Source of the DNA: Lepidodermella squamata
Taxonomy: Eukaryota; Animalia; Gastrotricha
DNA length: 64,000 nucleotides
Direction of reading: 5' to 3'
Assembly (NCBI GenBank): GCA_047495785.1
Contig: JBLDXI010000031.1
Coordinates: 868,001-932,000, forward strand
This document shows positions 1-64,000 of this stretch, one piece after another. Within the stretch, counting starts at the first letter, position 1. The number at the start of each line of letters is the position of its first letter. The notes beneath the pieces are model-generated. The model worked only from the letters and a program-made list of their open reading frames with translations. It did not search any database and was not told where the DNA came from. Made by a program: the position numbers and the translations under genes.

Positions 1-5
1 TTCAG

Positions 6-99
6 ATACAACAAAATAATTATAGCTTGTTGGAAATGTCCCGAGACCGAGAGGCCGTCATTTCAAGAAACTTTGGAGGCCTTTGAAGAGCTGAAATAA
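6..99 (+). CDS. Last exon of an upstream paralogue of the receptor tyrosine kinase family (rest of gene outside the window)
   Basis: Acceptor ttcag at 1-5, then YNKIIIACWKCPETERPSFQETLEAFEELK*, matching the terminal exons at 8315-8414 and 41535-41625; AATAAA just downstream. Confidence 0.85.
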
Positions 100-1154
100 T
101 TAGAAATAAAAATAGCATTTGAAAACTGTTGAAAGAGAGAAACCGATTTATTGGTGGTCTATGTTACGGGTATTTACTGTAACATTGCCTTATAGACACA
201 GGATTATGTAATTAATTGATAATACAGATTGGTATGTTTCATAAATACTGAATGTAATTCATAAATACAATTTGTATTTTCCTTTGTTTCATAAAATCAT
301 GGGAAATTGTGATGTGAGGTGAGTTGACTTTGAGGGTTTTTGAAACTGGGGTGTCCCGAAGTGGTCGCCTGATGGTTTTCATAACACTTGAATATTGCGA
401 AAATTTGGTTCATTCTTAGTCACCTTTCCAGGAAAAATCTTCAAAAATAGCGATAGCTGAGTTCGCTCGCATCCAATTTTATTCGACTGAAAACCGTCTA
501 AAGTTGCAGTTGAGAGCCGAGTTCATGTAGATTTTGAAGAAATTATGAGAAAAAATGCTGTAAATTGAGTGACATTTTATAGTTTGGACGCGAAATGTTG
601 GAAGTTTTGAGCATATTTTCCCTCACTGAAAAATGGAAAAAATGGAAAAGATCGCTAGGGGCCGCAGCCTGGTAAAGAATTTTGATTTTGGGGTCGCCAA
701 GTGTTAGGGGTTTAGAAGGCCTGTACTAACCGTTTCCCCGTTGACTAGGCCTGTTTCAAATAATCTCTAATTATCACATTTCCATTAGCAGAAATAAGTT
801 TCCTACCTTTTACAGTGTTGTCTAAGGTATGAATAATACGATAGCCGGTGATGTTCTAACCAGCTGCGAATTTAATCTATTTGAAATTCGATTCGCAGTC
901 ATGCCCGATACATCAATCGGACCTCCATTCAATCCGAGTTTTTCATCATTATACCAGATGGCGACGCCATATGCGGGGTTCGTAATAAACGAAATGACCC
1001 TGAAAACGATAAGAAGAATTGGCAGGAACCCTCGATGCAATTTATATTAAATTCATTTCTGAAAAGGTGGTTGTTCACCGCGCAATCGCAGATGTACCAA
1101 TACACATTTCACAGTTATAACCTGAATTTCAGCGAACTCTCTGACGCTAAAAAT

Positions 1155-4100
1155 ATGAATCTGCGCATCATAGTCTATTTTTCAGCTGGCATAGTGGCAT
1201 CTTTTGCACGATTACCTGATCCAATTCTACTCCTGCCGCTCGACATGCAATCTGGATTCAAAGATTTGAGCGGGAAGTCTAAACAGCTAAGCGAACCAGC
1301 TCATCTGAGCATTAGCCAAGTGATGGCAGGTCCATTCGGTTATTTAGGAACTTCCGTTTCATTTTCAAGCAACGAACCGCTGATTTATAGCTTACCGTTG
1401 ATCGATAATTATCAGCCGTTGACCATTTCAATGTTTTTCTACTTCGACTCAACAGCTGGTGATGTCGACATTTTCACCTACGAGCGTCGAGATAATTATC
1501 TCTTTTTGTCTGTCAACGCTTCGGGAGGAAGGCTAATTTTGAGGAGTTTCGAGAACGGGAAAACAAGAAGCATTGCTGAGCTTCGCGAAGTCCGGCCTGC
1601 CAACTATTATTTCATCTCTCTCGCAATTGCATTCAACGGCGTGGTTCTGGTAACCATAGGTGTTGAGCCAAACTACTCTCTCGAAACTGCAATTCCTTTC
1701 GATGGTCATACTACCATTGGATCTGCAGAACCAAAACTGTACATCGGCGGTCTGAATGGAGCATCGAATCGCGAGCTTTTCTCTTGTGTTACAGCGTATC
1801 CTACGTGCATTTACGACCCATTAGTTACGAAACAAATTGTTGACTTATGCTTGCAGCAACACCGAGCCGCTTCTTCAACGCGCCAACGAGGTATGAATCT
1901 ATTGAGGAATGACAATGATAACTATTTAAGCCCTTCAAGTGAGCTTGTTTGCCCACCGATATACGGAGACCGAATGGCATGCTGATTTCGGCAAGCTTCA
2001 TAGCAGTGACCGAATAGATATCGTTGCTGACACCCGCACTACCGTTATTTTTGCTCAATGCGTATAAATATTCTGAAATTATCATTTTTAGGTCATGATA
2101 CTCATGCATCAAGCGGGCATTGCTACTGTGGCATATAGTTCCATCGTAACTGTTGAAGTTTCAAGCTATATCGGTATATGTAACGGCATGGATTGCGAAA
2201 AAGTCCTGATAGCCTTCATTGTTCCTATATTCTATGCTGTCAAATTATCGCAATCCGAAGAGGAATTCTGCCGCGAAATCGAGCAGAAACTACTTTCGGA
2301 AGAATTTCGTATTATATCAGTGATGTCGTTAGGTGAGGTTCGATTTCAAATGAGGAAGATGTCATTAATTTAACATTTTAAATAGATAAGCTGCCTTACA
2401 CCAGACCACTGAAGCTTTTGGCAGTTTGGCCATTCGACGACATAAGTGGAATCCGTGATCAGGGCCCTCTCAGACTTAGCGCAACTACTGACAATCGCTC
2501 GTTAAACTTCACTGATGGACCGTTCGAAGCTCCAAAAGCTGCGGTGCGATTAACCGAATCCCTGATGAAAATAGACCCTTTCAAAGTTTCGATCAATGAG
2601 GGTTACACTATCGCATTTTTCTTTTGGAAATCCTCTTCAGTGTATCCTAGAGACATCATGAACTTGCCCGACTGGTCGCTAAAAATTGGGATAACCAACG
2701 AGGGTATACTGTACGTTCAAAGCTATGAACAACTGTACAACCTTACTATGGCGGTTTCCGATGACGCTTGGTCTTTTCTCGGATTCGCGAGCAATTCATC
2801 GGGATTTTATGTCTACAACTCCTTCGGCTTGATATATTTTGCAACTGATACGAAATTCAAATCAACAACAATGTTTAGCATTGAGTTGACCGGGAATGGT
2901 TTGGACGGCATTTCTTGCTTATCAATTTATCATTTTCCGATGAGCTTTGACGATATTTCTCAAGTTCATGACGGCTGTAGGATGAAAATTATTCCACAGA
3001 TGAAATCTGGCCAGGCTTTGCCTGCAACATCTGAAATATCCAAGGGAAGTAGAGTCCCGTTCTTAACCCTCTAAGTCCGACTATGGGTTTTCGTCAATTG
3101 CAACTTCTCGGCGTAGGTGTGGATTGCTTATTAATTTTCGGCATAAAGTTTTTATACCACGGTTGAGCCCCTTACCTGAGCTTGCAGCACCCAGGCGGGC
3201 GCGTCCGCAACGTGCGATTACGCAACACAGTAATTAGGTAAATGTCCCTCGACTCTTAAACTCGTCGAAACACATGTGCCATTATGTGTGCACACATGAT
3301 GAGGGGCAATTTTTTGTCGCTCTGATTGCCATTCGAACACACGAACGTGTTTTGGAAACCAATTAACATGCGAAAACACATACGATCTTTTAATCACTGT
3401 TTTCAAGGCCCTAAATTGAGTTGCGCAGCTGTGCTTATAAAAATGTTGTCAGCAACATCTGGTGCTTACGCACTCTAGTGACAGCCATTTTTCACTTGAC
3501 AAAAAGTTATCAAGTGATTTTGGCGTACCAATTCCGATAAATTTGATTGCCGCCGATTCGATATCGATTTTCATCGGCTAAAAGCGCGTAGTTAGGGTGC
3601 GCGCCGGTAATGCTAGCCGGTTTGTCAAGGTGCCACTGATTTATCAACTAATCCTGGCCGAAAAATCGAGGTTTTGTCAACTTGCATCAAAATTTTCAGA
3701 GTTTTGTTACAAGTCGAAACACAAGTATGATGTAACAGGACTTTTCAAGGTGTTTGTTGCAAAACAATGGGTTCGCATGGCATTGCGAAACATGAGAAGA
3801 CAGCCATATAAAAGACCTGCAATAATCTATTTTATGGTTCCCCAAAATTGTTAACTTCGTTATCAAATGTCACTTGAAGACGACAGTAGCAGTGAAGAGG
3901 ACCTGGTGGAGATCGGCGAAACCTCGTCGGAATTGTCGTCTAACGATGAAGAGCTTGGCGTCACGCTCGACTCCGTCGTGCCGAAGACGAAATGGCGGAA
4001 AATGAACGAGGAGAGACCGTCTCACCAAGTTGAAAAATGCGCGTTGGTCAGCGGTCCATCGGAACTTTTCATCAAGAACCTCGTCGCAATGGAGCAAGGT

Positions 4101-7100
4101 AATTAATATTTATCAAATTTGTTGTACCGCTCACAATTTTTTTGTAGCCATGGAAAAAAACCGCAAAAAACTTGGCGGGAAATCGCGCTCTGATGGCAAT
4201 GCCGGCCCGGACGGGGGCGAAGAGAATGGTACCGAGGAGCAAGCTGTTGAAGAACCGAGCGAGGCAGGAAACGTCGTCGAAGAAGTCCAAGAAGCGCATG
4301 AGGAGGCCGAAGAAGAATTCCAAGATCTTGACGAAGAAGCCGATGATGAAGCGGAAGAAGACGAACAGCAATCATCAGTTTATTCTGACGGCGACTCAAG
4401 CGAATCAGAGAGCCGATACAAGTTGGTCAAGAGAAGAAGTCATCGGAAAGTGCTTCCTTTCTTCCTCCTCATGTTCCCGATCGTCAGCTTGCTGGTCGCT
4501 GAAACGAATAGGTACGCGGCACAGAACTACGATCCATCGAAGCCGCAATTCATCAACGTCACCGAGGAGGAGTTCTTCGGGTTTCTGGCGTGCGTCATTG
4601 GGATGGGTCTTGTCAACTTGCCGGCGCTTCATCAGTACTGGCAATCTTCGGATGCTTTGTTCTTTCAGCCGACGATTGCGAACATCATGAGTCGAGATCG
4701 GTTCAGAGAAATTCTGACTCACCTACACGCTGCCGACAACTCCAAAGCCTTGCCTCGAACAGACCCGAAATTCGACAAGATTTTCAAGGTCCGAGAAATG
4801 CTACAACAGCTGCAGGACAGCTGGCAAGCTAATTTCACGATAGGACCCGATGTAAATTGTTGTCTTTTTGTCTTTTTGCTCATCTTTATTGTCCTATTCT
4901 TGACAGATTGCTGTGGACGAGCAAATGATCGCCTTCAAAGGGCGCACCAGCCTCAAACAATTTATGCCAATGAAACCCGTCAAGCGAGGTCTAAAGATTT
5001 TCGCCCTGGCGCTATCACCTATCGGTTATATCTTTCGAGCACTGCTGTACAGCGGGAAAGGAGATGAAAGTACGTGATTTTTTTGTTTTGTTCTCTTGTC
5101 TACCCTCAATTTTCAAATAGCTGGCTCGGACGTTGCTGCTCAAGCAGGTCTCGCTGAGCGGATCGTTTTCAAGCTCTCAACTTCAATCTGGGGCTGCTGG
5201 CGCATTATCTTTATGGACAATTGGTTTTCTTCAGTTTCGCTCTACAACCGCCTTTTTGCTGAGAAAACTTACGCAGCCGGCACCGTTATCGCCAATCGAA
5301 CAGGTCTGGATCCGGCCGTTCCGATCAAACCCGCGTCAAAGCTACCGCGTGGAAGTTCGCAGTTCAAAGTTCAAGCTGACTTGCTTTATCAGTCGTGGCA
5401 AGACTCGAAAGTCGTCAACTTTCTCTCAACTCGACATTGCGGCACTGGTAACGACACGGTAAAGCGCAAGCAGAAAAACGGCAAGGTCGCTGAGTACTCT
5501 TGTCCCCCCGTTGTCGCTGACTATCAGAAGAACATGCGCGGCGTAGATGTCGCCGATCGCCTCCGCGAGTCGTACGATTGCACTTTGCCCGGGCGCAAGT
5601 GGCACCGCCTCGTGATTTTCTATGGCATCGAAACAGCAATCAACAACGCCCTGTTGGCTTTCAAGTCCACGGAAGATGATCCCGACTATCCTAGCTTGCT
5701 ATTCCGTCGTCGGCTATTCGACGAGTTGATACAAGCCTCTACCTCCGGCAATGTTACGCGCAAGGTCGGCAGAAAACGCAAGCTTTCTGAACAGCTCGAC
5801 CCGCTGGTCCCGAGCGACAAATGGCGAGAAGGCGGCCATTTTCCTGCTCACAATGGCTTCTATGAGTCGGTCGACGCTCGCGGTTACAAACGCGCAAAGC
5901 CGCGCGTGTGCGTCTACTGCAAGGTGGCGCCTGGCTGCACACCGCACATGGCGTCCTGGCACTGCGCTCAATGCGACGTTGGTCTTTGCTGTGAAAATTT
6001 CGGGAAATATGGTCCTCATGCCGGGATCTGACAAAATTACCGGTCCAAAATGACTGAACTTTTCATCCAAAACCTAAAAAATTTGCGTGCGATTCGCATA
6101 CATGTGTTTTCGAAAATTGCCAAATAAATAAAAAATTACGTGCTAAACCACATAGGTGTGTTCCCACAAATAAACATTTTTTACATCGTTTCGCTTGTGT
6201 TTCGACATGTAAAAACGACGTTTTTGGTCAAAATGAAAAAAATTGGTGAAAATATTTTAAGACTTGTGTTAACACAAGCACTTTTAAAAGTTACAATAGT
6301 AACACACATTTTTGTCATTTTTTTGCAACTTTCCAAAACACCAAGCGACTTACACATACACCAGCCGGACTTAGAGGGTTAAAACCGCTAATTTCTGCCA
6401 ACTCGAATTGTATGGCTGTAAAGTTGGACGGCCGACATTACATTTTGCCAGAATCATGCTTGAATTTATTCGAGCATCCACCAAGCAATGGAACCTTCGA
6501 AATCATAGGTGTGAAGGAGCAAGTGGCAATTCTTAGGCTAAATAACAGTGTTGAAATAGACCCTGAAACTTCGAATAACATTGCTCTGTTCACTAAATAC
6601 GTTGGAATGACGAATAACTGGTGGTATGACGTTATCGCTGTAGGATTCCGTGTTGAGCGCGAGCTTCAGAGGATTCAGGATGCGTATAACTACGAGTTCT
6701 TCGAGATTCATGGTAAAATTAACAGCGTCGATCCAGCGTGCGTATCGGAATCCTACATTTGCCTTGATTTGCCAAATAATGATGGTGAATCGCTTTTTAC
6801 TAGCCTGAACTTAGGTGCTGTTCTTTCTTTCACGGACATCCAATCCTATATAGATGGTGAAGCTAGATTGATAATGGTTAGCCTTATATAATGCGTAATG
6901 AAGCCTTATACCTTATATTGATTATATGCAGGGTGGAGTTTATTTGGGTGGAGAAAACGCCACAGCGAACTTCATTCGATTTTTCAACGTCGTGCAGCTA
7001 ACCAGTTGGATTCAAGAGACAGTAGCGTGTAGCGCCTTTCACGCAGCGAAATCAGAATGTCCCCAGTCGTTGGATCGGATACAATCTGAAACGTCATCGG

Positions 7101-8414
7101 TAATGGGTGAAACAACTCCCATGACATCGCAAAGCAGCGATCTGTTTCCAACAACAATATCAGCTAATGGAGGCTCATATTCTTCATCCGAAGGTTATAA
7201 GCGTTTTATTAACACAAATTCGCAAGATTTATGGAAGCTTCTCTGACTAGGTGTAATTACTGTGGCATTGGTCTCTGCAACGGCGGGCTCGTTACTTGTT
7301 CTAGCTGGAATCGCAGCGTGGTGTTTAATCAGGAGGCGGAGAGGATTGAAATTGAAGTTTGCAAAACACAAAGGAAATATCGGAGAAGAATCCACATACA
7401 TAACCCCATATGGCGATTTCAAGCAAATGCTCGAGATGACACCTGGAGGGCGTGATCTGGTTCCACTGATCGAGAATATTAATATCTATCCGAACTGGCT
7501 TGCGATTAATGAGTTGATTGGTCAAGGCTTCTTTGGAGCGATTCATAAGGGTGTTCTGAAGAAACCAGGCTGTGAACCTCGTGACATCGCTTTGAAAAGT
7601 GTCCTGCCCGGTGCTTGTAAGGATGTTGTCGCTTTCGTCAAGGAAGCTCTTATCATGAATGAATTCGATCACGAAAACGTCCTGCCATTGATAGGGATCG
7701 CGTCTCTTGACGGACAGCCTAATATTATTGTTCCTTTTATGGAGAGGGGCAACCTGCATCACTACCTCAACTCATTTGAGGACAATCTATGGGAAAAAGA
7801 TCTCCTGGTTGATTATTCTAAACAGATTTGCAGAGGAATGGTTTATCTTTCGTCACGCAATTGTCTTCACAGAGACTTGGCCTGTCGCAACATTTTGGTG
7901 TCAGACGATGAAGTTTTAAAGATTTCAGACTTTGGCCTGTCTCGATTGGTTTCTGACGAGCATCTCTATTATAGATCAGGCGATATCAGTACGACTATGA
8001 TACCAACTCGATGGCACCCGCCCGAGTCACTAAGCAGTCAAATTTTTCTACCGAAAGGAGATGTTTGGTCATTTGGGGTTGTTGTCTGGGAGATTTTCTC
8101 TCGTAAGATTTAGTTCGCCGACCTGACTACCTCTCACTATATCAATTTTAGTATGCCGGGAAGAGCCGTATGCGGGGTTGAACAATTTCGAGGTCATAGT
8201 TAACGTGACGAGCGGGTTACGTCTCAGCAAACCAACATTCTCTAGCGAAGAAATGTGAGCTTTGAAGTTTCAATCGTTCAATTAAATTTACTGTTTAAGT
8301 TTACTCCCCTACAGATACAAGAAAATCATCATACCTTGCTGGAATTGTCCCGAAACCGAGAGGCCGTCCTTCCAAGATCTTATGAAGGCTTTTGAAGAAC
8401 TGACCAATGATTGA
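1155..8414 (+). CDS. Receptor tyrosine kinase copy 1 (LamG-like/SEA-like/LamG-like/pseudo-trypsin/TM/MET-like kinase), 8 exons, interrupted by piggyBac in exon 4
   Basis: Signal peptide MNLRIIVYFSAGIVASFA; short GT-AG introns in consistent phase; TM VALVSATAGSLLVLAGIAAWCLI followed by RRRR; kinase motifs GQGFFG, ALK, HRDLACRN, DFG, DVWSFG; removing the piggyBac restores RVPFLKPLISANSNC, as in the paralogues. Confidence 0.85.
3067..6378 (+). mobile_element. Full-length piggyBac DNA transposon
   Basis: TTAA at 3063-3066 and 6379-6382; 13-bp perfect TIRs CCCTCTAAGTCCG / CGGACTTAGAGGG; internal transposase. Confidence 0.95.
3867..6031 (+). CDS. piggyBac transposase, 4 exons (3867-4098, 4148-4851, 4907-5069, 5121-6031), 669 aa
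   Basis: Spliced frame is open; acidic N-terminus, MSRDRF motif, catalytic D-D-D (IAVDEQM, MDNWF, GVDVAD), C-terminal Cys-rich domain (CVYC...CAQCDVGLC). Confidence 0.9.
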
Positions 8415-9356
8415 ACGGTTGCTTCTAGTTGTGTGGCTTGAGTTCTTGTCATTCCTAATAGATTAGTAGATTATTATTACACTAGGTAAGGTACGTGTGC
8501 CTAATTCGTTACACGTCCTAATTCGTTACAGTTTGCCGAAAAATCCCCCGCGCTTCGTGTCTGTGATAGATATTTATTTCATTTTTACACCACATCTTGG
8601 CATGGGTGTCCTCTACATTTTCGCAAAATTTCAGCCAATTCGGACCAATAGCCGTGACGTAATCGCGCCCGGTAGAAGGGGTGGTGTGAGTTTTCCGGAC
8701 AAAAATCAAGGACATTTGAAAGTTGCTAATTTATTACAAACGCTCCTGCTGTGATAAGGCAAAGTGTCGCCCCAAAAATGTTGACACTTATATGACTATG
8801 TTAATAAGTTGATAATGAATTGATAAGCTGAATTGATTCTTCAGATGATTTAAAAATCGATCCGTATGGTGCGAGATAAAATTAAAAATTAATTTGAATG
8901 GAAAAGAAACTTGCAAAGCGCAGGGATGAACTAAAAATGATAATTATAATTCAGTCGGCTCATCGTTGGGACGCAATTTTTTTCGTCAATATGTAACCGG
9001 TGTAAGTTCTGCGACTCTGATCCTATGGTGTGGACTTTGATCAACGTGCATATATTAAGTACGCACTTGGTAGCCGACACTGCTCCACACAGAAACACGT
9101 TCGTGCCAATAACGCCCTCGTTGAATATTGATCAGAGACCTTTGGACTTTCGAGGATATATAAACCTTCGTGCTTTGACGGATAGTTACCTGATATATCT
9201 GATCGTTACCTGATAGTAACCCTTTGTTATCTCGTCAGCTCAGTTGAATAATAAAGCTGTGAGTTGTGGAATCTGCCGTCTCTTACCAGATTAGAACCCC
9301 GTTACATTTGGTGTCAGAAGTGACTCTGGTTAAGAACGGCAGATCCTACAGTCAAG

Positions 9357-10379
9357 TTGGAACCCGTGGAACTAGTCGAACTAGTCGAACCGACAGCAGG
9401 CAAATCCTCTGGAGACCTTGCGAAAGTCCTTCGAAAGACTTCGAATTTTATCGGCGCTAAAATCGAGGCTAAAAAGAATACAGCAGCAGCAGTACCGGAA
9501 ATGGCGAAGACGGTGTTGGCAATGGACAAGGCAATGAAGCTGATTCCGAAAATCAGCGGGGAATCATGGCACACCTTCGACAACGAATGGCGACAGTTTG
9601 TGGACATCGTAAATGCCTGTGGCGGAGCCGATCCGCTACCCATACAATCTACTGGAAGAGACCCTAATACGGCCGACCCTCATAAATCGAAAGTCGAGAA
9701 AATGCAATACTTTGTCAACGTCTTGGGATCATTCTTGCGTGGAAAGGCTCTGCAAGTTTGGTATGAAGGCGAACGGGAGGGAGTAAATACACTGGCTGCT
9801 GCGAAAGCCGTGTTGGAAGAAGGACTGAATCTACGGCTAACTGCTGGTCGAGCCACCAATCAGTTCTTCTCACGAGTACAAACCGCAAGTGAAACAGTAC
9901 GCGACTACATTGGCGACTTGAAACGAATCATGCTTCACATGGGCAAGACAGAAGTCGAACGGGAGTATTGTCTGACGCAGCGTTTCTTGATGGGTATCAA
10001 ACCAGCTCTACGAGTTGCAGTCTTCCGACATGGCGAACCGAAGTCATTGCAAAACGCATATGAGCTGGCAGCACTCGAAGAAGCAGCGCTGAATTCGGCT
10101 ACGTTGAGTGAATCTGGAGCTGTCGTAGCCCATGTTGTGTCTGCACCTGGCGGCGTTAGGACCGAGGATTCTTGGAAAATAATGATACGGCTGGTAGGCG
10201 ACCGGCAAGAATTGGTGAGAACAGCCCTCCAATTGATGGAAGAGGAGGGTAACCTGCACAACAATTCAACGCATTATTCCGACAACAATGAATACAGTGA
10301 GGAAGGGATAAGACAGCCAGCGTTCGGAAAACCTACAGCGGATGAGGCCGACGACCGAATAATCCCGGTCAGATCTTGA
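9357..10379 (+). CDS. Retrotransposon Gag-like protein
   Basis: LRGKALQVWY...FFSRVQTASETVRDYIGDLK...RFLMGIKPALR...PKSLQNAYELAALEE resembles the Gypsy capsid/major homology region; follows the PBS. Confidence 0.8.
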   Translation: MEPVELVELVEPTAGKSSGDLAKVLRKTSNFIGAKIEAKKNTAAAVPEMAKTVLAMDKAMKLIPKISGESWHTFDNEWRQFVDIVNACGGADPLPIQSTGRDPNTADPHKSKVEKMQYFVNVLGSFLRGKALQVWYEGEREGVNTLAAAKAVLEEGLNLRLTAGRATNQFFSRVQTASETVRDYIGDLKRIMLHMGKTEVEREYCLTQRFLMGIKPALRVAVFRHGEPKSLQNAYELAALEEAALNSATLSESGAVVAHVVSAPGGVRTEDSWKIMIRLVGDRQELVRTALQLMEEEGNLHNNSTHYSDNNEYSEEGIRQPAFGKPTADEADDRIIPVRS

Positions 10380-10393
10380 AACGGTCTGACAAC

Positions 10394-10441
10394 GAAGAAG
10401 AAGAAGAAGAAGAAGAAGAAGAAGAAGAAGAAGAAGAAGAA
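10394..10441 (+). repeat. (GAA)16 microsatellite inside the LTR element
   Basis: Perfect trinucleotide run. Confidence 0.95.
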
Positions 10442-12679
10442 GGATGGAGGACCTACCGACTCGCTGAATGCGGTAGCGTTATGACCCTACCCGTAGTGTA
10501 TAGTGGTTGTATAGACAAGTTGTTCGGAGTACTGGCTACACCTGTCACCAGTACAAGTTGCGGGGTTTTTGTTATCTGTTTTGGATGGATGGCACGATGG
10601 CGTTGACCCTGCCCAGTGTTTTAATCGGGCACATTTTCCCTTGGGTCGCTGCAGAGGAGAAGAGGAGCTTCCAAGTACGGGCGGAAATACCGCCGATGAT
10701 GCTGAAAACGAGCCGAGGGTATGTTGGCCCAGCAGCAAAGTCGTGTTTGGGTGAGATATTTTGAAGTGCACTACGAAGTATTTTTTTGAATGGTTTCGAA
10801 TGTCGCTATGTTGAGCTAACGTCCGGACGAACCTATAAGTAAGCGCCGCACTTACGTCTGGTGTCAAAGTTCGGCCGAACCTCTATCACCTGACACCCTG
10901 ACGAACGGCGAGTGAGCGAAATGGCTGACGCGATGCGACTCAGCACTGATACAAGTCGAAGACGGAGATGCCCAGTTGATGATCTGGAAGGGAGCGGTAG
11001 TCCGCGAGGAGTTCGCACCGGATGGTACGGTGGGGAAATTCCATGAGGCGGCTCGCTCCATGTAGCGGAAGGTCCACCCTTGTTGGCTGCTGGAATGATT
11101 TGATGGAACACCCCTCGATGTCGCCGATTGAAGTGGCGAATGTTGGCGTTTCAAGCAGACACTGATTGAATCCCTGATGGATGATGGAAGCGGGAAGATA
11201 ACTACGACGTTGGCGTGAGTCCCATCAACGACAAATCGCCGACGCACCAGCCGAGAGGATGCAGGTGTTAAAATTGGCGAGCAAGTGCCGTTGACTTGGT
11301 AATGTATTGCCAAGGTGCTCGTTTGCTGCGACGACTAGAGTAGAGTATGGCATGACTGTCGCAGTGCCACAGCCGTCTCCTAAATCTAACCGTCCCAGGA
11401 GAAAGAATTAGTCGTGTTCGTCGAGCCGTCCGAGTCAATGGTAACGAATAGCAAAGATGGCCGTGGAATTTTGGATAGCTAAATATCTCATGAATTAGTA
11501 TTTAGTCCTTTGAACTGTATGGTGTTGTTTTGCATATCGTTGTTCCATGCTCTGGAAAAGGGGGATGAAATTATGAAATCGGAAAGTTGCTTTTCTGCTG
11601 TTGTTGATTATATAGTAGTGTTGTTAGTGTTCAGATATGACTCGCGTCGTCTTGTAATTGATTTCTGTGAATAGTGTGATATCTCTGCAAAACAACTAGT
11701 ATGATTTCACTGTAAATGATAAAGGCAAAGTTCACATAGCCTAGCCGATGTACGCAAGCCGCCTGCTGTTACAGACCTTGCGATGGCTGTGTTCCTGTGT
11801 TATCGTTGCAGCAACTTTTGTTACGGACAACGCGTATAAGTGGGCAACGCCTTCACAACTTTTGTGACTTTGTTTGTGACTGGAACTGGCGCTGATGTTG
11901 CTGCCACATGCGAAGTTGAAGTGCCTCGCCGCGTTATCACTAGGGCTACGAACGCACGACTTCGAAGTATCCGGCGATCGCAGATCTCCTTGTGGACACT
12001 CTTCTTCCGAGTCAAGGTCATGGCCGCGTCAAGAATCGTTACTAGTCGTTACTGTTGCAGCTGATGCATGGTGTGTTAGAATCAGTTGGAATTTCAATGG
12101 TGTAGCATGCCGAATCTATTCGTGTAATTGTCGAGCATTACTTGACTACCCTGGTGGCGAGTGGTCAGAGCGTACGCGAGTCTGGTCGCAATTCATTCCT
12201 TAGCAATTATCAGCTTGACCGGTATTCGTAGGTTAAACAGGGAGGAATTGTAACCGGTGTAAGTTCTGCGACTCTGATCCTATGGTGTGGACTTTGATCA
12301 ACGTGCATATATTAAGTACGCACTTGGTAGCCGACACTGCTCCACACAGAAACACGTTCGTGCCAATAACGCCCTCGTTGAATATTGATCAGAGACCTTT
12401 GGACTTTCGAGGATATATAAACCTTCGTGCTTTGACGGATAGTTACCTGATATATCTGATCGTTACCTGATAGTAACCCTTTGTTATCTCGTCAGCTCAG
12501 TTGAATAATAAAGCTGTGAGTTGTGGAATCTGCCGTCTCTTACCAGATTAGAACCCCGTTACAAATATTCAACATTAACCGATTTACAAAGAAGATTGTT
12601 CTCTGCGGTCCTGACCGCAGACATGACTGTGAGGAAATTCTGGACGGTCGGGACCGTCGAGATTCTAAGCGTGTACTTG

Positions 12680-13098
12680 CCTGTGACCAAACTGCTTCGT
12701 TATGGTAGGTTGCGCATATTGTAATTACTTCATCAATTTCCAGGTCTGCTAAAGCCTTGTCATAGGCTGAAACGCACGAGAATACATCCCGCGGCGCCAA
12801 GTTGGCTCCTGTCGTCATTATCGGTTGGAAATTAGTCGGAAAACTTGCCGAGAACGTCCCAAGCGTCTGAATAAGCTTATTGTAGTTTGGTTCGATTCCC
12901 ATGGCAACGCTGATATTACTGTCAGATTTAGACCGGATGACGGCAAAATAATATTTACCGCGTTCGATCATAACACCAAGTTGCCTGGTTGAATTTACAG
13001 TACCGAATTCAGTATGGGTGAAACTTAGCTGCCATTCTTCATCCACGTGCAGCACGAAATAAGTATCGCCCCTCTCGTGGCTGTAGATCTGCAGAACT
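12680..13098 (-). pseudogene. Orphan fragment of the first LamG-like exon of the receptor family
   Basis: YSHERGD...RGKYYF...GIEPNY...RDVFSCVSAYD aligns with exon 1 of the paralogues; truncated by repeats on both sides. Confidence 0.75.
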
Positions 13099-14019
13099 CG
13101 ATACTACCGTGAGCCGGTTTCCGGCCCGGCTTGGCCTTTTCATTCAAATTTAGTCGAACCGGGAAAACCTGGAACATGAACCGGGATGCGGCTGTAACCA
13201 GTGACTCTCCCCACTATGTGGGGATTTCGCTTAACAACGCGCGCGATAAATCCGGGTAGAAACCCGAGATGCCGTCGACCATTCCCTCGGCGAGGTCCGG
13301 TTTTTCAAAAATTCAAATTATATCGGACCTCGACGAGAGATTAGCTGACTTGCATTTTTTCGACTTGTGAGTTTTATTTGTGATGATTTAGGTGAGAGCC
13401 CATGCACGTTGGCACGAATTTGATGCTTTCAGAACTTGGGCGACTCAATTTTCCTCAGTCTAGGCTTTCTGAATGTAATTTTAGCAAACAATCGCTTTCT
13501 TAGATGCTCATCTCTTCTCTTTCGAAAATTCTCAGCCATCAATGGGGCAACTCTACCTGAATTCAACCTCATTTCAACTTTCAACTAATCATTTTGTGCC
13601 TAATTTGTCTTGTTTTGCTTGTTTTAGTCTGCGATGATGGCTGCGAGAGGGCCTACACGCCTTTCTAGTTGAGAAAAGTTCTCCGCAAATCGTTTTTATT
13701 CAATACTTATTGTCTAAATTATTTGTATTTTATAAGAGGTATTCATAATTTTGCTTTAATTGAACCGAATAGCTCTCCCACCCGCGCATCAAACCTAAGC
13801 AGTTTTTCTCTTCAAAGCTTTTTTCTTGTTTCCACTTGTTTTACGTAGCTCTGCGTTACTCTCCGTCTAACTAAAGACTTGCACTTGTTGACCGCGGCTT
13901 ATTGGTGTATAAGTTCCAAGTTGAAAATGATAAAAAGATGAAAAGGATGAAAGGATACGAAAATCGGGGTGAAAACCGGAATGGTGGAACCAAAACCGGG
14001 TCTGGCCAAAGCCGGGGCA

Positions 14020-14149
14020 AACCCGTGTCATTTTTCGCATGAGACCCGTTACGTATGGCGATACGCCACAGCCGGGTCGAAAGCCGGGCGTCCCGGTTCA
14101 GATAGTCTCACCTTACATAACGGGTCTCGTGCGAAAAATGACACGGGTT
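14020..14149. repeat. Inverted repeat with about 36-bp arms (14020-14055 / 14114-14149), probable MITE remnant
   Basis: aacccgtgtcatttttcgcatgagacccgttacgta versus the reverse complement of the second arm, 2 mismatches. Confidence 0.7.
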
Positions 14150-15192
14150 ACGGACTATTAGGTTTTTAATATAGGCGAAAACCGTGTCAGGTCTTAGCGG
14201 TTCCTTTCCTCAAATTATTTTAAGTTATTTTGCTGCTTTGAGAATAAAAATATACGGCAATGGGTCACGGCCATACTCGATTTTGCAACCCGTAAAATCT
14301 TCAATCGAAGAATTCATGAAGATCGTGAGTAAGCTTTGAGGAAATTCAGTGTAGGATGCGCGAAAAAGCTGAATTTCTCTTCAAGAGTCCAAGAATAGCT
14401 GAGAACTCAAGATCGCAGCTAATGGCAATTTTATAGCCCTTAAATAGTAGATGGAATAGAATAGAATAGAATAGAAGATTGAATTGAAGAAGATTGTTCC
14501 TTAGCTATTATTTGGCTAGTATTTGGCAACCTAGGTATCTCAACTGATGAATGAAGTAGAAGGATTTTACCGCCAGCATGTCTACTGTCAAAATAACGAG
14601 AAATTCGGGAGAGTGTAACGGTAAGAAATGGGGAAAAGTATGTTGGCTGCCTTCGAAGCTAAAGGAAGAGCATCTGTGAAATGTTCACCTTGCCAATCCG
14701 ACATGTTGCTTCCGTATTGCAGGATCTGCGTGGTCACGTGGCATGAATAGCAAGTACTGAGGCGGTGTTTTCTTCGTTTTGTTTCGTCGTTTCGTCATTT
14801 CGTCATCTCACACAAAACTGACGGAAGATAAACAATTGGTAAAAGGCGTATTTGAAATTCGAACCCGGTAACTTTAGGATTATAGTTGGGGCCAGTGTGC
14901 AATAGTAGCCTTCCTATCCGATGCTGTCTGAAAGCGGAAAGCGCTTATGTTTAGCGTTCGTTTGGGATATAGAATCGTTTGGGACCGAAAAGGTGGACTC
15001 AATTAAATAAGTGGCACTCGTCCAAATTTAATAAATTCTTATCGGTGCAGTAGAACTCAGTTTTGCGCATGCCTGCTTGTGAAATCACATGTTGTTAATG
15101 AAAGTAACGTTGGTTGGTTGTGGAATAATGATTATTGACGATTGAAATTTATTATGCGTCCCCTGCCCTTTTGGCAGCCGGGTTCAAAAATC

Positions 15193-15292
15193 TGCTCCAG
15201 GCGAGGCTCGAACTCGCGACCTTCGCATAACTCAGCGTACAATCAAGTACTGCTTATAAGTACGACGCACTAACCAACTATGCAACTGGAGC
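15193..15292 (-). tRNA. tRNA-Ile(TAT) with 26-nt intron, copy 1
   Basis: GCTCCAG/CTGGAGC acceptor stem, TCGTA-CTTATA anticodon arm, intron after position 37, GTTCGAGC T-loop, downstream T-run terminator. Confidence 0.95.
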
Positions 15293-15998
15293 GAATGAAA
15301 TCTAGTACACCTATATTTAACCCTGATTGTAACTCCGGGTCAGTGCCGTCAATTAGGATTATTTCCAGATTACATGACAAGTTCCAGCTGCTGAGGCTTA
15401 TACCGTAGTGACCTGTAGAGACTTAATCTCTAGATAGAACCATTGACGTTGCATTTTTATACAATTTTATATAGGTTTATTACACTTTGATAGATATAAA
15501 TGACACTTTGATGGCTATATAAATTACACTTAAAAGGATGAATCCTATTATGATATGATGTTGTTTTTTTTGTCGATGTTTTTTTGCCCTCGCTGCGCTG
15601 CTCTTCGAGAAAATACGCTATAGGCGATTATAGGCGATTGAGATCACCGCTAACCTCTTTGCTTCTATGCAAGGCAATTTGAGCTCCTTCATGGATTAGG
15701 GCTAATCGGTGGATGTTCTTCGTCAGATAAGACCTTCGTCGGATGAAAGAAGGAATAATTGATGGAGAAGGTCACGCCCTATTACTTGAATAGAATAATA
15801 TCGATTCTAGGCAATTTATTCGGTATGTAACCCTAATTCAGCTTTCATGTTGACTGTTGATTCGCTCAATGCAATTTCGGATATTTTGCATGGCTCAAAA
15901 GACTTCATTACCCAAGGCATTATTTTTATTGCATAACACACGGAAAAACATGCTCGTTGCAAAACAGACGGTTATCCGCAAATGAAACTCATGTAGCC

Positions 15999-18900
15999 TC
16001 ATTTATCAATTGGTAGCTCATTCAAGATTTTGCGAATCTCGTCTTTACGCTCGATAGATATCCAAGAATGCTCGCTGACAACATCATACGGTTTTTTTCC
16101 AAATTTATCTTTAACAGTTACCAAAGCGCTACATCTGTCTACCAGCAACTGCACGACAGAAGCGTGGCCATTCAATGCAGCCAAATGCAAAGGCGTTCGG
16201 CCTGTTCCATCAACAGCTTTCCCATCCGCTCCGTATTTGTCGATCAGCAACTGCACGAAAGAAGCGTGGCCATTCAATGCAGCCAAATGCAAAGGCGTAA
16301 GGCCGCCTTTATCAGCCGCTTTCGCATCCGCTCCGTATTTGTCGATCAGCAACTGCACGACTGGAGCGTCGCCATTCGATGCAGCCCAATGCAAAGGCGT
16401 TCGGCCTGTTCCATCAACAGCTTTCCCATCCGCTCCGTATTTGTCGATCAGCAACTGCACGACAGAAGCGTGGCCATACCATGCAGCCCAATGCAAAGGC
16501 GTAAGGCCGCCTTTATCAGCCGCTTTCGCATCCGCTCCGTATTTGTCGATCAGCAACTGCACGACAGAAGCGTGGCCATTCAATGCAGCCAAATGCAAAG
16601 GCGTAAGGCCGCCTTTATCAGCCGCTTTCGCATCCGCTCCGTATTTGTCGATCAGCAACTGCACGACAGAAGCGTGACCATTTTCTGCAGCCCAATGCAA
16701 AGGCGTAAGGCCGCCTTTATCAGCCGCTTTCGCATCCGCTCCGTATTTGTCGATCAGCAACTGCACGACTGGAGCGTGGCCATTCCATGCAGCCAAATGC
16801 AAAGGCGTTCGGCCTGTTCCATCAACAGCTTTCCCATCCGCTCCGTATTTGTCGATCAGCAACTGCACGACAGAAGCGTGGCCATTCAATGCAGCCAAAT
16901 CCAAAGGCGTAGGGCCGCCTTTATCAGCCGCTTTCGCATCCGCTCCGTATTTGTCGATCAGCAACTGCACGACTGGAGCGTGGCCATTCCATGCAGCCAA
17001 ATGCAAAGGCGTTCGGCCTGTTCCATCAACAGCTTTCCCATCCGCTCCGTATTTGTCGATCAGCAACTGCACGACAGAAGCGTGGCCATTCGATGCAGCC
17101 CAATGCAAAGGCGTTCGGCCTGTTCCATCAACAGCTTTCCCATCCGCTCCGTATTTGTCGATCAGCAACTGCACGACAGAAGCGTGGCCATTCAATGCAG
17201 CCAAATGCAAAGGCGTAAGGCCGCCTTTATCAGCCGCTTTCGCATCCGCTCCGTATTTGTCGATCAGCAACTGCACGACAGAAGCGTGGCCATTCAATGC
17301 AGCCAAATGCAAAGGCGTTCGGCCTGTTCCATCAACAGCTTTCCCATCCGCTCCGTATTTGTCGATCAGCAACTGCACGACAGAAGCGTGGCCATACCAT
17401 GCAGCCCAATGCAAAGGCGTAAGGCCGCCTTTATCAGCCGCTTTCGCATCCGCTCCGTATTTGTCGATCAGCAACTGCACGACTGGAGCGTGGCCATTCG
17501 ATGCAGCCCAATGCAAAGGCGTAAGGCCGCCTTTATCAGCCGCTTTCGCATCCGCTCCGTATTTGTCGATCAGCAACTGCACGACTGGAGCGTGGCCATT
17601 CGATGCAGCCCAATGCAAAGGCGTTCGGCCTGTTCCATCAACAGCTTTCCCATCCGCTCCGTATTTGTCGATCAGCAACTGCACGACAGAAGCGTGGCCA
17701 TTCAATGCAGCCAAATGCAAAGGCGTAAGGCCGCCTTTATCAGCCGCTTTCGCATCCGCTCCGTATTTGTCGATCAGCAACTGCACGACTGGAGCGTGGC
17801 CATTCGATGCAGCCCAATGCAAAGGCGTTCGGCCTGTTCCATCAACAGCTTTCCCATCCGCTCCGTATTTGTCGATCAGCAACTGCACGACAGAAGCGTG
17901 GCCATTCAATGCAGCCAAATGCAAAGGCGTAAGGCCGCCTTTATCAGCCGCTTTCGCATCCGCTCCGTATTTGTCGATCAGCAACTTCACGACTGGAGCG
18001 TGGCCATTCGATGCAGCCCAATGCAAAGGCGTTCGGCCTGTTCCATCAACAGCTTTCCCATCCGCTCCGTATTTGTCGATCAGCAACTGCACGACAGAAG
18101 CGTGGCCATTCAATGCAGCCAAATGCAAAGGCGTAAGGCCGCCTTTATCAGCCGCTTTCGCATCCGCTCCGTATTTGTCGATCAGCAACTGCACGACTGG
18201 AGCGTGGCCATTCGATGCAGCCCAATGCAAAGGCGTTCGAACGGTCTTTTCTGCAGCTACTGTGATAAGTCTTTCAGCTGTTGGTCTGTTCCGAGGTTGG
18301 TCATTGGGGTCACTCATCATAGAGATAACTACATCACTTGTCTTCTTCGAATATCCGTTTAGGTCTGGCAACTGCCTGCAATTGGAGTTTTGACGTTCTC
18401 TGAAGCAGAAACCGCATAGCATTACTTACCGTGACTTTTTAAGCGTGTTGTGATGCTCAAGTGGGTTGGTTACGGCGTTCTCACCGTTGAACTGTCTCAA
18501 GAAACATTTAATCATGAAGCAAGAAATGTTCATAATTTATTCTCACCGGTTTACGGCCACTAGCTGCTTCGTATAGAGTCACTCCAAGTGACCAAATATC
18601 GCAAGGCTTCGTGTATTCCAAGCGAATGAAAACAGCAGGCGATGCGTATTCGTAAGTTTTCAAGACCGCAGAAACATATTGTCGCTTAATACTTGAAATT
18701 ACTGGTTAACAACATCAGTTAGATTATCGGAGATGAACATACGCAATCAAGTTTTTGGTAAATCCAAATCCGCCAAGTTTAAGAAGCTTCCTATCCTCAC
18801 TCAAGTAGATGTTTTTCGGCGTAATGTCTCGATGAATGATATCCTTGTCATGGAGGAGCTTGACCGCAAACAAAAGCTGAAATATCCAGTCGACGAACTG

Positions 18901-19389
18901 ATCTTCGGGAATTCTCCGGGTTGCACGTATATAGTCGTTCAATGTGCCATGAGGGCAATATTCCATGACCAAGTAATACATCTCACAACCTGCCTTATTC
19001 GAATCAGTTCCCTGGTATTCCTCTGTAAGTGAATAGTGACTGATTTCACACCGAATTTCGTTGAATCGGCTCACCTCTAAACGCGCCGAAAACTTCCACA
19101 AGGAATAGATCATGAATAGTCTCTAGTTTAGCGTGCTGCGATACAGGATCGGAATTCAAAACAAAATTCTGAAACACATTAAAGTAACCTCTTCCAAGCT
19201 GCTTTTAACGATGGTATCAACATATTTCTCGCCAAAGCGTTCTTCCTGTCGCATAGCGGTTATATTCAGTTCTTTGACAGCAAATTCTTCATCGCCGCAT
19301 CGAGCGAGAAATACTTCGCCGAATTCTCCAGCAGGCCCAAGGCTTCTGACAAAGGTAAATTCGCTGGATGAAGTAAATTTAGCGGGCAT
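15999..19389 (-). CDS. Ser/Thr-type (NEK-like) pseudokinase fused to 21 ankyrin repeats; kinase domain split over several short-intron exons
   Basis: Spliced kinase: LGPAGEFGEV, FAVK, YLVMEYC, HRDITPKN, KLGGFG, YASPA, DIWSLG, RPTA; final long exon carries TPLH..A..GH repeats. Confidence 0.9.
16098..18239 (-). repeat. Coding tandem array of 21 x 102-bp ankyrin repeat units
   Basis: Near-identical 102-bp DNA units, each encoding 34 aa. Confidence 0.95.
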
Positions 19390-19810
19390 TTTCTTCCTAA
19401 TACAGTATCCTTTTACAGCAACAAAAACTATTAATTCTAAAAAGCTGACAAATAACTCCCAGTATGGCAGTAGAACCGAATAGCTTTTGAGATAAGGATA
19501 AACTGAAATGAATTATCATAGAGTCGTTAAAGCTTCGATAATAAGCGACAGTTAAGTATGTACTATACCGAGAGAAGGCCGATGATGAGAGATAATACTA
19601 TTTGTACACATTATCAACACCTATGCATTAAATCAGTGGTTCCCAAACTGTTTGTCTCGTATGACACAGCAGTGTCCTATGGGAATGGCTCGTAGGACAC
19701 CTTGCTAAAATGAATGAAAGTTGGTTGGGAATGGGTACAATTTTTTGAGCTACAGATTGATTGCTGTTCAAATTGGTTTTTGATGGCAACCTAGCTCAAA
19801 CTATATAAAA

Positions 19811-20219
19811 GGGTCAAGCTATTCGTACATAACTATGTACGCGAAAATTGCTATTCGTACATAGTTTTTCGCAATATTTCAGCGAGGTGTGGAAATTCGA
19901 AATAGCATCATGATATTTTACAGGTAAACGCATCAAAGTGAGAGCTATTTAGTGGCTAAATTTCCTTGGATCATCACCCAACGTGTTCAAGTAAGCGTCC
20001 CAAAACTGAAATAAGATTATACAGCTTTCCGACTCTACCAAAGGGGTTCATGCATGAGCTTTTGAGGGATAATAGGCCTGATATTCAGCTATATGCACGC
20101 AAAAAATAGACTGATCGAATGCGAATCGAGAAAGCTATTGATTTTAGAAATTTCATTTTGAAACTATGGTGTACGAATTTCAATTTTCGCGTACATACTA
20201 TGTACGAATAGACATTCCG
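19811..20219. mobile_element. Nested MITE with inverted subterminal repeats
   Basis: ctattcgtacata..tatgtacgcgaaaattg in inverted orientation at both ends; near-duplicate 9-bp flanks tatataaaa/tagataaaa. Confidence 0.6.
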
Positions 20220-20559
20220 TAGATAAAATTCCACGTGAAATTTAAACTAAACTAAACTAAACACGAGCGAAGCGAGGAAATGTTTAGAATTCGACACTGA
20301 AAAACGACGTATACACTCTTAAAATGAGGTAATTCCTCGGGGTTTTCCCAGAAATTCATTCTGGAGTTTTCGTTCTTATTTATGAAATTACAATCTGTAG
20401 CTGGCGGTTTTATCTCGATTTTGAGTCTTAAAATGTTTCAAAAAAGCCTCGTTTCGTAGTGTGGATCTATTCTTGTCCTTTTGTCATTTTGAGGCCCATA
20501 GGACACCAGTGTCCTACAGGACACTTGAAAGTTGGCATAGTACACGAGGTCCTATAGGA

Positions 20560-20950
20560 CAGCGGTTCGCACCTGTGCTCATTGGCGCATTTCGAAAAAT
20601 CGATTTCGCAAGCATGCGCATTGGCGCACGCGAGCCATTTGAGCCAACTCACTCTGACCAGCCATTCCTCCACTTTGATAGACGTTTCATAGATTAAGGG
20701 ACACCGGTTTTTCTGTCATTTTTAGACCATTTTCGGCATTTTTCAGAAAGCAAATAGCAAAAAGTTTGGCTCGCTTCGCTCGCCTGTTTTCAATCGTTTC
20801 ACTTCATGAAGCCGGGTGTTTCCTGCCTGTCAGATTTTCTAGCGATAGGCTTACATTGGGGGTTGTAGAGTAAACGCAAGAGTGGCGCACGCAGGTCCTG
20901 TCACATGCGCCACTCTTGTGCACCTGGGGAAAGGTATTTGCGAACCACTG
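20560..20950. mobile_element. Second hAT MITE nested in the first
   Basis: TIRs CAGCGGTTCGCA / TGCGAACCACTG; 8-bp TSD CTATAGGA. Confidence 0.85.
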
Positions 20951-21089
20951 CTATAGGACACGGTTTGGGAAACGCTGCATTAAATGCATGATTCACAAGG
21001 CTTTACACTTTACACCCATTGGGGACTGAAACCTGAAATCTGAATTATCTTCCGTAATCTTCCTATCCCGTATTACAAGTTTCTTTGAG

Positions 21090-21640
21090 TAAATGTTGTT
21101 TATGAAACGTCACGCATTTATTCGAATTCCAACGTTTCGGTTATACTCGATAACCATCTTCAGGGAGTAGTTAAGAAATTAAATCGAAATTTGAAGTTAA
21201 AATAATAATTAAGGTTGATGTTTTTAGAACATATTGAAATTATGATCCGATTAGCTGTTCATCTTCTTCTTGCACTGCTCATGGAATATCGGCTCCGTAA
21301 ATAACTTAGCTTTGATCGAGTCGTTTTGTTTGTTGAGATTAGGCTTAAGCTTACGAATGTAGAGCATTTCGAGAATAAGGCAATCCCATTTAGACCGATG
21401 GAACTGGTAGGGATGATCCCTACCATCCCTAGCGGTACTACTACGCTCTGTGTCACATGTTGTTTATTTTATTCGTACAAAGTACAAAATTCTATTTGTT
21501 CACTATCCCTGGCCTACGAATTTCGCCTACGAATTTCCGACTAGGAACTGTCGTAGTGATCCCTGTCGTGCTGATCCGTATCTTCAAAGATGAGCTTATA
21601 CTTTTGAGTTTATTATCACAATTTTTGCAGTTATCAAAAC
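21090..21640 (-). mobile_element. 3' remnant of a Penelope-like retroelement (boundaries approximate)
   Basis: Minus-strand frame DCLILEMLYIRKLKPNLNKQNDSIKAKLF is typical of the PLE GIY-YIG endonuclease C-terminus; followed by a hammerhead motif and AATAAA. Confidence 0.75.
21126..21168 (-). ncRNA. Minimal type I hammerhead ribozyme in the Penelope pLTR
   Basis: tcc-CTGAAGA-t-GGTTAT(cgagt)ATAACC-GAAAC-GTT-gga: conserved core, stem II, palindromic ACGT stem III and short stem I. Confidence 0.7.
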
Positions 21641-22548
21641 ATAGCATACTCAAAAAGATGAATGTGGTGAGACGTGAGACTTGTGCTTCGGATTCTCATC
21701 GCTGAAATACTGATTACAGTAAGCAGTGGAGTCGCGACTAAGACTAAGGAATTGGTCGTTCTCTCTCTGCATCCTTTCACTGGATTCGACCCTCTGACAT
21801 TCCAATACTGCCCCTCCGTCCAGCAGATGGTCGTTGAAGATGTGAATAGACGCAGAGCGATATCTTACCAAAGTACAAAGTGAACTTCGACTACCGAAAC
21901 GAAGGTATCGATGGAATGTTGGCTGTTAGAAGTACCTTTGAATTTATTCGACAGCCACTGGATTCGAGAAGGGTTCTATCACCGATTACAACCGGCCCAC
22001 TTCAAAGCGTTGGATGCAAAGCTTCTGGTACCATCTTGCACCATCTGGACCTTATTAGGATCGGATCATCCTGTAACGCTCCTGACCTTATCCAAACTTG
22101 AATCGAATTCGCGGTCCAGCCCAATCCTACATGACTAGCGGCATAGCGTTCTTAAAGCAAAGGCTAGCCACGTGAAGAGAATGGCTATTATCTAATATCA
22201 TGCATTTAACATTTAACGACGAATTCTTACAATATTGAAACAGGTAGTTTTTTATTCAAAGTCGCCAATTACCACGGCTACGATATAACAGCTTTCGGGG
22301 CGAGTCCGGATTTCAATGATAACTTCATCCTCCATTTGAAACGACTTGATATCCGAACATTCAACTTGGAGTCCAATGAAGGGTGGATGGCTCTTGGTTT
22401 CCTGTGCAAGGTTTGCTAACACAGAATAAGAGGACTGAAGTATCGATTCCTTCTCCCAAGTAGCTTGTAGCTTTACACCTGTAAGTTTTTTTTTTACTTT
22501 GAGACGTTTTTATTCGTTATTGCAAGTGCACTTTTCATGCGTATGCAA

Positions 22549-22761
22549 TTAGCCAGCCAGGCGCCTCACTGAGAATAGAAGATATTTGTCTAAATTACAG
22601 TCAACATTAAGATATTGTTTAAAAACATTTAAAGAGGCAGAAACGACGTCAGCAGGTAGTTTGTTCCAATAATTAATTGTTCTTCTGCTAAAAAAATATG
22701 TCTTGCAATCGCGTTTACATTTGGAAGGTCTTAGTGTTGAAAGCTTCAGAAAAATGGGCAC
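22549..22761 (-). mobile_element. 3' end of a CR1/L2-type LINE ORF2
   Basis: YFFSRRTINYWNKLPADVVSASLNVFK, the classic ORF2 C-terminal motif. Confidence 0.75.
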
Positions 22762-24260
22762 ATCTCTGTACCATATATAATATATACCATATAATTATTA
22801 CTTATCCCCTATATTGTTAAACTGGTCGGCATGTTCCATTCACAGATTTGCCTTACTTTAAGCCACTTTCTCTTGTGGCTGTGTGGCCATTCGACGAGGT
22901 CAGTGGGCTGTTCGATATGGGGCGACTGCGGCTCCGTGACAGCACCAATCCGTCCAAAAATGTCATTTTCGTAAATGGGCCACTCGGGGCTAGAAAGGCT
23001 GCGGTCAAGTTGACTAAGGATCTAGTAAAAATCGAACCAATCAGCCTGTCGATCACCGAAGGATACACAATAGCCTTCTATTTTTTCCGGTCTTCGATAG
23101 CGGGAGCTAGAGACATTATGGAATTTCCGCAGTGGTCGTTGCGAATATGGATTGACAACAAGGGCATGCTGCATATTAAAAATTATGATAATAATTACTC
23201 GCTCCGATCAACTGCGTTACCGATAGATTCATGGACTTATCTCGGCATTGTCAACAGACCGGATTATCTGACTGTCTTGAACGCTCACGGGCGGATATAT
23301 TATATCGCCACCGAAGCGAAGTTTACTTCAACAAGCCTGTTTGACGTGCGAATGAGTGGGAATGGCGAAGATGCTATCGCTTGTTTATCAATTTACCCAT
23401 TTCCCATGTATATCGACTATATTCACGATGGCTGCAGGCTAAAGATTAGTCCACAAATGTTAGCTGGCCAACCTTTGCATGGCGGAGATAGTAAATATCC
23501 TTTCTTCGAACCGCTCATTTCAGCCTCCTACGAGTGTATGGCCTCGATTTTGGATATACACAACGCCATTTTGCCTGAATCCTGCGCAAAAGATTCTCTA
23601 ATTTCATCAAAATACGACCTGATCAGCTCTCGAGATGGATTTGCCATTCTCAGGCGCATTGACAACCTTGAGATAAGCCCGTTGGCCTTTAACAACATAG
23701 GTCTTTTCTCGGAATCCTAACATTCAGTTAATCTGTGGTGGAGCCTTGTTTACGTCGTTGGATATCGAGCGAAACAGAGAGGCTGCTATGGCAAGGCGCA
23801 ATGTGGTGCTGAATTCTACACCGTTGCTGGTTACATTTCTACTTCATTCCTCGAATGCGAATCAGACATGCACTTGTGTTTTGTACCAAATGAAAGCGCC
23901 AGCTTCAATTCCTGCGACTTGGTCGCGGGGGCAACGCTTCTATTTCGTTCCGTTGATCAGATGATTCTAGTATGTTTTTAACATTGTGATGTTTTAATGT
24001 TTAAATGTGATATCCAAAGGCCGGTATCTACGTAGGCGACGGAAATTGCGCCACATCAAACTACACCCGATTTATCAACCTTATTATCCGTGCTGGCTTG
24101 GATGTTAAAGAGTTTTCGGCTTGCAGCACATTTTACCTGTTACATTACGGATGCCCTTACATTTTTCGTCAAATCGATTTTACAACAAATAATGTAACGC
24201 TGACCGAAACTAGCTCAAAGGTGACAGTTTGGTCACCGTCTACAACTCAAGCATTGATAA

Positions 24261-24599
24261 CATTGTGTTTCAAGTAGTAAGTAGCCCTTCGACCCGCGCG
24301 CTGATTGGTCAATTTATTGTTGCTATGACTCCGGGATGAAACAATTTAGTCGTGCAATCCACTATTAAATTATTTTATATTTATGCAAAAAATGACCTTG
24401 CCACACCCTCTGCACGGTTTCCATTGACCACGAGCGTAAACTCCATATTAATCGTGGAAAAATACTGCGGCAAAAAACACTTGTTGCAAAAAATCTTATG
24501 GATCGCACGACCATAATGTTTCATCCGGGAGTCATAGAAACGATCAATCGACCAATCAGCGTGCGCCCAGAAATTCTACTATTTAGCTCAAGCACAATG
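24261..24599. mobile_element. Palindromic MITE inserted in the stalk exon of RTK copy 2
   Basis: CATTGTG...CACAATG ends, long imperfect inverted arms, TAA duplicated; removal restores STTQALITAAMGTTPSPS. Confidence 0.75.
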
Positions 24600-24669
24600 T
24601 AACAGCTGCAATGGGAACAACGCCATCGCCTTCAGAGAGTAATATCGCCATTTTCCCTTCACTTCTGTA

Positions 24670-24978
24670 GGTCCACAGACATTTGAGTCCTTGACAACTC
24701 AGCCACGACAACTCAGGCTTTTAAATATTTATTTTAATTACCGACATCTCAGGCTGCGACAACTCAGCCTTTTCCTAATTCTAATAATATCGCGACAACT
24801 CAGCCCACGACAGCTCAGCCTTTAAACTACTTAGTCCGGCTCACATGCTCGCTCCGCTCGCATGGTAATATGGCTAGGTATTTTTACAATTGAATAAAGG
24901 CTGAGTTGTCGTGGGCTGAAAAGTCATGCCTGAGTTGTCGTTTTGTCTGAATTGTCGAGACTCAGTTGACGGAATACG
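24670..24978. mobile_element. MITE with inverted arrays of gacaactcag repeats (intronic)
   Basis: 8-bp direct flanks CTTCTGTA; gacaactcag on the left, ctgagttgtc on the right. Confidence 0.7.
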
Positions 24979-25822
24979 CTTCTGTATTTTAGTTTTTTCT
25001 CTTTCCGATCAGACATCTTTGCTTTGGGAGCCATCTCTGCAGCTGGAGCCTTCGCTCTTGTTTTGATTGGTATTGGCGCTTGGCGTGTCTACACAAAAAG
25101 AAAGAAATCGAGATTCCCTAAGAAAAGGAAAATAATCGCCGGCGAAACGGAAATATTTCATTACATCACCCCCTATCGAGATTTCAAGGAAATGCTGGAG
25201 ATGGCACCCGAAGGTCGTGATATTGTTCCACAGATCGAAAATATTAACATTTATCCGAACTGGCTTGAGACAAACGAGTTAATTGGCCAAGGTTTCTTTG
25301 GCGCCATTCATAGGGGCATTTTGAGAAAACCAGGCTGCGAACCTCTTGCTATTGCTCGTTTGAGTATGATTCATGGAAAAAAGATCTCCTGGTGGATTAT
25401 TCCAAACAGATTTGCAGAGGAATGGTTTATCTGTCGTCACGCAATTGTCTTCACAGAGATTTGGCCTGTCGCAACATTTTGGTGTCGGACGATGAAGTTT
25501 TGAAGATTTCAGATTTCGGGCTGTCTCGGTTGGTTTCTGACGAGCACCTCTACTATAGATCAGGCGATATCAGCACCGCTATGATACCAACTCGATGGCA
25601 CCCGCCCGAGTCACTAAGTAGGCAGATTTTTCTACCTAAAGGAGATGTTTGGTCATTTGGCGTTGTTGTTTGGGAAATTTTCGGTTGTAAGTGTAACTTG
25701 ATTGAATTTTCCTGGCACGACTAAAGCCGGTGTTTTCAGTATGTCGTGAAACACCTTATGCTGGGCTCAACAATTTCGAGGTTATTGTCAACGTAAACAA
25801 TGGTTTACGTCCGAGCAAGCCA

Positions 25823-27053
25823 CTGTACCATGACATAAGGGCGCCGGACATAAGGGCGAGAGGCAAAAGAGCGCCGGACAAAAGGGCGAAAGACCGAAGA
25901 GCGCAGACAAAAGGGCGCCGAGACAAAAGGGCGCCTGGACAAAAGGGCGCCTGATTTTTATGTATAACGAAGGCCTATTAGTTATTATTTTTTAAAACGA
26001 TGGCTTTGCGACGCTTTTAGAGGAAGCTAATTGTTTTACAATGCGGAGTGTTGGCAAATATAACCCCTTCGCGAACCAGGTTCATCCCCAGGTCGATTTA
26101 CCGGCTGGGATGGGCTCCCAGGCGCTCGTCCCATTACAGGATAACCTGTTTGACTTTGAAAACCTATTCCCTAATTTAGACGCCATTTGGCATGTGCTAG
26201 ATAATTAATTTTCGATTCGAATGACTTTGTGCTAAATTATTTAATTTATTCAGTCATTGATTAAAATGGTTTGCTTCTCTTGCATGATAATAAATCTCGA
26301 TCAAGTAGATTTTAGGGTTTTATCATAACTCATTTTGCTTATTTTGCTTTCGGAAACCTTATAAAATCTTATGAAACTCACAATCGCATCAATTTCCGAT
26401 TGCAGCATTACTGTAGACCTGGGATGCACCAAGCAACGACATTCAACTATTGACTATCTATTCACCTTTTGATATCGTTGTCTTGGAGCATCGTATATAA
26501 GGCATTTAATATCATGAATAAAACCATTCGTTGAGTTGCGTATGATTGGTGGTCTCTTTGACTTCAAGACATAGACCAGGGTTAACATTACTATTAAGTT
26601 TTACAACTGTGTTACTAGGTATTTTCAATTTTCATGAACAAATCTATAATGAGTATAACAAAAAATGACAAATAAGTGAACTGAATTCATCAGAAAGTTC
26701 AACCTGCCCCAGTCAATCCTACCTGACATTGTCATCTCAGTAATCAAGGACTCATGCAAAATAATTAATAACCACCTGTACAACAAATAATTGTTAAATG
26801 TAAATACCCGTGTCTTTAGGCAATCTGATACTTAGTATTGGACGGAACATTGATTTTTAAATAAACTACTACTAAAAGTAATTGGGAATTTTATCTGGCG
26901 CCCTTATGTCCTGCGCCCTTTTGTCCAGGCGCCCTTTTGTCTCGGCGCCCTTATGCCCTCGCGCCCTTTTGTCCGGCGCCCTTTCGTCTTTCGCTCTAAA
27001 GTCGGCGCCCTTATGTCTGCGCGCTTATGTCTGCGCCCTTATGTCCTACCACG
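25823..27053. mobile_element. Foldback/MULE-like element with inverted arrays of about 15-16-bp repeats
   Basis: gacaaaagggcgcc repeats at 25832-25952 mirrored by ggcgcccttttgtc repeats at 26895-27050; no matching TSD. Confidence 0.7.
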
Positions 27054-27372
27054 AAAATCAGCAATTCATTTCACTAACTATAAAAATGCCCGTCAATCTT
27101 CTATCTCCTTGATTTGCAGATTTTTCCTCAGGTCAATTGCTGATCAACTAAAAGAATCATCTGAATTGCCCTGATATTTCATTTTTAAGCTTATTCCCGG
27201 CCAGAAAATCTCTTGAAATTTATCAGCATTATTAGCATGATCAAATAAGGATATAAATCGTGTTTTTTCAAAGGAACTTCAGTTTTTCCCAATTTTGTTC
27301 CCGGCTGTGTTGCGTAATCATAAAGAATCACGCCCATGTTTTAAGATTTAATTTAATTTCGATACATGGATA

Positions 27373-28617
27373 TACGTCGTTTTTACACGACGGAGGGGTA
27401 CGGAGGCGTTCGTTAACGCCATCGGCTACTATGCTCTATTTAGAGGCTCTGTTAAGACAAATTTCGATTACGCAACTGAGGAATTTCGGAAATTTGAATC
27501 TCGATTTTTTTCCAAAGCGTCAAGAAAGCAATTTCAAAAATGAATTTTAGAAGTATAATTTCTTCTTTATGGGTACTTGAAAGTTATTTTTACTTGTAGC
27601 CTCAATTAGTGGAATATTTCGGCACGTTGAATTTCTTCAATAATTTGATTATCTGATTAAATTTACTAATTTTACCATATTCAAATCGGAAATTTGATGA
27701 GCAAAGAATATTTGACTATCAACCCTAACGTCGATAATTTTTTAAAATCGGTTCACCATTTAGATGGCCATGAATTGAGAATTTCGCCCTATTTTTCTAA
27801 TAAAAGTCGTGACCTACAACAAATAAAACTTGTCCCATGATTTACGCAACCGTTTTTTTAATTTTCAAATTTTTGGAATAAAAAAAACCGAGGAAAATAT
27901 TTGATCCTTTTTAATCGCGATTTAACGAATAAGAGTAGTAGCCGAAAGAAATTCAGCGTGTTCGAGTTATCGTTATTGATTTTTGCAAGTTTTTGGAGGA
28001 AATTTAGCTGAGTTTTTTCAAAATCAAACCTATGGGAAGAATCTTCCAGCCTATATCCGCGATTTACCGTAGAAATTAAAAATTTACGGGGAAAACCCGG
28101 AAAATCCCTGCTTCGGTAATTTTGGTTATTTTACACGCTATAACAGCAGATTTATAATAATTTTTAATTTTTAATCATCCCCCATTTCGACCTCTACAAA
28201 ATATGAAAAACATCGTCGCGGTCCTTGCTTTAAAGAACGACATGTATAAAAAATAATAAAATAAAATAATAAAATACAACACATTTTGATGTCACATTCG
28301 ACATTCAAAATATTCTTCACAGCAGTGAAATGCAGCAAAATGATTTTGCCCAGCCTCCATTTTGAGTGCCATAGCCACGAAAATTAATTTGCTGGTAGCT
28401 GAATTTGATTTCGGCCCAACTTGAATTTAATTTCCTTTAGCTACAACTCATTTTCCAGTAAAAAAAATTCTCAGGGCATTTTCACTCTGAAAACCAATTA
28501 AAAAATGAAAATTCACTTTTTTCGCGAGAGCGCAGTTGCGTCATCAAAACAAAGCGTCTGGCAACTGATGGCATTAACGAACCCCTCCGTAACCCTCCGC
28601 TAGTCTAAAAACGACGA
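27373..28617. mobile_element. Non-autonomous DNA transposon with about 50-bp imperfect TIRs
   Basis: cgtcgtttttacacgacggaggggtacggagg... versus the reverse complement at 28565-28616; TA-rich flanks. Confidence 0.65.
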
Positions 28618-30477
28618 TATTCTCATAAAATTAGACCGATTTCATTTGTTCCAGTTGTCCTGAGTTATCGGAATTTTTTGCCGATTTCCGATAGTCGATA
28701 GGCCTGATCTAACATGAAACTGGCTGCCACTTCTCTACGATTTCATTGCTCAACGCCTTGGCAATTCTTCGGGTTTTTTCACAACTTGTAATCATTGTAT
28801 TTTGACTTTGAAAATCGCAACATCCCGGGGAGGGGCGGCGGGAGCTTCTGCCCGATTTTTTACATTGCTCTGATCTTAATAGGCCAATCGAATGAAAACG
28901 AGATCACGCCTGAGAAGATACACATTTATTCCATTCAATCTTAACACCCTCTTGTTCCCTCTTCCCTCTTGACGGAACCACACTTCTTATGCTTTGAAAT
29001 CGGTCCGTGATTGCTCAATGCCATTAATTCGATGAATTTAAAATAGAAAAAGTCAGGTTAACCGCGAAAAAATTATCGAAAACACATTTTTCATCATAAT
29101 TGTTTCAAATTTCATATCATTTTTCAAATAATTCCACGAATTTTAGGCGAAGCATGAGTTCTGAATTGAACACTGCATTATCAATGTTTGGCTGAATTTG
29201 CTGATGATTAATTCAGAAGTATGCTGGTAAATCTTGACCAAGGTGATTGATTTTTTAAGCTGTGATTTCAAATGAAATGTGTTTGCGAAATCGGACGAGC
29301 TGGGCATTTTTGAAGTAAATTGAAATAATGAGATTCGAGGTTTTTTATTCTGAGTTCGTTAACCCCAGGCAGGACTGAAACTCAGAGTAAAAAAACAATG
29401 CCAACCAGTCAAATCAAAACCGCCCTGGCAAATAAGAATAAAAACGTGGCGACGAACTTTTGATTCATAGTCGTCGCATTTACACGAGCTACTTCGTAAT
29501 TATCGATGTTAATTACTTCGGTTGTTGCGTCATCATTTTTACTTTAACTCGAGTGAGCGCTGTTTTCATTTGTGTGTGAAATTTTTATGGGCGCTGTGAA
29601 CATGTCACGGCAAGGCGATTTAAAACTCAAATTTTGCGGTATCAAGGAATAGCAACCACATTGTTGGCTGGTTTGTGATCTATGCAGTTCTCCTTCTGGA
29701 AAAATAGAATTCAAAATTCGATTTCAAAATTATAAAAATTCATAGATTTTGCCCAAATCCTCCAGCAAATAATTAAGCAACGAATCGCGTCACTGGGGCA
29801 GTTTCCAGCCACCCTGTAGGTATAGTAATACAGACAAATACAAATACTTGGAAAAAACGCAAAAAAATCAGAAAATATTGACAATTTCGAGGTTTTCTCA
29901 TGATTTTCGTGGTTTTCGTTGCGCGTTTCTTTTATAGTCCCAATACAAGCTTAAACTACATTGGATTTTCTAATATTTCCGGAATATCTTTTAGCGGAAC
30001 CAAAGTCGAAATATGCCAAGAGCCATTTTTTGAATATTTATACGAATTTTAGGCTAAGCATGAATTCTGAATTGAACGGTCCCCGTCTGATAGAGAATGT
30101 TGCGCTGAATTCACCGGTGAATTTTCTAGAATTATTGTGGCCAATCTTAACCTGCAATAAATATCCGAAAAGCGATTTCAGGCCACTAGAAAAGTCGAAA
30201 ATTTGGTTCCGCTACAGCATATTTGGTTCCGCTCACCGTAAATTTGGTTCCGCTAAAAGGAGGACCCTAATATTTCTATGAGAAAATTCTCCCTAAATTA
30301 GCACTGTATTCTTCAAAATTGAAACAAAAAATTAAGAGTGAATCCTGGATCTCCTGACGCCGATGCACACTTAAATGAACATGGGCGTAGGACACGTTTT
30401 CAAAAGTTTGGCGATAATTCTTGAAATAATTAATGGCGGTCTACATTTACCGAATTCTAATGATTTACCAAAAACAT

Positions 30478-30577
30478 TGCTCCAGGCGAGGCTCGAACTC
30501 GCGACCTTCGCATAACTCAGCGTACAATCAAGTACTGCTTATAAGTACGACGCACTAACCAACTATGCAACTGGAGC
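30478..30577 (-). tRNA. tRNA-Ile(TAT) with intron, copy 2
   Basis: Identical 100 nt to copy 1. Confidence 0.95.
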
Positions 30578-31158
30578 GGCTGATTAAAGAGACCGAGGTA
30601 GCACTCAAGGTCATTTCATGCTGCTTTGTATAAGGCCAAATACTTAAGAAACATTGTCTACTATGTACTAGTAATAGCAGTCCTGATGAAACTGCAGTCT
30701 TTAATACCTTAAGACCTTCAGGCTGCTAGATGGAAAAGTTTCTTAGGATCCTTTCACTTTTTGAGATTTGTTAGTGATCCGACTAGGTCCAGCTCTGATG
30801 GGACGGCGTTTTGAGCCTAAAATTTGCAAATCAACAGGGGGACCCTTACGTTTTTCAGAAATTTTCGAACGCTAAAGGGGTTTGTTTGCCCCCTTAGCCC
30901 CCGTACTCGGAACACTAGGCAGGATAAAAGTTGTTGAATGGCTCCAGGCGGTTAGTATAGAAAACAGGTGTTTTCGAAAGAATTTTCACAAAGAAAATGT
31001 TGCAAGCCTCTCATTTATTGATGCGTGGACATGTTTCGTTGTGATTGCTGATAATGCTTTTTTGATGAATTAATGATGCAAAATGTGGTATCCTTGAATA
31101 GAATGGTAATGCAAGCTTCCGTTCTTCACTTAAATAAGATCTATCTACTGGTTGGCAG

Positions 31159-34100
31159 TTAATTTTCTAATAACAGACAATATTTTAATCTGATCAATGC
31201 ACATTTATCTTGAAGATAGATTGCCCCGATGTAGAGAGCCATGAGAAATTTAGCCGACCACAGCGTTTCGCCACCAGATATTGACATTCCAGTCGTCGCC
31301 TGGATTGTTTCCATTGTGATCGTGGAATTCGCCGTGCTCATCTCCTCGCTAACGTGGTTGAGGGTGCTCAAACTAGTCGATGTCTTGCTTCTTAGGCTTA
31401 TTAAGTAGTCTTTCATGCTGGTCATGGGTAAGGATATCATATCCTGCGTAGTAATTTTGGTAGTACTTGGCTTTGGCGAGGATGAAGGAATGGTGATGTT
31501 CCACTTGCTTGCTGCTGGATGTCATTTCCTGAGTAGAGCTTGGCTTAAGCGAAGACGATCGCAGAGTTGTCTTGACTGTCTTGCTGGTCGTGGGGGTGGA
31601 CAGAATCTGTCGCGTTGTTTGTGGTTTCAGGGAGGAAGACGTTTTCGCCGCAGCTATGCTTCTAGTCAAGTTTAAATAGTCTTGAAGCATCTCGTTTTCC
31701 ATCCAATGTGTCAATTTGAGGATACTGACAAAGCGAGCGATGTTGGTTGCACTGCAGTTATCATTTCCCAGCTTCAGGTGAATCCCAGCCTGTGAAAGTA
31801 ATTTTAGAATAAATGTTACAACTTATCCTATAATGAGGATTGAAATAGCAGAAACTAACCAACCACAAACTTCGTTTTAGCATTCTGACAGGTTCGACAT
31901 GTCTGATTAGTAGAATCATCGCGCCATCCATTAAATTGCATGGCGAATGGTTATCAAAAGAGGCGCAAATTTCCTCACCGGACTCACAACCAGGGTCAGA
32001 CGTTACCACTTTGCCGTATGAATACTCGAGCCAGCCATCAGAGGGTGACGCAAAGCCGTAAACAATCGCATCCCACGACCGTTCACCCTCGGCGAATTCA
32101 CTCAAAAAGCCGATGTTGTTGTACTCCCATGGCGAAATGCTGAGCCTTCTCTTCAACCTTGCGACAGTTAGACCTTTTTTCGAAGCAATGGCAGTAAAGC
32201 CCGGGTCACTGCAAGTCGCAGGTAGAACCACGTAGCGTTCATCGAAAATGGCTGATGCACAAGAATTGAAAGTCAGAATAAATGGAAATTGATCGGCGGT
32301 TGCTCGGCCCATGTACGGATAAGTTATTGGTATGGCGTTTAGATTTCTATAAGGCCTTGCCTGTCCCTTCAACTGCTTTGGCGACATCTTAACGCGGCAA
32401 CCATCGTAAACCAGCTTGATCTCCTCAAAACTTAGCGGCTCGCGGTAAACTGATAAGCAAGACATCTCATCCCAAGCACCGCCCATAGTTTTCATGCTGA
32501 ACGAATCTATCGTTGTGAAATTAGTTGTTTTTACCATTTCAACGATGCCGTACGTCGAGTAGACAATGACTGCAGATGTGTTCTGCACTATACTGAGATA
32601 CGTCCACTCTTCTTCGACCACAGGTAGATTTATACGGACGTCACCGCATTTTAACTCAACTTGAGTTGAAATTGTCAATTCTAGTTTCCACGATTCGATT
32701 TGCAGCGTGGTGTGTGCCCATGTGGCCATGAGTCGGTAAAAGAAAGCGATGGTGAATCCTGATTCGATTTTGAAATTCAACTTGGTCGAACTCACGCCGA
32801 TCAGTACGCTTGGAACACCGGTTGCGTAATTCCCAAATGGCCCTTGAACGTGTATCTTCGGTAAAAAACCTGAACTGTCTTCAAAATGGAAGGGACCCAT
32901 ATTCATTAATCCTTCCGGGTCGCTTAGGGGCCACATTGCTAAGAGAGATAGCGGCCGAGCATAGGGCATTTCTGAAATTCGATAGGTAATAGATTTCAGC
33001 AAGCGTCTTTGTTCAAGAGCTACCTAGATAACCAATCGAGAGAATGCGAAGGTTCTCAGATGATAGCTTTGCCTGCAGATCTTGACAGATTTCCGCTTCA
33101 CTCTTCAAAGAGCCAATTTTGAAGGGATAATACACTGGAACGTTGAAAGTGGCTCGAACGAGTTGGCATTCAGTACCATCGCAAAAACTGTCCATCGGAG
33201 CCAAGTCGATTATACCATCGGGAGCTAGATTCTGTATACCAGATGAGAGGAACACAGCGCCCACCTGTGAATGAATCGCGAGTTTATTGAATTTTTCCGA
33301 AATCGGCTATATAACATACTTCTTTCAATGCTTTATTGATGATAGAAGTCCTCTTCCTGCTAGGAATTATTGCGTATGAATCGTTCCACGTATCCGACAT
33401 AAGGTATGATCCAACCAGGAGCGCTTTACATAAAAAAGGCACAGCATATAACAATATTCATGTCCCTTTCCCAAAGTGTATATTTGTCTAGAGAACCAAT
33501 CTTTTGATTAAACGTGTCGAACATAAAAACGCTCGAAAATGAAATTTTCCCAATGGTTTATTAAATTTTGCTGCCTAATTTTTTTTTAAATTTTACTAGC
33601 TTTGTTAGCAAATTGAAATGTGTTTTGCTAAATATATATGAATATGTTGATATAAAGCGATATTCTTGATCTATATCACCGTTAAAAAGGTAAAAGTGGG
33701 GTTGGAAAAAGTGATATTTTTATGCCACTTCCAAGGTCAATGAACAAGTAACAAGTAGCCGAGAAAGAGGTGTTGGTTGTCATCAGGGTTGCGGATAAAG
33801 GCAACCTAACTGCCTTACGATTCAAAAACCTAATTTCGCTATGGCATGGACAAAATATTGTAACTTGTAACAGATAGGAAATTAAAGGTATTTCTATACT
33901 TATTGAATTTATTCGAGCTGAATTTGCAAAAAGTACGGCACGCGACCACTTCATATGCCACCTAAGGCCCTATCCACCCATTATAATTTTAATGAAATGA
34001 AAAAGCCGCAGGTACCTCTTTCAAAAAATTTGATTTTCTTCTCATGAATACTAGAAGCAGCCCTCTATCTAATGATACCAGTTACACTTTGTGGTCCATT

Positions 34101-35217
34101 ATGGATAATTTTCTAAAATTCACCAAAAAGTCATATATTTAGTGTTTTTGGGCGAAATTGCCAACGGTTGGCTGTTTTAGTAATTTTTTGAAAAAATTCG
34201 AAAAAATTAGTTTATCCTCGTTGAGAAATTTTCTAGCGCCCGTATTACCAACACAAATCCCCTCTATCCGACGATATAAACTTTGTAGGGTAAATAATTT
34301 ATTTCGATTTTCAGATTTTTTCCGTCTGTGCACAATGGACTTTTAATTCTGAAAAATCTGAAAATCGAAATATAATATTTCCTACAAAGTTTACATCGTC
34401 GGATAGAGGGGATTTGTGTTGGTAATACGGGCGCTAGAAATCAACAGAATTATTAACACCCACCTGGTTGGAAACTAGCTGAAGCCGTATGTCTGCCGAG
34501 GCAATCTTCAATAATCTCGGGAATTCTCTCTCCATCCAAGACTTCGTCGAAAGCGGCTACGCAAGACAAAGCGTCTCGCGGTGTCGTATTGTTGCCAACC
34601 AATACAGTAAGTGGACCAGTCAGCCTCGAGTTGAATTCAATTGTTGTTGCATTGTAGCTGTTAACGACATAATCCGGCTCTTTCGCAATGGAAACTCGGA
34701 GAAATTGGCCTTTGGAGATGGACAGAGCCACGAAAGCAAACTTCCCAGTTTTCACTTGCTCAGAGGAGCGGAACAACGGAACAAATTTTCGTTGCTTGGC
34801 GTATAGCAAAATATTTTGATGGTATGCACCCACTTGAAAGAATAGAGAACTGCTAATGGACTGAATGCCGAAAACGTCCACAGATATATATTTAGCAATG
34901 GTGTTGAGTTTGAAGAAAAAACTTATCGTGACATCAATTTCTGCGTTACCATCCCTCATAGGCAGATCATAGGAACTGATGAGGGCCACATCGCTGAACT
35001 TGCGGCTGGACGACGAGCTCAAGTAGCCGAATGGTCCAGCGATCATTGGGGAAATGACTGCGTTGCACGTGACTCTAGGTTCTGATTTCTTGCTCAAATC
35101 GTAATTGAATGCGAGTTTGTCAAACGTAACGTTGAGAATTGATGGAGGAAGCGTTGCATTCAAATGTTGGCTCCATAACAGTAGAATACTTATTAACAAC
35201 ACCGGCATGGGGCACAT
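31159..35217 (-). CDS. Kinase-less paralogue of the receptor family (ectodomain, long Ser/Thr stalk, hydrophobic tail); apparent frameshift near 31500
   Basis: Same exon structure and motifs as the RTKs (IAGPFGYL, EPDY, SCVAAFD, WPL, GFTIAFF, DQFPF...C...LPATC, CNLMDGA, FVSILKLTHWM); ends in T/S-rich sequence and LWSAKFLMALYIGAIYL, with no kinase before the tRNA. Confidence 0.75.
34230..34440. repeat. Long hairpin (about 90-bp arms) in intron 1 of the kinase-less paralogue
   Basis: tttctagcgcccgtattaccaacacaaatcccctctatccgacg... and its reverse complement. Confidence 0.85.
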
Positions 35218-36128
35218 TCCTGCAGATTGACAGTAAGCTCAGCAAACCGAAATTTAGCTTTCAGTAACGGGTAACGGCTTCTCACGATTTAAATTTCATA
35301 AAGAAATGTGATTATATCGCTCGCTTTTATTAAAAGCGTAGTTCGAAAGCAAACATCTGCTATTTCCTTATCAAGATTATATATCTGTCTGAAATCAAAA
35401 TTTGATTATTTGCATGAAATTAATCGGATAGTTCGTGCAGTGATTTTTTTCATGATTCATGAATTTATGCACAAACATTGTGACGCCGAAATTGCGTCTC
35501 AAGAAAAATCTGAAAATTATAACTCCTTCCAGGTTCTTGCAAAGATCAGCAAAGATCCTTCTCAATTAATCACTGAAAAGTCTTTCCAACATCTTGCAAA
35601 GATTTATAAAGATCTTGAATCTTGGGACATCTTAGCACAACTTAGCAGATTAACCATGGCATTAATCCCTATGGGTGTTCCTTCGGTCGTCAGATGAAAA
35701 TGTCAAAGATCTCCGAAAGTCTTGTAATTATAATAGGCTGAATTTATATGAAATATGTAAGAATGGTATATATTTTAGGGAAAACCGACCAGCATGCCTC
35801 GTGCGAGCTTGATGTTCAATAGCAGCCTTGAAATTTCGGATTGGCTGGACCTTTCCCGAATCAAAAAAAGCTAGTTGAACTATATTCAGCTTCGAACATC
35901 GCCATTTAAGTTGGTTTTATTTTCCATCCTTAAACTGTCTTAAGCTCGCTCTGGGCAATAAAAATGTGGAATAAATAATCATTTACACCTTTAGGTGAAA
36001 AGCAAAGGTAACCGATCATTAGGTTTATTTAGTGTCATATCATGAAGTAAATAGATATCATTGTCATGATTCAGATAACATTCATTACAATTCTTCGTTG
36101 GCTGCCAGTTCGATAATCGCGCTTAAAA

Positions 36129-36508
36129 TCAATCGCGTTTTTGGTCAAAGATTTCTTCGAGCAGAGTCTCCATGATGCTACGAACCGCGTCAGCTTGCGA
36201 AAAAAAATCGTTTAATAAATATTAAAATTCGATAATTTTGAAACACTCACCTCCTGGACCGGCAGATTCGCCATTGGCAGTAGCATCTAAATTACCGAAA
36301 AATTAAAATTAAGTTAAACCCAGACTTGATTGGAGAGTAGTACCTGGATTGGCGCCTGTGCCGCTTCCCGATCCTACTTGCTCGGGAGCTGGATTCGAGA
36401 ATGCCAACGAAGCAAGCAGCAAAATAACTAGCATACAACAAAATTGCTCATCAGCTATGACATCTAGAATTCACTCTTACTTGCAGCGATGAGTAGAACA
36501 GTTCTCAT
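36129..36508 (-). CDS. Small secreted peptide precursor, 70 aa, 4 micro-exons (36508-36481, 36427-36344, 36286-36251, 36193-36129)
   Basis: Three GT-AG introns of 53/57/57 bp, all phase 1, give MRTVLLIAAIILLLASLAFSNPAPEQVGSGSGTGANPDATANGESAGPGADAVRSIMETLLEEIFDQKRD*. Confidence 0.7.
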
Positions 36509-37529
36509 GATTCGATATATCAGAAATTGATGCGAAATTTTAATGAAAATTATTTGATCAAAATTGAGAGCAAAATTGATTGTAAAGGCAATTTTAAAAA
36601 CAATTTACACATCTCGGTGGGCACGTGTCAGATATTTACGATAAATATTTACGTTGAAACGCGTGCCTAGAATTAGTTCAAAAACATTTACTGTTTGAAT
36701 AACGATTGATTCAAAACACATAGAGTCCTGCTCCTGATCAGGCCGGTAAAGGATCCTGAATGAGTATTATGAAGAGTGAAACAATCTGCAAATCAATCAT
36801 TTTTTATTCCGGAGTCCGGCGCCTCACTCTGTTTAGATTACTGATGTTGAAATTCTCGAAGTTTTCAGTTTGCAGGCTGTGGAAATCCTACCGCTTGTTC
36901 CAGCTGTGCTTCGCTGATTCAGACTTCGATATTGCTGTGTTTTTTTAATATATAATTATTGATTGAAATAAACAATATTGATTGATGTTTCGATCTTCAA
37001 TTTTACCTTGATCGCTATATTGTTGTTGCATTAATCTTAAATTATTGTTACATAGTAAATTGTGCCAGAGAATGACAGGGCATTGGAAAACATTTTCCTT
37101 TCGTTCGATGGCTGATTAACTGAGAAGGCGCTGCGGAGCGATGATATTTTGTGGGCGATTTTATTCATGAAGACCGTATTAGTATGCTGCTGAATGTAGA
37201 GTGAAGGTTGGGACGGGACCTTGGAACATGGCAACATCGTTCTCGATAATACCTAAATATTCGTATAGATTTCACAAATCAGAGCTCGACCCTTCACTAA
37301 CACCCAACCCTGGGACAACTCTGACGAACCAAACACAAGGCGATCGCAGATGCCGTGCATTGCCAATCCGTCTCGATCACGGCCAACACCGTTATCGCTT
37401 CATTTTATTAAACCACTTTATTACGTTTCAAGCAGGTGTGAGGCGGTTTTGCCGCGCCCATTTGCGTAAAAGGCTTTGTTATTTAAATTCGAATTTTGGC
37501 CTGAAAAAAATCAGTATTCTGGTTTCTGA

Positions 37530-40500
37530 ATGTTTCGCCATATGGCTTCTTCAAATGCTCTACTCTTGCTTCAGGTTTGCTCATGTTATTCTGAGCTGAT
37601 CGATCCTCTGTTATTCCTGCCATTCGACCGTCAATCACAGACGAGCGACATAAGCCGCAGATCCAGGAAGCTGAGCAACGAACCTCTAGTCCTATCGAAA
37701 ACAATCGCTGGCCCTTTCGGATACCTTCAAACATCGGCTAGCGTTGCATTCACATCAGTTGCGATCGGCCTATACGAACTGCCAACCACGCAACAACCAG
37801 ATTACAGTATTTGCTTGTTTTTCCTTTTCGACTCATTAGAGTCAAAAGATCTTAAGGAATTTGGCGTATTCAGCTACGAAAGATTGGACTGGAATCTAAG
37901 CGTGTCCCTCAATCTAACGAACCAAAAGCTTTCTCTTGCAACATCGGACAGCTGGCCAAACGCTTTGTGGGAAAGCCGTTCCTTGAGCAGAGGGAAGTAC
38001 TACTTTCTTGGATTGTCTGCAATCAAAGGTTATGGCTTAAGCGTATCAATCAGTGAGGAGCCCGATTACACAGTGCTGGAGACTAACGGCCCTTTCCGAG
38101 TTCAAGATGCAGCGACTCAATTGAAGCCGAAGCTTCACATTGGCCGATCACCGTCCGGCTTGACGACTCAAGAGGTGTTTTCTTGCGTTTTAGCATATGA
38201 TGCTGGTCTTTCGAATGAGCAGTTTTTGGAGGTTATCGAACTATGCTCGAATAACCATGAAAACGCCTCCTTGAAACAACCAGGTATTTTATTTCAAAAT
38301 TTTCACAGAGATTTCGTATTAAATTTTACTTTCAGCAAATATATTTGGGACTTATTACATGCAAGACGAATGGCGTCCGTCACATGAAGTCAAGCCTAGT
38401 GGGAGCCGCTGGATATTGGACGATAAAGCGAGCAATGAGGTTCTGTTACCGTTGTTTGAAGTTTAAGGTCTGAGATTCAGTCCTTTCTTTCAATAGCTTT
38501 CGGCTCTATTCAAATCTGCTGGAATCCAACCCATGCTATTTTACATTGGAAGCATAAATATTTGGCCGTATAGCAGCAGTTGCGGTGCTCAAACTTGCAA
38601 CCGCGCAGCAGTCACATATCTTGCCCCGGTATATCTGCCCGTGAAATACGCTCAGAACATAACGGAAAGAATGCTTTGCCGCCAATTTGAAAAACAAATC
38701 GGCTCCAATAGTCTTAAAATTCTGTCTATCGGCTTGGGTAATGAATGCCTATCGTATCAAGTTTTCATTACGTTCCTTATCCCATTAAAGACATCCCGTT
38801 CAGGAAACCTTTCTCGCTGATCGCGCATTGGCCATTGAACAAAGCAAATGGACTGATTGATAGAGGACCACGTCGGCTTCGGGATGAGAAGCCCGCAGTT
38901 GCAGAGTATGTGAATGGACCTTTTGCTTCGAAAGAAACAGCGGTGAAGATAACTACATTTCTGCTGATCGTCGGAGAAGACTTATCACATCCCATCGATT
39001 CCGGTTATACTATCTCGTTTTTCCTCCGGAAATCACCCGAGAAGCAATATCGAACAATGCTGGAGCTGGCATCGTGGGATTTTAAGATTTGGGTTGATGA
39101 AAAGGCAGAAATCAACGTTCGCATTCAAGACAAAAAACATCAGCTAAAGTCACTCGCAATTGACAACGAATGGATTTTTCTAGCTTTTGTGAGTAACGTC
39201 CATGGCTTCTATGTGTACAACCTATTCGGCACTGTTTATCACAAGAAGGGAGCAAGCTTTTCACCTTTCGGTAGATTCGAAATGAAACTAAACGGGAATG
39301 GGCTTGATGCAATGGCTTGTCTATCAATCTATCGTGAACCTCTGGGGCCTGATGACTTGCTCCAGGTTTATGACGGTTGTCGGCAAGATATATCGAATCA
39401 ATTGTCTGGCCAAGCCAATATCGCGATCGGATTACCACCTACACCGTATCCCACGTTGTATGGAACTATGCCTGCAGATTCCGATCAGTTCCCATTCTTC
39501 AAAAAGATCGATTTCGGATATAAATCGTGCATTACAGCAATGTTAGACGAGCGGCACTACATATTGCCTCAAAGTTGTCTGAGCCTCCTATGTGGGGCTA
39601 TTTCATGGTCATTCAATATCCTCGGATCACAAAATGGGTTATCGATTGTCAGAATGGTTCATCCAAACGACATTGGCGAAGATGGACGTAATAACATCGG
39701 GCTATTCACGAAGCTAGCTGGTTTGGATCTCATATGGCATCATTACGTCTACGTTTTAGGCCACGAAAAGCCGAGAGAAAGTCAGCAAGTCGAATTTTCC
39801 GCGGATTTGGATTCCAATAACAAGATTGATTGCATCGATGAAAAAAGCTACCAATATTCTTCTGGTTTGATAACGGTGGATGAACCCGGCTGCGATAACG
39901 ATCTGTACCTTTGTTTCGTTCCAACTGTGGGCGAAAAATTCTCGGCCTGCAACCTGAGTGAAGGAGCCACGCTCTCGTTTGCTGCAACTGCCGACCTCGT
40001 AACACCAGTTTGGCCTCGTCTGCTCCTCGTAAGTTGGCTTTGAGCCCCCGGAAAATCTCATCAAATGCACCGAACATTATCTCACAGGCTGGCATGTATT
40101 TAAGAGAAGGCAATTGTGAATCAGCGAAATATGTGAAATTCGTCAATCTCATTCGATTGAACTATTGGATACAGCAAACGATCGCCTGCAGCTCGCTATC
40201 TGTAAGCGGCATGTCATGTCCAGGTGATTTGAGCGACACAACCGGAAATACTACACTTGACTTAGAGGAGGAGGAAGTGGAGGAAGAAAACTCTACGCTG
40301 GTCTTCACTCCGGTGAAAATAGAAATATCGACAAATAATCCAGAAATTCTAGCCTCCTCAACAGCTACGGCGATTATGGTTGTAGCGCCTGAGTCTGAGA
40401 TTCCGGGAGGTGATTTCCAAAATATTTTAGAGAATCTCAAAGGCTGAATTAATTCTTCTTCATTCAGGTAGGATCGCCCTCATAGTGGTCTCTACAACCG

Positions 40501-41625
40501 GAGCTATCGCTTTCGTCCTCGTCGGAGTGGCATTTTACTGCTTGTGTAGATTGCGAAGAAAGGCGAGAGCTTCGATGCAAAAAATGATAGACAAGAACCC
40601 CAGGAAATCTATGTACATCACTGCATTTTTCGATTTCCAGCAAATGCTCGAAATGACACCGGAAGGTCGAGATCTTGTTCCTCTCATCAAGGAACTTCAT
40701 ATTCAAAGCTGCTTGATAGAATGTGCCGATTTAGTAGGGCAGGGCTATTTCGGAGCTGTTCACAGAGGGGTCTTACGCAAGCCTGAATGCGACGCTGAGC
40801 TGGTCGCTCTTAAAACAATTCTTCCAGGGACCTGTAAAGACGTGGTTTCGTTTGTTCGGGAAGCCTTGCTGATGAAAGAGTTTGACCATGTAAACATCTT
40901 GCCTTTGATCGGAATTGCTTCGCTGGATGGCCAACCTAACATTGTGGTCCCATTCATGGAAAAAGGCAGCTTGAACCGCCATCTCAACTCTTTTGAGCCA
41001 GAATTATGGGAATATGAACAGCTCATCGACTTCGCTAAGCAAATTTGCCAGGGGATGGTTTACCTCTCATCACGTAACTGCCTCCACAGAGATCTGGCTT
41101 GCCGCAACATTTTGGTGTCTGACAATGAAGTTTTGAAAATCTCAGACTTCGGCTTGTCTCGCGTTGTCTCACCTGACCAGCTTTACTATCGATCAAGTGA
41201 TGTGGGTGCCTCTATGATACCGACCAGATGGTACCCGCCCGAGTCATTGTGCAGTCAAGTATTTTTGGCAAAAAGCGATGTTTGGTCTTACGGAGTTGTT
41301 GTTTGGGAAATCTTCTCGCGTGAGTTGTGAATTTCATTCGTTGTTGTTGTTGTTATCACTCTTTATTCCTCAGTTTGCAGGGAAGAGCCGTACGCGGGCT
41401 TGAACAACTTTGAAGTTATTGTACAAGTGTCAAATGGATTGAGGCTGAAGAAACCCGACATTTGTCCACATAAAATGTTTGATCGTGAACCATCATTTTC
41501 CTACATAGAAATTGTTAACATTTCTGTCTTCCAGTTACGAATCTGTCATCCTACCTTGTTGGCGTTGCCCAGAAACCGAACGCGCTTCATTCGCAGAGCT
41601 GGCTGAAATTCTTGGGAATAACTAG
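37530..41625 (+). CDS. Receptor tyrosine kinase copy 3, apparently intact, 8 exons
   Basis: All splice junctions in phase; signal peptide, two LamG-like domains, SEA-like module, pseudo-trypsin, TM (IVVSTTGAIAFVLVGVAFYCLC), kinase GQGYFG/ALK/HRDLACRN/DFG/DVWSYG, terminal CWRCPETER exon. Confidence 0.9.
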
Positions 41626-41920
41626 TCAAGGAAATTTGAAATTTGGAAAGCTAACCAGCTCGCCTGTGGCTTCGTCGTTTTTGCTTCAAAGTCTCACCAT
41701 AGGCACAGCTTTAGCTATTTTTCTCAGTTTTTGTCAGTTTTTGCCAATCTGCTGTGCGGATCTTAGCAACCTAGTTTTGCTGCTTGCGAATAAATTTCCT
41801 TGCGAAATTGATTTTAATGATTTTCGTTCAAGAGGGGTATTCATTGTGTCTCGAAAATTCGCAAATGTCGAAAGAATAACATCAATAAAAGATTTGGAGC
41901 AAAGGTAATTTTAAGGGAAT

Positions 41921-42637
41921 TTGTTCTCCCACGAAACTACTGAAATCTACTATGCCGTATCTGAAGCAAAGGTTCATGGCATTTCGACCGAGAGCAGGAT
42001 CATAGAAACAAGCTGTGTAGACGGATTCCAACTAGCTTTCTTCCCTTTCGACAAGCTGAGCTGTACTATCAAGTTGCGAACAAGTAACCCGAATAGCTTC
42101 GAGCACTTTGAATCTGTTGATTATAAGCCTAATTTCAACACCCTCTTAGGCCCCTCAGACGTTTGGATACCATTAAGTGAAGGATTCACAGCAAACATCA
42201 CAGAAATAGACGGCTTCGATGTAATGATTTTTAACTTGTTATTCGATAGGAAGCCTTGGTACTATGCAAACGGTTGTTTTGCTCATGATTCTTCAGCTGA
42301 GTTCTTTGATCATTGACCCAGGCTGTTCGGATAGATCAACTTACGGCGTTACTGTAGTGCTCGCTTTTTCAGTCGTTTTTGCCAAAATTTTTGCGACAAT
42401 GCCTAAAACTTCTGAAACTGTTTATCTGGCAGTTATGGTTGAAGTTCAAATTGCAATGTGCGTCTTCATTACGGGTTACTCATTGATTGCGTCTGTTTTG
42501 ACTGGAACACAAAGGCGAAAATTTGTGGCTTGAGCCGGATTAGGATTTTGGATTTCAGCATCACTTTCCTCACTACAGCGGCTTTGGTTATTGTGAATTA
42601 CCATTTCCTAGTCAAAATGATTTATCGGATTGAATAA
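41921..42637 (+). pseudogene. Cys-loop ligand-gated ion channel remnant
   Basis: C...FFPFD..C loop, RKPWYY before M1, M2 DRSTYGVTVVLAFSV, MPKTSE loop; N-terminus missing, frameshifts near 42265 and 42530. Confidence 0.75.
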
Positions 42638-42643
42638 AAAAAT

Positions 42644-42743
42644 TGCTCCAGGCGAGGCTCGAACTCGCGACCTTCGCATAACTCAGCGTACAATCAAGTA
42701 CTGCTTATAAGTACGACGCACTAACCAACTATGCAACTGGAGC
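42644..42743 (-). tRNA. tRNA-Ile(TAT) with intron, copy 3
   Basis: Identical 100 nt to copies 1 and 2. Confidence 0.95.
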
Positions 42744-42965
42744 GGATGAACGACAAGCTCCTTAAATAAAATATGAATCAGTCAAACTTTTTACTTTTTC
42801 GATTTTTGAACAATTATTCAGCATATTATAAGGCATAGTTGCGTAGAATTATGAACAGTGATGATGTAGAGATCGACAATGATGAGGAGATTTTCTCGAA
42901 AATATTACAACAAAAATACAATAATGATTGTCCTAGATCTGCATAAAACAAAGAAATACTGTAAC

Positions 42966-44811
42966 CTATCTCTCTCCATAGTTGATCGAATCGAGATCTG
43001 AGCCGTTTTTTGATTGGGTACCTGCTGGTGAAGATGAGTTTCGATCTAGAGGAGACGAGCAACGTGCAAGTAAATTTCGCTCGAAAATCTTCGGCAACCG
43101 GTCTAGAATTGGATTGTTGTAGCAATATCTCTGCATGTACTGATCCCGAGTAATCGCTTTGTCTAAAATCAAAGAATAAAAAGACGCATCTCTGTAAATT
43201 TAATCCATTACCTAATATATAAGCCATCCCATCTATTCGAATCGTCACACCTCTTCGGCCAGACATACCGCCAAAAAGTAGGAAACTACCTGGAGATGCT
43301 CCTTCAGATCTGTCTTTTGAAAGAGACATTCCAGGTTTGACTCCGCTTGAAACAGTTGTAGTCGAACTTGCTGCTCCATCGTTGTGGTAATCCGAGGCGA
43401 GTTGGCCAATTTCAGTATCACCCATAGGAGTAGGAATCACGGACGAACTAACTGCGACGATATTTCTCGTAATTTCGTTCACCAGAACCACGTGGCCTGT
43501 AACTTGAGGCTGGTGCGATGAGTTTAACCTAGTTAGCTGGACATAACCCAGGTAATACTCATCGCGGAAAGGTAGGAACAAAGATGCGTCTCTAACTGCA
43601 AGTTGGGCTCCTCCTAGGTTGAAAGGTCGTGGTAACTGAGGCGCGACTGTAGTATCAAGCCTGCATTGAAGATACCTATCCGAACTTATCACCTGAGATT
43701 TTCCATTCACGAAAAAACACGCCAGAGTTTGAAGGGGTAGTACACTGAATACGAAATTGAGTTTTTGCTCACGTTTGCCTAACGTGACTACAACCCATGG
43801 TGTCCAAGTTGGCGCGATGAATTTCCAATTTTTCGAAACAAAAGCTGGTAACTTGATGACAACCCTCACATTTCGAGTTACGTCCCATAAATACGGGTAG
43901 TGCACTGTATCAGTTACAGCATCGACCGCTAATAAGGAGACATAAGGCTCGCCATTCAGTGTGAAAGCAGTTGGATGGGCTGGGTATAATTTAGACGTAG
44001 CAGCTTCCGGTATGCCAAGAAGCCTTCCGGAGTTTTCAACAGGATGCAGGGATGAAACGTCAAGCATAGTCGTGTAGACAAAACGATTCGCGGCGTTGTG
44101 TTCGTTTTCAGTCTGGTTCCTCGAGTCCTCATTAATCTCTCCGTCATAAGGCGACTGGAAAATATTTGAACGAGTGATTTGCAATGAGATCGCGCAGAAA
44201 GCCACGTTTTCGGATGAAGAACTCTTCGTCCCTACAAAGGAATACTCCATTGGCGCTACTAAATGAGCGCATGAGACCTTTTTGAGGCGGATTGATACCA
44301 ACAGTTGAGCTGCATCGTCGATCATTTGCCTAACATGGCGAGTGACGTAAGGCCCTAAAGAGCCAGCTTCTGATAAACCAATTATCGCATCCTGTTCATC
44401 CGGAGGTCCTGAAACACCTTGGGAACAGTCATCCGTGAAACTAGGTATCATTGCTAGGCAAACCAGATGGCGAGTTGCGTTTTCGAATGCGTAGTTCGGT
44501 ATGCCTCTAGGTAGGTTTGAGCGGTAAATAGGCGCGTTTTGTGACGAAGCACCGTCGAATAAATCGATAAGGGCTGATGATACAACGAAAACGATAAGGA
44601 TAACACCGGTACAACCGACCATAGCAATCACGCAGGGCGAGTCGGTTCGAGTCTGGCGGACTCGCATCATCCACTGCTGGCGGTAGGCTGCATCTGAGTC
44701 GTCGTAGGGTACTGTTGTAGGCTGAGGGCATGTTGCGGTCACATCTCGCGGAGTGAGTGGCGTAGATCGGAAGAACCTTCGATGGTTTTTATGGACGTTC
44801 AGAGTCGGCAT
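42966..44811 (-). CDS. Type II membrane protein, possibly a degenerate five-bladed beta-propeller / beta-1,2-mannosyltransferase (GT91)-like protein
   Basis: TM near the N-terminus; SKNWKF...FVFSVLPLQTLAC...C resembles EKNW.PF...FVYS..P..vL.C; a 49-bp intron at 43211-43163 gives a different C-terminus from the raw ORF. Confidence 0.55.
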
Positions 44812-46630
44812 AGTTTCTAAATTAAATGCGTCTAAAAACTGTACAAATATAGTGATTGAGGGCACTTGAAAGCAATCTATTTTTAGATGGATCGGAATTT
44901 ATTTATTCATTTATAACACCCAAGAGAAGGAAACTCGAAATAGTTTGAAATCGAACGGAAACATATGATTGCAGGACAGTTACAACGGACAAAGGCAAAT
45001 GCGTGCGGGATAGAAAAATTTGGAAAAATTCCAACTTAGCAAAAGATGAATCATGCACTTCGACCCAGCATGGCATGCTTGCTGAGAACTCAGATGGAAA
45101 ATAGGGAGCGAGTGGGAAGACAGAACTGGTTAGGGTAAGGAAAATCGACAAAAGAGTCCCTCCTTTGGTCTATGACTGAGTTCACCTTGCGGACCTCTTG
45201 AACAGGCAGGGAAGATCCCTACCATCCTAGCGTTACTTCGCTCTCTGCCTAAATCCTAACACTAGTGAGAGAATTCGAGAATCGTGAAGAATTCGCGTTG
45301 ATAAATCCGGCTGTGGAAGACTCTTTCAAGTACAGAAGGAAGTATTCAAATTTGGCAAATGCTCTCATCAATCCAATAATGTCCCATTCACAATAATCTA
45401 CCACAGAAAACTAGGTAAAGGCAGTCCCAATTCCAGGTAACCGAATAGACTTGTTGACGTTCGGCGTCTGAAATCGCCGGTGAAATGCGATGCGTGACGC
45501 ACAGGTGCAGCGGCTATTTTGTTATCACAACGAGAAATATCATAGCACGCGCGCATTTTTACGCGGATTAGCTGCCCAATCACTTGCGTGAGCGGCTACT
45601 CGAGTGAAATAACACAATTGCGCACGCGTATATTTAGCAATAAATAGCTCTCTCAAGCCGTCGTCCGTCGTTGGTATCATCGCGACAACAAAACATATGC
45701 ATCTTGTTTTTTAGCTGCAAAAATGCTAAATTGTTGCGCGATTATTTTTCGCGCGCACCACATACTCTCGGCATCATTAATATAATATTATGCCACTGAA
45801 GCGCTCGCATGCGCATGTGAGTGATATTTATCCGATAATATACCTTCGTTGATGATTAAGGCGGTCCCACTGGGAGATAAGCGCGTGCGTTTTGATTCAA
45901 TAAAATTTTGTGGCGACTAAATAGCCGCTCGTTGCGTTATTAGCATCTGCCGCGAATTGATAGGCCTCTATTAACAAAATTATTATTATTTTATTTCAGC
46001 TGCCCGCTGTGCGATTTCACAAGAGCGTTATTAGTAGTGACGCGCCGTGCCGTGGCGCTCTATATAATAAATTAGCGCGGGGATGAAATGCTGAAAATAA
46101 TATTTTCACATTTTATGCGCATAACAGTAGTAGTTGGTCAGCTTATTTTTTTCTTGAGATTTTCTCGCACTTCATTTCAAGTATTGACTTAACGAGCAAT
46201 ATCGCACGCAGTGCAAGTTATGATTATTAATTCCGGTGTGGGCTGCTGAAAACTTGAATTAAAAATTATAATTGCTTGAGTAAATAAGGGATTATGTATA
46301 TGAAAAAATGATGAAGCGGAAGTTTGTTTACTTCCAGCGACGTTAGGACAATGTCTGGCGTTGCATTGTTGGCGGGTGGTTACGATGGAAATTCTTGAAC
46401 TTTGAGTCTGAGGGAATAGATCGAACTGTACTTAATTCTGCAAAACAACGGTGGGAAATAAGGGTCGAAAGCCTAAACCGCTTTATTAATCAAGTCAATC
46501 ATAGCAAGCTCGTAAAATTCTTTGGTGACTGACCTTTGATCTTACGATACTAATGATGAAAAGCAAAAGCCACATCTTGAATAATATCATGGTAAATCGC
46601 TGCTACTTCCTGTGGGAATATTGGTTAAAA

Positions 46631-47224
46631 CTACTGCTCAAACATTTCAGAGTCCATCGATTCTCCTTCCTCCGTGTTTGAAAATAGTTCAGTCCCGTCT
46701 TCGCCAGCCTTCGAATCATCTGAATCATTTTCGCGTTTATTCTGATAACAGTTTGGTTCAACTTTTGCTTCAAGCGTATTACCTCCTCGAGCACGCTCAT
46801 AATTGAAACCTCGGGTGATCAGTATGTGCCAGTTATAATACTTGAACGATATGTTGTCCTTCTCCCATTTCTTCATTTCCTCCTTCAAACCATCGCGAAT
46901 AACCATGGCTTCCCTCTCAGTCAGAAGGGCAGTGCAAAAGTAGTCGGCAGTTTGCTCGTCAATTTTGAACCAATTCTCATGGCCTGTTATCCACTTGCGG
47001 ATGTCAGTCATTACATTGCTTCGATTATTCTTAATCGTTTTTTTCTCTGCCTCAAACATCGCCGCTTCTAATGAATTTAATAGCTTCTTCTTCGAACAAG
47101 GTTGAATGAAGAAATGAGTTTTCTCCGGGAGATAATCCAATTTTCTGCAGTGTTCATTTACTGCTTCGACTGGGATTGTATCGTCCGCCATTACTCTTTC
47201 TCGCATTAGGTTTCCTTTAGACAC
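46631..47224 (-). CDS. Hypothetical 197-aa ORF, unrecognised, possibly part of a repeat
   Basis: Intronless open frame with protein-like composition; no motif recognised. Confidence 0.3.
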   Translation of the reverse strand: MSKGNLMRERVMADDTIPVEAVNEHCRKLDYLPEKTHFFIQPCSKKKLLNSLEAAMFEAEKKTIKNNRSNVMTDIRKWITGHENWFKIDEQTADYFCTALLTEREAMVIRDGLKEEMKKWEKDNISFKYYNWHILITRGFNYERARGGNTLEAKVEPNCYQNKRENDSDDSKAGEDGTELFSNTEEGESMDSEMFEQ

Positions 47225-47878
47225 AAATATTCCCTCTCTTCATCGCCTGTCCAGTCGCGAATCGCGAAGATAAGCGTTATCTTCTTGGACAAATTTTACC
47301 AAGAAAGCGACTGAGTTTTTCCCGGAATAAAAGAAACTGTATACTTCAAGTACCGATATTATCTATGTCCAATTTTTTGTATCAAGTCGGAATTTTATAA
47401 TATGATTAGCTGTGTTCTCTAGAATCACTTAGATGATGCTTCAAATCACTGCCACTGCAGCCTTGCTTATAGTGAATGCGTAGAGTAGTGGCGAAAAAAC
47501 GCTAATTGCCATAAGCACAGCCCACGGCCGTCCAACCGTCTCGATAGCGCCGCTCTAGCCATCCATCTTCACGTTACAAGCAGTGGCTATATTACCACAA
47601 GAAGCCGTCTATTAATTACTAATTCACACGTAAGACCGTCTTAGCCACTTGGCGTAGATGAGTCGAAAAACAAGTGAAAAAATTCTACGGCGGACGGTTC
47701 GCCGGCCCGGTGCAATTAGTTGATGAAAAAAAGAAAGAATATAAGTGATTTCGACAGAAATTAGATGAAATTTATTCAATATGTCCTCGTGGTAAACAAC
47801 AATTGCAAGCACACTTAACAATAAATTAAACGGGATGGCACATGTAGGATATCTAGGTTGGAAGGTGAAAGGCGGCCG

Positions 47879-48583
47879 TTACCAGAGTCGAGCGAGGGCT
47901 AGAAGAGCAGCCGGGATCGCGACTGCAGCCAAGACAACTTGGTTCGACTCAGCGCCGTTGCAGGAATCGACTGTACAGCAGGCTTGATTAAAAAAGAAAC
48001 CATTTCAATCAAATAAAAAGGATGAACGAAAGAATTATGATTGAAGTTCCACTTCATCTTTAGCTCAATTTCGATCGCAGAAAATGTTACTATTTCTATG
48101 AACTATTCCGAAATCACCCTAAGCTTTTCAAGCGAAATAGGATCAGCTCATAAAATCTAATCCGGTTGAAAATCTGGTTAGAGTTTCGCAACTTTAAGAT
48201 CCCTGAAGATCGTGAGTTTCGAAAATCCCGATGCAGCTTTTCTCCGCTCAAGATTTCGTTGTTACCTTACCCCTCTGGTTCCTTAAATCAGGATCTAGCA
48301 GTCAAGTAATTTAGGAAAACTTACCAGTGTATCCATTGGATGAGCCACCTTGCGTGCAGGAAGCTGTACATCCTTTAATAGTGATCGTGGTTGTGCCACT
48401 GGTCAGCGTAGTCTTGTAGCAGTAGCTGTAGCTGCTGGAAGTTCCAGTTCCGCACGAATCAGCCCTCTCTGTGCCGTTGCAGTTCGAGCACTGATAGCAT
48501 GACGAGACGGCGGCTTCCGATTGAACGGCAAAGACAGCGGCCAGGATGAAAACGGCCGAAAGACCTGTGGCAATCATCTTCAT
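47879..48583 (-). CDS. Ly6/uPAR three-finger, GPI-anchored protein (2 exons: 48583-48325, 47982-47879)
   Basis: Signal peptide, CYQC, CYK, KGC, exon 2 CCTVDSCN then a hydrophobic GPI-type tail. Confidence 0.85.
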
Positions 48584-49690
48584 ATTTTAGCCGTAAGTTG
48601 CGCTTTGGTTTTAACAATGATATTGCTTCTCCACTCGAGCACGCTAAAAATGAAAGCTGCGTGCAATCTTAGCGTAAAGTACTACCCCAGTGAAGGAGAT
48701 GACACGCATGTTTTGTTGTTTGTAGCCTTAAATGATGTGAGCGTGACTAATTGAGTTCATCGTCTAATAATAGCCAATATTATCGCCTAATGTGGAGATA
48801 CATAAGATTCAGGAAGTACTTCGGTCAGCAATGTTGGGCCTTGAATCTCAAACAATATCCGCATTTCAATATCAGTTTCCATTTTCTAATCCAAGTCAAT
48901 CATCCAAGTGTGCCAAATATCCTAGGCTGAATCACTTAGGAAATAGCTGTTAGTAAATAAAAAATCAAAGCATATCGTCCATGGTTGTGTAACGCTTGAA
49001 CTTGCTAACCTCTGTTGCCTTCTCACTACGCTTTTCATCAAACCTTAACCCCCTGCGAGAAGAACGATTTCGGAATTTCGACTTTGGTAATTCACAGTTC
49101 CGTTAATTTAACGATTTTTTCATCGTAACTGACTAAATACTACTTTCGGATGTTGCCTACAAGAATCCGAAAGTCAAATTTATTTATTCCTTCCCCTCTC
49201 GGAATACGATCAATTTTAAAATTTCAAACCGATGCTCCTTTTTCTCATTTTTTCAATCGAGTAAAACGATGTCTTGGGTATATTTCCTGGTCTATCTGAC
49301 TTCACAGGCGTTCCGGCAGGGTCCAATTACCTACCCGTTTCATTTTATCGAAATTCCATAACAAAATGACGCACAAGAGCCTGGTTGACTATTTCTACCA
49401 ATTCATCTTGATGAATCCATATTTGAAAAAAATAGCGGGTTTGAAAATTGCAGTGAAATCAGTAACTGGTGCGACATATGCGCATCAGGCCTTAGTGGTT
49501 TCCGATTTTCCGATTGCTTAATTTGCTGGAAATTAAAAAAAATCGATTTTTGTGCTTGGCTGAAACTGAAACAAATTTCGCCGTGAACGAGTTAAGGCCT
49601 TTCATGGTGGCAGCGGGACTCAGTTATCTTTAAATTATTTATTCTTCCTCGATAATTCATTTTAAAATCGATATTGGACTAATTATAGTT

Positions 49691-50911
49691 TTATGCTATT
49701 ACAGGATAGCTAGGGAAGCTGAGTATGCCGCACAAGTTCGAACCTCGAGCCATGCGAATATAACCCTGCTCGCCCCACCCAGTTCCCCAGCTGTTCTTGA
49801 CTAGCCAATAGTTCTTCCCAGTTGCAGCATCCGTTCCGTAGCCAACAACCAAAACACCATGATTCACACTAGTCGTGCAAGCTGCATCGTAATACACCCC
49901 ACTCGAGTAGTAAATGAATGACTTGAGACTAGCATCGATAGCAACAGAAACCGGTCCAGTTTGAAGGGCCTGCATCAACGCCGTTTCACTGTTTGCCTGA
50001 ACAGTGAAAATCGACGAAACCGGGGCGAATCTTGCAGAAGTAGCGTTGTTGAATTTGCAACTTTTACTGCTAGTCGCGGTGTATGGGTAAGCAGTGTCTG
50101 TATTGAGGCCACCAACAGACTTAGCATAACTAAACGCGTCATCCATCCAGCCCCCATCGCAAGCTTGGTTTCCGAATGACCAAGAGCAGTCCATGAGATT
50201 TTGCTGGGATAGCGAAACTAAATTGCCGTACTTAATCTTATAGCGACCTTCGAGGGCTCCTGCAGCTGTGAAACTCCAGCACGAGCCGCAGTTTCCCTGA
50301 TCTTTGATTGAAGATACAGCTCCGCTTGTTCTCCAGTCCAAACTAGTACCAGAATTTGTAGTAGTGGTTGTCGCTTTCGCCGTAGTAGTAGTGGTCGTTG
50401 CAACTTTCGTCGTAGTTGTCGTAGTACTAGCCTTCGGTGTGGTAGTAGTAGTGGTTGTCGCTTTAGTTGTAGTCGTGGTTGAAGTAGGTTTCGTGGTAGT
50501 TTTTGTGGTAGTAGTCGTTGCTTTAGTTGTAGTAGTAGTCTTGAAATTGAAAGTCGCTCCGACTAAGGTTTTCTCAACAGGCACTTTCAGGCCGAGTCGA
50601 GTCCTGATTTCATCTTCAGTTCGATCTGCAAATTGATTCAACCCAAGCTTGAAAGTTTCGTTGCCTTTCTTGTTATGATCGTCGATGAAGCTCTGGCGCT
50701 GTTTGAAAATATCGTTTCTTTGCCTTTCCTCAGATGTATCCTTGTATGAAGGCTTGTTCTTTCCCTTCCAATTATCCCAATCTGAATCAGCGGGAGCAGC
50801 CACTAGAAAAGGAATAAGTAGTGAAGAAAAAATATTGGATATTACTGGCTTACCACTAAGAGAAATCAGGCCGGCTGATAGAATGAAGAATCCAGAACTT
50901 TTGTAAAACAT
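49691..50911 (-). CDS. Cathepsin L-like papain-family cysteine protease A with Thr/Lys-rich linker
   Basis: I29 prodomain (ERQRNDIF...LGLNQFAD), QGNCGSCW, NHG, KNSWG; short in-frame intron after the signal peptide. Confidence 0.95.
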   Translation of the reverse strand: MFYKSSGFFILSAGLISLSGKPVISNIFSSLLIPFLVAAPADSDWDNWKGKNKPSYKDTSEERQRNDIFKQRQSFIDDHNKKGNETFKLGLNQFADRTEDEIRTRLGLKVPVEKTLVGATFNFKTTTTTKATTTTTKTTTKPTSTTTTTKATTTTTTTPKASTTTTTTKVATTTTTTAKATTTTTNSGTSLDWRTSGAVSSIKDQGNCGSCWSFTAAGALEGRYKIKYGNLVSLSQQNLMDCSWSFGNQACDGGWMDDAFSYAKSVGGLNTDTAYPYTATSSKSCKFNNATSARFAPVSSIFTVQANSETALMQALQTGPVSVAIDASLKSFIYYSSGVYYDAACTTSVNHGVLVVGYGTDAATGKNYWLVKNSWGTGWGEQGYIRMARGSNLCGILSFPSYPVIA

Positions 50912-51641
50912 CTTAGTTTTTGATTTAACAAAGTAGTATTTTGGTTAATACTGGCTCTTCCATCATTCTGATTCTGTTTTATAGGCTGTTACATCTGTTT
51001 ATTTGGGGCAATTGCCAATTCTCAGCAAATTATCCCCCTCCTTCGTAACGTTTGAGTGGGAGTATATCATCCCCACTAGCGCACGTTTGTACGATATTCT
51101 TGTTTTGAAGAAATACGTATAATTTAAAATTTAAACGTGATGACATCATGAATGAGCGTAGAGCGTAGATGAATCATTCAGTGGAATGTGGCCTAGACAA
51201 CTCCAGCAGTCATTCGAGACGCCAAGAAAGAACGATAATCGGCAATGTATTGTTAGACCGAACCGGGGCTTACTAGCCATAAAAAGACCGATGAAAACGG
51301 AAATATGGCGTTCCTTTCACTGCAGCAAGATCACTTTTGCATCACTTTTGAGGATAGACAAGCGAGGAATCTGTTAACTGTTAACAGTAAGTAAGTCGCA
51401 AGTCGCATAGACGGAAGAGTTGCATGCATATCGGGCTTTAAAGCTACTAAGGTAGTGTTTTAAGATTCCAGCCAGCTGAATCGCGAGCCCTCTAGGTACT
51501 CCATCATTTTCCAGATAGAAAAGCAGTCACATTGTAGCAGTCCATAACAATTTATTTCCGCAGCAATTTGATAAGCTATTATAAAGAATCACAGTTTGAA
51601 AAAACTATCAAGTCAATGTTTGAATGAATTGAAAACCCAGT

Positions 51642-52772
51642 CTAAGCAATCACAGGGTAGCTGGCATAGCTGAGGATGGCGCATAGATTGGAACCACGAG
51701 CCATGCGGATGTAACCGTTCTCGCCCCACCACGCACCCCAGCTGTTCTTAACCAGCCAATAATTCTGCCCAGTCGCAGCATCAGTCCCATAGCCAACAAC
51801 CAGAACGCCATGGTTGATATCCGTCGTACAAGCTGCGTCATTATAGACGCCACCAGAGTAGTACCAAAACGACTCCTGGCCAGCGTCGATTGCAACAGAG
51901 ACCGGTCCACTTTGAAGCGCCTGCATCAACCCAGCTTCTGTCGCTTGGACGTTCACGATAGATGACACAGACGCGAATCTCGCCGAAGTGGCGTTGCTGA
52001 ACAAACAAGTTTGACTGCTGACGGCTTTATAAGGATAAGCAGCGCCTGTATTGATTCCTCCGACCGATTTCGCATAATTGAACGCCGAATTCATCCAACC
52101 ACCGTCGCACGCATAGTTACCGAACGACCACGAGCAATCCATGAGATTTTGCTCGGAAAGGGATACCAAATTTCCGTACTTGAGCTTGTAACGGCCTTCC
52201 AGAGCTCCGGTGGCCGAAAACGCCCAGCACGAACCGCAGGAACCTTGATCTTTCACGCCGGAGACCACTCCACTAGTTCGCCAGTCCAAGAACGCGCCAG
52301 GGGCTGCGGTTGTTGTAGCTTTTGTGGTCGTGGTCGTGGCCTTTGTTGTCGTTGTGGTTACTTTGGTTGTTGTAGTCGTTTTGGGTTTCGTAGTTGTTGT
52401 AGTAGCTTTTTTGGTTGTCCTAGCGCCCACGAGCAAGTTGTCCCCAGGCAGCCTCAGACCAAGACGCAAACGGATTTCGTCGTCAGATTTATCAGCAAAG
52501 CGATTTAGGCCAAGTTTGAAGGTTGCGGATTCTTTCGCGTTGTGCTCTTCCACCAAATTCTTCCGGCGATTGAAGTTGTCGGCTCGAGTTCGTTCTTCGT
52601 TCGGGTTCGGGTAGGAAACCTTATTCGAAGCCTTCCAATTGTTGAATTCGCCATCGGCTGGAGCAGAGTCTGTAATAGAATGGAACTTATGATTAAGCTG
52701 AAGCGAGCAAACTATTCGCAACGTACCACATAAGGCAATGAAGCTCGATGCAATTAAGACAATTGTGAACAT
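51642..52772 (-). CDS. Cathepsin L-like cysteine protease B (tandem paralogue) with Thr/Lys-rich linker
   Basis: LGLNRFAD, QGSCGSCW, NHG, KNSWG; same intron position as copy A. Confidence 0.95.
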   Translation of the reverse strand: MFTIVLIASSFIALCGTLRIVCSLQLNHKFHSITDSAPADGEFNNWKASNKVSYPNPNEERTRADNFNRRKNLVEEHNAKESATFKLGLNRFADKSDDEIRLRLGLRLPGDNLLVGARTTKKATTTTTKPKTTTTTKVTTTTTKATTTTTKATTTAAPGAFLDWRTSGVVSGVKDQGSCGSCWAFSATGALEGRYKLKYGNLVSLSEQNLMDCSWSFGNYACDGGWMNSAFNYAKSVGGINTGAAYPYKAVSSQTCLFSNATSARFASVSSIVNVQATEAGLMQALQSGPVSVAIDAGQESFWYYSGGVYNDAACTTDINHGVLVVGYGTDAATGQNYWLVKNSWGAWWGENGYIRMARGSNLCAILSYASYPVIA

Positions 52773-53374
52773 TTTAGAAGCAAAAGGAGTCACTTTGGGA
52801 ATTGTTTTGAAGTTTGAAGGAGGATGATGAACTTCTCTCCCAAAGCGTAATCATTATATAGCCGAAATGTTGGCAACTCCTATGTGTTTACATCGTTTTG
52901 GCTGTTCGATTTAAGCCAAGAAAACATGTTTTCGCCGTTCGTCGATGACGCAGGTATAGCAGGCCTTTGACATAATCCAGAATTTGTTTCTGTTATTCCG
53001 CTTTCATACATTTCAACATTAAAATTCTGCCGTTACGGTAACAACTATGACGTAGACGTGTGCTTGAAACAAAAAACTGTTACCACTTTTTTACTGACGC
53101 ACGTTTTCAATGCTGTATTATCCGTCTATTAAACACTTGTTTACACCTTGAAGCATTTTTTGTCTTGAGGAAATTCGTGGGAAAAACATCAGCTATCCCT
53201 TGGCAGGTTACGAATCCAAATGATTTCTGTTGACCTTGCCTATTTGGAAAATATGACCTCAATAGGTTTGAGACACATTGATTCTTAGCCATTTTATTGC
53301 TTCAAATAAATAGTTTCATAATTTTCACTGGTAATAAATTATTATGACGTTTTCAAGTTGAAGAGCTTGTATTA

Positions 53375-54668
53375 TTAGTTGACGCTGAACATATCCTTGA
53401 TAATCGACTTGATCAGTTTCTTCAGTTCGGACGTATTCACGTAGCCGGTTTTGCCAGTCGGACCAGGTGGGCCGCACGGACCGGTATTACCCGGCCTGCC
53501 ATCAGAGCCCTTCGGACCAGCAGAGCCTAAAATAAGAAAATTATTTAAAAAATTCGCGAATTATTCTGAAAAATTAAAAAATAAAATAACACTCGAGTAT
53601 TACTTTTTATTACTGAAAAAAATAATTTTATTAATTTAAAAATTCAAAAATCAATTTGAAATATTTTCAAATATATTTAATTTCTTTTAATTATATAATA
53701 ATTTCATCTTTTAAATTTCAAAATATGAAATACCTTGAGGACCAGGCACTCCTGGATTGCCTTTGGGACCAGGGATATTGCTACCGCCCGAAGAAACGGT
53801 GTCGCCTTTTTCTCCTTTCGGACCTGTATGAAGCTGCAAAATGAAGAGTATCAAATTGATTTTTGCATAAAATTTCCTACCCGTCGGGCCAGCACCTCCA
53901 GCACCGCCAGGTGTACCGTCTAGACCCTTAGGGCCAGGTGGTCCAAGATCACCTGAATAAAAAAAACCAAATGACAAAAGTTCCGGACATTAATGAAAAC
54001 TACTCACCTTTACCACCCAAGTCGCCCTTTGGACCAGGCGAGCCTTTGGCGCCATCACAACCAGGCTCTCCCTTAAAACCACGTGACCCCTGAAATCCTC
54101 TGCTGCCTGTTTATTGCGTGGGAAATAATCATTGGCCAACAAACACCCAAGCTCCCAACTCACCTTGAGGTCCGCGAGGTCCAGCGTCGCCTTTGACTGC
54201 AGGATCATTGCACTTGTCTCCCTTCGGACCTAGTAATAAAATTGAGAGAATTTTACCGGAATTATTGCCGAAAAGTACTAACCAGGCTGGCCGGGTTCGC
54301 CCTTTGGTCCAGGTCTGCCGTCGGTTCCGTTAAATCCTCGGTCGCCTCTATCGCCCTTGTCGCCTGAAGAAAAAAATTAGGAAGATGCCTCTAAAATGTG
54401 CTTGGTACCTTTGTCGCCCTCTTTGCAATCACCCTTGTCACCCTTGGTCCCCGGTGTGCCGTTTTGGCCGTTTTGGCCGTTGTTACCAGGCTCACCTTTC
54501 TGGCCTGGAAAAAAAATCGAGTTTTCACAAAAAATAGAACCGATTTTTAAACTTAACCGAACCTTTGTTATTGTTGTTGTTGCTCGTTTGCAAGAACTGG
54601 CCTAGGCCTTGAGCCACAAAGAGCGAAGCGAACACAACCGCGAATAGGCAAATACGGCGATTGTTCAT
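53375..54668 (-). CDS. Short secreted collagen-like protein, many small Gly-X-Y exons
   Basis: Signal peptide MNNRRICLFAVVFASLFVAQG; Gly-X-Y exons (GPKGEPGQPG, GPPGPKGLDG) with Cys-containing interruptions; C-terminus GYVNTSELKKLIKSIIKDMFSVN*. Confidence 0.85.
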
Positions 54669-55789
54669 GCTATATCGAGAGATTCACACACCTTATACAA
54701 CTGTTAGCTGAATTGTGAATGAAATTTTTTTGAATTACTCGTCCGCTTTTCACCGGCTGGTCAGCACGAGCCGGATGCCGGACGCGTGATTTTTGTGTTC
54801 GCGTTATACTTTTGCACGTATCGTCCATGGCCTGATTTTTTTGAGCACGCGATTTTAATCAAAACAAATTTACTATTATTTCATTTTTTTTCTGGAAATT
54901 TCACAATTTTATCCAGAATTTCGCGAGTAATCGTGAAAAATCAAAGAAAACATTCATCATTTTTCACGGTGAGTGGAACCAAATTTAGGAATTTTCTAGT
55001 GGCCTGAAATCACTTTTAGGATATTTCTTGCGGGTAACGATTGACCACAATAATTCTAAAAAAATCTCCAGTACTTGCAGCATAAAATTCTCTATAAAAC
55101 AGTGTTTAAAACAGAACTGAAGCTTCGCCTAAAATTCGTAGAATTTCTCAAAAAGTGACTCTTAGCATATTTCGACTTTGGTTCCACTACAGCAAATTTT
55201 GGTCTGTTTTTTTTATTTTAAATATTTTCCAAATTATGATAAAAGTTTTTCCCACGAAATTCTTAATCTGACTGCGAAATGATTATTCGACTTCTCACTT
55301 CCCATTACAGCGAAAAAATGATAAAACCCCTGATTATTCCTGGGAACTGAATTTGGCCTCTAAAATATTTGAAAACCCGGTTTCAAACTCCCCCATCGAT
55401 CAAAAGAGCTACATCCACCGGGGTCGACATTTTACAAGGTAATTTTTTCGACGGGCTAAGTCAAAAGCATAGGAGCCAAGTCCGCACAAAAATGAATGTA
55501 TCGTAAATATTATTGGCAACAATTTTTGCAATATTATAACTTATATTCACGAGTGAACTTGTCCTATTAGTAAACGGTCTCGGAACTTCACGAATGAGCT
55601 CAAAATTCGCAATTGGCTTCATCAGGCTCCCTAATGGTGAAATAAAACATACAATTCCGAAAATCCGAGCTTTGAAAATGTGGCGGCCTCAGAGAATCGA
55701 ACTCGTGGCGGCCGCAAACCATGTTTTTTACGCGAAAAATAAAATAACCCATGTCCATTTTTACCTGTGTGGCACAAAAATTATGAAGG

Positions 55790-57930
55790 AAATTAAGGAA
55801 TTCTTCCCGGTGTTGAGGGCAGAACCGAGAATTCTGCCCGCTGAAAATGCCCGAGGGCGTAGCGGAGCGCAGCGAAGCGAAGCCCGAGGGTATTTTCAAG
55901 GGCTGAATTCGAGGTTTTGCCCGAGACACAAGGGAAGAGTTCCTGTTCCTTCCCAGTTGGTTATTTTCGTTAATCCGACACTCGGACGAGTGAAAATGGG
56001 GAATGGTGTATAGTGCGTATGAAAGATGACCGTTGTTAATAACGAAAATAAGAAATCCAGCTTAAAATTTGTAGCAAATTTTTTTTTTGAATTTTTTTTG
56101 TTCGTTGTTCATTTCCTTGTTTTATTATCAATTGAATATTGCGAATTTCCGTCGAATTTTCAATGGAGATCACTTTTGATATTGGCGACCTGGGCCTCGG
56201 TGCTCTCGCTGACGGCTCCGTGGAAGTGAAACAGCGCGAAGAATCCGATCCAATTCGACTTCTCGAACGAGAACTTGATGCTGATATCGAAGAAGAAGAA
56301 TCCGATGAAGAGGGTGATACGTCGGAGTTCATTCAAGAAGTCGAAAATTTCGTGGCTGGTTTTGAAGCAAACGGCACAGCTCAGAAAACCAAGCAGCACT
56401 GGAGCCGATTTGTCGCATTTGTCGAGCAGCGATTCCACATTTCGGAGCAACTATTAGTTGAACTTACGGTCAAGGATATGGATCTCTATGTCGCTCTTTT
56501 TCTCAAGCAGTTGACGAAGACTGATGGTAGCGCGATGGAGCCGACAACGATTCGAGGCATTTATTCCTCCATCATTCGCCATCTCCGCGATGTGACGAAG
56601 AACGAAATCAACTTCACCATGGCGAGAGTCGATTTCTTCTATAGCATGAAAATGCTGAAATCCAAGTTTGTCGAATCTAAGCGTGCTGGAAAGGGAAATA
56701 AAGCCCGAGCATCTGAATGCCTAGAACGAGAAGATATTGATAAAATGCGTGAGGCGAAAACGCTGACTGATGACACGCCAATCGGTTTGATCACGATGCT
56801 GTGGCTGGTTTTCACCGTGTATTTCGGTCTTCGTGGCCGTGATGAACATCTACAAATGAAGTAGGTTGTTGGATTGCCATTGAAAAATTGTTAAATTGGC
56901 CGTTTTCAGGTTTGGTGATGTCCAGCTAAAAACCGAATCTGGAGGTCGCAGGTATCTCGAATTCAACGAGCGACAGACTAAAACCAGGAATGGCGAATCA
57001 ACCCACTCAAAACTGGCACCACGAGCATACGAGAACGGTGGCTTTTTCTGCCCGGTTCGATTGTTCCTTATTTTTTGTGCAAAACGACCGGGAAAGTTTT
57101 CGCGCCCGAGTGACCCAATGTATGTTGGTTGCCTGACCCGATTTCGACCCGACGGCCTCTTCTACAAATGCCAAAATTTGGGCAAGAACCCCCTTGGATC
57201 GCTCCTCAAGGACGCCGCTGTCGGTGCTGGTATTACCAAACGAATCACGAACCACTCGGCTCGAAAGTTTCTCGTCTCAACCCTCTCTGAACTCGGTGTC
57301 GATTCTCGAAAGATCATCCAGATTACTGGTCATGCATCGGTCGATTCTCTGAACAGTTACCACAAACTCAACACCTCTGAACGACGAAGTATCAGCGACA
57401 AACTGGCTGTCGGTTTCGGTGATGGACAATCAGCTGCAGTTTCGGGTGTGTCTGCACAAGAGATCAAGCCAACCGAAGGATTGGTGGTGGCCGAGTCGCA
57501 TTTCTCGCAAACGCTGCTGCTTCGAAACGTCGAAAATGACCCGCGCGATGAGCCACCCGTAAAGCAAGCTAAACCCATGCCGATCTTCAATTTCTCGAAT
57601 TGCTCCGTCGTTATTAACAATTAATCCGGCCCAAACACTTGTTTTAAAGTTTAAACATTCTAATAAAGGTTATTCACTTGTTCACTCGTTTGGTCAGAGT
57701 CTGAAGGTTGTAGTAAAGGGACTGGGAACGGAAATTGAAGTTGTGCAACATTATTTCAGGTGAGAGGTTTTCCCGAATTTTCGATAGCATCAATTGATTT
57801 TCGAAAATAAAAAATCCACCCTAATTGTTTGAGCGGGCAGAAACAGCGGGCAGAAACATCGGGCAGAATCACTTTTTCCGTCTAGGCAAAAAATAACCAA
57901 CTGGGCAGGAACAGATTACGCCATTCGAAA
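55790..57930 (+). mobile_element. Crypton (tyrosine-recombinase) DNA transposon; outer boundaries approximate
   Basis: YR gene flanked by 25-bp inverted repeats (55943-55967 / 57890-57914, 1 mismatch), a GC-rich hairpin at about 55815-55925 and gggcagaa repeats on both sides. Confidence 0.75.
56163..57624 (+). CDS. Crypton tyrosine recombinase, 2 exons (56163-56860, 56910-57624), 470 aa
   Basis: FGLRGRDEH (R), ERQTKT (K), TNHSAR (H-x-x-R), TGHAS..SLNSY (H, Y); a 49-bp GT-AG intron joins MK-FGDV. Confidence 0.9.
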
Positions 57931-58338
57931 GAGCGAGTATCATTGCACCTCCATCGACGGCATTCGATTTAAACAGGTAATTGGTGTACTGGTGATGTTT
58001 CGAGATTTCCAAAGTGGAAAAATACGATTTTTTCGATTTTCGAAAATTTATCGACGAAATATCACTCGAGATTGATGCGTCTATAAGAATTGTGTGTTAA
58101 TCGCACTTAACACCCCGTTTTTTAAGAAATTGTCCAAATTTCAGTGGTCAATTTTCGACAATTAATTGTCCCATATTCGTTTTTTTACAACGAGTGCATT
58201 TTTATTCTTATTTGCATTAAATGTAAGTATCGAGCAACGTTAAATTCTAGTGCTATGCTACGACATATCACTTGTGGCGAAAATGCAATTTTATCTAGTC
58301 GCAATAAACGCGTGAAACAGTTTCAATAATGAAGGGAA

Positions 58339-61300
58339 TTAACACGAAAATGACGCTGCTCCATGCCTATCTAGGGTGCCATCATTCGGCTTGCATGGCG
58401 GCTTGACGACGTTAAGCGTCGGACCGTCTCCTAAATATCAAGCAATTATGATTATAGCGAGGAAAACCCAAAATCATATCATACTTGGATTGTTTGCGCT
58501 GAAAAGGGTGGCAATATCGCCCTGTATCGAAACTTTGATCATTTCACCACCGCTGTTATAACCCCCTGATTGGGCCGTTCTCAGGTTCTCAGCCGTCGGG
58601 AGGCCCATCCATGCGTTGAACACAATTTTCGAATCGAGCCCCGGCGCGTCAATATTTGCCGCGATATTGCCGCCAAGCGAATGGCCAGTTGCGACAATTT
58701 TATAGCCGGCAGGTTTGTAAGCAGCTACAACATCTTTGACCAGCTGGTTCGCTTTGCCCTGCGTAAATGGTGTAACGCCAGCAAAGCCAGTAATAGTATC
58801 CTTTACAACGTCCAGCAAGTTGTCCGTACCACGGAAAACCACATTTGCCGTCTTTGTCGCTGTATCGATGACTACAATCGCTTCTCCGTTCGGCATAACG
58901 TTGCTCAGCTTCGTATCAAGTTTCTCATTGGGCTGAAGTTGACCGGCAACCTCTTTCAGGTCCTTAATATAAGGTAGTTGGACCAAGCGACCAGTATTGT
59001 CGATTCTGCCTTTAGTTTGAGTGTCCAACGTATTGTAGGCACGAGCATTATTCTGCGTTAGAATGCTTTGAATCGTGCCGAGAGGTACGTTTCGAAAACT
59101 GAAACCACTTGATACTTCGTTGGATTCAAGGACTGCGTTCGCATCGCTGTTCAAAGGACCGTTTACTGATGCATTTTGTCCGATTTGATTCAGCAAAGGC
59201 CCGGACCCTATGACTGAGCCGCGCGCCACGCCGCTGTAATCTGACGAACGAAAACTTCCTGAAACAGGCTTCGCGGGATCCTTCCAGCCAGGTAGCCCAA
59301 TGCTTGCTGAATCTCCTGAACTACTAGCCACTACGTTATGACTGTTGATCTGGTCGACTGTGAAAGCTGGACCTTCAAATTGAACAACAGCGCCGGTAAG
59401 ATTCAATGTTCCAATGTGCAAGCCACGTGCTCCCCCTGAGCCGATTACGAACGAGCTTTGTGAGTTCAGTCGAGTGCCGCTGTTTTCAGAGACACCGCCA
59501 GAAACAGCCCCGCTTGTTGAGAAACCAAAAGATCGCGAAGTTGAGTCAAACGAACCGAGCAGTGTTTCCATGCTTACGTTTCGAAGATTCCCGGATACTG
59601 ATTCAGCATAAATATTGAACCCACGAGCTTCGAAAGTGTCAACGTTGACGAAGCCAACAGATTTGCGAAAGATACCCAGCGCATTATCGACAACAGAAGA
59701 CTTCGACGAGGAACTGGAAGCGGAACCGGATGCTCCCAAGATGCCGCCCGGGCCTAATAGGACTGAAGCCTGAAAGCTAGACGCCGATTGGGAAGCGCCG
59801 AGATGCGCCCCTTCAATGACAAATCGTCTAACATTGAAAACAGCGTCGTCTGCAACAATCGTAGCAGCGTTAAGCCACGAAAAACTATCAGCTATAACTT
59901 CAAGTTCTCCAACAACAATCTTCATTGTTCTAGCCGATGTTTGCCAGTCAATTGAAACATCGCTTTTCCCATATCCAACGCTAACTGAGGGAGTCGGATT
60001 TCGCAACGTTGCGATTGCTGAGTACGAAGCTAATGCAGTTTCGGTCAGCTTGTCACTATTGGCCCATGTCTGAGCGTTATTGATTAGAGAACCGACTATC
60101 GGTATGCTGACGAGAAGACCGCGGTCATGCTGCTCAAAGTGATGCTGCAAGATTCGGTCTGCAATCACAACTTCAGGGGCACTGATGATAAGCTTTCCAG
60201 CGATAGCAATCGACGTTCCGATCATTGAAATTTTTCCATTCTCTGATCTGATGATCGAAATTGCGTTAGAGTCGCCGCATCTGATGACTGAAGGAACCGA
60301 GCCCACCGGAACAACAGATGAGGACCTTGACGAGCCGCCGAAAAAGGACTCCCTTTCCTTTTCCTCGCGAACTAATACTACAATGTCACGAAAGTTCGCG
60401 TCGTTGTTACTGAAAAGCTGCAAGCCCTGTTGACCATTGAGCACTGATGCGGTCGATGCCATTGAAAGCGACTGCACGCGAATCAGGCCTTTGTAAGAGC
60501 GAAAGCAAAACACAGAAGCTGTAAGCTAAGTATTGCCGTTTATTAGCAAAGAAACAGTTAATATTACAATTAAAATAACATAAGCGAAACAAGGGTTTAT
60601 ATATTACAATGGAATGTTCTAGAATCGGAAGTTTCTGGAAGGTTCGAGAACTTGCTGGGTTCTGGCAGGTTCGAGAACGCGGAAGTTTCTGGAAACTTCT
60701 CGACCGCCGATACTACAGGGTCGCGTGGTCCTGACAGCCTTGTTCGGAAGTGACATAACTTCTCTCGACATGCGTCTCATAAAAATGGTTTGTTTTATCG
60801 TTTCCCCAGAAGTCTGTTTTGTCCCAACGTTCAGTTAACCACTCAAAGGAGTCGGCGGCAAACACCGCCGCACCACGTGGACATTTTATGATAACGTCGT
60901 AGCGAGCTCGGATATCGCCACACCATACGTTGACACCACCATTGGTGGACTCAATATACAAGTCGAGCTTCCGAGAATTGTCTTCTGTCCAATTCCCATT
61001 ACGATTCAATATGCGAGCTTCGTAACTGAAACCGTCCGCCGCTCGCAAACTGGCTCGATTATAGGCATATGGTTTTGCGTAACGCGTTACGTCACGTTTT
61101 CGCCGCTTCCCGGCGAAGATTTTTAAGGATTCAATTTTGACGTCTCCTGAAGCCCCAAGGACGATCTGCTTAGCCGCAATTGACGAGGCCCCAACAGATA
61201 TCGTTGAGGTTTCGCTCGTGACTATAACAGACGCGCCTTGAGCCGACACACTACTGGCACCGTTGATCAGCGTTGCCATGGTAGCTCCCAGGCCAATTTC

Positions 61301-64000
61301 AAAGGCTTGCAAACTACTTCTCGATAAAGTTAATGCCCCAGTTGAATTCACGATAATTGCACCTGCGGCTCGTACAGTTGCTGTTGTCATCTCAATCGAG
61401 CCATTCTCGGCGATCAGTTGAAGATCGCCTTCTGCAGACGAAACTGTTGTAGATCGAATAGAAATTGTTTGAACTTTGACAAACAGACTTCCTTGAATCA
61501 TTAATGGCGTATCAATCACAGCTTTAAAGTCAGAAATTACTACAGAAAGCAGTTTTTTAATCGCTGGAACCTTCTTTTGCAAATTGTTAGCCAAGAATCG
61601 ACTCAGGGATTGAACAGGTTCCCCTTGGCGCAATGTTCCATCACGGGAACAACAGTAATAGGCTGGTATTTTTGTTTCAATAAATAGTTCACCAAACCGA
61701 GACCGATCAGGATCAAGAGCCATCAATAGAGAATTCGATCTAATCCATGTCGCATTTTCAACGGTAGCGAAGCTCATTCCCTGAATCTCAGTCATTCCTA
61801 ACCCGACGAAGCAGATTGGTTCAAGGATTAAGTTATTGCCAACTGCCAGATTTCTCGCCTCAATCGGATATGCCTCAACGAGCGAATAGCGAACTTCGCA
61901 TACTGAGGCCGTTTTGAACGACGGCCCTGTAACCTTGATGATCATATCGCGGGCCGCCGTGCATCCATGAGCTTCGATCGAATTGTTGGCGATTAAGATC
62001 AAGTCAACAAGGCTTTCGACATTCCGAGCACTAATATAAGTGGCATTCATGAAAATAGAGCCGCCTGTAGTTATATTTATCCCAGAGACCGATCTGGGTG
62101 TTGAAATCGAGGAAATTCCGTTTGTAGATAGGCCTTCGGCCGTGATCGAATCCGATGCAGAACGTAATAAAAGGCGGTTAATACCATAGAGGTTGAACGC
62201 TGAAATGTTCATGTTGGCTTCAATTTCCAGAGAAAAGTTTCCAAGGGCATTCGGATTCCTCCACTCCTGCGAAATCTCAAACTTTGATTTGATGGTTTTC
62301 AAGTGTTCATTCATTTTGAGGTCGCAAAAGAAGCCGCAATTTGATACTGTCACAACGCTTGTCCAGCTCTGTAGCGACAAATCGTTAGCTAACCGTAATT
62401 GCCCGATTTTGATTTCACCAAAAGATTTTATGACAGTAGTATGATTCTGCTCGGAGAATGCGGTAGCATTTGCAATCAGAATTCCTCCAGCTTCAACAGA
62501 TGCGCATTTAAGCACGCTGCCTATTGTCAAGTTCCCTTGAACCGTTACAGAAATGTTTTCGGCGAGCAAAATATCACTCCGTAAATGGCTGCCCGCCGAA
62601 ATCCGCAGAGAATTATTTCCATATAAGCGCTGTTGAGCCGTGATGACTAATTTCGACGAACACTCAACTGTTGTAAAAGCTGACTCGCCTTGATCAAAAT
62701 CAATGCCGTTGCCTGTTTCAAAGAAACAGCTGTCACTGGTCAACATCGGCAGGGCGAGTTGAATAGAGCTCATGTTCGAAATGGCAAGTGTGTTAGTCTT
62801 GAGTGAGGAAAACGATTTCCCATGTAGGTAAACGCCATAGCACTCGAACGGTGATTTGATGACAAGAGATTTAACAAGAATTTTGACTGAATTCAACTCG
62901 ATGTGCATACCATATGTACTCGAGTTGTACACTGAGGGAAAGTCCGAACCGGAATCCGGCCCCTCTAAGATAACTTCGGATTCTGGAGCTATGAAATCCG
63001 AAATAAAGTTGAACTTCCAGCTCTGGAGAATAATTCTTTTAGGTTGTATGGAAAATGAAGCGTCAATGTTCAAAGTGGCGTTGTTCAGTGATCTTACAAC
63101 AACAGTATCCGTGACAGCGAAGTCTCCGGTGAAATTGACGTCCTTCTCCTTAGCAAGTTCCAGCTGAAGCCTGATTGCGGATATGGAACCATTGCCTGAG
63201 GCTAAATAGGTACCTGCAGCAATGAAGATATCATTCGCTCGAAGTAATCCTCGATTTCTCACTGCTTCGGAGGCTCCAATAACAAGTGCCGATTCATCCG
63301 CTGCTATTTCAGCGTCTATTCCATTGTCGAGCTCAATTCCAGCAGAAATGGTTACCAGATGCGGTTTAATCAAACGAGTTTTGGGTCTGAGGACGATAGC
63401 TTTATTGTAATTTTCTCGCTTAGTATTTAAATTTACCTGTTCACAACGGAACCCTTTGCAGTTTTGAGTATTAGTGAAGATGCGTTGGGATGATTCAGCT
63501 GAGAAGGGAGTTCAAACGATAAATTCTGGCCTGACATTACGATCCGGTTAATGCCTAGCTTGCTGTAGCCTTCAATTACCGCCTTGAAATCAACCATCGA
63601 AGTTTGCCGACGTTTACGAACACGCTGATTCACGACGCCGAAAGTTATGTTTCCATCTACCGTTTCAACGTATATTTCGAAGCCATTCGCTACAACATCA
63701 GCAACTGCTCCTTTAACTGACTTTTTGTTTGCATCAATTACCACGCCTATTGCGATGCTGGCGATTAACAATGCTGATATAATTACTCCAGCAGCGATGA
63801 GAATTTTCGTGGTGCGATTTTGGGTGCATCGCTTGCTATGGCCGTCGAGGGGTGGCGTAGTGGATGAACTATGAGGAACGTGATACATTGCCTCCCGCGA
63901 TGTTTTAGGTTTCCTAGTTCCAAGCTCTGCCACTTGCAGTTTCCTCATGTCGCTCCTAGGCGCTACATCGTTGCTCCGGTTGATGCGATCGTCGGGCCCA
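58339..64000 (-). CDS. CdiA/filamentous-haemagglutinin-like protein with C-terminal lipase domain and N-terminal type II TM anchor, at least 1751 aa; interrupted by a solo LTR
   Basis: Introns 63436-63387 and 58484-58431 plus removal of the 60492-60736 insert join three ORFs in frame; haemagglutinin-repeat-like strands; VVFRGTD, GHSLGG, FNA, GDIA, DRHG; frame still open at the window edge. Confidence 0.8.
60492..60736 (-). mobile_element. Solo LTR (245 bp)
   Basis: TG...CA termini, 5-bp TSD GCCTT (60487-60491 / 60737-60741), minus-strand TATA-like and AATAAA signals. Confidence 0.9.

Follow-up and report, generated by a model that had tools for sequence, protein, structure and literature searches.

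An apparently undescribed receptor tyrosine kinase layout with LamG-like and dead trypsin-like heads in a tandem gene cluster of Lepidodermella squamata

The window analysed here, i.e. a stretch of 64,000 nucleotides of the Lepidodermella squamata genome, raises the question of what kind of receptor is formed when a tyrosine kinase reminiscent of MET and RON stands behind lectin-like jelly-rolls and a protease fold. In our reading, to which we give a probability of about 0.6, the cluster encodes a family of single-pass receptor tyrosine kinases (RTKs) private to the lineage, in which non-enzymatic binding heads are carried on a working kinase; within this explanation, we infer the steps that go beyond the anatomy of the genes. 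All six related loci of the original prediction were recovered by tblastn of the window and by exon models (Table 1).

Table 1. Genes, exons and mobile elements of the cluster, in positions of the window
Feature	Position	Strand	Basis or remark
Upstream paralog, last exon only	6..99	+	kinase C-terminus and stop; rest cut by window start
Gene A, full receptor layout	1155..8414	+	tblastn, exon model
Gene A, first three exons	1155-1890, 1931-2043, 2092-2332	+	
Gene A, exon 4	2386-3066 and 6383-6876	+	halves split by transposon
piggyBac-type transposon, 3.3 kb, in exon 4 of A	3067..6382	+	
Gene A, exons after exon 4	6932-7193, 7251-8102, 8152-8254, 8315-8414	+	
Young LTR retroelement adjoining fragment C	8992..12563	+	315-bp identical LTRs
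Locus C, orphan fragment, 139 codons	12681..13097	-	3' part of first LamG exon only
Locus D, pseudogene	22846..25822	+	stop, deletion, missing exons
Locus E, kinase-less, whole ectodomain	31159..35217	-	tblastn, exon model
Locus E, exons	35217-34464, 33423-33320, 33264-33024, 32971-31860, 31789 onward	-	
Gene F, intact RTK gene, 8 exons	37530..41625	+	model and spliced contigs
F exon 1, signal-peptide-like start and first LamG/ConA-like domain	37530..38283	+	hhalign to second LamG
F exons 2-3, ~115-aa spacer with three conserved Cys	38336-38439, 38497-38737	+	
F exon 4, second LamG/ConA-like domain, Pro-rich linker, most of dead trypsin-like domain	38791..40028	+	
F exon 5, trypsin-like end, donor-family tail, acidic and Ser/Thr-rich stalk	40088..40409	+	
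F exons 6-8, TM, juxtamembrane, tyrosine kinase	40468-41319, 41374-41476, 41535-41625	+	

Gene F contains, in one frame, a start, an ectodomain of ~885 residues, a single transmembrane (TM) helix at residues ~889-911 as judged by hydropathy, and a cytoplasmic kinase, i.e. the layout of an RTK. Its introns are GT-AG and 52-59 nt long, the product of 1,234 aa has no internal stop, and the start is hydrophobic, with the signal peptide called by eye. Spliced contigs came from run X1, a run of low depth whose kind was guessed as RNA, none of the runs listed being recorded as such, and whose contigs are mostly 99 % identical. At introns 1 and 6 these contigs run precisely from exon to exon, and at introns 2, 5 and 7 their overhanging ends fit the adjacent exon; support was thus found for five of the seven introns, introns 3 and 4 not being among the joints listed. 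The joint at intron 5 connects the protease-tail exon 5 to the membrane and kinase exon 6. The stretch is also present, with one difference, in run X2, from which the assembly may have been made. Searches and fold models were run on one exon at a time, and exons were joined only for frame, hydropathy and motif positions.

What, then, are the heads made of? Direct sequence searches of the ectodomain against Pfam and PDB returned nothing significant. The two LamG/concanavalin A (ConA)-like domains that had been predicted are borne out, the second by a fold model and the first by profile homology. Residues 1-203 of F exon 4 adopt a LamG/ConA fold in the model (pLDDT mostly 78-95) and match ConA, LamG and pentraxin jelly-rolls in fold comparison with a best Z of 18.7; the Atlas features gave 0.97 for this second LamG domain, and its relatives pass Pfam Laminin_G_3. 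Homology between the two domains is seen in profile comparison (hhalign 97.6 %, E 3e-12), and a weak Pfam Laminin_G_3 match lies in the first LamG domain of paralogs A and E. The top fold match, the binding domain of a clostridial neurotoxin, was rejected as kin: only the generic jelly-roll aligns (10-18 % identity), a trypsin-like domain follows instead of a beta-trefoil, and the gene holds no toxin catalytic or translocation domains. Among the metagenome relatives, the LamG subtype of the receptors is also carried by CUB, Sushi and Cys-loop channel proteins, which makes it a mobile head module.

The strand-helix pattern and the length of the spacer encoded by exons 2-3 fit a SEA domain by eye. 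Neither exon, each searched alone, gave a SEA match in Pfam or PDB, and the model of exon 3 (pLDDT 54; helix-strand-strand-helix) had no fold match. The putative SEA identity of the spacer is unproven.

A trypsin fold without catalytic activity had also been predicted, and here a fold match, a shuffle-controlled profile and the missing triad agree. Residues ~202-412 of F exon 4 give a trypsin fold (Z 11-11.8; pLDDT 41-76), with matches to enteropeptidase, MASP-2, C1s, haptoglobin (Z 11.3), thrombin and hepsin. Since this model of middling confidence was guided by an alignment holding true trypsin-family relatives, the protease homology was tested separately by profile: with a profile built from relatives only, 4/4 exon-4 pieces and 3/4 exon-5 pieces outscored 200 shuffles. 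Pfam Trypsin had no direct match in the receptor exons. A part-search of the Atlas with the protease stretch gave LamG again, probably as a carry-over from the whole exon.

The triad is replaced in all copies, i.e. by Ser/Thr at the His57 site, by Gly/Gln at the Asp102 site and by Glu/Asp/Leu (Ala in D) at the Ser195 site. There is no Arg-Ile/Val activation site, and a Pro-rich linker takes its place. From Cys58 to the Asp102 strand the receptors have 15-23 residues, compared with 39-52 in their relatives; the first barrel bears a shared deletion of ~20-30 residues. It might be asked whether such a domain serves as a protease sensor, i.e. whether cleavage or binding by foreign proteases or their inhibitors, at the spacer or at the inactive trypsin fold, switches the kinase. 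The pseudoprotease does adjoin the membrane, and the spacer, if it is really SEA-like, would be a module often tied to shedding. However, with 20-30 first-barrel residues and Asp194 gone, the domain would make a poor protease mimic, and neither a conserved basic cleavage site nor a GSVVV-type motif occurs in the spacer alignments. We consider this role of bait unlikely.

As regards the origin of the heads, the exon-4 copies were used as a profile against 1.84 billion representatives and gave 24 matches. The best of these are proteins combining LamG and Trypsin (E down to 2e-27), and a kinase domain was found in 0 of the 19 matches scanned. The secreted relatives (P0001-P0004, P0006, P0011, P0012 and P0014) come from animal contigs in ENA metagenome assemblies. 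They are LamG(-LamG or CUB)-pseudoproteases, which share with the receptors the LamG subtype, the Pro-rich linker, the dead trypsin domain, an intron position and the C-terminal tail, at 20-25 % identity. Unlike the receptors, they have a full-length, Pfam-positive trypsin domain and keep Asp194, which the receptor copies have lost, and they lack the spacer, the TM helix and the kinase.

A phase-0 intron near the C-terminus of the protease domain lies at the same position in four relatives and in the receptors. The three relatives with long enough contigs have their stop in the next short exon after that intron, and relatives read in context end directly after the protease domain. Exon 5 of F and A keeps the donor tail, Trp-Ile..Ala-Cys..Cys-Pro, ahead of the stalk. 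The comparison shows the predicted ectodomain to descend from a rare secreted LamG-pseudoprotease family. The simplest history would be that a gene of this secreted family grew beyond its former C-terminus by a stalk, a TM helix and a kinase; the direction from secreted protein to receptor is suggested because the protease domain is more complete in the secreted forms. A candidate fusion of LamG, trypsin, CUB, TM and kinase in contig L002 was discarded: a stop in the following exon ends its protease gene, and the kinase beside it was not placed with those of the window.

The kinase itself is well preserved in sequence. That of F matches Pfam PK_Tyr_Ser-Thr at E 2.6e-59, and the Gly loop, Lys, helix-C Glu, HRD and DFG are all present in F and A. 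The original prediction had called it MET/RON-like; the resemblance in motifs holds up, but the trees give no supported placement within MET. The best matches are invertebrate MET-like and Eph kinases, the identity to MET (~40-43 %) being about the same as that to Eph. All kinase trees were based on exon 6. In the first, from which fragments of <150 residues were dropped, the long rows were kept and the window kinases formed an unplaced long private branch; in the second, from which the longest rows and redundant rows were also dropped, they came out beside the MET/AXL group as its sister (91/77). The AU test rejected neither Eph (p 0.34) nor ROR (p 0.086) as the sister.

The window receptors resemble MET/RON and AXL in being single-pass RTKs with similar helix-C and pre-kinase motifs and with paired activation-loop tyrosines. 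The ectodomain of MET/RON consists of Sema, PSI and IPT domains (PMC8679783). As had been predicted, these are absent here: there was no Pfam match to any of them, and the ectodomain folds found are LamG and trypsin. The C-terminal docking tail of MET/RON is missing too, as in A, F and the upstream copy only a few residues follow the last kinase helix. A, D and F all have the same Tyr-Ile-Thr motif in the juxtamembrane segment.

One might nevertheless see in these genes a MET receptor with a built-in, tethered HGF-like beta-chain, which would activate the kinase after cleavage. The kinase has MET-like motifs with MET among its best matches, and HGF likewise has a dead trypsin fold. HGF beta requires cleavage, and it attaches to the Sema domain (PMC8679783); since both the cleavage site and the Sema domain are missing, such a tethered ligand is very improbable. 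The lack of an Arg-Ile/Val activation site and of Asp194, the derivation of the protease domain from the LamG-pseudoprotease family and not from kringle proteins, and a kinase not placed inside MET all argue in the same direction.

How many of these receptors are intact genes? The original prediction spoke of an expanded cluster, and the six loci stand, F being the sole intact one. The other five comprise one full gene with a young piggyBac insertion, one pseudogene, one fragment, one kinase-less locus and one copy cut by the window. Therefore, with one of six loci intact and the others broken, fragmentary, kinase-less or window-cut, the tandem birth-and-death that had been proposed is real.

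Gene A has the same exon plan as F, and the insertion is its sole lesion. The transposon sits between the second LamG domain and the trypsin-like domain and has 13-bp terminal inverted repeats, a TTAA duplication and a transposase model of 669 codons with three introns and no stop; because of its inverted ends, the duplication and the open transposase, the insertion looks young. The upstream copy is 76 % identical in aa and 82 % in nt to the last exon of A. The LTR retroelement next to fragment C has a 4-bp AATA duplication and a gag-like ORF.

Locus D is more heavily damaged. Its first three exons were searched for and not found; a stop codon lies at 23718-23720, similarity in exon 5 fades after ~25 codons, the kinase N-lobe has a 179-bp deletion at ~25356, and exon 7 is truncated by an inverted-repeat element starting at 25832. 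Locus E, translated straight, gives a secreted protein of 875 aa that ends at 31373. A second frame takes up its Ser/Thr-rich stalk at ~31520 and carries it on to 31159, where the end is weakly hydrophobic, and we infer that the frame break near 31520 is a frameshift or an unrecognised intron.

The copies have not diverged evenly. Between copies, identity is 28-51 % in the ectodomain domains and 79-98 % in the kinase C-lobe; among RTK families, such divergence of the ectodomain is usual. The kinase C-lobes of A and D are 98 % identical in aa and 93 % in nt. Where A and D have the same residue, the codon is unchanged in 73/93 cases in the C-lobe but only in 70/146 cases in the ectodomain (p 2e-6). 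The control pair F-A shows no such contrast between C-lobe and ectodomain (p 0.37), and synonymous sites of the C-lobe are therefore free to change. Thus, an exchange of the kinase segment between D and either A or a close sister took place long after the divergence of the heads, a pattern which points to gene conversion or recombination as the probable route; the exchange is seen in one pair, A-D, of which D is a pseudogene. Since synonymous sites between the ectodomains are saturated, dN/dS of the ectodomain is not computable.

The fate of the copies also bears on the kind of ligand. Receptors of this type could serve self-ligand signalling or adhesion, the ligand plausibly being a secreted LamG-pseudoprotease paralog or another receptor copy, with a role in development, in cuticle or epithelial patterning or in neuronal wiring. 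Self proteins are the ligands of the LamG domains in neurexin, agrin and laminin, and the module of the receptors is likewise found on the CUB, Sushi and Cys-loop channel proteins mentioned above. Rapid gene death and mosaic kinase segments, however, suit sensor families better than co-evolving pairs, and we regard a self-ligand as possible but doubtful. The ligands most likely belong to an external class, i.e. microbial or environmental surfaces, although this is a guess.

Returning to a family of non-enzymatic binding heads on a working kinase, its action may be pictured as follows. The ectodomain would act as a binding surface without enzymatic activity, in which a glycan or a protein is bound by the LamG sandwiches and the reduced trypsin fold offers a scaffold or a second binding face. 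Ligand binding would lead to receptor dimerisation, upon which the kinases would phosphorylate each other's activation-loop tyrosines. Since there is no C-terminal tail, adaptors would be expected to dock on the conserved juxtamembrane tyrosine. Divergent ectodomains together with an exchanged, conserved kinase would then link many inputs to a single output. Copies without a kinase, like E, whose reading hinges on the putative frameshift, might be decoys or co-receptors. A more specific version remains tentative: a modular array of innate sensors, in which gene conversion would place fast-changing heads of lectin fold and pseudoprotease on a common kinase, and in which kinase-less and secreted paralogs would serve as decoys or soluble partners. 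Such an array would be the counterpart, in an animal, of the lectin receptor-like kinase clusters of plants.

Is this layout new? As predicted, the order LamG, spacer, LamG, dead trypsin, TM and kinase had no described match in the databases and open literature searched. Nor was any RTK with a trypsin-fold ectodomain described there, most subscription journals being outside this scope. Kinase-bearing relatives were found in none of the homology, profile or JGI metagenome searches: a word-indexed homology search with exon 4, which sees only proteins of similar length, had no match, and scans of the JGI metagenomes with the kinase pattern and the secreted-family pattern gave no relative. The RTK architecture is real and apparently undescribed. 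Lineage-specific RTK layouts are common in invertebrates.

Several known systems share parts of this design. Haptoglobin, the HGF beta-chain and arthropod clip-SPHs also have a trypsin fold without the triad that is used for binding; such serine protease homologues are secreted, whereas the window domain lies within a kinase receptor, is internally deleted and lacks the usual cleavage site. The ectodomain of ALK/LTK contains two jelly-roll beta-sandwich MAM domains split by a spacer and in this resembles the window receptors with their two jelly-rolls and spacer. In contrast to ALK/LTK, the latter have no MAM, LDLa, Gly-rich or EGF Pfam match, and a protease fold comes next; ALK was also absent among the kinase matches listed. 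Venus kinase receptors, an invertebrate RTK class with a flytrap domain, are old and conserved in several phyla (PMC3703292). Like the window family, they combine a sensor module taken from elsewhere with a tyrosine kinase, but the window family has another ectodomain and a fast turnover, and it was found in one genome only.

For the family, these data offer a stepwise view of how an RTK class may be born: a secreted pseudoenzyme gains an anchor and a kinase, and its protease fold shrinks. The swapping of kinase segments between copies while the heads diverge would be part of the same story. If the heads bind microbial surfaces, the cluster would be an animal parallel to the immune arrays of receptor-like kinases in plants.

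The end of F, the only intact receptor copy of the cluster, directly abuts the start of a divergent Cys-loop ion-channel-like gene (41612-42620, +). This gene shows a weak match to Pfam Neur_chan_LBD (E 0.038), and its product carries an FPFD motif and hydrophobic C-terminal segments. A LamG-bearing relative on a metagenome contig, P0007 (L006 2835-6134), combines in one open reading frame three LamG domains, of the same subtype as in the receptors of the window, with the ligand-binding domain of a Cys-loop channel and with hydrophobic segments. Judging from its sequence, P0007 is a predicted channel subunit of an unusual kind, bearing a lectin-fold head.

The receptor cluster is also interspersed with mobile elements and tRNA genes. 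The piggyBac transposase gene appears to contain three short spliceosomal introns. The three tRNA genes, assigned to Ile(TAT) by eye, are identical in sequence and dispersed across the cluster, two of them within ~1 kb downstream of F and of E, the kinase-less copy; they are detected by Rfam, while ARAGORN detected none of these three intron-containing genes in the window. Such identical copies could act as recombination seeds in the cluster.

Mobile, inverted-repeat and tRNA features of the receptor cluster
Feature	Position	Strand	Remark
piggyBac transposase gene	3867-6031	+	open reading frame, 669 codons
Inverted-repeat element	14020-14149		within or adjoining receptor copies
Inverted-repeat element	24295-24565		within or adjoining receptor copies
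Inverted-repeat element	25832-27045		within or adjoining receptor copies
Inverted-repeat element	34230-34440		within or adjoining receptor copies
tRNA gene with intron	15193-15292	-	Rfam
tRNA gene with intron	30478-30577	-	Rfam
tRNA gene with intron	42644-42743	-	Rfam

Among the other features of the window, all on the reverse strand, we found protein-kinase exons with a long tract of nearly identical ankyrin repeats after them (15999-19389), a tandem pair of cathepsin L-like genes (49691-52793) with a Thr/Lys-rich insert separating the prodomain from the mature enzyme, two open reading frames resembling, by eye only, a tyrosine-recombinase (Crypton-like) element (56139-57624), and long haemagglutinin-like open reading frames with a lipase-3/Mbeg1-like terminal domain (58474-63948).

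Metagenome contig L002 harbours one gene for a CUB-like/transmembrane/tyrosine kinase protein and another for a flytrap (ANF_receptor) receptor (2303-4090 and 8081-10543). Both receptor-type genes sit amid secreted LamG-pseudoprotease genes of that metagenome animal, and neighbourhoods of this kind could be a source of parts for fusions.

What the first reader, a model, noticed from the sequence alone, without database searches (positions are those of the whole stretch)
15999..19389. Natural 'DARPin library': 21 near-identical ankyrin repeats varying almost only at binding-surface positions
Seen: the 102-bp units have an essentially invariant scaffold (VVQLLIDKYGAD, same codons). Variation is combinatorial at a few sites: H[W/L]AA[SN/LN/WY/WN/EN]G, HA[P/S], and the hairpin [AKAADKGGL / GKAVDGTGR]. 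These cassettes reassort independently along the array, which points to intra-array recombination. Established: the helix-1 and hairpin positions form the ankyrin binding surface randomised in DARPins, and fungal NLRs use highly conserved repeats that reshuffle to change specificity. Inference: a recombination-diversified intracellular sensor with a (pseudo)kinase output.
Basis: partly seen in the sequence, partly recalled or inferred. Interest (0 to 1): 0.8.

Follow-up and report, generated by a model that had tools for sequence, protein, structure and literature searches.

The report
Dead kinase with shuffled ankyrin array
This is a real, spliced gene of an unidentified small-intron animal that joins a catalytically dead kinase to 21 almost identical ankyrin repeats differing mainly on their likely binding face, a pattern known from fungal immune receptors; what it binds is unknown.

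Summary
Window 16101-18242 (minus strand) carries 21 tandem 102-bp (34-residue) ankyrin units in one exon. Twenty are 91.6% identical in DNA, and scaffold codons 16-27 use the same codons throughout. The gene has six exons (19389-15999). Contigs of one public run carry four of the five intron-removed joints, including the kinase-to-ankyrin one.

The kinase domain lacks the catalytic-loop Lys, the DFG Asp and the APE Glu. Seven paralogues share the first two losses, and the domain evolves under purifying selection (omega about 0.2).

Recurrent variation sits at nine residue positions. Seven of them match positions randomised in designed ankyrin binders. "Independent reassortment" is overstated:
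- there are two parental unit types (A and B) plus eight mosaic units;
- linkage between sites is strong;
- units 1-7 are a fresh ABABABA amplification.

Whole-unit dN/dS is about 0.9, so positive selection is not shown. The signal is that variable codons are old (dS 0.54) while the scaffold is homogenised (dS 0.06). Outer-helix positions that vary freely in paralogues are invariant here.

Repeat-number polymorphism and any sensor or immune role are untested. The scan has noted similar kinase-ankyrin genes elsewhere in this genome. I found no close relative of the kinase in public protein libraries.

The parts
19189..19389 (-). Exon 1 (67 codons). It starts at the ATG at 19389 and encodes the glycine-rich loop (GPAGEFGEV) and the beta-3 lysine (FAVKEL) of the kinase fold.
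   Evidence: Open frame. Weak alignment to the Aurora and NEK1 N-lobes. A loose end in run X2 at 19137 carries the last bases of exon 1. No Pfam hit on its own.
19075..19135 (-). Exon 2 (61 nt).
   Evidence: Open frame. The joint 19022/19075 is seen in run X2, with GT..AG ends on the minus strand.
18743..19022 (-). Exon 3: the kinase catalytic core, with HRDITPKN (catalytic-loop Lys replaced by Thr) and GGFG (DFG Asp replaced by Gly).
   Evidence: Pfam Pkinase 1.4e-18. The alignment to NEK1 shows both substitutions. An X2 contig covers the whole exon with 0 differences.
18547..18691 (-). Exon 4: activation segment and subdomain IX (YASPAV in place of the APE motif; DIWSLG kept).
   Evidence: Pfam Pkinase 1.5e-07. 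Alignment to STK38. Joints 18691/18743 and 18491/18547 seen in X2.
18430..18491 (-). Exon 5 (62 nt).
   Evidence: Open frame. Joints on both sides seen in X2.
15999..18375 (-). Exon 6: end of the kinase C-lobe, the whole ankyrin array, a 30-residue tail and the stop codon.
   Evidence: ORF. An X2 contig joins exon 5 to this exon and runs on to 18210, inside the first ankyrin unit.
16203..18242 (-). Twenty near-identical 34-residue ankyrin units, mean 91.6% nt identity.
   Evidence: Pfam Ank with 21 stretches, 8.5e-195.
17529..18242 (-). Units 1-7: a perfect ABABABA block. Three 204-bp A-B dimers are identical except for one base. This is the most recent amplification.
   Evidence: 100% identity of the dimers.
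16101..16202 (-). Unit 21: a degenerate terminal (capping) unit. It is homologous to the last unit of paralogues L022 and L023.
16092..16098 (-). A7 homopolymer in the tail. Contigs of runs X1 and X2 carry one extra base here, which would end the protein 30 residues early.

Best explanation
Shown: this is an intact six-exon gene. Contigs of a run that is probably RNA carry its intron-removed joints. The gene encodes a protein of about 1,041 residues that starts directly with a protein-kinase fold. That fold has lost three catalytic residues (HRDITPKN, DFG to GFG, APE to SPA). It is followed by 21 tandem 34-residue ankyrin repeats in one exon and a short tail.

Shown: the array evolves in concert. 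The scaffold is identical down to the codons. The last event amplified a 204-bp A-B dimer. Two old sets of variants (A and B), plus a few further alleles (WY, WN, EN), survive only at helix-1 and hairpin positions and at position 15. Exchange between units has recombined them into mosaic units.

Inferred: unequal crossing-over and gene conversion within the array keep the framework uniform, while the variants on the target-binding face are retained, probably by selection. The array would then present a long concave surface made of a small alphabet of different binding patches. The dead kinase, conserved under purifying selection, would act as a scaffold, an allosteric module or a decoy rather than as an enzyme.

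Guess only: that the protein is an intracellular recognition (immune-type) sensor.
For: - Gene model and transcription. Four GT..AG joints are present in run X2, including the exon 5 to exon 6 joint that links kinase and ankyrin parts. No joints are seen in run X1.
- Dead kinase.
- A clade of 8 loci in this genome shares HRDITPxN plus GG[FL]G, while more distant paralogues keep HRDIKPSN plus GDFG.
- The kinase exon against paralogues gives dS 0.49-0.61 and dN 0.10-0.13, so the dead domain is under constraint.
- Concerted evolution: scaffold dS is 0.037 (0.06 for A against B), against dS 0.26 (0.54 for A against B) in the nine variable codons. No other locus in the genome matches the array DNA above 85%, so homogenisation happens within the locus.
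- Recombination: four-gamete pairs position 7/position 15 and position 7/hairpin.
- Binding face: all six DARPin positions and the ANK-N5C position 10 are among the nine recurrently polymorphic positions (P = 6e-5 for the six).
- Structure: helix 1 is positions 4-10 and helix 2 is positions 14-22 in the model.
- Independent array: a second homogenised array with a different scaffold (L027, 24 units) varies at 6 of the same positions (P = 0.0014).
- Not simply relaxed constraint: outer-face helix-2 positions 14, 18, 22 and 23 have high entropy in 36 divergent paralogue units but show no recurrent variation here.
- One nucleotide (column 29) carries all three sense alleles (TCG, TTG, TGG) at 7, 8 and 4 copies.
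Against: - dN/dS over the whole unit is about 0.93 and only about 1.4-1.6 in the variable codons. Recurrent and singleton polymorphisms both show about 3:1 nonsynonymous to synonymous, which is the neutral ratio.
- The variable positions are also the most variable ones in ordinary, non-homogenised paralogue arrays: 8 of the top 10 by entropy. Their location alone does not prove selection for diversity.
- Linkage is strong, and a third of the array is a very young duplication.
- No data exist on repeat number or order in other individuals, on ligands, or on expression conditions.
- Two public runs carry a one-base-longer homopolymer that would truncate the tail. The gene may be decaying in some lineages, or the tail may be dispensable.
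- Position 15 (start of helix 2) and position 28 are not designed-binder positions.
Confidence: 0.55

Rival explanations
1. Neutral by-product. An ancestral pair of diverged neighbouring units (A and B) was amplified recently by unequal crossing-over. Out-of-register exchanges then made the mosaics. The A/B differences lie on the binding face only because those are the least constrained ankyrin positions. Dense mismatch patches such as the hairpin resist gene conversion. Diversity itself is not selected.
For: - Two parental haplotypes make up 12 of 20 units, and units 1-7 are a perfect ABABABA block.
- The nonsynonymous to synonymous ratio is about 3:1 in both recurrent and singleton changes, and whole-unit dN/dS is 0.93.
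- Synonymous differences sit inside the same variable codons, and the hairpin cassette carries 9 differences in 26 nt in complete linkage.
- The variable positions are the highest-entropy positions in divergent paralogue arrays.
Against: - The isolated single-base differences at positions 7, 10 and 11 are not dense patches, yet they persist at intermediate frequency.
- One site carries three alleles.
- The equally unconstrained outer-helix positions 14, 18, 22 and 23 are fully homogenised.
- An independent homogenised array (L027) keeps variation at the same positions, with 7 or more hairpin alleles.
Confidence: 0.3
2. The array is a structural or localisation module, not a variable sensor. 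It could be a long solenoid used for anchoring, scaffolding or elasticity, as proposed for the ankyrin tails of Giardia Nek pseudokinases or for 24-29-repeat ankyrin domains. On this reading the A/B alternation is a structural two-repeat period.
For: - Giardia has 198 Neks, 71% of them catalytically dead and 67% followed by ankyrin arrays. Deleting a repeat changed the localisation of one of them (PMC3218828).
- The array lengths here (21 units, and 24 in L027) are close to the 24 repeats of ankyrin.
- There is a 204-bp super-period.
Against: - The ABAB order breaks down after unit 7.
- A spring or anchor role gives no reason to retain several alleles on the concave face.
- The repeats here are of the TPLH type, not the Giardia TALM class (PMC3218828).
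Confidence: 0.15
3. Assembly artefact: the repeat number or order was produced by mis-assembly of a shorter or different array.
For: - Short-read contigs of runs X1 and X2 cannot span the array and leave several bins without depth.
- Three A-B dimers are identical.
Against: - The longest exactly periodic stretch is 273 nt, and 14 different unit sequences anchor the array.
- The assembly has 151 contigs for 121 Mb, which suggests long reads.
- The frame stays open across all 21 units.
- 71% of the sampled 31-mers of the stretch are present in an independent run.
Confidence: 0.05

Closest known systems
Highly internally conserved (HiC) ANK, TPR and WD repeats of fungal NOD-like receptors (Dyrka et al. 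2014, PMC4986451; Podospora het-d/het-e, PMC12222747)
   Same: The repeats are at least 85% identical to one another, are 33-34 residues long and evolve in concert. Variation is confined to inner-helix and hairpin positions on the concave face. The units look shuffled between positions.
   Different: There is no NACHT or NB-ARC domain; the partner domain is a dead kinase. The organism is an intron-rich animal-like eukaryote, not a fungus. Repeat-number polymorphism and positive selection, both shown in Podospora, are not shown here. That paper found such repeats in only 0.8% of metazoan repeat proteins.
Giardia Nek-ankyrin expansion (Manning et al. 2011, PMC3218828)
   Same: An N-terminal Nek-like kinase domain, mostly catalytically dead, is followed by a variable ankyrin array (1-26 repeats). 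The gene family turns over quickly.
   Different: The Giardia repeats are divergent in sequence and belong to the TALM class, and are not homogenised. The kinase here is only weakly assignable to Nek. There is no shared ancestry: none of the 150 nearest public proteins combines this kinase type with ankyrin repeats.
Designed ankyrin repeat proteins (DARPins; ANK-N5C library, PMC4308713)
   Same: A consensus-like constant framework (47-55% identical to designed proteins; rmsd 1.3-1.7 A to the closest). Variation falls at framework positions 2, 3, 5, 10, 13, 14 and 33.
   Different: This is a natural 34-residue unit with one extra residue at the end of helix 2. Only 2-5 alleles occur per position and they are linked into cassettes, so it is not a random library. 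Two further variable positions (18 and 30 in DARPin numbering) are not randomised in the designs.
Concerted evolution of metazoan domain repeats (Schuler and Bornberg-Bauer 2016, PMC5100051)
   Same: Volatile repeats with high purity and signs of recombination, described as rare and proposed to be linked to host-parasite arms races.
   Different: That survey does not describe kinase-ankyrin genes or variation restricted to the binding face.

Membership tests
Ankyrin repeat (Pfam PF00023 / PF12796) | Matches the family profile above the curated cut-off | tested here: met
   Ank 8.5e-195 with 21 stretches; Ank_2 2.7e-198.
Ankyrin repeat (Pfam PF00023 / PF12796) | Helix-turn-helix plus hairpin solenoid fold | tested here: met
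   The AlphaFold2 model of units 5-10 has pLDDT 95.9 and two helices per unit. Foldseek gives TM 0.85-0.96 to ankyrin and DARPin structures.
Eukaryotic protein kinase (PF00069) | Kinase-fold profile match | tested here: met
   Exon 3 scores 1.4e-18 (67.7 bits, above the 31.7-bit cut-off). Exon 4 scores 1.5e-07 (31.5 bits, just under the cut-off, for a 48-residue piece). Exons were searched one by one.
Catalytically active protein kinase | Catalytic-loop Lys of HRDxKxxN, Mg-binding Asp of DFG, and Glu of APE | tested here: not met
   The sequence has HRDITPKN, GGFG and SPA. An independent X2 contig gives the same sequence for exon 3. The beta-3 Lys and the HRD Asp are kept.
NEK (NIMA-related) kinase family | Closest similarity or phylogenetic placement within the Neks | tested here: inconclusive
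   The best solved relative of exon 3 is NEK1 (3.6e-14), but GCN2 and ULK1 score almost the same. The best hits of exon 4 are STK38 and CLK. No full-domain tree was made.
Fungal-type NLR with HiC repeats | Central NOD (NACHT or NB-ARC) domain | tested here: not met
   Pfam finds only kinase and ankyrin domains in exons 3, 4 and 6, and nothing in exon 1. Exons 2 and 5 (about 20 codons each) were not scanned. The 1,041-residue model leaves no room for a NOD domain.
Fungal-type NLR with HiC repeats | Repeats at least 85% identical over at least 100 residues | tested here: met
   Mean pairwise identity is 85.0% in protein and 91.6% in DNA over 680 residues. This sits on the threshold.
Fungal-type NLR with HiC repeats | Repeat-number polymorphism between individuals | not testable with these tools
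   Only short contigs of two runs were available, and none spans the array.
Fungal-type NLR with HiC repeats | Positive diversifying selection at binding-face positions | tested here: inconclusive
   Variable codons give dN 0.37 and dS 0.26. A against B gives 0.88 and 0.54. There are too few sites for a firm test.
Giardia Nek-ankyrin (TALM-ankyrin) proteins | TALM motif at the start of the repeat | tested here: not met
   All units start with TPLH or TPLD. The motif definition is from PMC3218828.

The most novel reading that the evidence does not exclude
This gene is one member of a lineage-specific animal family in which kinase or pseudokinase domains are coupled to self-homogenising ankyrin arrays. 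The binding faces of these arrays would be diversified by recombination within the array. That would be a germline 'natural DARPin' recognition system, convergent with the repeat-shuffling immune receptors of fungi, with a kinase fold in place of a NOD domain.
Probability: 0.2. Interest if true: 0.8.

Novelty: new variant of a known kind. Interest (0 to 1): 0.55.

Why it matters
Homogenised repeats with hypervariable binding positions are the hallmark of fungal non-self receptors and are reported as rare in animals. An animal family that uses the same evolutionary device on an ankyrin scaffold, coupled to a conserved dead kinase, would be a new candidate class of intracellular recognition proteins. 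It would also be a natural test of how far a DARPin-like framework can be re-targeted with a few cassette alleles. Even on the neutral reading, the locus is a clean and datable example of concerted evolution inside a coding exon: the scaffold dS is 0.06, against 0.5 in the variable codons and in the paralogous kinase exons.

Tried and rejected
- **Organism identity.** A word search with the intronless cathepsin L gene of the window gave no hit above 56% identity. The ankyrin ORF found only generic ankyrin proteins at 55% or less, and did not find itself. The organism stays unidentified, and the run names were coded.
- **Orthologues.** A word search limited to the 46 residues of the kinase C-lobe found nothing. 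This is a weak test, because only one candidate shared words with the query.
- **Exhaustive search with exon 3.** No protein reached E of 1e-30 or better. The best single-stretch identity was 48%. None of the top 150 has ankyrin repeats or the HRDITP plus GFG combination.
- **Other individuals in metagenomes.** The invariant 36-nt scaffold has no exact match in metagenome contigs.
- **Same scaffold on other effector domains.** No locus in the genome matches the A-B dimer above 85%. The nearest belongs to the kinase paralogue on contig C10.
- **Array polymorphism from runs X1 and X2.** The contigs are too short, and many fit several places in the array. An 11-mismatch contig at unit 1/2 cannot be assigned to an allele or a paralogue.
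- **Plus-strand ORFs through the array** (16068-18362 and 16747-18393). I rejected these as by-products of the periodicity, because the spliced transcript is on the minus strand.
- **Joint 19028/19189 in X2.** It has non-canonical ends and only a 21-nt side. I did not take it as an isoform.
- **Joined coding sequence.** Exons were searched one by one by reference, and the reading frame across joints was checked by hand (exon lengths 201+61+280+145+62+2377 = 3126 = 3 x 1042).
Full report
**1. Observation**

Tandem Repeats Finder reports a 102-bp array of 20.6 copies and a 204-bp super-period of 10.3 copies (93% matches) at 16136-18239. The region lies in an 807-codon minus-strand ORF, 15999-18422. 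Anchoring on TPLH gives 21 units of exactly 34 residues, at 18242-16101.

- Units 1-20 are on average 91.6% identical in DNA and 85.0% in protein. Unit 21 is a degenerate terminal unit.
- Only 24 of 102 nucleotide columns vary.
- Codons 16-27 (VVQLLIDKYGAD) use a single codon each, apart from two single-unit changes.

**2. The gene**

The minus strand carries a six-exon gene:

| Exon | Coordinates |
|---|---|
| 1 | 19389-19189 |
| 2 | 19135-19075 |
| 3 | 19022-18743 |
| 4 | 18691-18547 |
| 5 | 18491-18430 |
| 6 | 18375-15999 |

Introns are 51-55 nt. The exon lengths sum to 3126 nt, which is 1,041 codons plus a stop.

Exons were searched one by one by reference.

Contigs of public run X2 carry four intron-removed joints with GT..AG ends on the minus strand. 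One of them joins exon 5 to the ankyrin exon and runs into the first unit. A loose end matches the exon 1/exon 2 joint. Run X1 shows no joints. The tool only guesses that X2 is RNA, but joints in X2 and none in X1 fit that guess. So kinase and ankyrin parts very probably sit on one transcript. The protein starts directly with the kinase fold.

**3. The kinase is dead but conserved**

Exons 3 and 4 match Pfam Pkinase. Aligned to NEK1, the catalytic loop reads HRDITPKN (Lys replaced by Thr) and the DFG motif reads GFG. The APE motif reads SPA. An X2 contig reproduces exon 3 without any difference, so these are not assembly errors.

In the same genome, eight loci share HRDITPxN plus GG[FL]G. Six are on contig C31, one on C10 and one on C2. 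The next paralogues, at 53-56% identity, keep HRDIKPSN plus GDFG.

Against the two closest paralogues, the kinase exon gives dS 0.49-0.61 and dN 0.10-0.13. The dead domain is therefore old and under purifying selection.

"NEK-like" is only weakly supported. NEK1 is the best solved relative of exon 3 by a narrow margin, and exon 4 prefers STK38 and CLK.

**4. Anatomy of the variation**

Recurrent variation falls into four blocks:
- position 7: W or L;
- positions 10-11: SN, LN, WY, WN or EN;
- position 15: P or S;
- a hairpin cassette covering positions 28-34 plus position 2 of the next unit: AKAADKG-GL or GKAVDGT-GR, with nine nucleotide differences in complete linkage.

Two parental unit types dominate. 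Type A (W-SN-P-A hairpin) and type B (L-LN-S-G hairpin) each occur six times. Eight units are mosaics.

Units 1-7 are a perfect ABABABA block, and three 204-bp dimers are identical but for one base. This is a very recent amplification.

Four-gamete pairs (position 7 with position 15; position 7 with the hairpin) require exchange between units. Linkage is nevertheless strong:
- P15 always goes with the A hairpin;
- SN always goes with W;
- LN always goes with L.

"Independent reassortment" is therefore overstated.

Six amino-acid changes confined to one unit (L2P, H6D, H13D, V16F, Q18K, and the EN variant) and one silent singleton look like random recent mutations.

**5. Where the variable residues sit**

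An AlphaFold2 model of units 5-10 has pLDDT 95.9. Helix 1 spans positions 4-10 and helix 2 spans positions 14-22. The model superposes on designed ankyrin proteins with TM 0.85-0.96.

The alignment to DARPins maps our positions 33, 34, 2, 10, 11 and 31 to DARPin positions 2, 3, 5, 13, 14 and 33. That these six are the randomised DARPin positions is my own recollection of the original design. It fits the positions that differ between the internal repeats of the DARPin aligned. Our extra residue is D22.

The ANK-N5C library randomised positions 2, 3, 5, 10 and 13, with 33 close by, describing them as one continuous binding surface on the beta-turn and helix 1 (PMC4308713). If its numbering is the DARPin numbering, as positions 2, 3, 5 and 33 suggest, then position 10 is our W/L at position 7.

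So seven of the nine recurrently variable positions are designed-binder positions. The probability that all six DARPin positions fall among nine variable positions of 34 is 6e-5. Positions 15 and 28 are the exceptions.

A second homogenised array in the same pseudokinase clade (L027, contig C2) has 24 units and a different scaffold, VVNLLIRDFGAKADDKD. It varies at positions 33, 34, 1, 2, 10, 11, 15 and 18, with seven or more hairpin alleles. It shares six variable positions with ours (P = 0.0014).

**6. Is diversity selected?**

Nei-Gojobori counts:

| Comparison | dN | dS |
|---|---|---|
| All units, whole unit | 0.088 | 0.095 |
| All units, nine variable codons | 0.37 | 0.26 |
| All units, scaffold | 0.007 | 0.037 |
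| Type A against type B, variable codons | 0.88 | 0.54 |
| Type A against type B, scaffold | 0 | 0.06 |

- Whole-unit dN/dS is about 0.93, so there is no classical signal of positive selection.
- The signal is a patchwork of ages. The variable codons are as diverged as the paralogous kinase exons, while the scaffold between them has been homogenised.
- The only synonymous A/B difference outside the nine variable codons (codon 30) lies inside the hairpin cassette. The Fisher test for clustering of synonymous differences gives P = 0.06, or 0.007 if codon 30 is counted with the cassette, which is a post hoc choice.

In 36 units of non-homogenised paralogue arrays, the highest-entropy positions are 10, 33, 34, 15, 11, 2, 22, 14, 7 and 31. 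The location of the variation alone could therefore reflect low constraint.

Three points favour retention of binding-face diversity over pure neutrality:
- The equally free outer-face positions of helix 2 (14, 18, 22, 23) show no recurrent variation in this array.
- Isolated single-base differences persist at intermediate frequencies, at positions 7, 10 and 11.
- One site carries all three sense alleles.

They do not prove it.

**7. Relatives and literature**

- No other locus in the genome matches the array DNA above 85%, so homogenisation is within the locus.
- Word searches found only generic ankyrin proteins.
- The exhaustive search with exon 3 found nothing at E of 1e-30 or better. None of the 150 nearest proteins has ankyrin repeats or the HRDITP/GFG state.
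[quoted passage not shown] These show concerted evolution, repeat-number polymorphism and positive selection on the concave face. The same paper found such repeats in only 0.8% of metazoan repeat proteins (PMC4986451).
- Concerted evolution of metazoan repeats is described as rare and possibly linked to arms races (PMC5100051).
- Giardia combines mostly dead Neks with ankyrin arrays, but with divergent TALM-type repeats (PMC3218828).
- The scan's own notes list several further kinase-ankyrin genes with homogenised arrays in this genome. I treat them as leads. My own check covers only the paralogues fetched here.

**8. Limits**

- Runs X1 and X2 are short contigs that cannot span the array, so repeat-number or order polymorphism, the key prediction, is untested.
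- Both runs differ from the assembly at about 1% of flanking sites.
- Both carry an extra base in the A7 run at 16092-16098. That would replace the last 30 residues by two and a stop. The assembly's frame is the one conserved in paralogues.
- The organism was not identified.

**9. Verdict**

The evolutionary description is well supported: a dead kinase joined to a concertedly evolving ankyrin array, with variation almost confined to the binding face and shuffled between units. Whether selection maintains the diversity remains open. So does the reading of the protein as a sensor.

Noticed in passing
window 16092-16098 (minus-strand A7 run): Contigs of both public runs (X1, X2) carry one extra base in this homopolymer, together with three nearby substitutions. 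This would end the protein 30 residues early (GKKTV-stop). The assembly's frame is the one shared with paralogues.
   Followed up: partly
window 15617-15998: Runs X1 and X2 each hold a contig that joins 15617 to 15998 with 9 other letters between. This is a roughly 380-bp indel directly after the stop codon. X1 also holds a contig identical to the assembly across this stretch.
   Followed up: no
G000:C36:1335300-1335592 (locus L028): An isolated copy of the last ankyrin unit and the C-terminal tail (77-89% DNA identity) lies near a contig end, with no kinase exon found beside it. It is probably a gene relic.
   Followed up: partly
G000:C2:1421405-1424441 (locus L027:406-3441, minus strand): A second homogenised ankyrin array of 24 units on a different scaffold lies downstream of a pseudokinase exon of the same clade. 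One hairpin allele, KLFGM, is one residue longer than the others.
   Followed up: partly
G000:C31:1134852-1138616 (locus L021:1352-5116, minus strand): This paralogue has a 1,255-codon ORF of about 34 divergent ankyrin units. It includes a large internal duplication: a block with a hydrophobic insert (ITYSWTSLFYFIIAS...) occurs twice.
   Followed up: no
window 4030-6031 (+): Two adjacent ORFs match the two halves of a piggyBac-type transposase (DDE_Tnp_1_7). This is a transposase gene split by a stop or a frameshift.
   Followed up: no
window 49691-50911 and 51642-52793 (-): Two tandem, apparently intronless cathepsin L-like genes (I29 propeptide plus Peptidase_C1). The best public relatives of the first are only 56% identical or less (the second was not searched).
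   Followed up: partly
window 42826-44865 and 58474-60513 (-): Two ORFs of identical length (679 codons) with no Pfam match, and an 886-codon ORF at 60713-63373, also with no match. They may be a duplicated unknown gene or a mobile element.
   Followed up: no
window 16068-18362 and 16747-18393 (+): Long antisense ORFs run through the array. They are by-products of the stop-free periodic sequence, not genes.
   Followed up: yes

Follow-up and report, generated by a model that had tools for sequence, protein, structure and literature searches.

A putative eukaryotic membrane-anchored lipase gene related to bacterial giant polymorphic-effector genes

The gene visible at the edge of the window (as we call the whole 64,000-nucleotide stretch of DNA analysed) runs on the minus strand, as do all of its parts given below, from 63948 to 58339 (58339..63948). 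It consists of three long open reading frames (ORFs) in series, taken from the ORF list and its translations (piece 1: 63948..63433, 171 aa, with an ATG start; piece 2: 63373..60713, 886 aa; piece 3: 60513..58474, 679 aa), followed by a 30-codon last exon and interrupted once, between pieces 2 and 3. Upstream of the ATG the reading frame stays open as far as the window edge, and the 5' end possibly lies beyond base 64000. A first-pass annotation, made without stating the strand, had recognised the same three ORFs, and every motif that it quoted was found in the translations. While it had merged them into a single 1751-aa frame, here the pieces were analysed separately and not as a joined protein; the encoded product would measure at least ~1,750 residues.

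Two short stretches separating coding parts have the appearance of introns: candidate intron 1 (63387..63436, 50 nt) and the candidate last intron (58431..58484, 54 nt) both read GT..AG, keep the frame by eye, contain in-frame stops and have a GC content of 0.30 (vs 0.45-0.49 in the ORFs of the gene). They were read from the sequence, not called by a predictor, and have no counterparts in the bacterial relatives, which are intron-less; they agree with the two 50-54 bp introns annotated earlier and fall in the size class of the GT-AG introns (49-62 nt) shared by kinase paralogues of the window. The neighbouring genes in the window comprise Tyr kinases, cathepsin L, and piggyBac-type and Crypton-type genes. 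GC3 is 0.456 in the gene and 0.462 in host genes, and its relative synonymous codon usage (RSCU) correlates at 0.67 with that of host genes and at 0.32-0.53 with that of the bacterial relatives; the window contains no N bases and its composition is even across the join. The host-type introns and host-like codon use argue for true integration of a horizontally acquired gene, as had been proposed. The gene is probably nuclear and that of an animal or a close relative of animals, the animal being plausible from the neighbours.

The first visible exon (63437..63948, piece 1) yielded no match in family searches and is predicted to encode a cytoplasmic N-terminus of ~48 aa, a signal-anchor helix and an ectodomain of ~100 aa. 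The transmembrane helix predicted at aa 49-71 of piece 1 (63736..63804) is the sole strongly hydrophobic segment of the gene (23 residues; 19-residue Kyte-Doolittle maximum of 2.85, against <= 1.6 in pieces 2 and 3), in keeping with the type II helix of the first-pass annotation. Both of the basic, furin-type sites reported with it were located: one in piece 1 (aa 109-114, 63607..63624), ~40 aa outside the membrane helix, and the other in piece 2 (aa 756-760, 61094..61108), where the bacterial side is gapped in a weak profile alignment.

The front of piece 2 (aa 1-640, 61454..63386) is rich in Ser, Ala, Ile and Leu, and piece 2 as a whole carries 19 N-glycosylation sequons. Family, sequence and profile searches detected no relatives of these first ~640 residues, so that a "stalk" is unproven there; no internal repeat was found in the front and no 18-20 aa (beta-helix) periodicity anywhere in piece 2. 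The rear (aa 641-886, 60716..61453) appears to hold the start of a hemagglutinin-like region, as suggested by sub-threshold Pfam signals (Fil_haemagg_2, E 0.031; DUF3739, E 0.11) and by its place in the profile of the bacterial relatives, in which aa 831-879 of piece 2 adjoin piece 3 from its aa 4 onward. In a shuffle control the end of piece 2 scored 28.5 against this profile, compared with 16.2 +/- 2.4 for shuffled sequences (0 of 100 matched the score or the position); the adjoining profile positions and this control indicate that pieces 2 and 3 probably constitute one gene across the gap.

The bacterial likeness continues in piece 3 (aa 4-397, 59323..60504), which we delineated by phmmer, hhalign and AF2 as a beta-sheet module of FHA-2 type (PF13332-related). 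Searched with phmmer against 1.84 billion representative proteins, piece 3 retrieved only 10 matches, among them four long bacterial proteins (P0001, P0002, P0003 and P0007) aligning to aa 160-397 with E-values of 1.6e-6 to 1.3e-4; the aligned stretch is Pfam Fil_haemagg_2 in P0002 (E 5.5e-18) and in P0003 (E 1.4e-8). Piece 3 itself had no direct Pfam match to hemagglutinin families; profile-to-profile comparison matched it to the relatives (hhalign probability 99.5, E 4.2e-22; E 2.4e-18 in a second comparison) over ~390 columns with conserved motifs in register. By this measure the beta-rich region towards the C-terminus shares ancestry with the hemagglutinin-repeat regions of bacterial proteins (PF13332, the FHA-2 region of CdiA; PMC5371414), which bears out the FHA/CdiA-like repeats of the earlier reading and limits them to FHA-2. 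The AF2 model (13 rows; pLDDT 85-96 across the module, strands of 15-23 residues) depicts a predicted large sheet of long beta-hairpins, as was also predicted for CdiA FHA-2 (PMC13625785), and a Foldseek search returned no significant solved counterpart. The fold predicted for this homologous part is therefore a sheet and not the beta-helical stalk of the first-pass annotation.

The relatives are bacterial: two come from Gammaproteobacteria MAGs (P0002 being MFN7096695.1, from one such MAG, while P0001 and P0012 are Logan proteins), and their gene neighbours include AnmK and GGDEF, with small ORFs downstream of the giant gene. P0001, P0012 and P0002 have a lipase at the C-terminus, in which the FRGT and GHSxG motifs of the window protein recur, and P0003, P0011 and P0013 have other C-termini, which points to polymorphic tips within the family. 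The three lipase-bearing giants share with the window protein a collinear arrangement (FHA-2-type region, then lipase) and a long, poorly conserved N-terminal region; they differ from it in having neither introns nor a membrane anchor or polybasic sites, and in possessing the downstream small ORFs and stalks with an 18-19 residue periodicity. All of the bacterial relatives show only 20-25% identity, which tells against a firm assignment of the donor and of the direction of transfer. Neither orthologues nor paralogues turned up in any eukaryote, in the window itself, or in metagenome and virus collections.

A linker (piece 3 aa 398-540, 58894..59322), modelled with low confidence and devoid of any family match or VENN-type pretoxin, joins the beta module to the main part of the lipase domain (piece 3 aa 541-676, 58485..58893), which displays an FRGT motif, a nucleophile elbow (58669-58686) and a candidate Asp motif. 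The annotated lipase tip (FRGTD, GHSLGG, GDIA) is corroborated by Pfam matches above cut-off (Lipase_3, 23.2 bits vs 22; Mbeg1-like, 21.7 bits vs 21.1), fungal lipases in the PDB (E 1e-3), local Foldseek lipase matches (probability 0.9-0.95) and motifs that align with those of ten relatives. The last mini-exon (58339..58430; ~30 codons and a stop codon) contains, as noted before, the candidate catalytic His, situated ~34 residues past the Asp motif (22-58 residues in the relatives). On these motifs and profiles the tip is assigned to the class-3/Mbeg1-type lipases and looks catalytically intact. It is closer to stand-alone bacterial lipases (31-37% identity, ~50 bits) than to those of P0001, P0012 and P0002 (~33 bits), so that the beta module and the lipase may have arrived separately. 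At the position of the candidate Asp, which the window protein has in common with the stand-alone enzymes, the lipases of these three giants carry Asn.

Taken together, the homology, the architecture held in common with bacterial proteins, and the host-type introns and codon usage make it rather probable that this is a nuclear eukaryotic gene descended from a bacterial giant polymorphic-effector gene, anciently transferred and refitted in the manner of teneurins; the direction (bacterium to eukaryote) and the old age of the transfer are what we infer. The product would start as a single-pass type II membrane protein (short cytoplasmic N-terminus, one signal-anchor helix, remainder outside the cell), continue with ~750 residues rich in glycosylation sequons and lacking a family assignment, and then with a ~640-residue homologue of the hemagglutinin-repeat region near the C-terminus of giant bacterial proteins (FHA-2 in CdiA), a predicted sheet of the type thought to insert into the target membrane. 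A short linker would lead to the class-3/Mbeg1-type serine lipase, with its candidate catalytic His on a separate small last exon. The membrane anchor and polybasic sites would be host additions by which the protein takes the secretory pathway and ends up exposed at the surface of the cell or released from it, with a foreign membrane as the target of its (phospho)lipase. An antibacterial role is an inference, and the LTR-like insertion, unless it is spliced out, may mean that the present allele is a recently disabled copy.

This last point bears on a tentative alternative, somewhat unlikely in our judgement, according to which the bacterial acquisition is now a decaying pseudogene whose insertion cuts the lipase rear from the anchored front, so that no full-length protein is made. 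The stretch that separates pieces 2 and 3 (60514..60715 by ORF-list bounds, including the stop of piece 2 at its edge) is non-coding and represents either a long intron or an insertion that resembles an LTR. It is four times as long as the introns seen in the window and holds three 27-nt tandem repeats and, in the orientation of the gene, AATAAA and a TATA-like box; a single TG..CA pair, flanked by a perfect 5-nt repeat, delimits an element of 245 nt (a chance of ~1-5% over the 10 pairs tried). With these features and no second copy in the window, the solo LTR is only moderately supported, unlike the remaining observations of the first-pass annotation (ORFs, motifs, helix, polybasic sites, candidate introns and last exon), which stood. 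The lack of a second copy also speaks against decay. Furthermore, 886 and 679 codons remain open in pieces 2 and 3 and the lipase motifs are intact, so any inactivation would be recent, and the stretch is bridged by several GT..AG pairs that keep the frame and may allow it to be spliced out. The ~0.2 kb insertion with its in-frame stop renders present-day function uncertain, but decay would touch that function only and is compatible with the origin from a bacterial effector gene.

The other readings concern the origin itself. Membership of the CdiA/two-partner secretion (TPS) toxins, i.e. a TpsA-type exoprotein whose stalk is an FHA-1 beta-helix and which was moved whole and given only a new leader, draws on the FHA-2-type homology, the weak DUF3739 and Fil_haemagg_2 signals of piece 2 and the toxin-at-tip layout. 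It is nevertheless very unlikely: neither a TPS domain (Haemagg_act), FHA-1 (Fil_haemagg) nor pretoxin-VENN was matched in the window protein at E<=1 to 10, piece 2 shows no 18-20 residue periodicity, no cdiB-like or immunity-like gene occurs among the window ORFs scanned (including those nearest the 3' end of the gene), and even the nearest bacterial relatives have no signal peptide, NPNL/NPNGI motifs, TPS domain, FHA-1, VENN or TpsB-like/CdiB neighbour. The first-pass annotation had itself remarked on the missing TPS domain, cdiB and immunity gene; its interpretation is supported by the FHA-2 homology, the lipase tip, the bacterial FHA-2-plus-lipase proteins and the host-type introns and codon use, and is unsupported as regards CdiA/TPS membership and the beta-helical stalk. 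The bacterial link is, on domain content, real and narrower than claimed, and the protein falls outside CdiA proper. Vertical inheritance of an ordinary eukaryotic adhesin or membrane lipase, with a compositional likeness to bacterial proteins, would fit the matchless front of piece 2 and the weak matches that low-complexity Ser/Gly-rich beta proteins can draw; the long in-register profile match (E 1e-18 to 1e-22) and the lack of any eukaryotic relative among the 1.84 billion representatives make this highly improbable. An assembly chimera or contamination, in which a contig of bacterial origin became fused to eukaryotic DNA, might be suspected from the position of the gene at the window edge, with one flank visible, and from its exclusively bacterial detectable relatives, yet is extremely unlikely given the even composition without N bases, the short AT-rich GT..AG stretches of host size class, each with in-frame stops, that split the coding sequence, the host-like codon use and GC3, and the low identity to those relatives.

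Compared with CdiA of the E. coli EC93 type, the window protein has a related FHA-2 (PF13332) module directly before the C-terminal toxin, a predicted large beta-sheet and a tip that is polymorphic in the wider family; it lacks the signal peptide and TPS domain, FHA-1 repeats, VENN pretoxin motif, CdiB, CdiI and recognised receptor-binding or YP domains, and its tip is a lipase, not a nuclease or pore-former. An animal parallel to the favoured origin is offered by the teneurins (Ten-m/Odz), type II membrane proteins whose ancestor was a single bacterial polymorphic toxin gene, taken over in full (PMC3482391). In both cases the toxin-derived part is (or would be) extracellular. Teneurins undergo furin-type processing; they are ancient and universal in animals, with an Rhs/YD shell, EGF repeats and an inactive HNH-type tip, whereas the present protein has an FHA-2-type module, a seemingly intact catalytic tip and no other eukaryotic copy found. 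The dae genes of ticks, domesticated interbacterial effectors that moved into animal genomes and were reused in defence, are likewise bacterial antibacterial effector genes in animals, but encode small secreted amidases without a delivery module, while the enzyme of the window protein either arrived together with a large delivery-type module or was linked to one. An Rhs-like toxin gene was reported in the assembly of the coral Stylophora pistillata (PMC9111745), also a large bacterial polymorphic toxin-like gene with introns in its gene models; the window gene differs in having eukaryotic neighbours on the same 64 kb. Among secreted phospholipases with antibacterial action, such as T6SS Tle, a GxSxG lipase serves as the membrane-attacking effector; this is what they would have in common with the window protein, the delivery route being different.

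The gene was traced on the minus strand as three consecutive open reading frames (taken from the ORF list and their translations): piece 1 (63948..63433, 171 aa, with an ATG start), piece 2 (63373..60713, 886 aa) and piece 3 (60513..58474, 679 aa), in the translations of which all motifs quoted by the first-pass annotation were found. Upstream of the piece 1 ATG the frame is still open up to the window edge, and hence the 5' end of the gene may lie beyond it.

To identify the affinities of the C-terminal part we used phmmer, with piece 3 as query and 1.84 billion representative proteins as target. Ten proteins were matched (none above 42% identity), namely six small bacterial lipases and four long proteins that covered piece 3 aa 160-397; for the proteins matched over the PF13332 stretch, the E-values (whole library) ranged from 1.6e-6 to 1.3e-4. 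The aligned stretch is the Pfam family Fil_haemagg_2 in two bacterial relatives, P0003 (E 1.4e-8) and P0002 (E 5.5e-18; MFN7096695.1, annotated as 'hemagglutinin repeat-containing protein' in a Gammaproteobacteria MAG and also carrying Lipase_3). PF13332 corresponds to the region called FHA-2 in CdiA (PMC5371414). Profile-profile comparison (hhalign) of piece 3 with the relatives gave a probability of 99.5 (E 4.2e-22), and two of these, P0001 (2068 aa) and P0012 (2041 aa), show collinearity with piece 3 from the beta module through into a lipase that carries the same motifs. Thus, the FHA/CdiA repeats reported at first reading stand as homology to PF13332-bearing proteins over the PF13332 stretch, although the direct Pfam score remains sub-threshold: Fil_haemagg_2 had no direct match in piece 3, and its best direct score, obtained with piece 2 aa 641-886, was 14.8 bits (E 0.031) against a cut-off of 22. 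The only other family listed for that part of piece 2 was DUF3739 (E 0.11, sub-threshold), both families being of the filamentous-hemagglutinin kind. The preceding residues (piece 2 aa 1-640) had no match in PDB sequence, homologue or relatives'-profile searches, and their hydrophobic autocorrelation at lags 18-22 did not exceed z 1.7; no internal repeats were found in piece 2. The stalks of the relatives show an 18-19 residue periodicity (z 5.0 and 3.9).

The alignments indicate that pieces 2 and 3 are parts of one gene. On A5, a profile built from five full-length bacterial relatives, piece 3 aa 4-397 (the beta module) aligned to columns 1768-2198 (E 2.4e-18) and piece 2 aa 836-879 to columns 1729-1773 (E 0.055), so that the two pieces abut in the profile. 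In a shuffle control with a cut profile, piece 2 scored 28.5 versus 16.2 +/- 2.4 for 100 shuffles (maximum 25.0), none of which attained its observed score or position.

The remaining joints of the gene model are supported indirectly. The two 50-54 bp GT-AG introns put forward earlier do exist as stretches of 50 nt between pieces 1 and 2 (63387-63436, minus strand) and of 54 nt after piece 3 (58431-58484, minus strand); both are frame-keeping when read by eye, contain in-frame stops and have a GC content of 0.30 (versus 0.45-0.49 in the pieces). However, no tool predicted either of them and bacterial relatives are unable to share introns, for which reason we term them candidate introns. The tyrosine-kinase paralogues of the window served as a yardstick for host introns: theirs (GT..AG, at positions common to the paralogues) measure 49-62 nt, making 50 and 54 nt a normal host size. 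After the second candidate intron follows a last mini-exon of ~30 codons (minus strand, stop at 58339-58341), and as far as size is concerned a continuous frame of ~1751 aa is plausible.

The ~0.2 kb that separate the ORFs of pieces 2 and 3 hold the one interruption of the gene, made by a candidate insertion that carries an in-frame stop, piece 2 itself closing with a stop codon at its edge. Found within these ~0.2 kb are three 27-nt tandem repeats and, on the gene's strand, a TATA-like box and an AATAAA. One of the ten TG..CA pairs tried has an exact 5-nt direct flanking repeat and delimits an element of 245 nt (by rough estimate, the chance expectation for such a match is 1-5%). A solo LTR, as first proposed, is therefore moderately supported by these ends, the flanking repeat, the TATA-like box and the AATAAA, but no further copy of the element was present in the 64-kb window. 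The same stretch may also be read as a long intron, since several frame-keeping GT..AG pairs bridge it. Considering that the ORFs on both sides are fully open, inactivation of the gene (if any) would be recent; otherwise the ~0.2 kb would be spliced out.

A lipase was the sole match in direct family searches of the pieces, and the identification of the tip as such holds, with scores narrowly above the cut-offs (Lipase_3, 23.2 bits, cut-off 22; Mbeg1-like, 21.7, cut-off 21.1). Fungal lipases from the PDB matched the tip with E 1.1e-3. The GxSxG nucleophile elbow (piece 3 aa 610-615) is in register with the GHSxG of nine lipase-bearing relatives, and the candidate Asp aligns with an Asp in stand-alone lipases. 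The candidate catalytic His sits apart from these Ser and Asp candidates of piece 3, on the separate last exon where it had been anticipated, ~34 residues after the candidate Asp (within the 22-58 residues by which the His follows the Asp motif in related lipases). In the alignment of lipase motifs (A4), the candidate Asp column is occupied by Asp in the window protein and six stand-alone lipases and by Asn in P0001, P0012 and P0002; in these three relatives either the triad Asp would lie elsewhere or the lipase mechanism would differ. The tip resembles stand-alone bacterial lipases more closely than it does those of the relatives sharing its architecture, and may, by analogy with polymorphic toxins, have been exchanged before transfer.

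The structure of piece 3 was predicted by AF2 from a 13-row alignment (a single-sequence run gave pLDDT 30.6). Mean pLDDT was 69.5, with values of 85-96 for aa 20-135 and 180-440, which are modelled as hairpins with strands of 15-23 residues. The beta-helical stalk envisaged earlier is not supported by this model, in which the beta module is predicted as a large sheet without short beta-helix rungs. For the FHA-2 of CdiA a large beta-sheet has been predicted, with entry into the target's outer membrane as its proposed role (PMC13625785), and the sheet predicted here fits that one. The lipase part was modelled with pLDDT 50-78 as a truncated domain. No significant match for the model was found by Foldseek against the PDB; fungal class-3 lipases were matched locally, with probabilities of 0.9-0.95 at E>0.5.

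At the opposite end, the transmembrane anchor was recovered as a 23-residue hydrophobic segment (piece 1 aa 49-71, Kyte-Doolittle 2.85), the sole strongly hydrophobic one of the gene (<=1.6 elsewhere). It is preceded by ~48 residues in which a signal peptide is absent, and thus a type II signal anchor fits. The furin-type basic sites were confirmed as polybasic stretches, one in piece 1 (aa 109-114) and one in piece 2 (aa 756-760); piece 2 also contains 19 N-glycosylation sequons. Around the second polybasic site the weak alignment is gapped on the bacterial side, as if the site had been added in the host.

Several lines of evidence bear on whether the gene could be contamination. The 64-kb window has zero N bases and an even composition, and harbours three Tyr-kinase paralogues, two cathepsin-L-like genes (best PDB matches: animal cathepsins S/L, E 1e-72), a piggyBac-type transposase, a Crypton-type recombinase and a 21-unit ankyrin gene. 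GC3 is 0.456 in the gene versus 0.462 in the host ORFs, and its codon usage (counted over the pooled DNA of the three pieces) correlates with that of the host ORFs at r 0.67 and with that of the bacterial relatives at 0.32-0.53. Taken together, codon use, GC3, even composition and the host-size candidate introns argue for a long residence in the eukaryotic genome and against contamination. Judging by the neighbouring genes the host is likely an animal, and no sign of human DNA was seen.

Kin proved scarce in the databases covered. Homologue searches with pieces 3 and 2 (in a length window excluding full-length kin) returned nothing, nor did sequence searches of the PDB, for which piece 2 and the family profile served as queries, or a tblastn search of plasmids for the beta module; pattern scans yielded no relative in JGI metagenomes (pieces 3 and 2), in IMG/VR (piece 3) or in GTDB genomes (P0001 and P0012). 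The window contains no paralogue of the gene, the equal length (679 aa) of the ORF at 42826-44865 being a coincidence.

The gene had been described as built like a CdiA two-partner-secretion toxin, a membership that we could not uphold, as no TPS domain, FHA-1 repeats or VENN pretoxin domain occurs in any piece. Haemagg_act/TPS had no match at E<=1 in any piece or at E<=10 in sub-pieces of pieces 2 and 3; Pfam Fil_haemagg (FHA-1, repeats of about 20 residues) and the PF04829 pretoxin had none in the pieces, the VENN motif is absent from the translations, and piece 1 carries an internal signal anchor instead of an N-terminal Sec signal peptide. In agreement with the earlier remark that no cdiB is visible, nothing Omp85-like was found among the window ORFs scanned; a CdiI-type immunity gene was lacking on the gene's downstream side of the window, where the nearest ORFs are those of the Crypton-like recombinase, on the opposite strand.

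The bacterial relatives lack a signal peptide, NPNL/NPNGI motifs and a TPS domain, and none of their neighbouring genes is a conserved transporter. Judging from these sequences, their family has one module in common with CdiA, yet is not two-partner secretion as defined. Their tips differ: P0001, P0012 and P0002 end in a lipase, and P0003, P0011 and P0013 in something unrelated. At the level of sequence, this is the variation of C-termini seen in polymorphic toxins (sensu Zhang et al. 2012). What also emerges is a family of giant bacterial proteins that bear FHA-2 but neither a signal peptide nor a TPS domain, found in low-GC Gammaproteobacteria MAGs and adjoining ankyrin genes.

The relatives sit in compact bacterial loci, one of which (Gammaproteobacteria MAG) also holds AnmK, GGDEF and YihY genes, and in several loci ankyrin genes adjoin the giant gene and small ORFs come after it. 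In L005 (giant-gene region 7350-18148) and L007 (3246-11171) small unannotated ORFs directly follow the giant gene. Each bacterial relative (those of loci L001 and L002 were also inspected) has such an ORF 15-22 nt downstream (127 aa; 176 aa, then 169 + 209 aa). An 880-aa protein with a weak Macro-domain match lies 9 nt ahead of the giant gene in L005, and the ankyrin genes of L001 and L002 include one fused to RNase III. A conserved upstream partner was considered and dropped, as the proteins encoded upstream in L001 and in L004 show no kinship.

It is already known that bacterial toxin parts have moved into eukaryotes (teneurins, dae amidases, deaminases). Teneurins are animal type II membrane proteins whose origin lies in a single, entire polymorphic toxin gene of bacteria (PMC3482391). 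We regard them as the best analogy for the gene, being alike in design (a type II anchor with an ectodomain derived from a bacterial toxin) but not in family: the Rhs/YD-repeat shell, EGF repeats and Tox-GHH tip had no Pfam match in the pieces. A further likeness is offered by the tick dae genes, interbacterial effectors reused in animal defence. An Rhs-like toxin gene has also been reported in a coral assembly, with its integration left open (PMC9111745). The literature searched yielded no description of an FHA-2-type module in a eukaryotic gene, nor of such a module joined to an enzyme tip that looks intact and placed behind a membrane anchor of the host.

We reason that, if produced, the protein would be taken into the secretory pathway by the signal anchor and would display its C-terminus outward. 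A convertase could then cut at the polybasic site ~40 residues from the membrane and shed the ectodomain, and the lipase would act on a foreign membrane (perhaps that of bacteria, competitors or prey) with which the FHA-2-type sheet makes contact. That a eukaryote indeed makes a working surface-anchored weapon of this kind, in which the sheet inserts into the outer membrane of Gram-negative bacteria or into another foreign membrane, a phospholipase is carried in and a convertase arms or releases the protein, we hold to be improbable. Were it true, eukaryotes would possess a counterpart of contact-dependent inhibition, and a whole polymorphic toxin would have been captured in 'teneurin-type' fashion a second time, independently and with an enzyme that is still active. 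Expression of the gene would mean that FHA-2 modules work outside two-partner secretion, and would provide a fresh, datable case of a bacterial weapon refitted for the secretory pathway.

The Crypton-like tyrosine recombinase (56139-57624, plus strand; DUF3504 and Phage_integrase, in two ORFs) lies 0.7 kb from the 3' end of the gene, and the piggyBac-type transposase (DDE_Tnp_1_7; 4030-6031, plus strand) is split across two consecutive ORFs. Direct repeats at 8992-9291 and 12249-12548 (each of at least 300 nt, with 100% identity and a spacing of 3.26 kb) resemble the two LTRs of a young element; they are unrelated to the stretch inside the gene, and the ORF between them (9357-10379) has no family match. 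The Tyr-kinase paralogues (~7262-8420, ~25160-25830 and ~40485-41480, plus strand) are 63-91% alike in DNA. The cathepsin-L-like genes form an intron-less tandem pair (49691-50911 and 51642-52793, minus strand) with propeptide and Peptidase_C1, between which a repeat stretch probably encodes a Thr-rich linker (as read from the repeat DNA). The ankyrin ORF (15999-18422, minus strand, 807 aa) consists of 21 head-to-tail units of 102 nt (84-97% alike), and several reading frames of the array, distributed over both strands, are open (e.g., 16068-18362, plus strand, 764 aa). Three Rfam tRNA matches of 100 nt (15193-15292, 30478-30577 and 42644-42743, minus strand; 51.9 bits each) lie inside a 122-nt dispersed repeat; as ARAGORN detected no tRNA in the window, they may represent tRNA genes with introns or a repeat of tRNA origin. 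Lastly, inverted repeats at 29983-30213 and 54972-55198 (95-129 nt, with about 80% complementarity and 25 kb between them) are probably two copies of a dispersed element.
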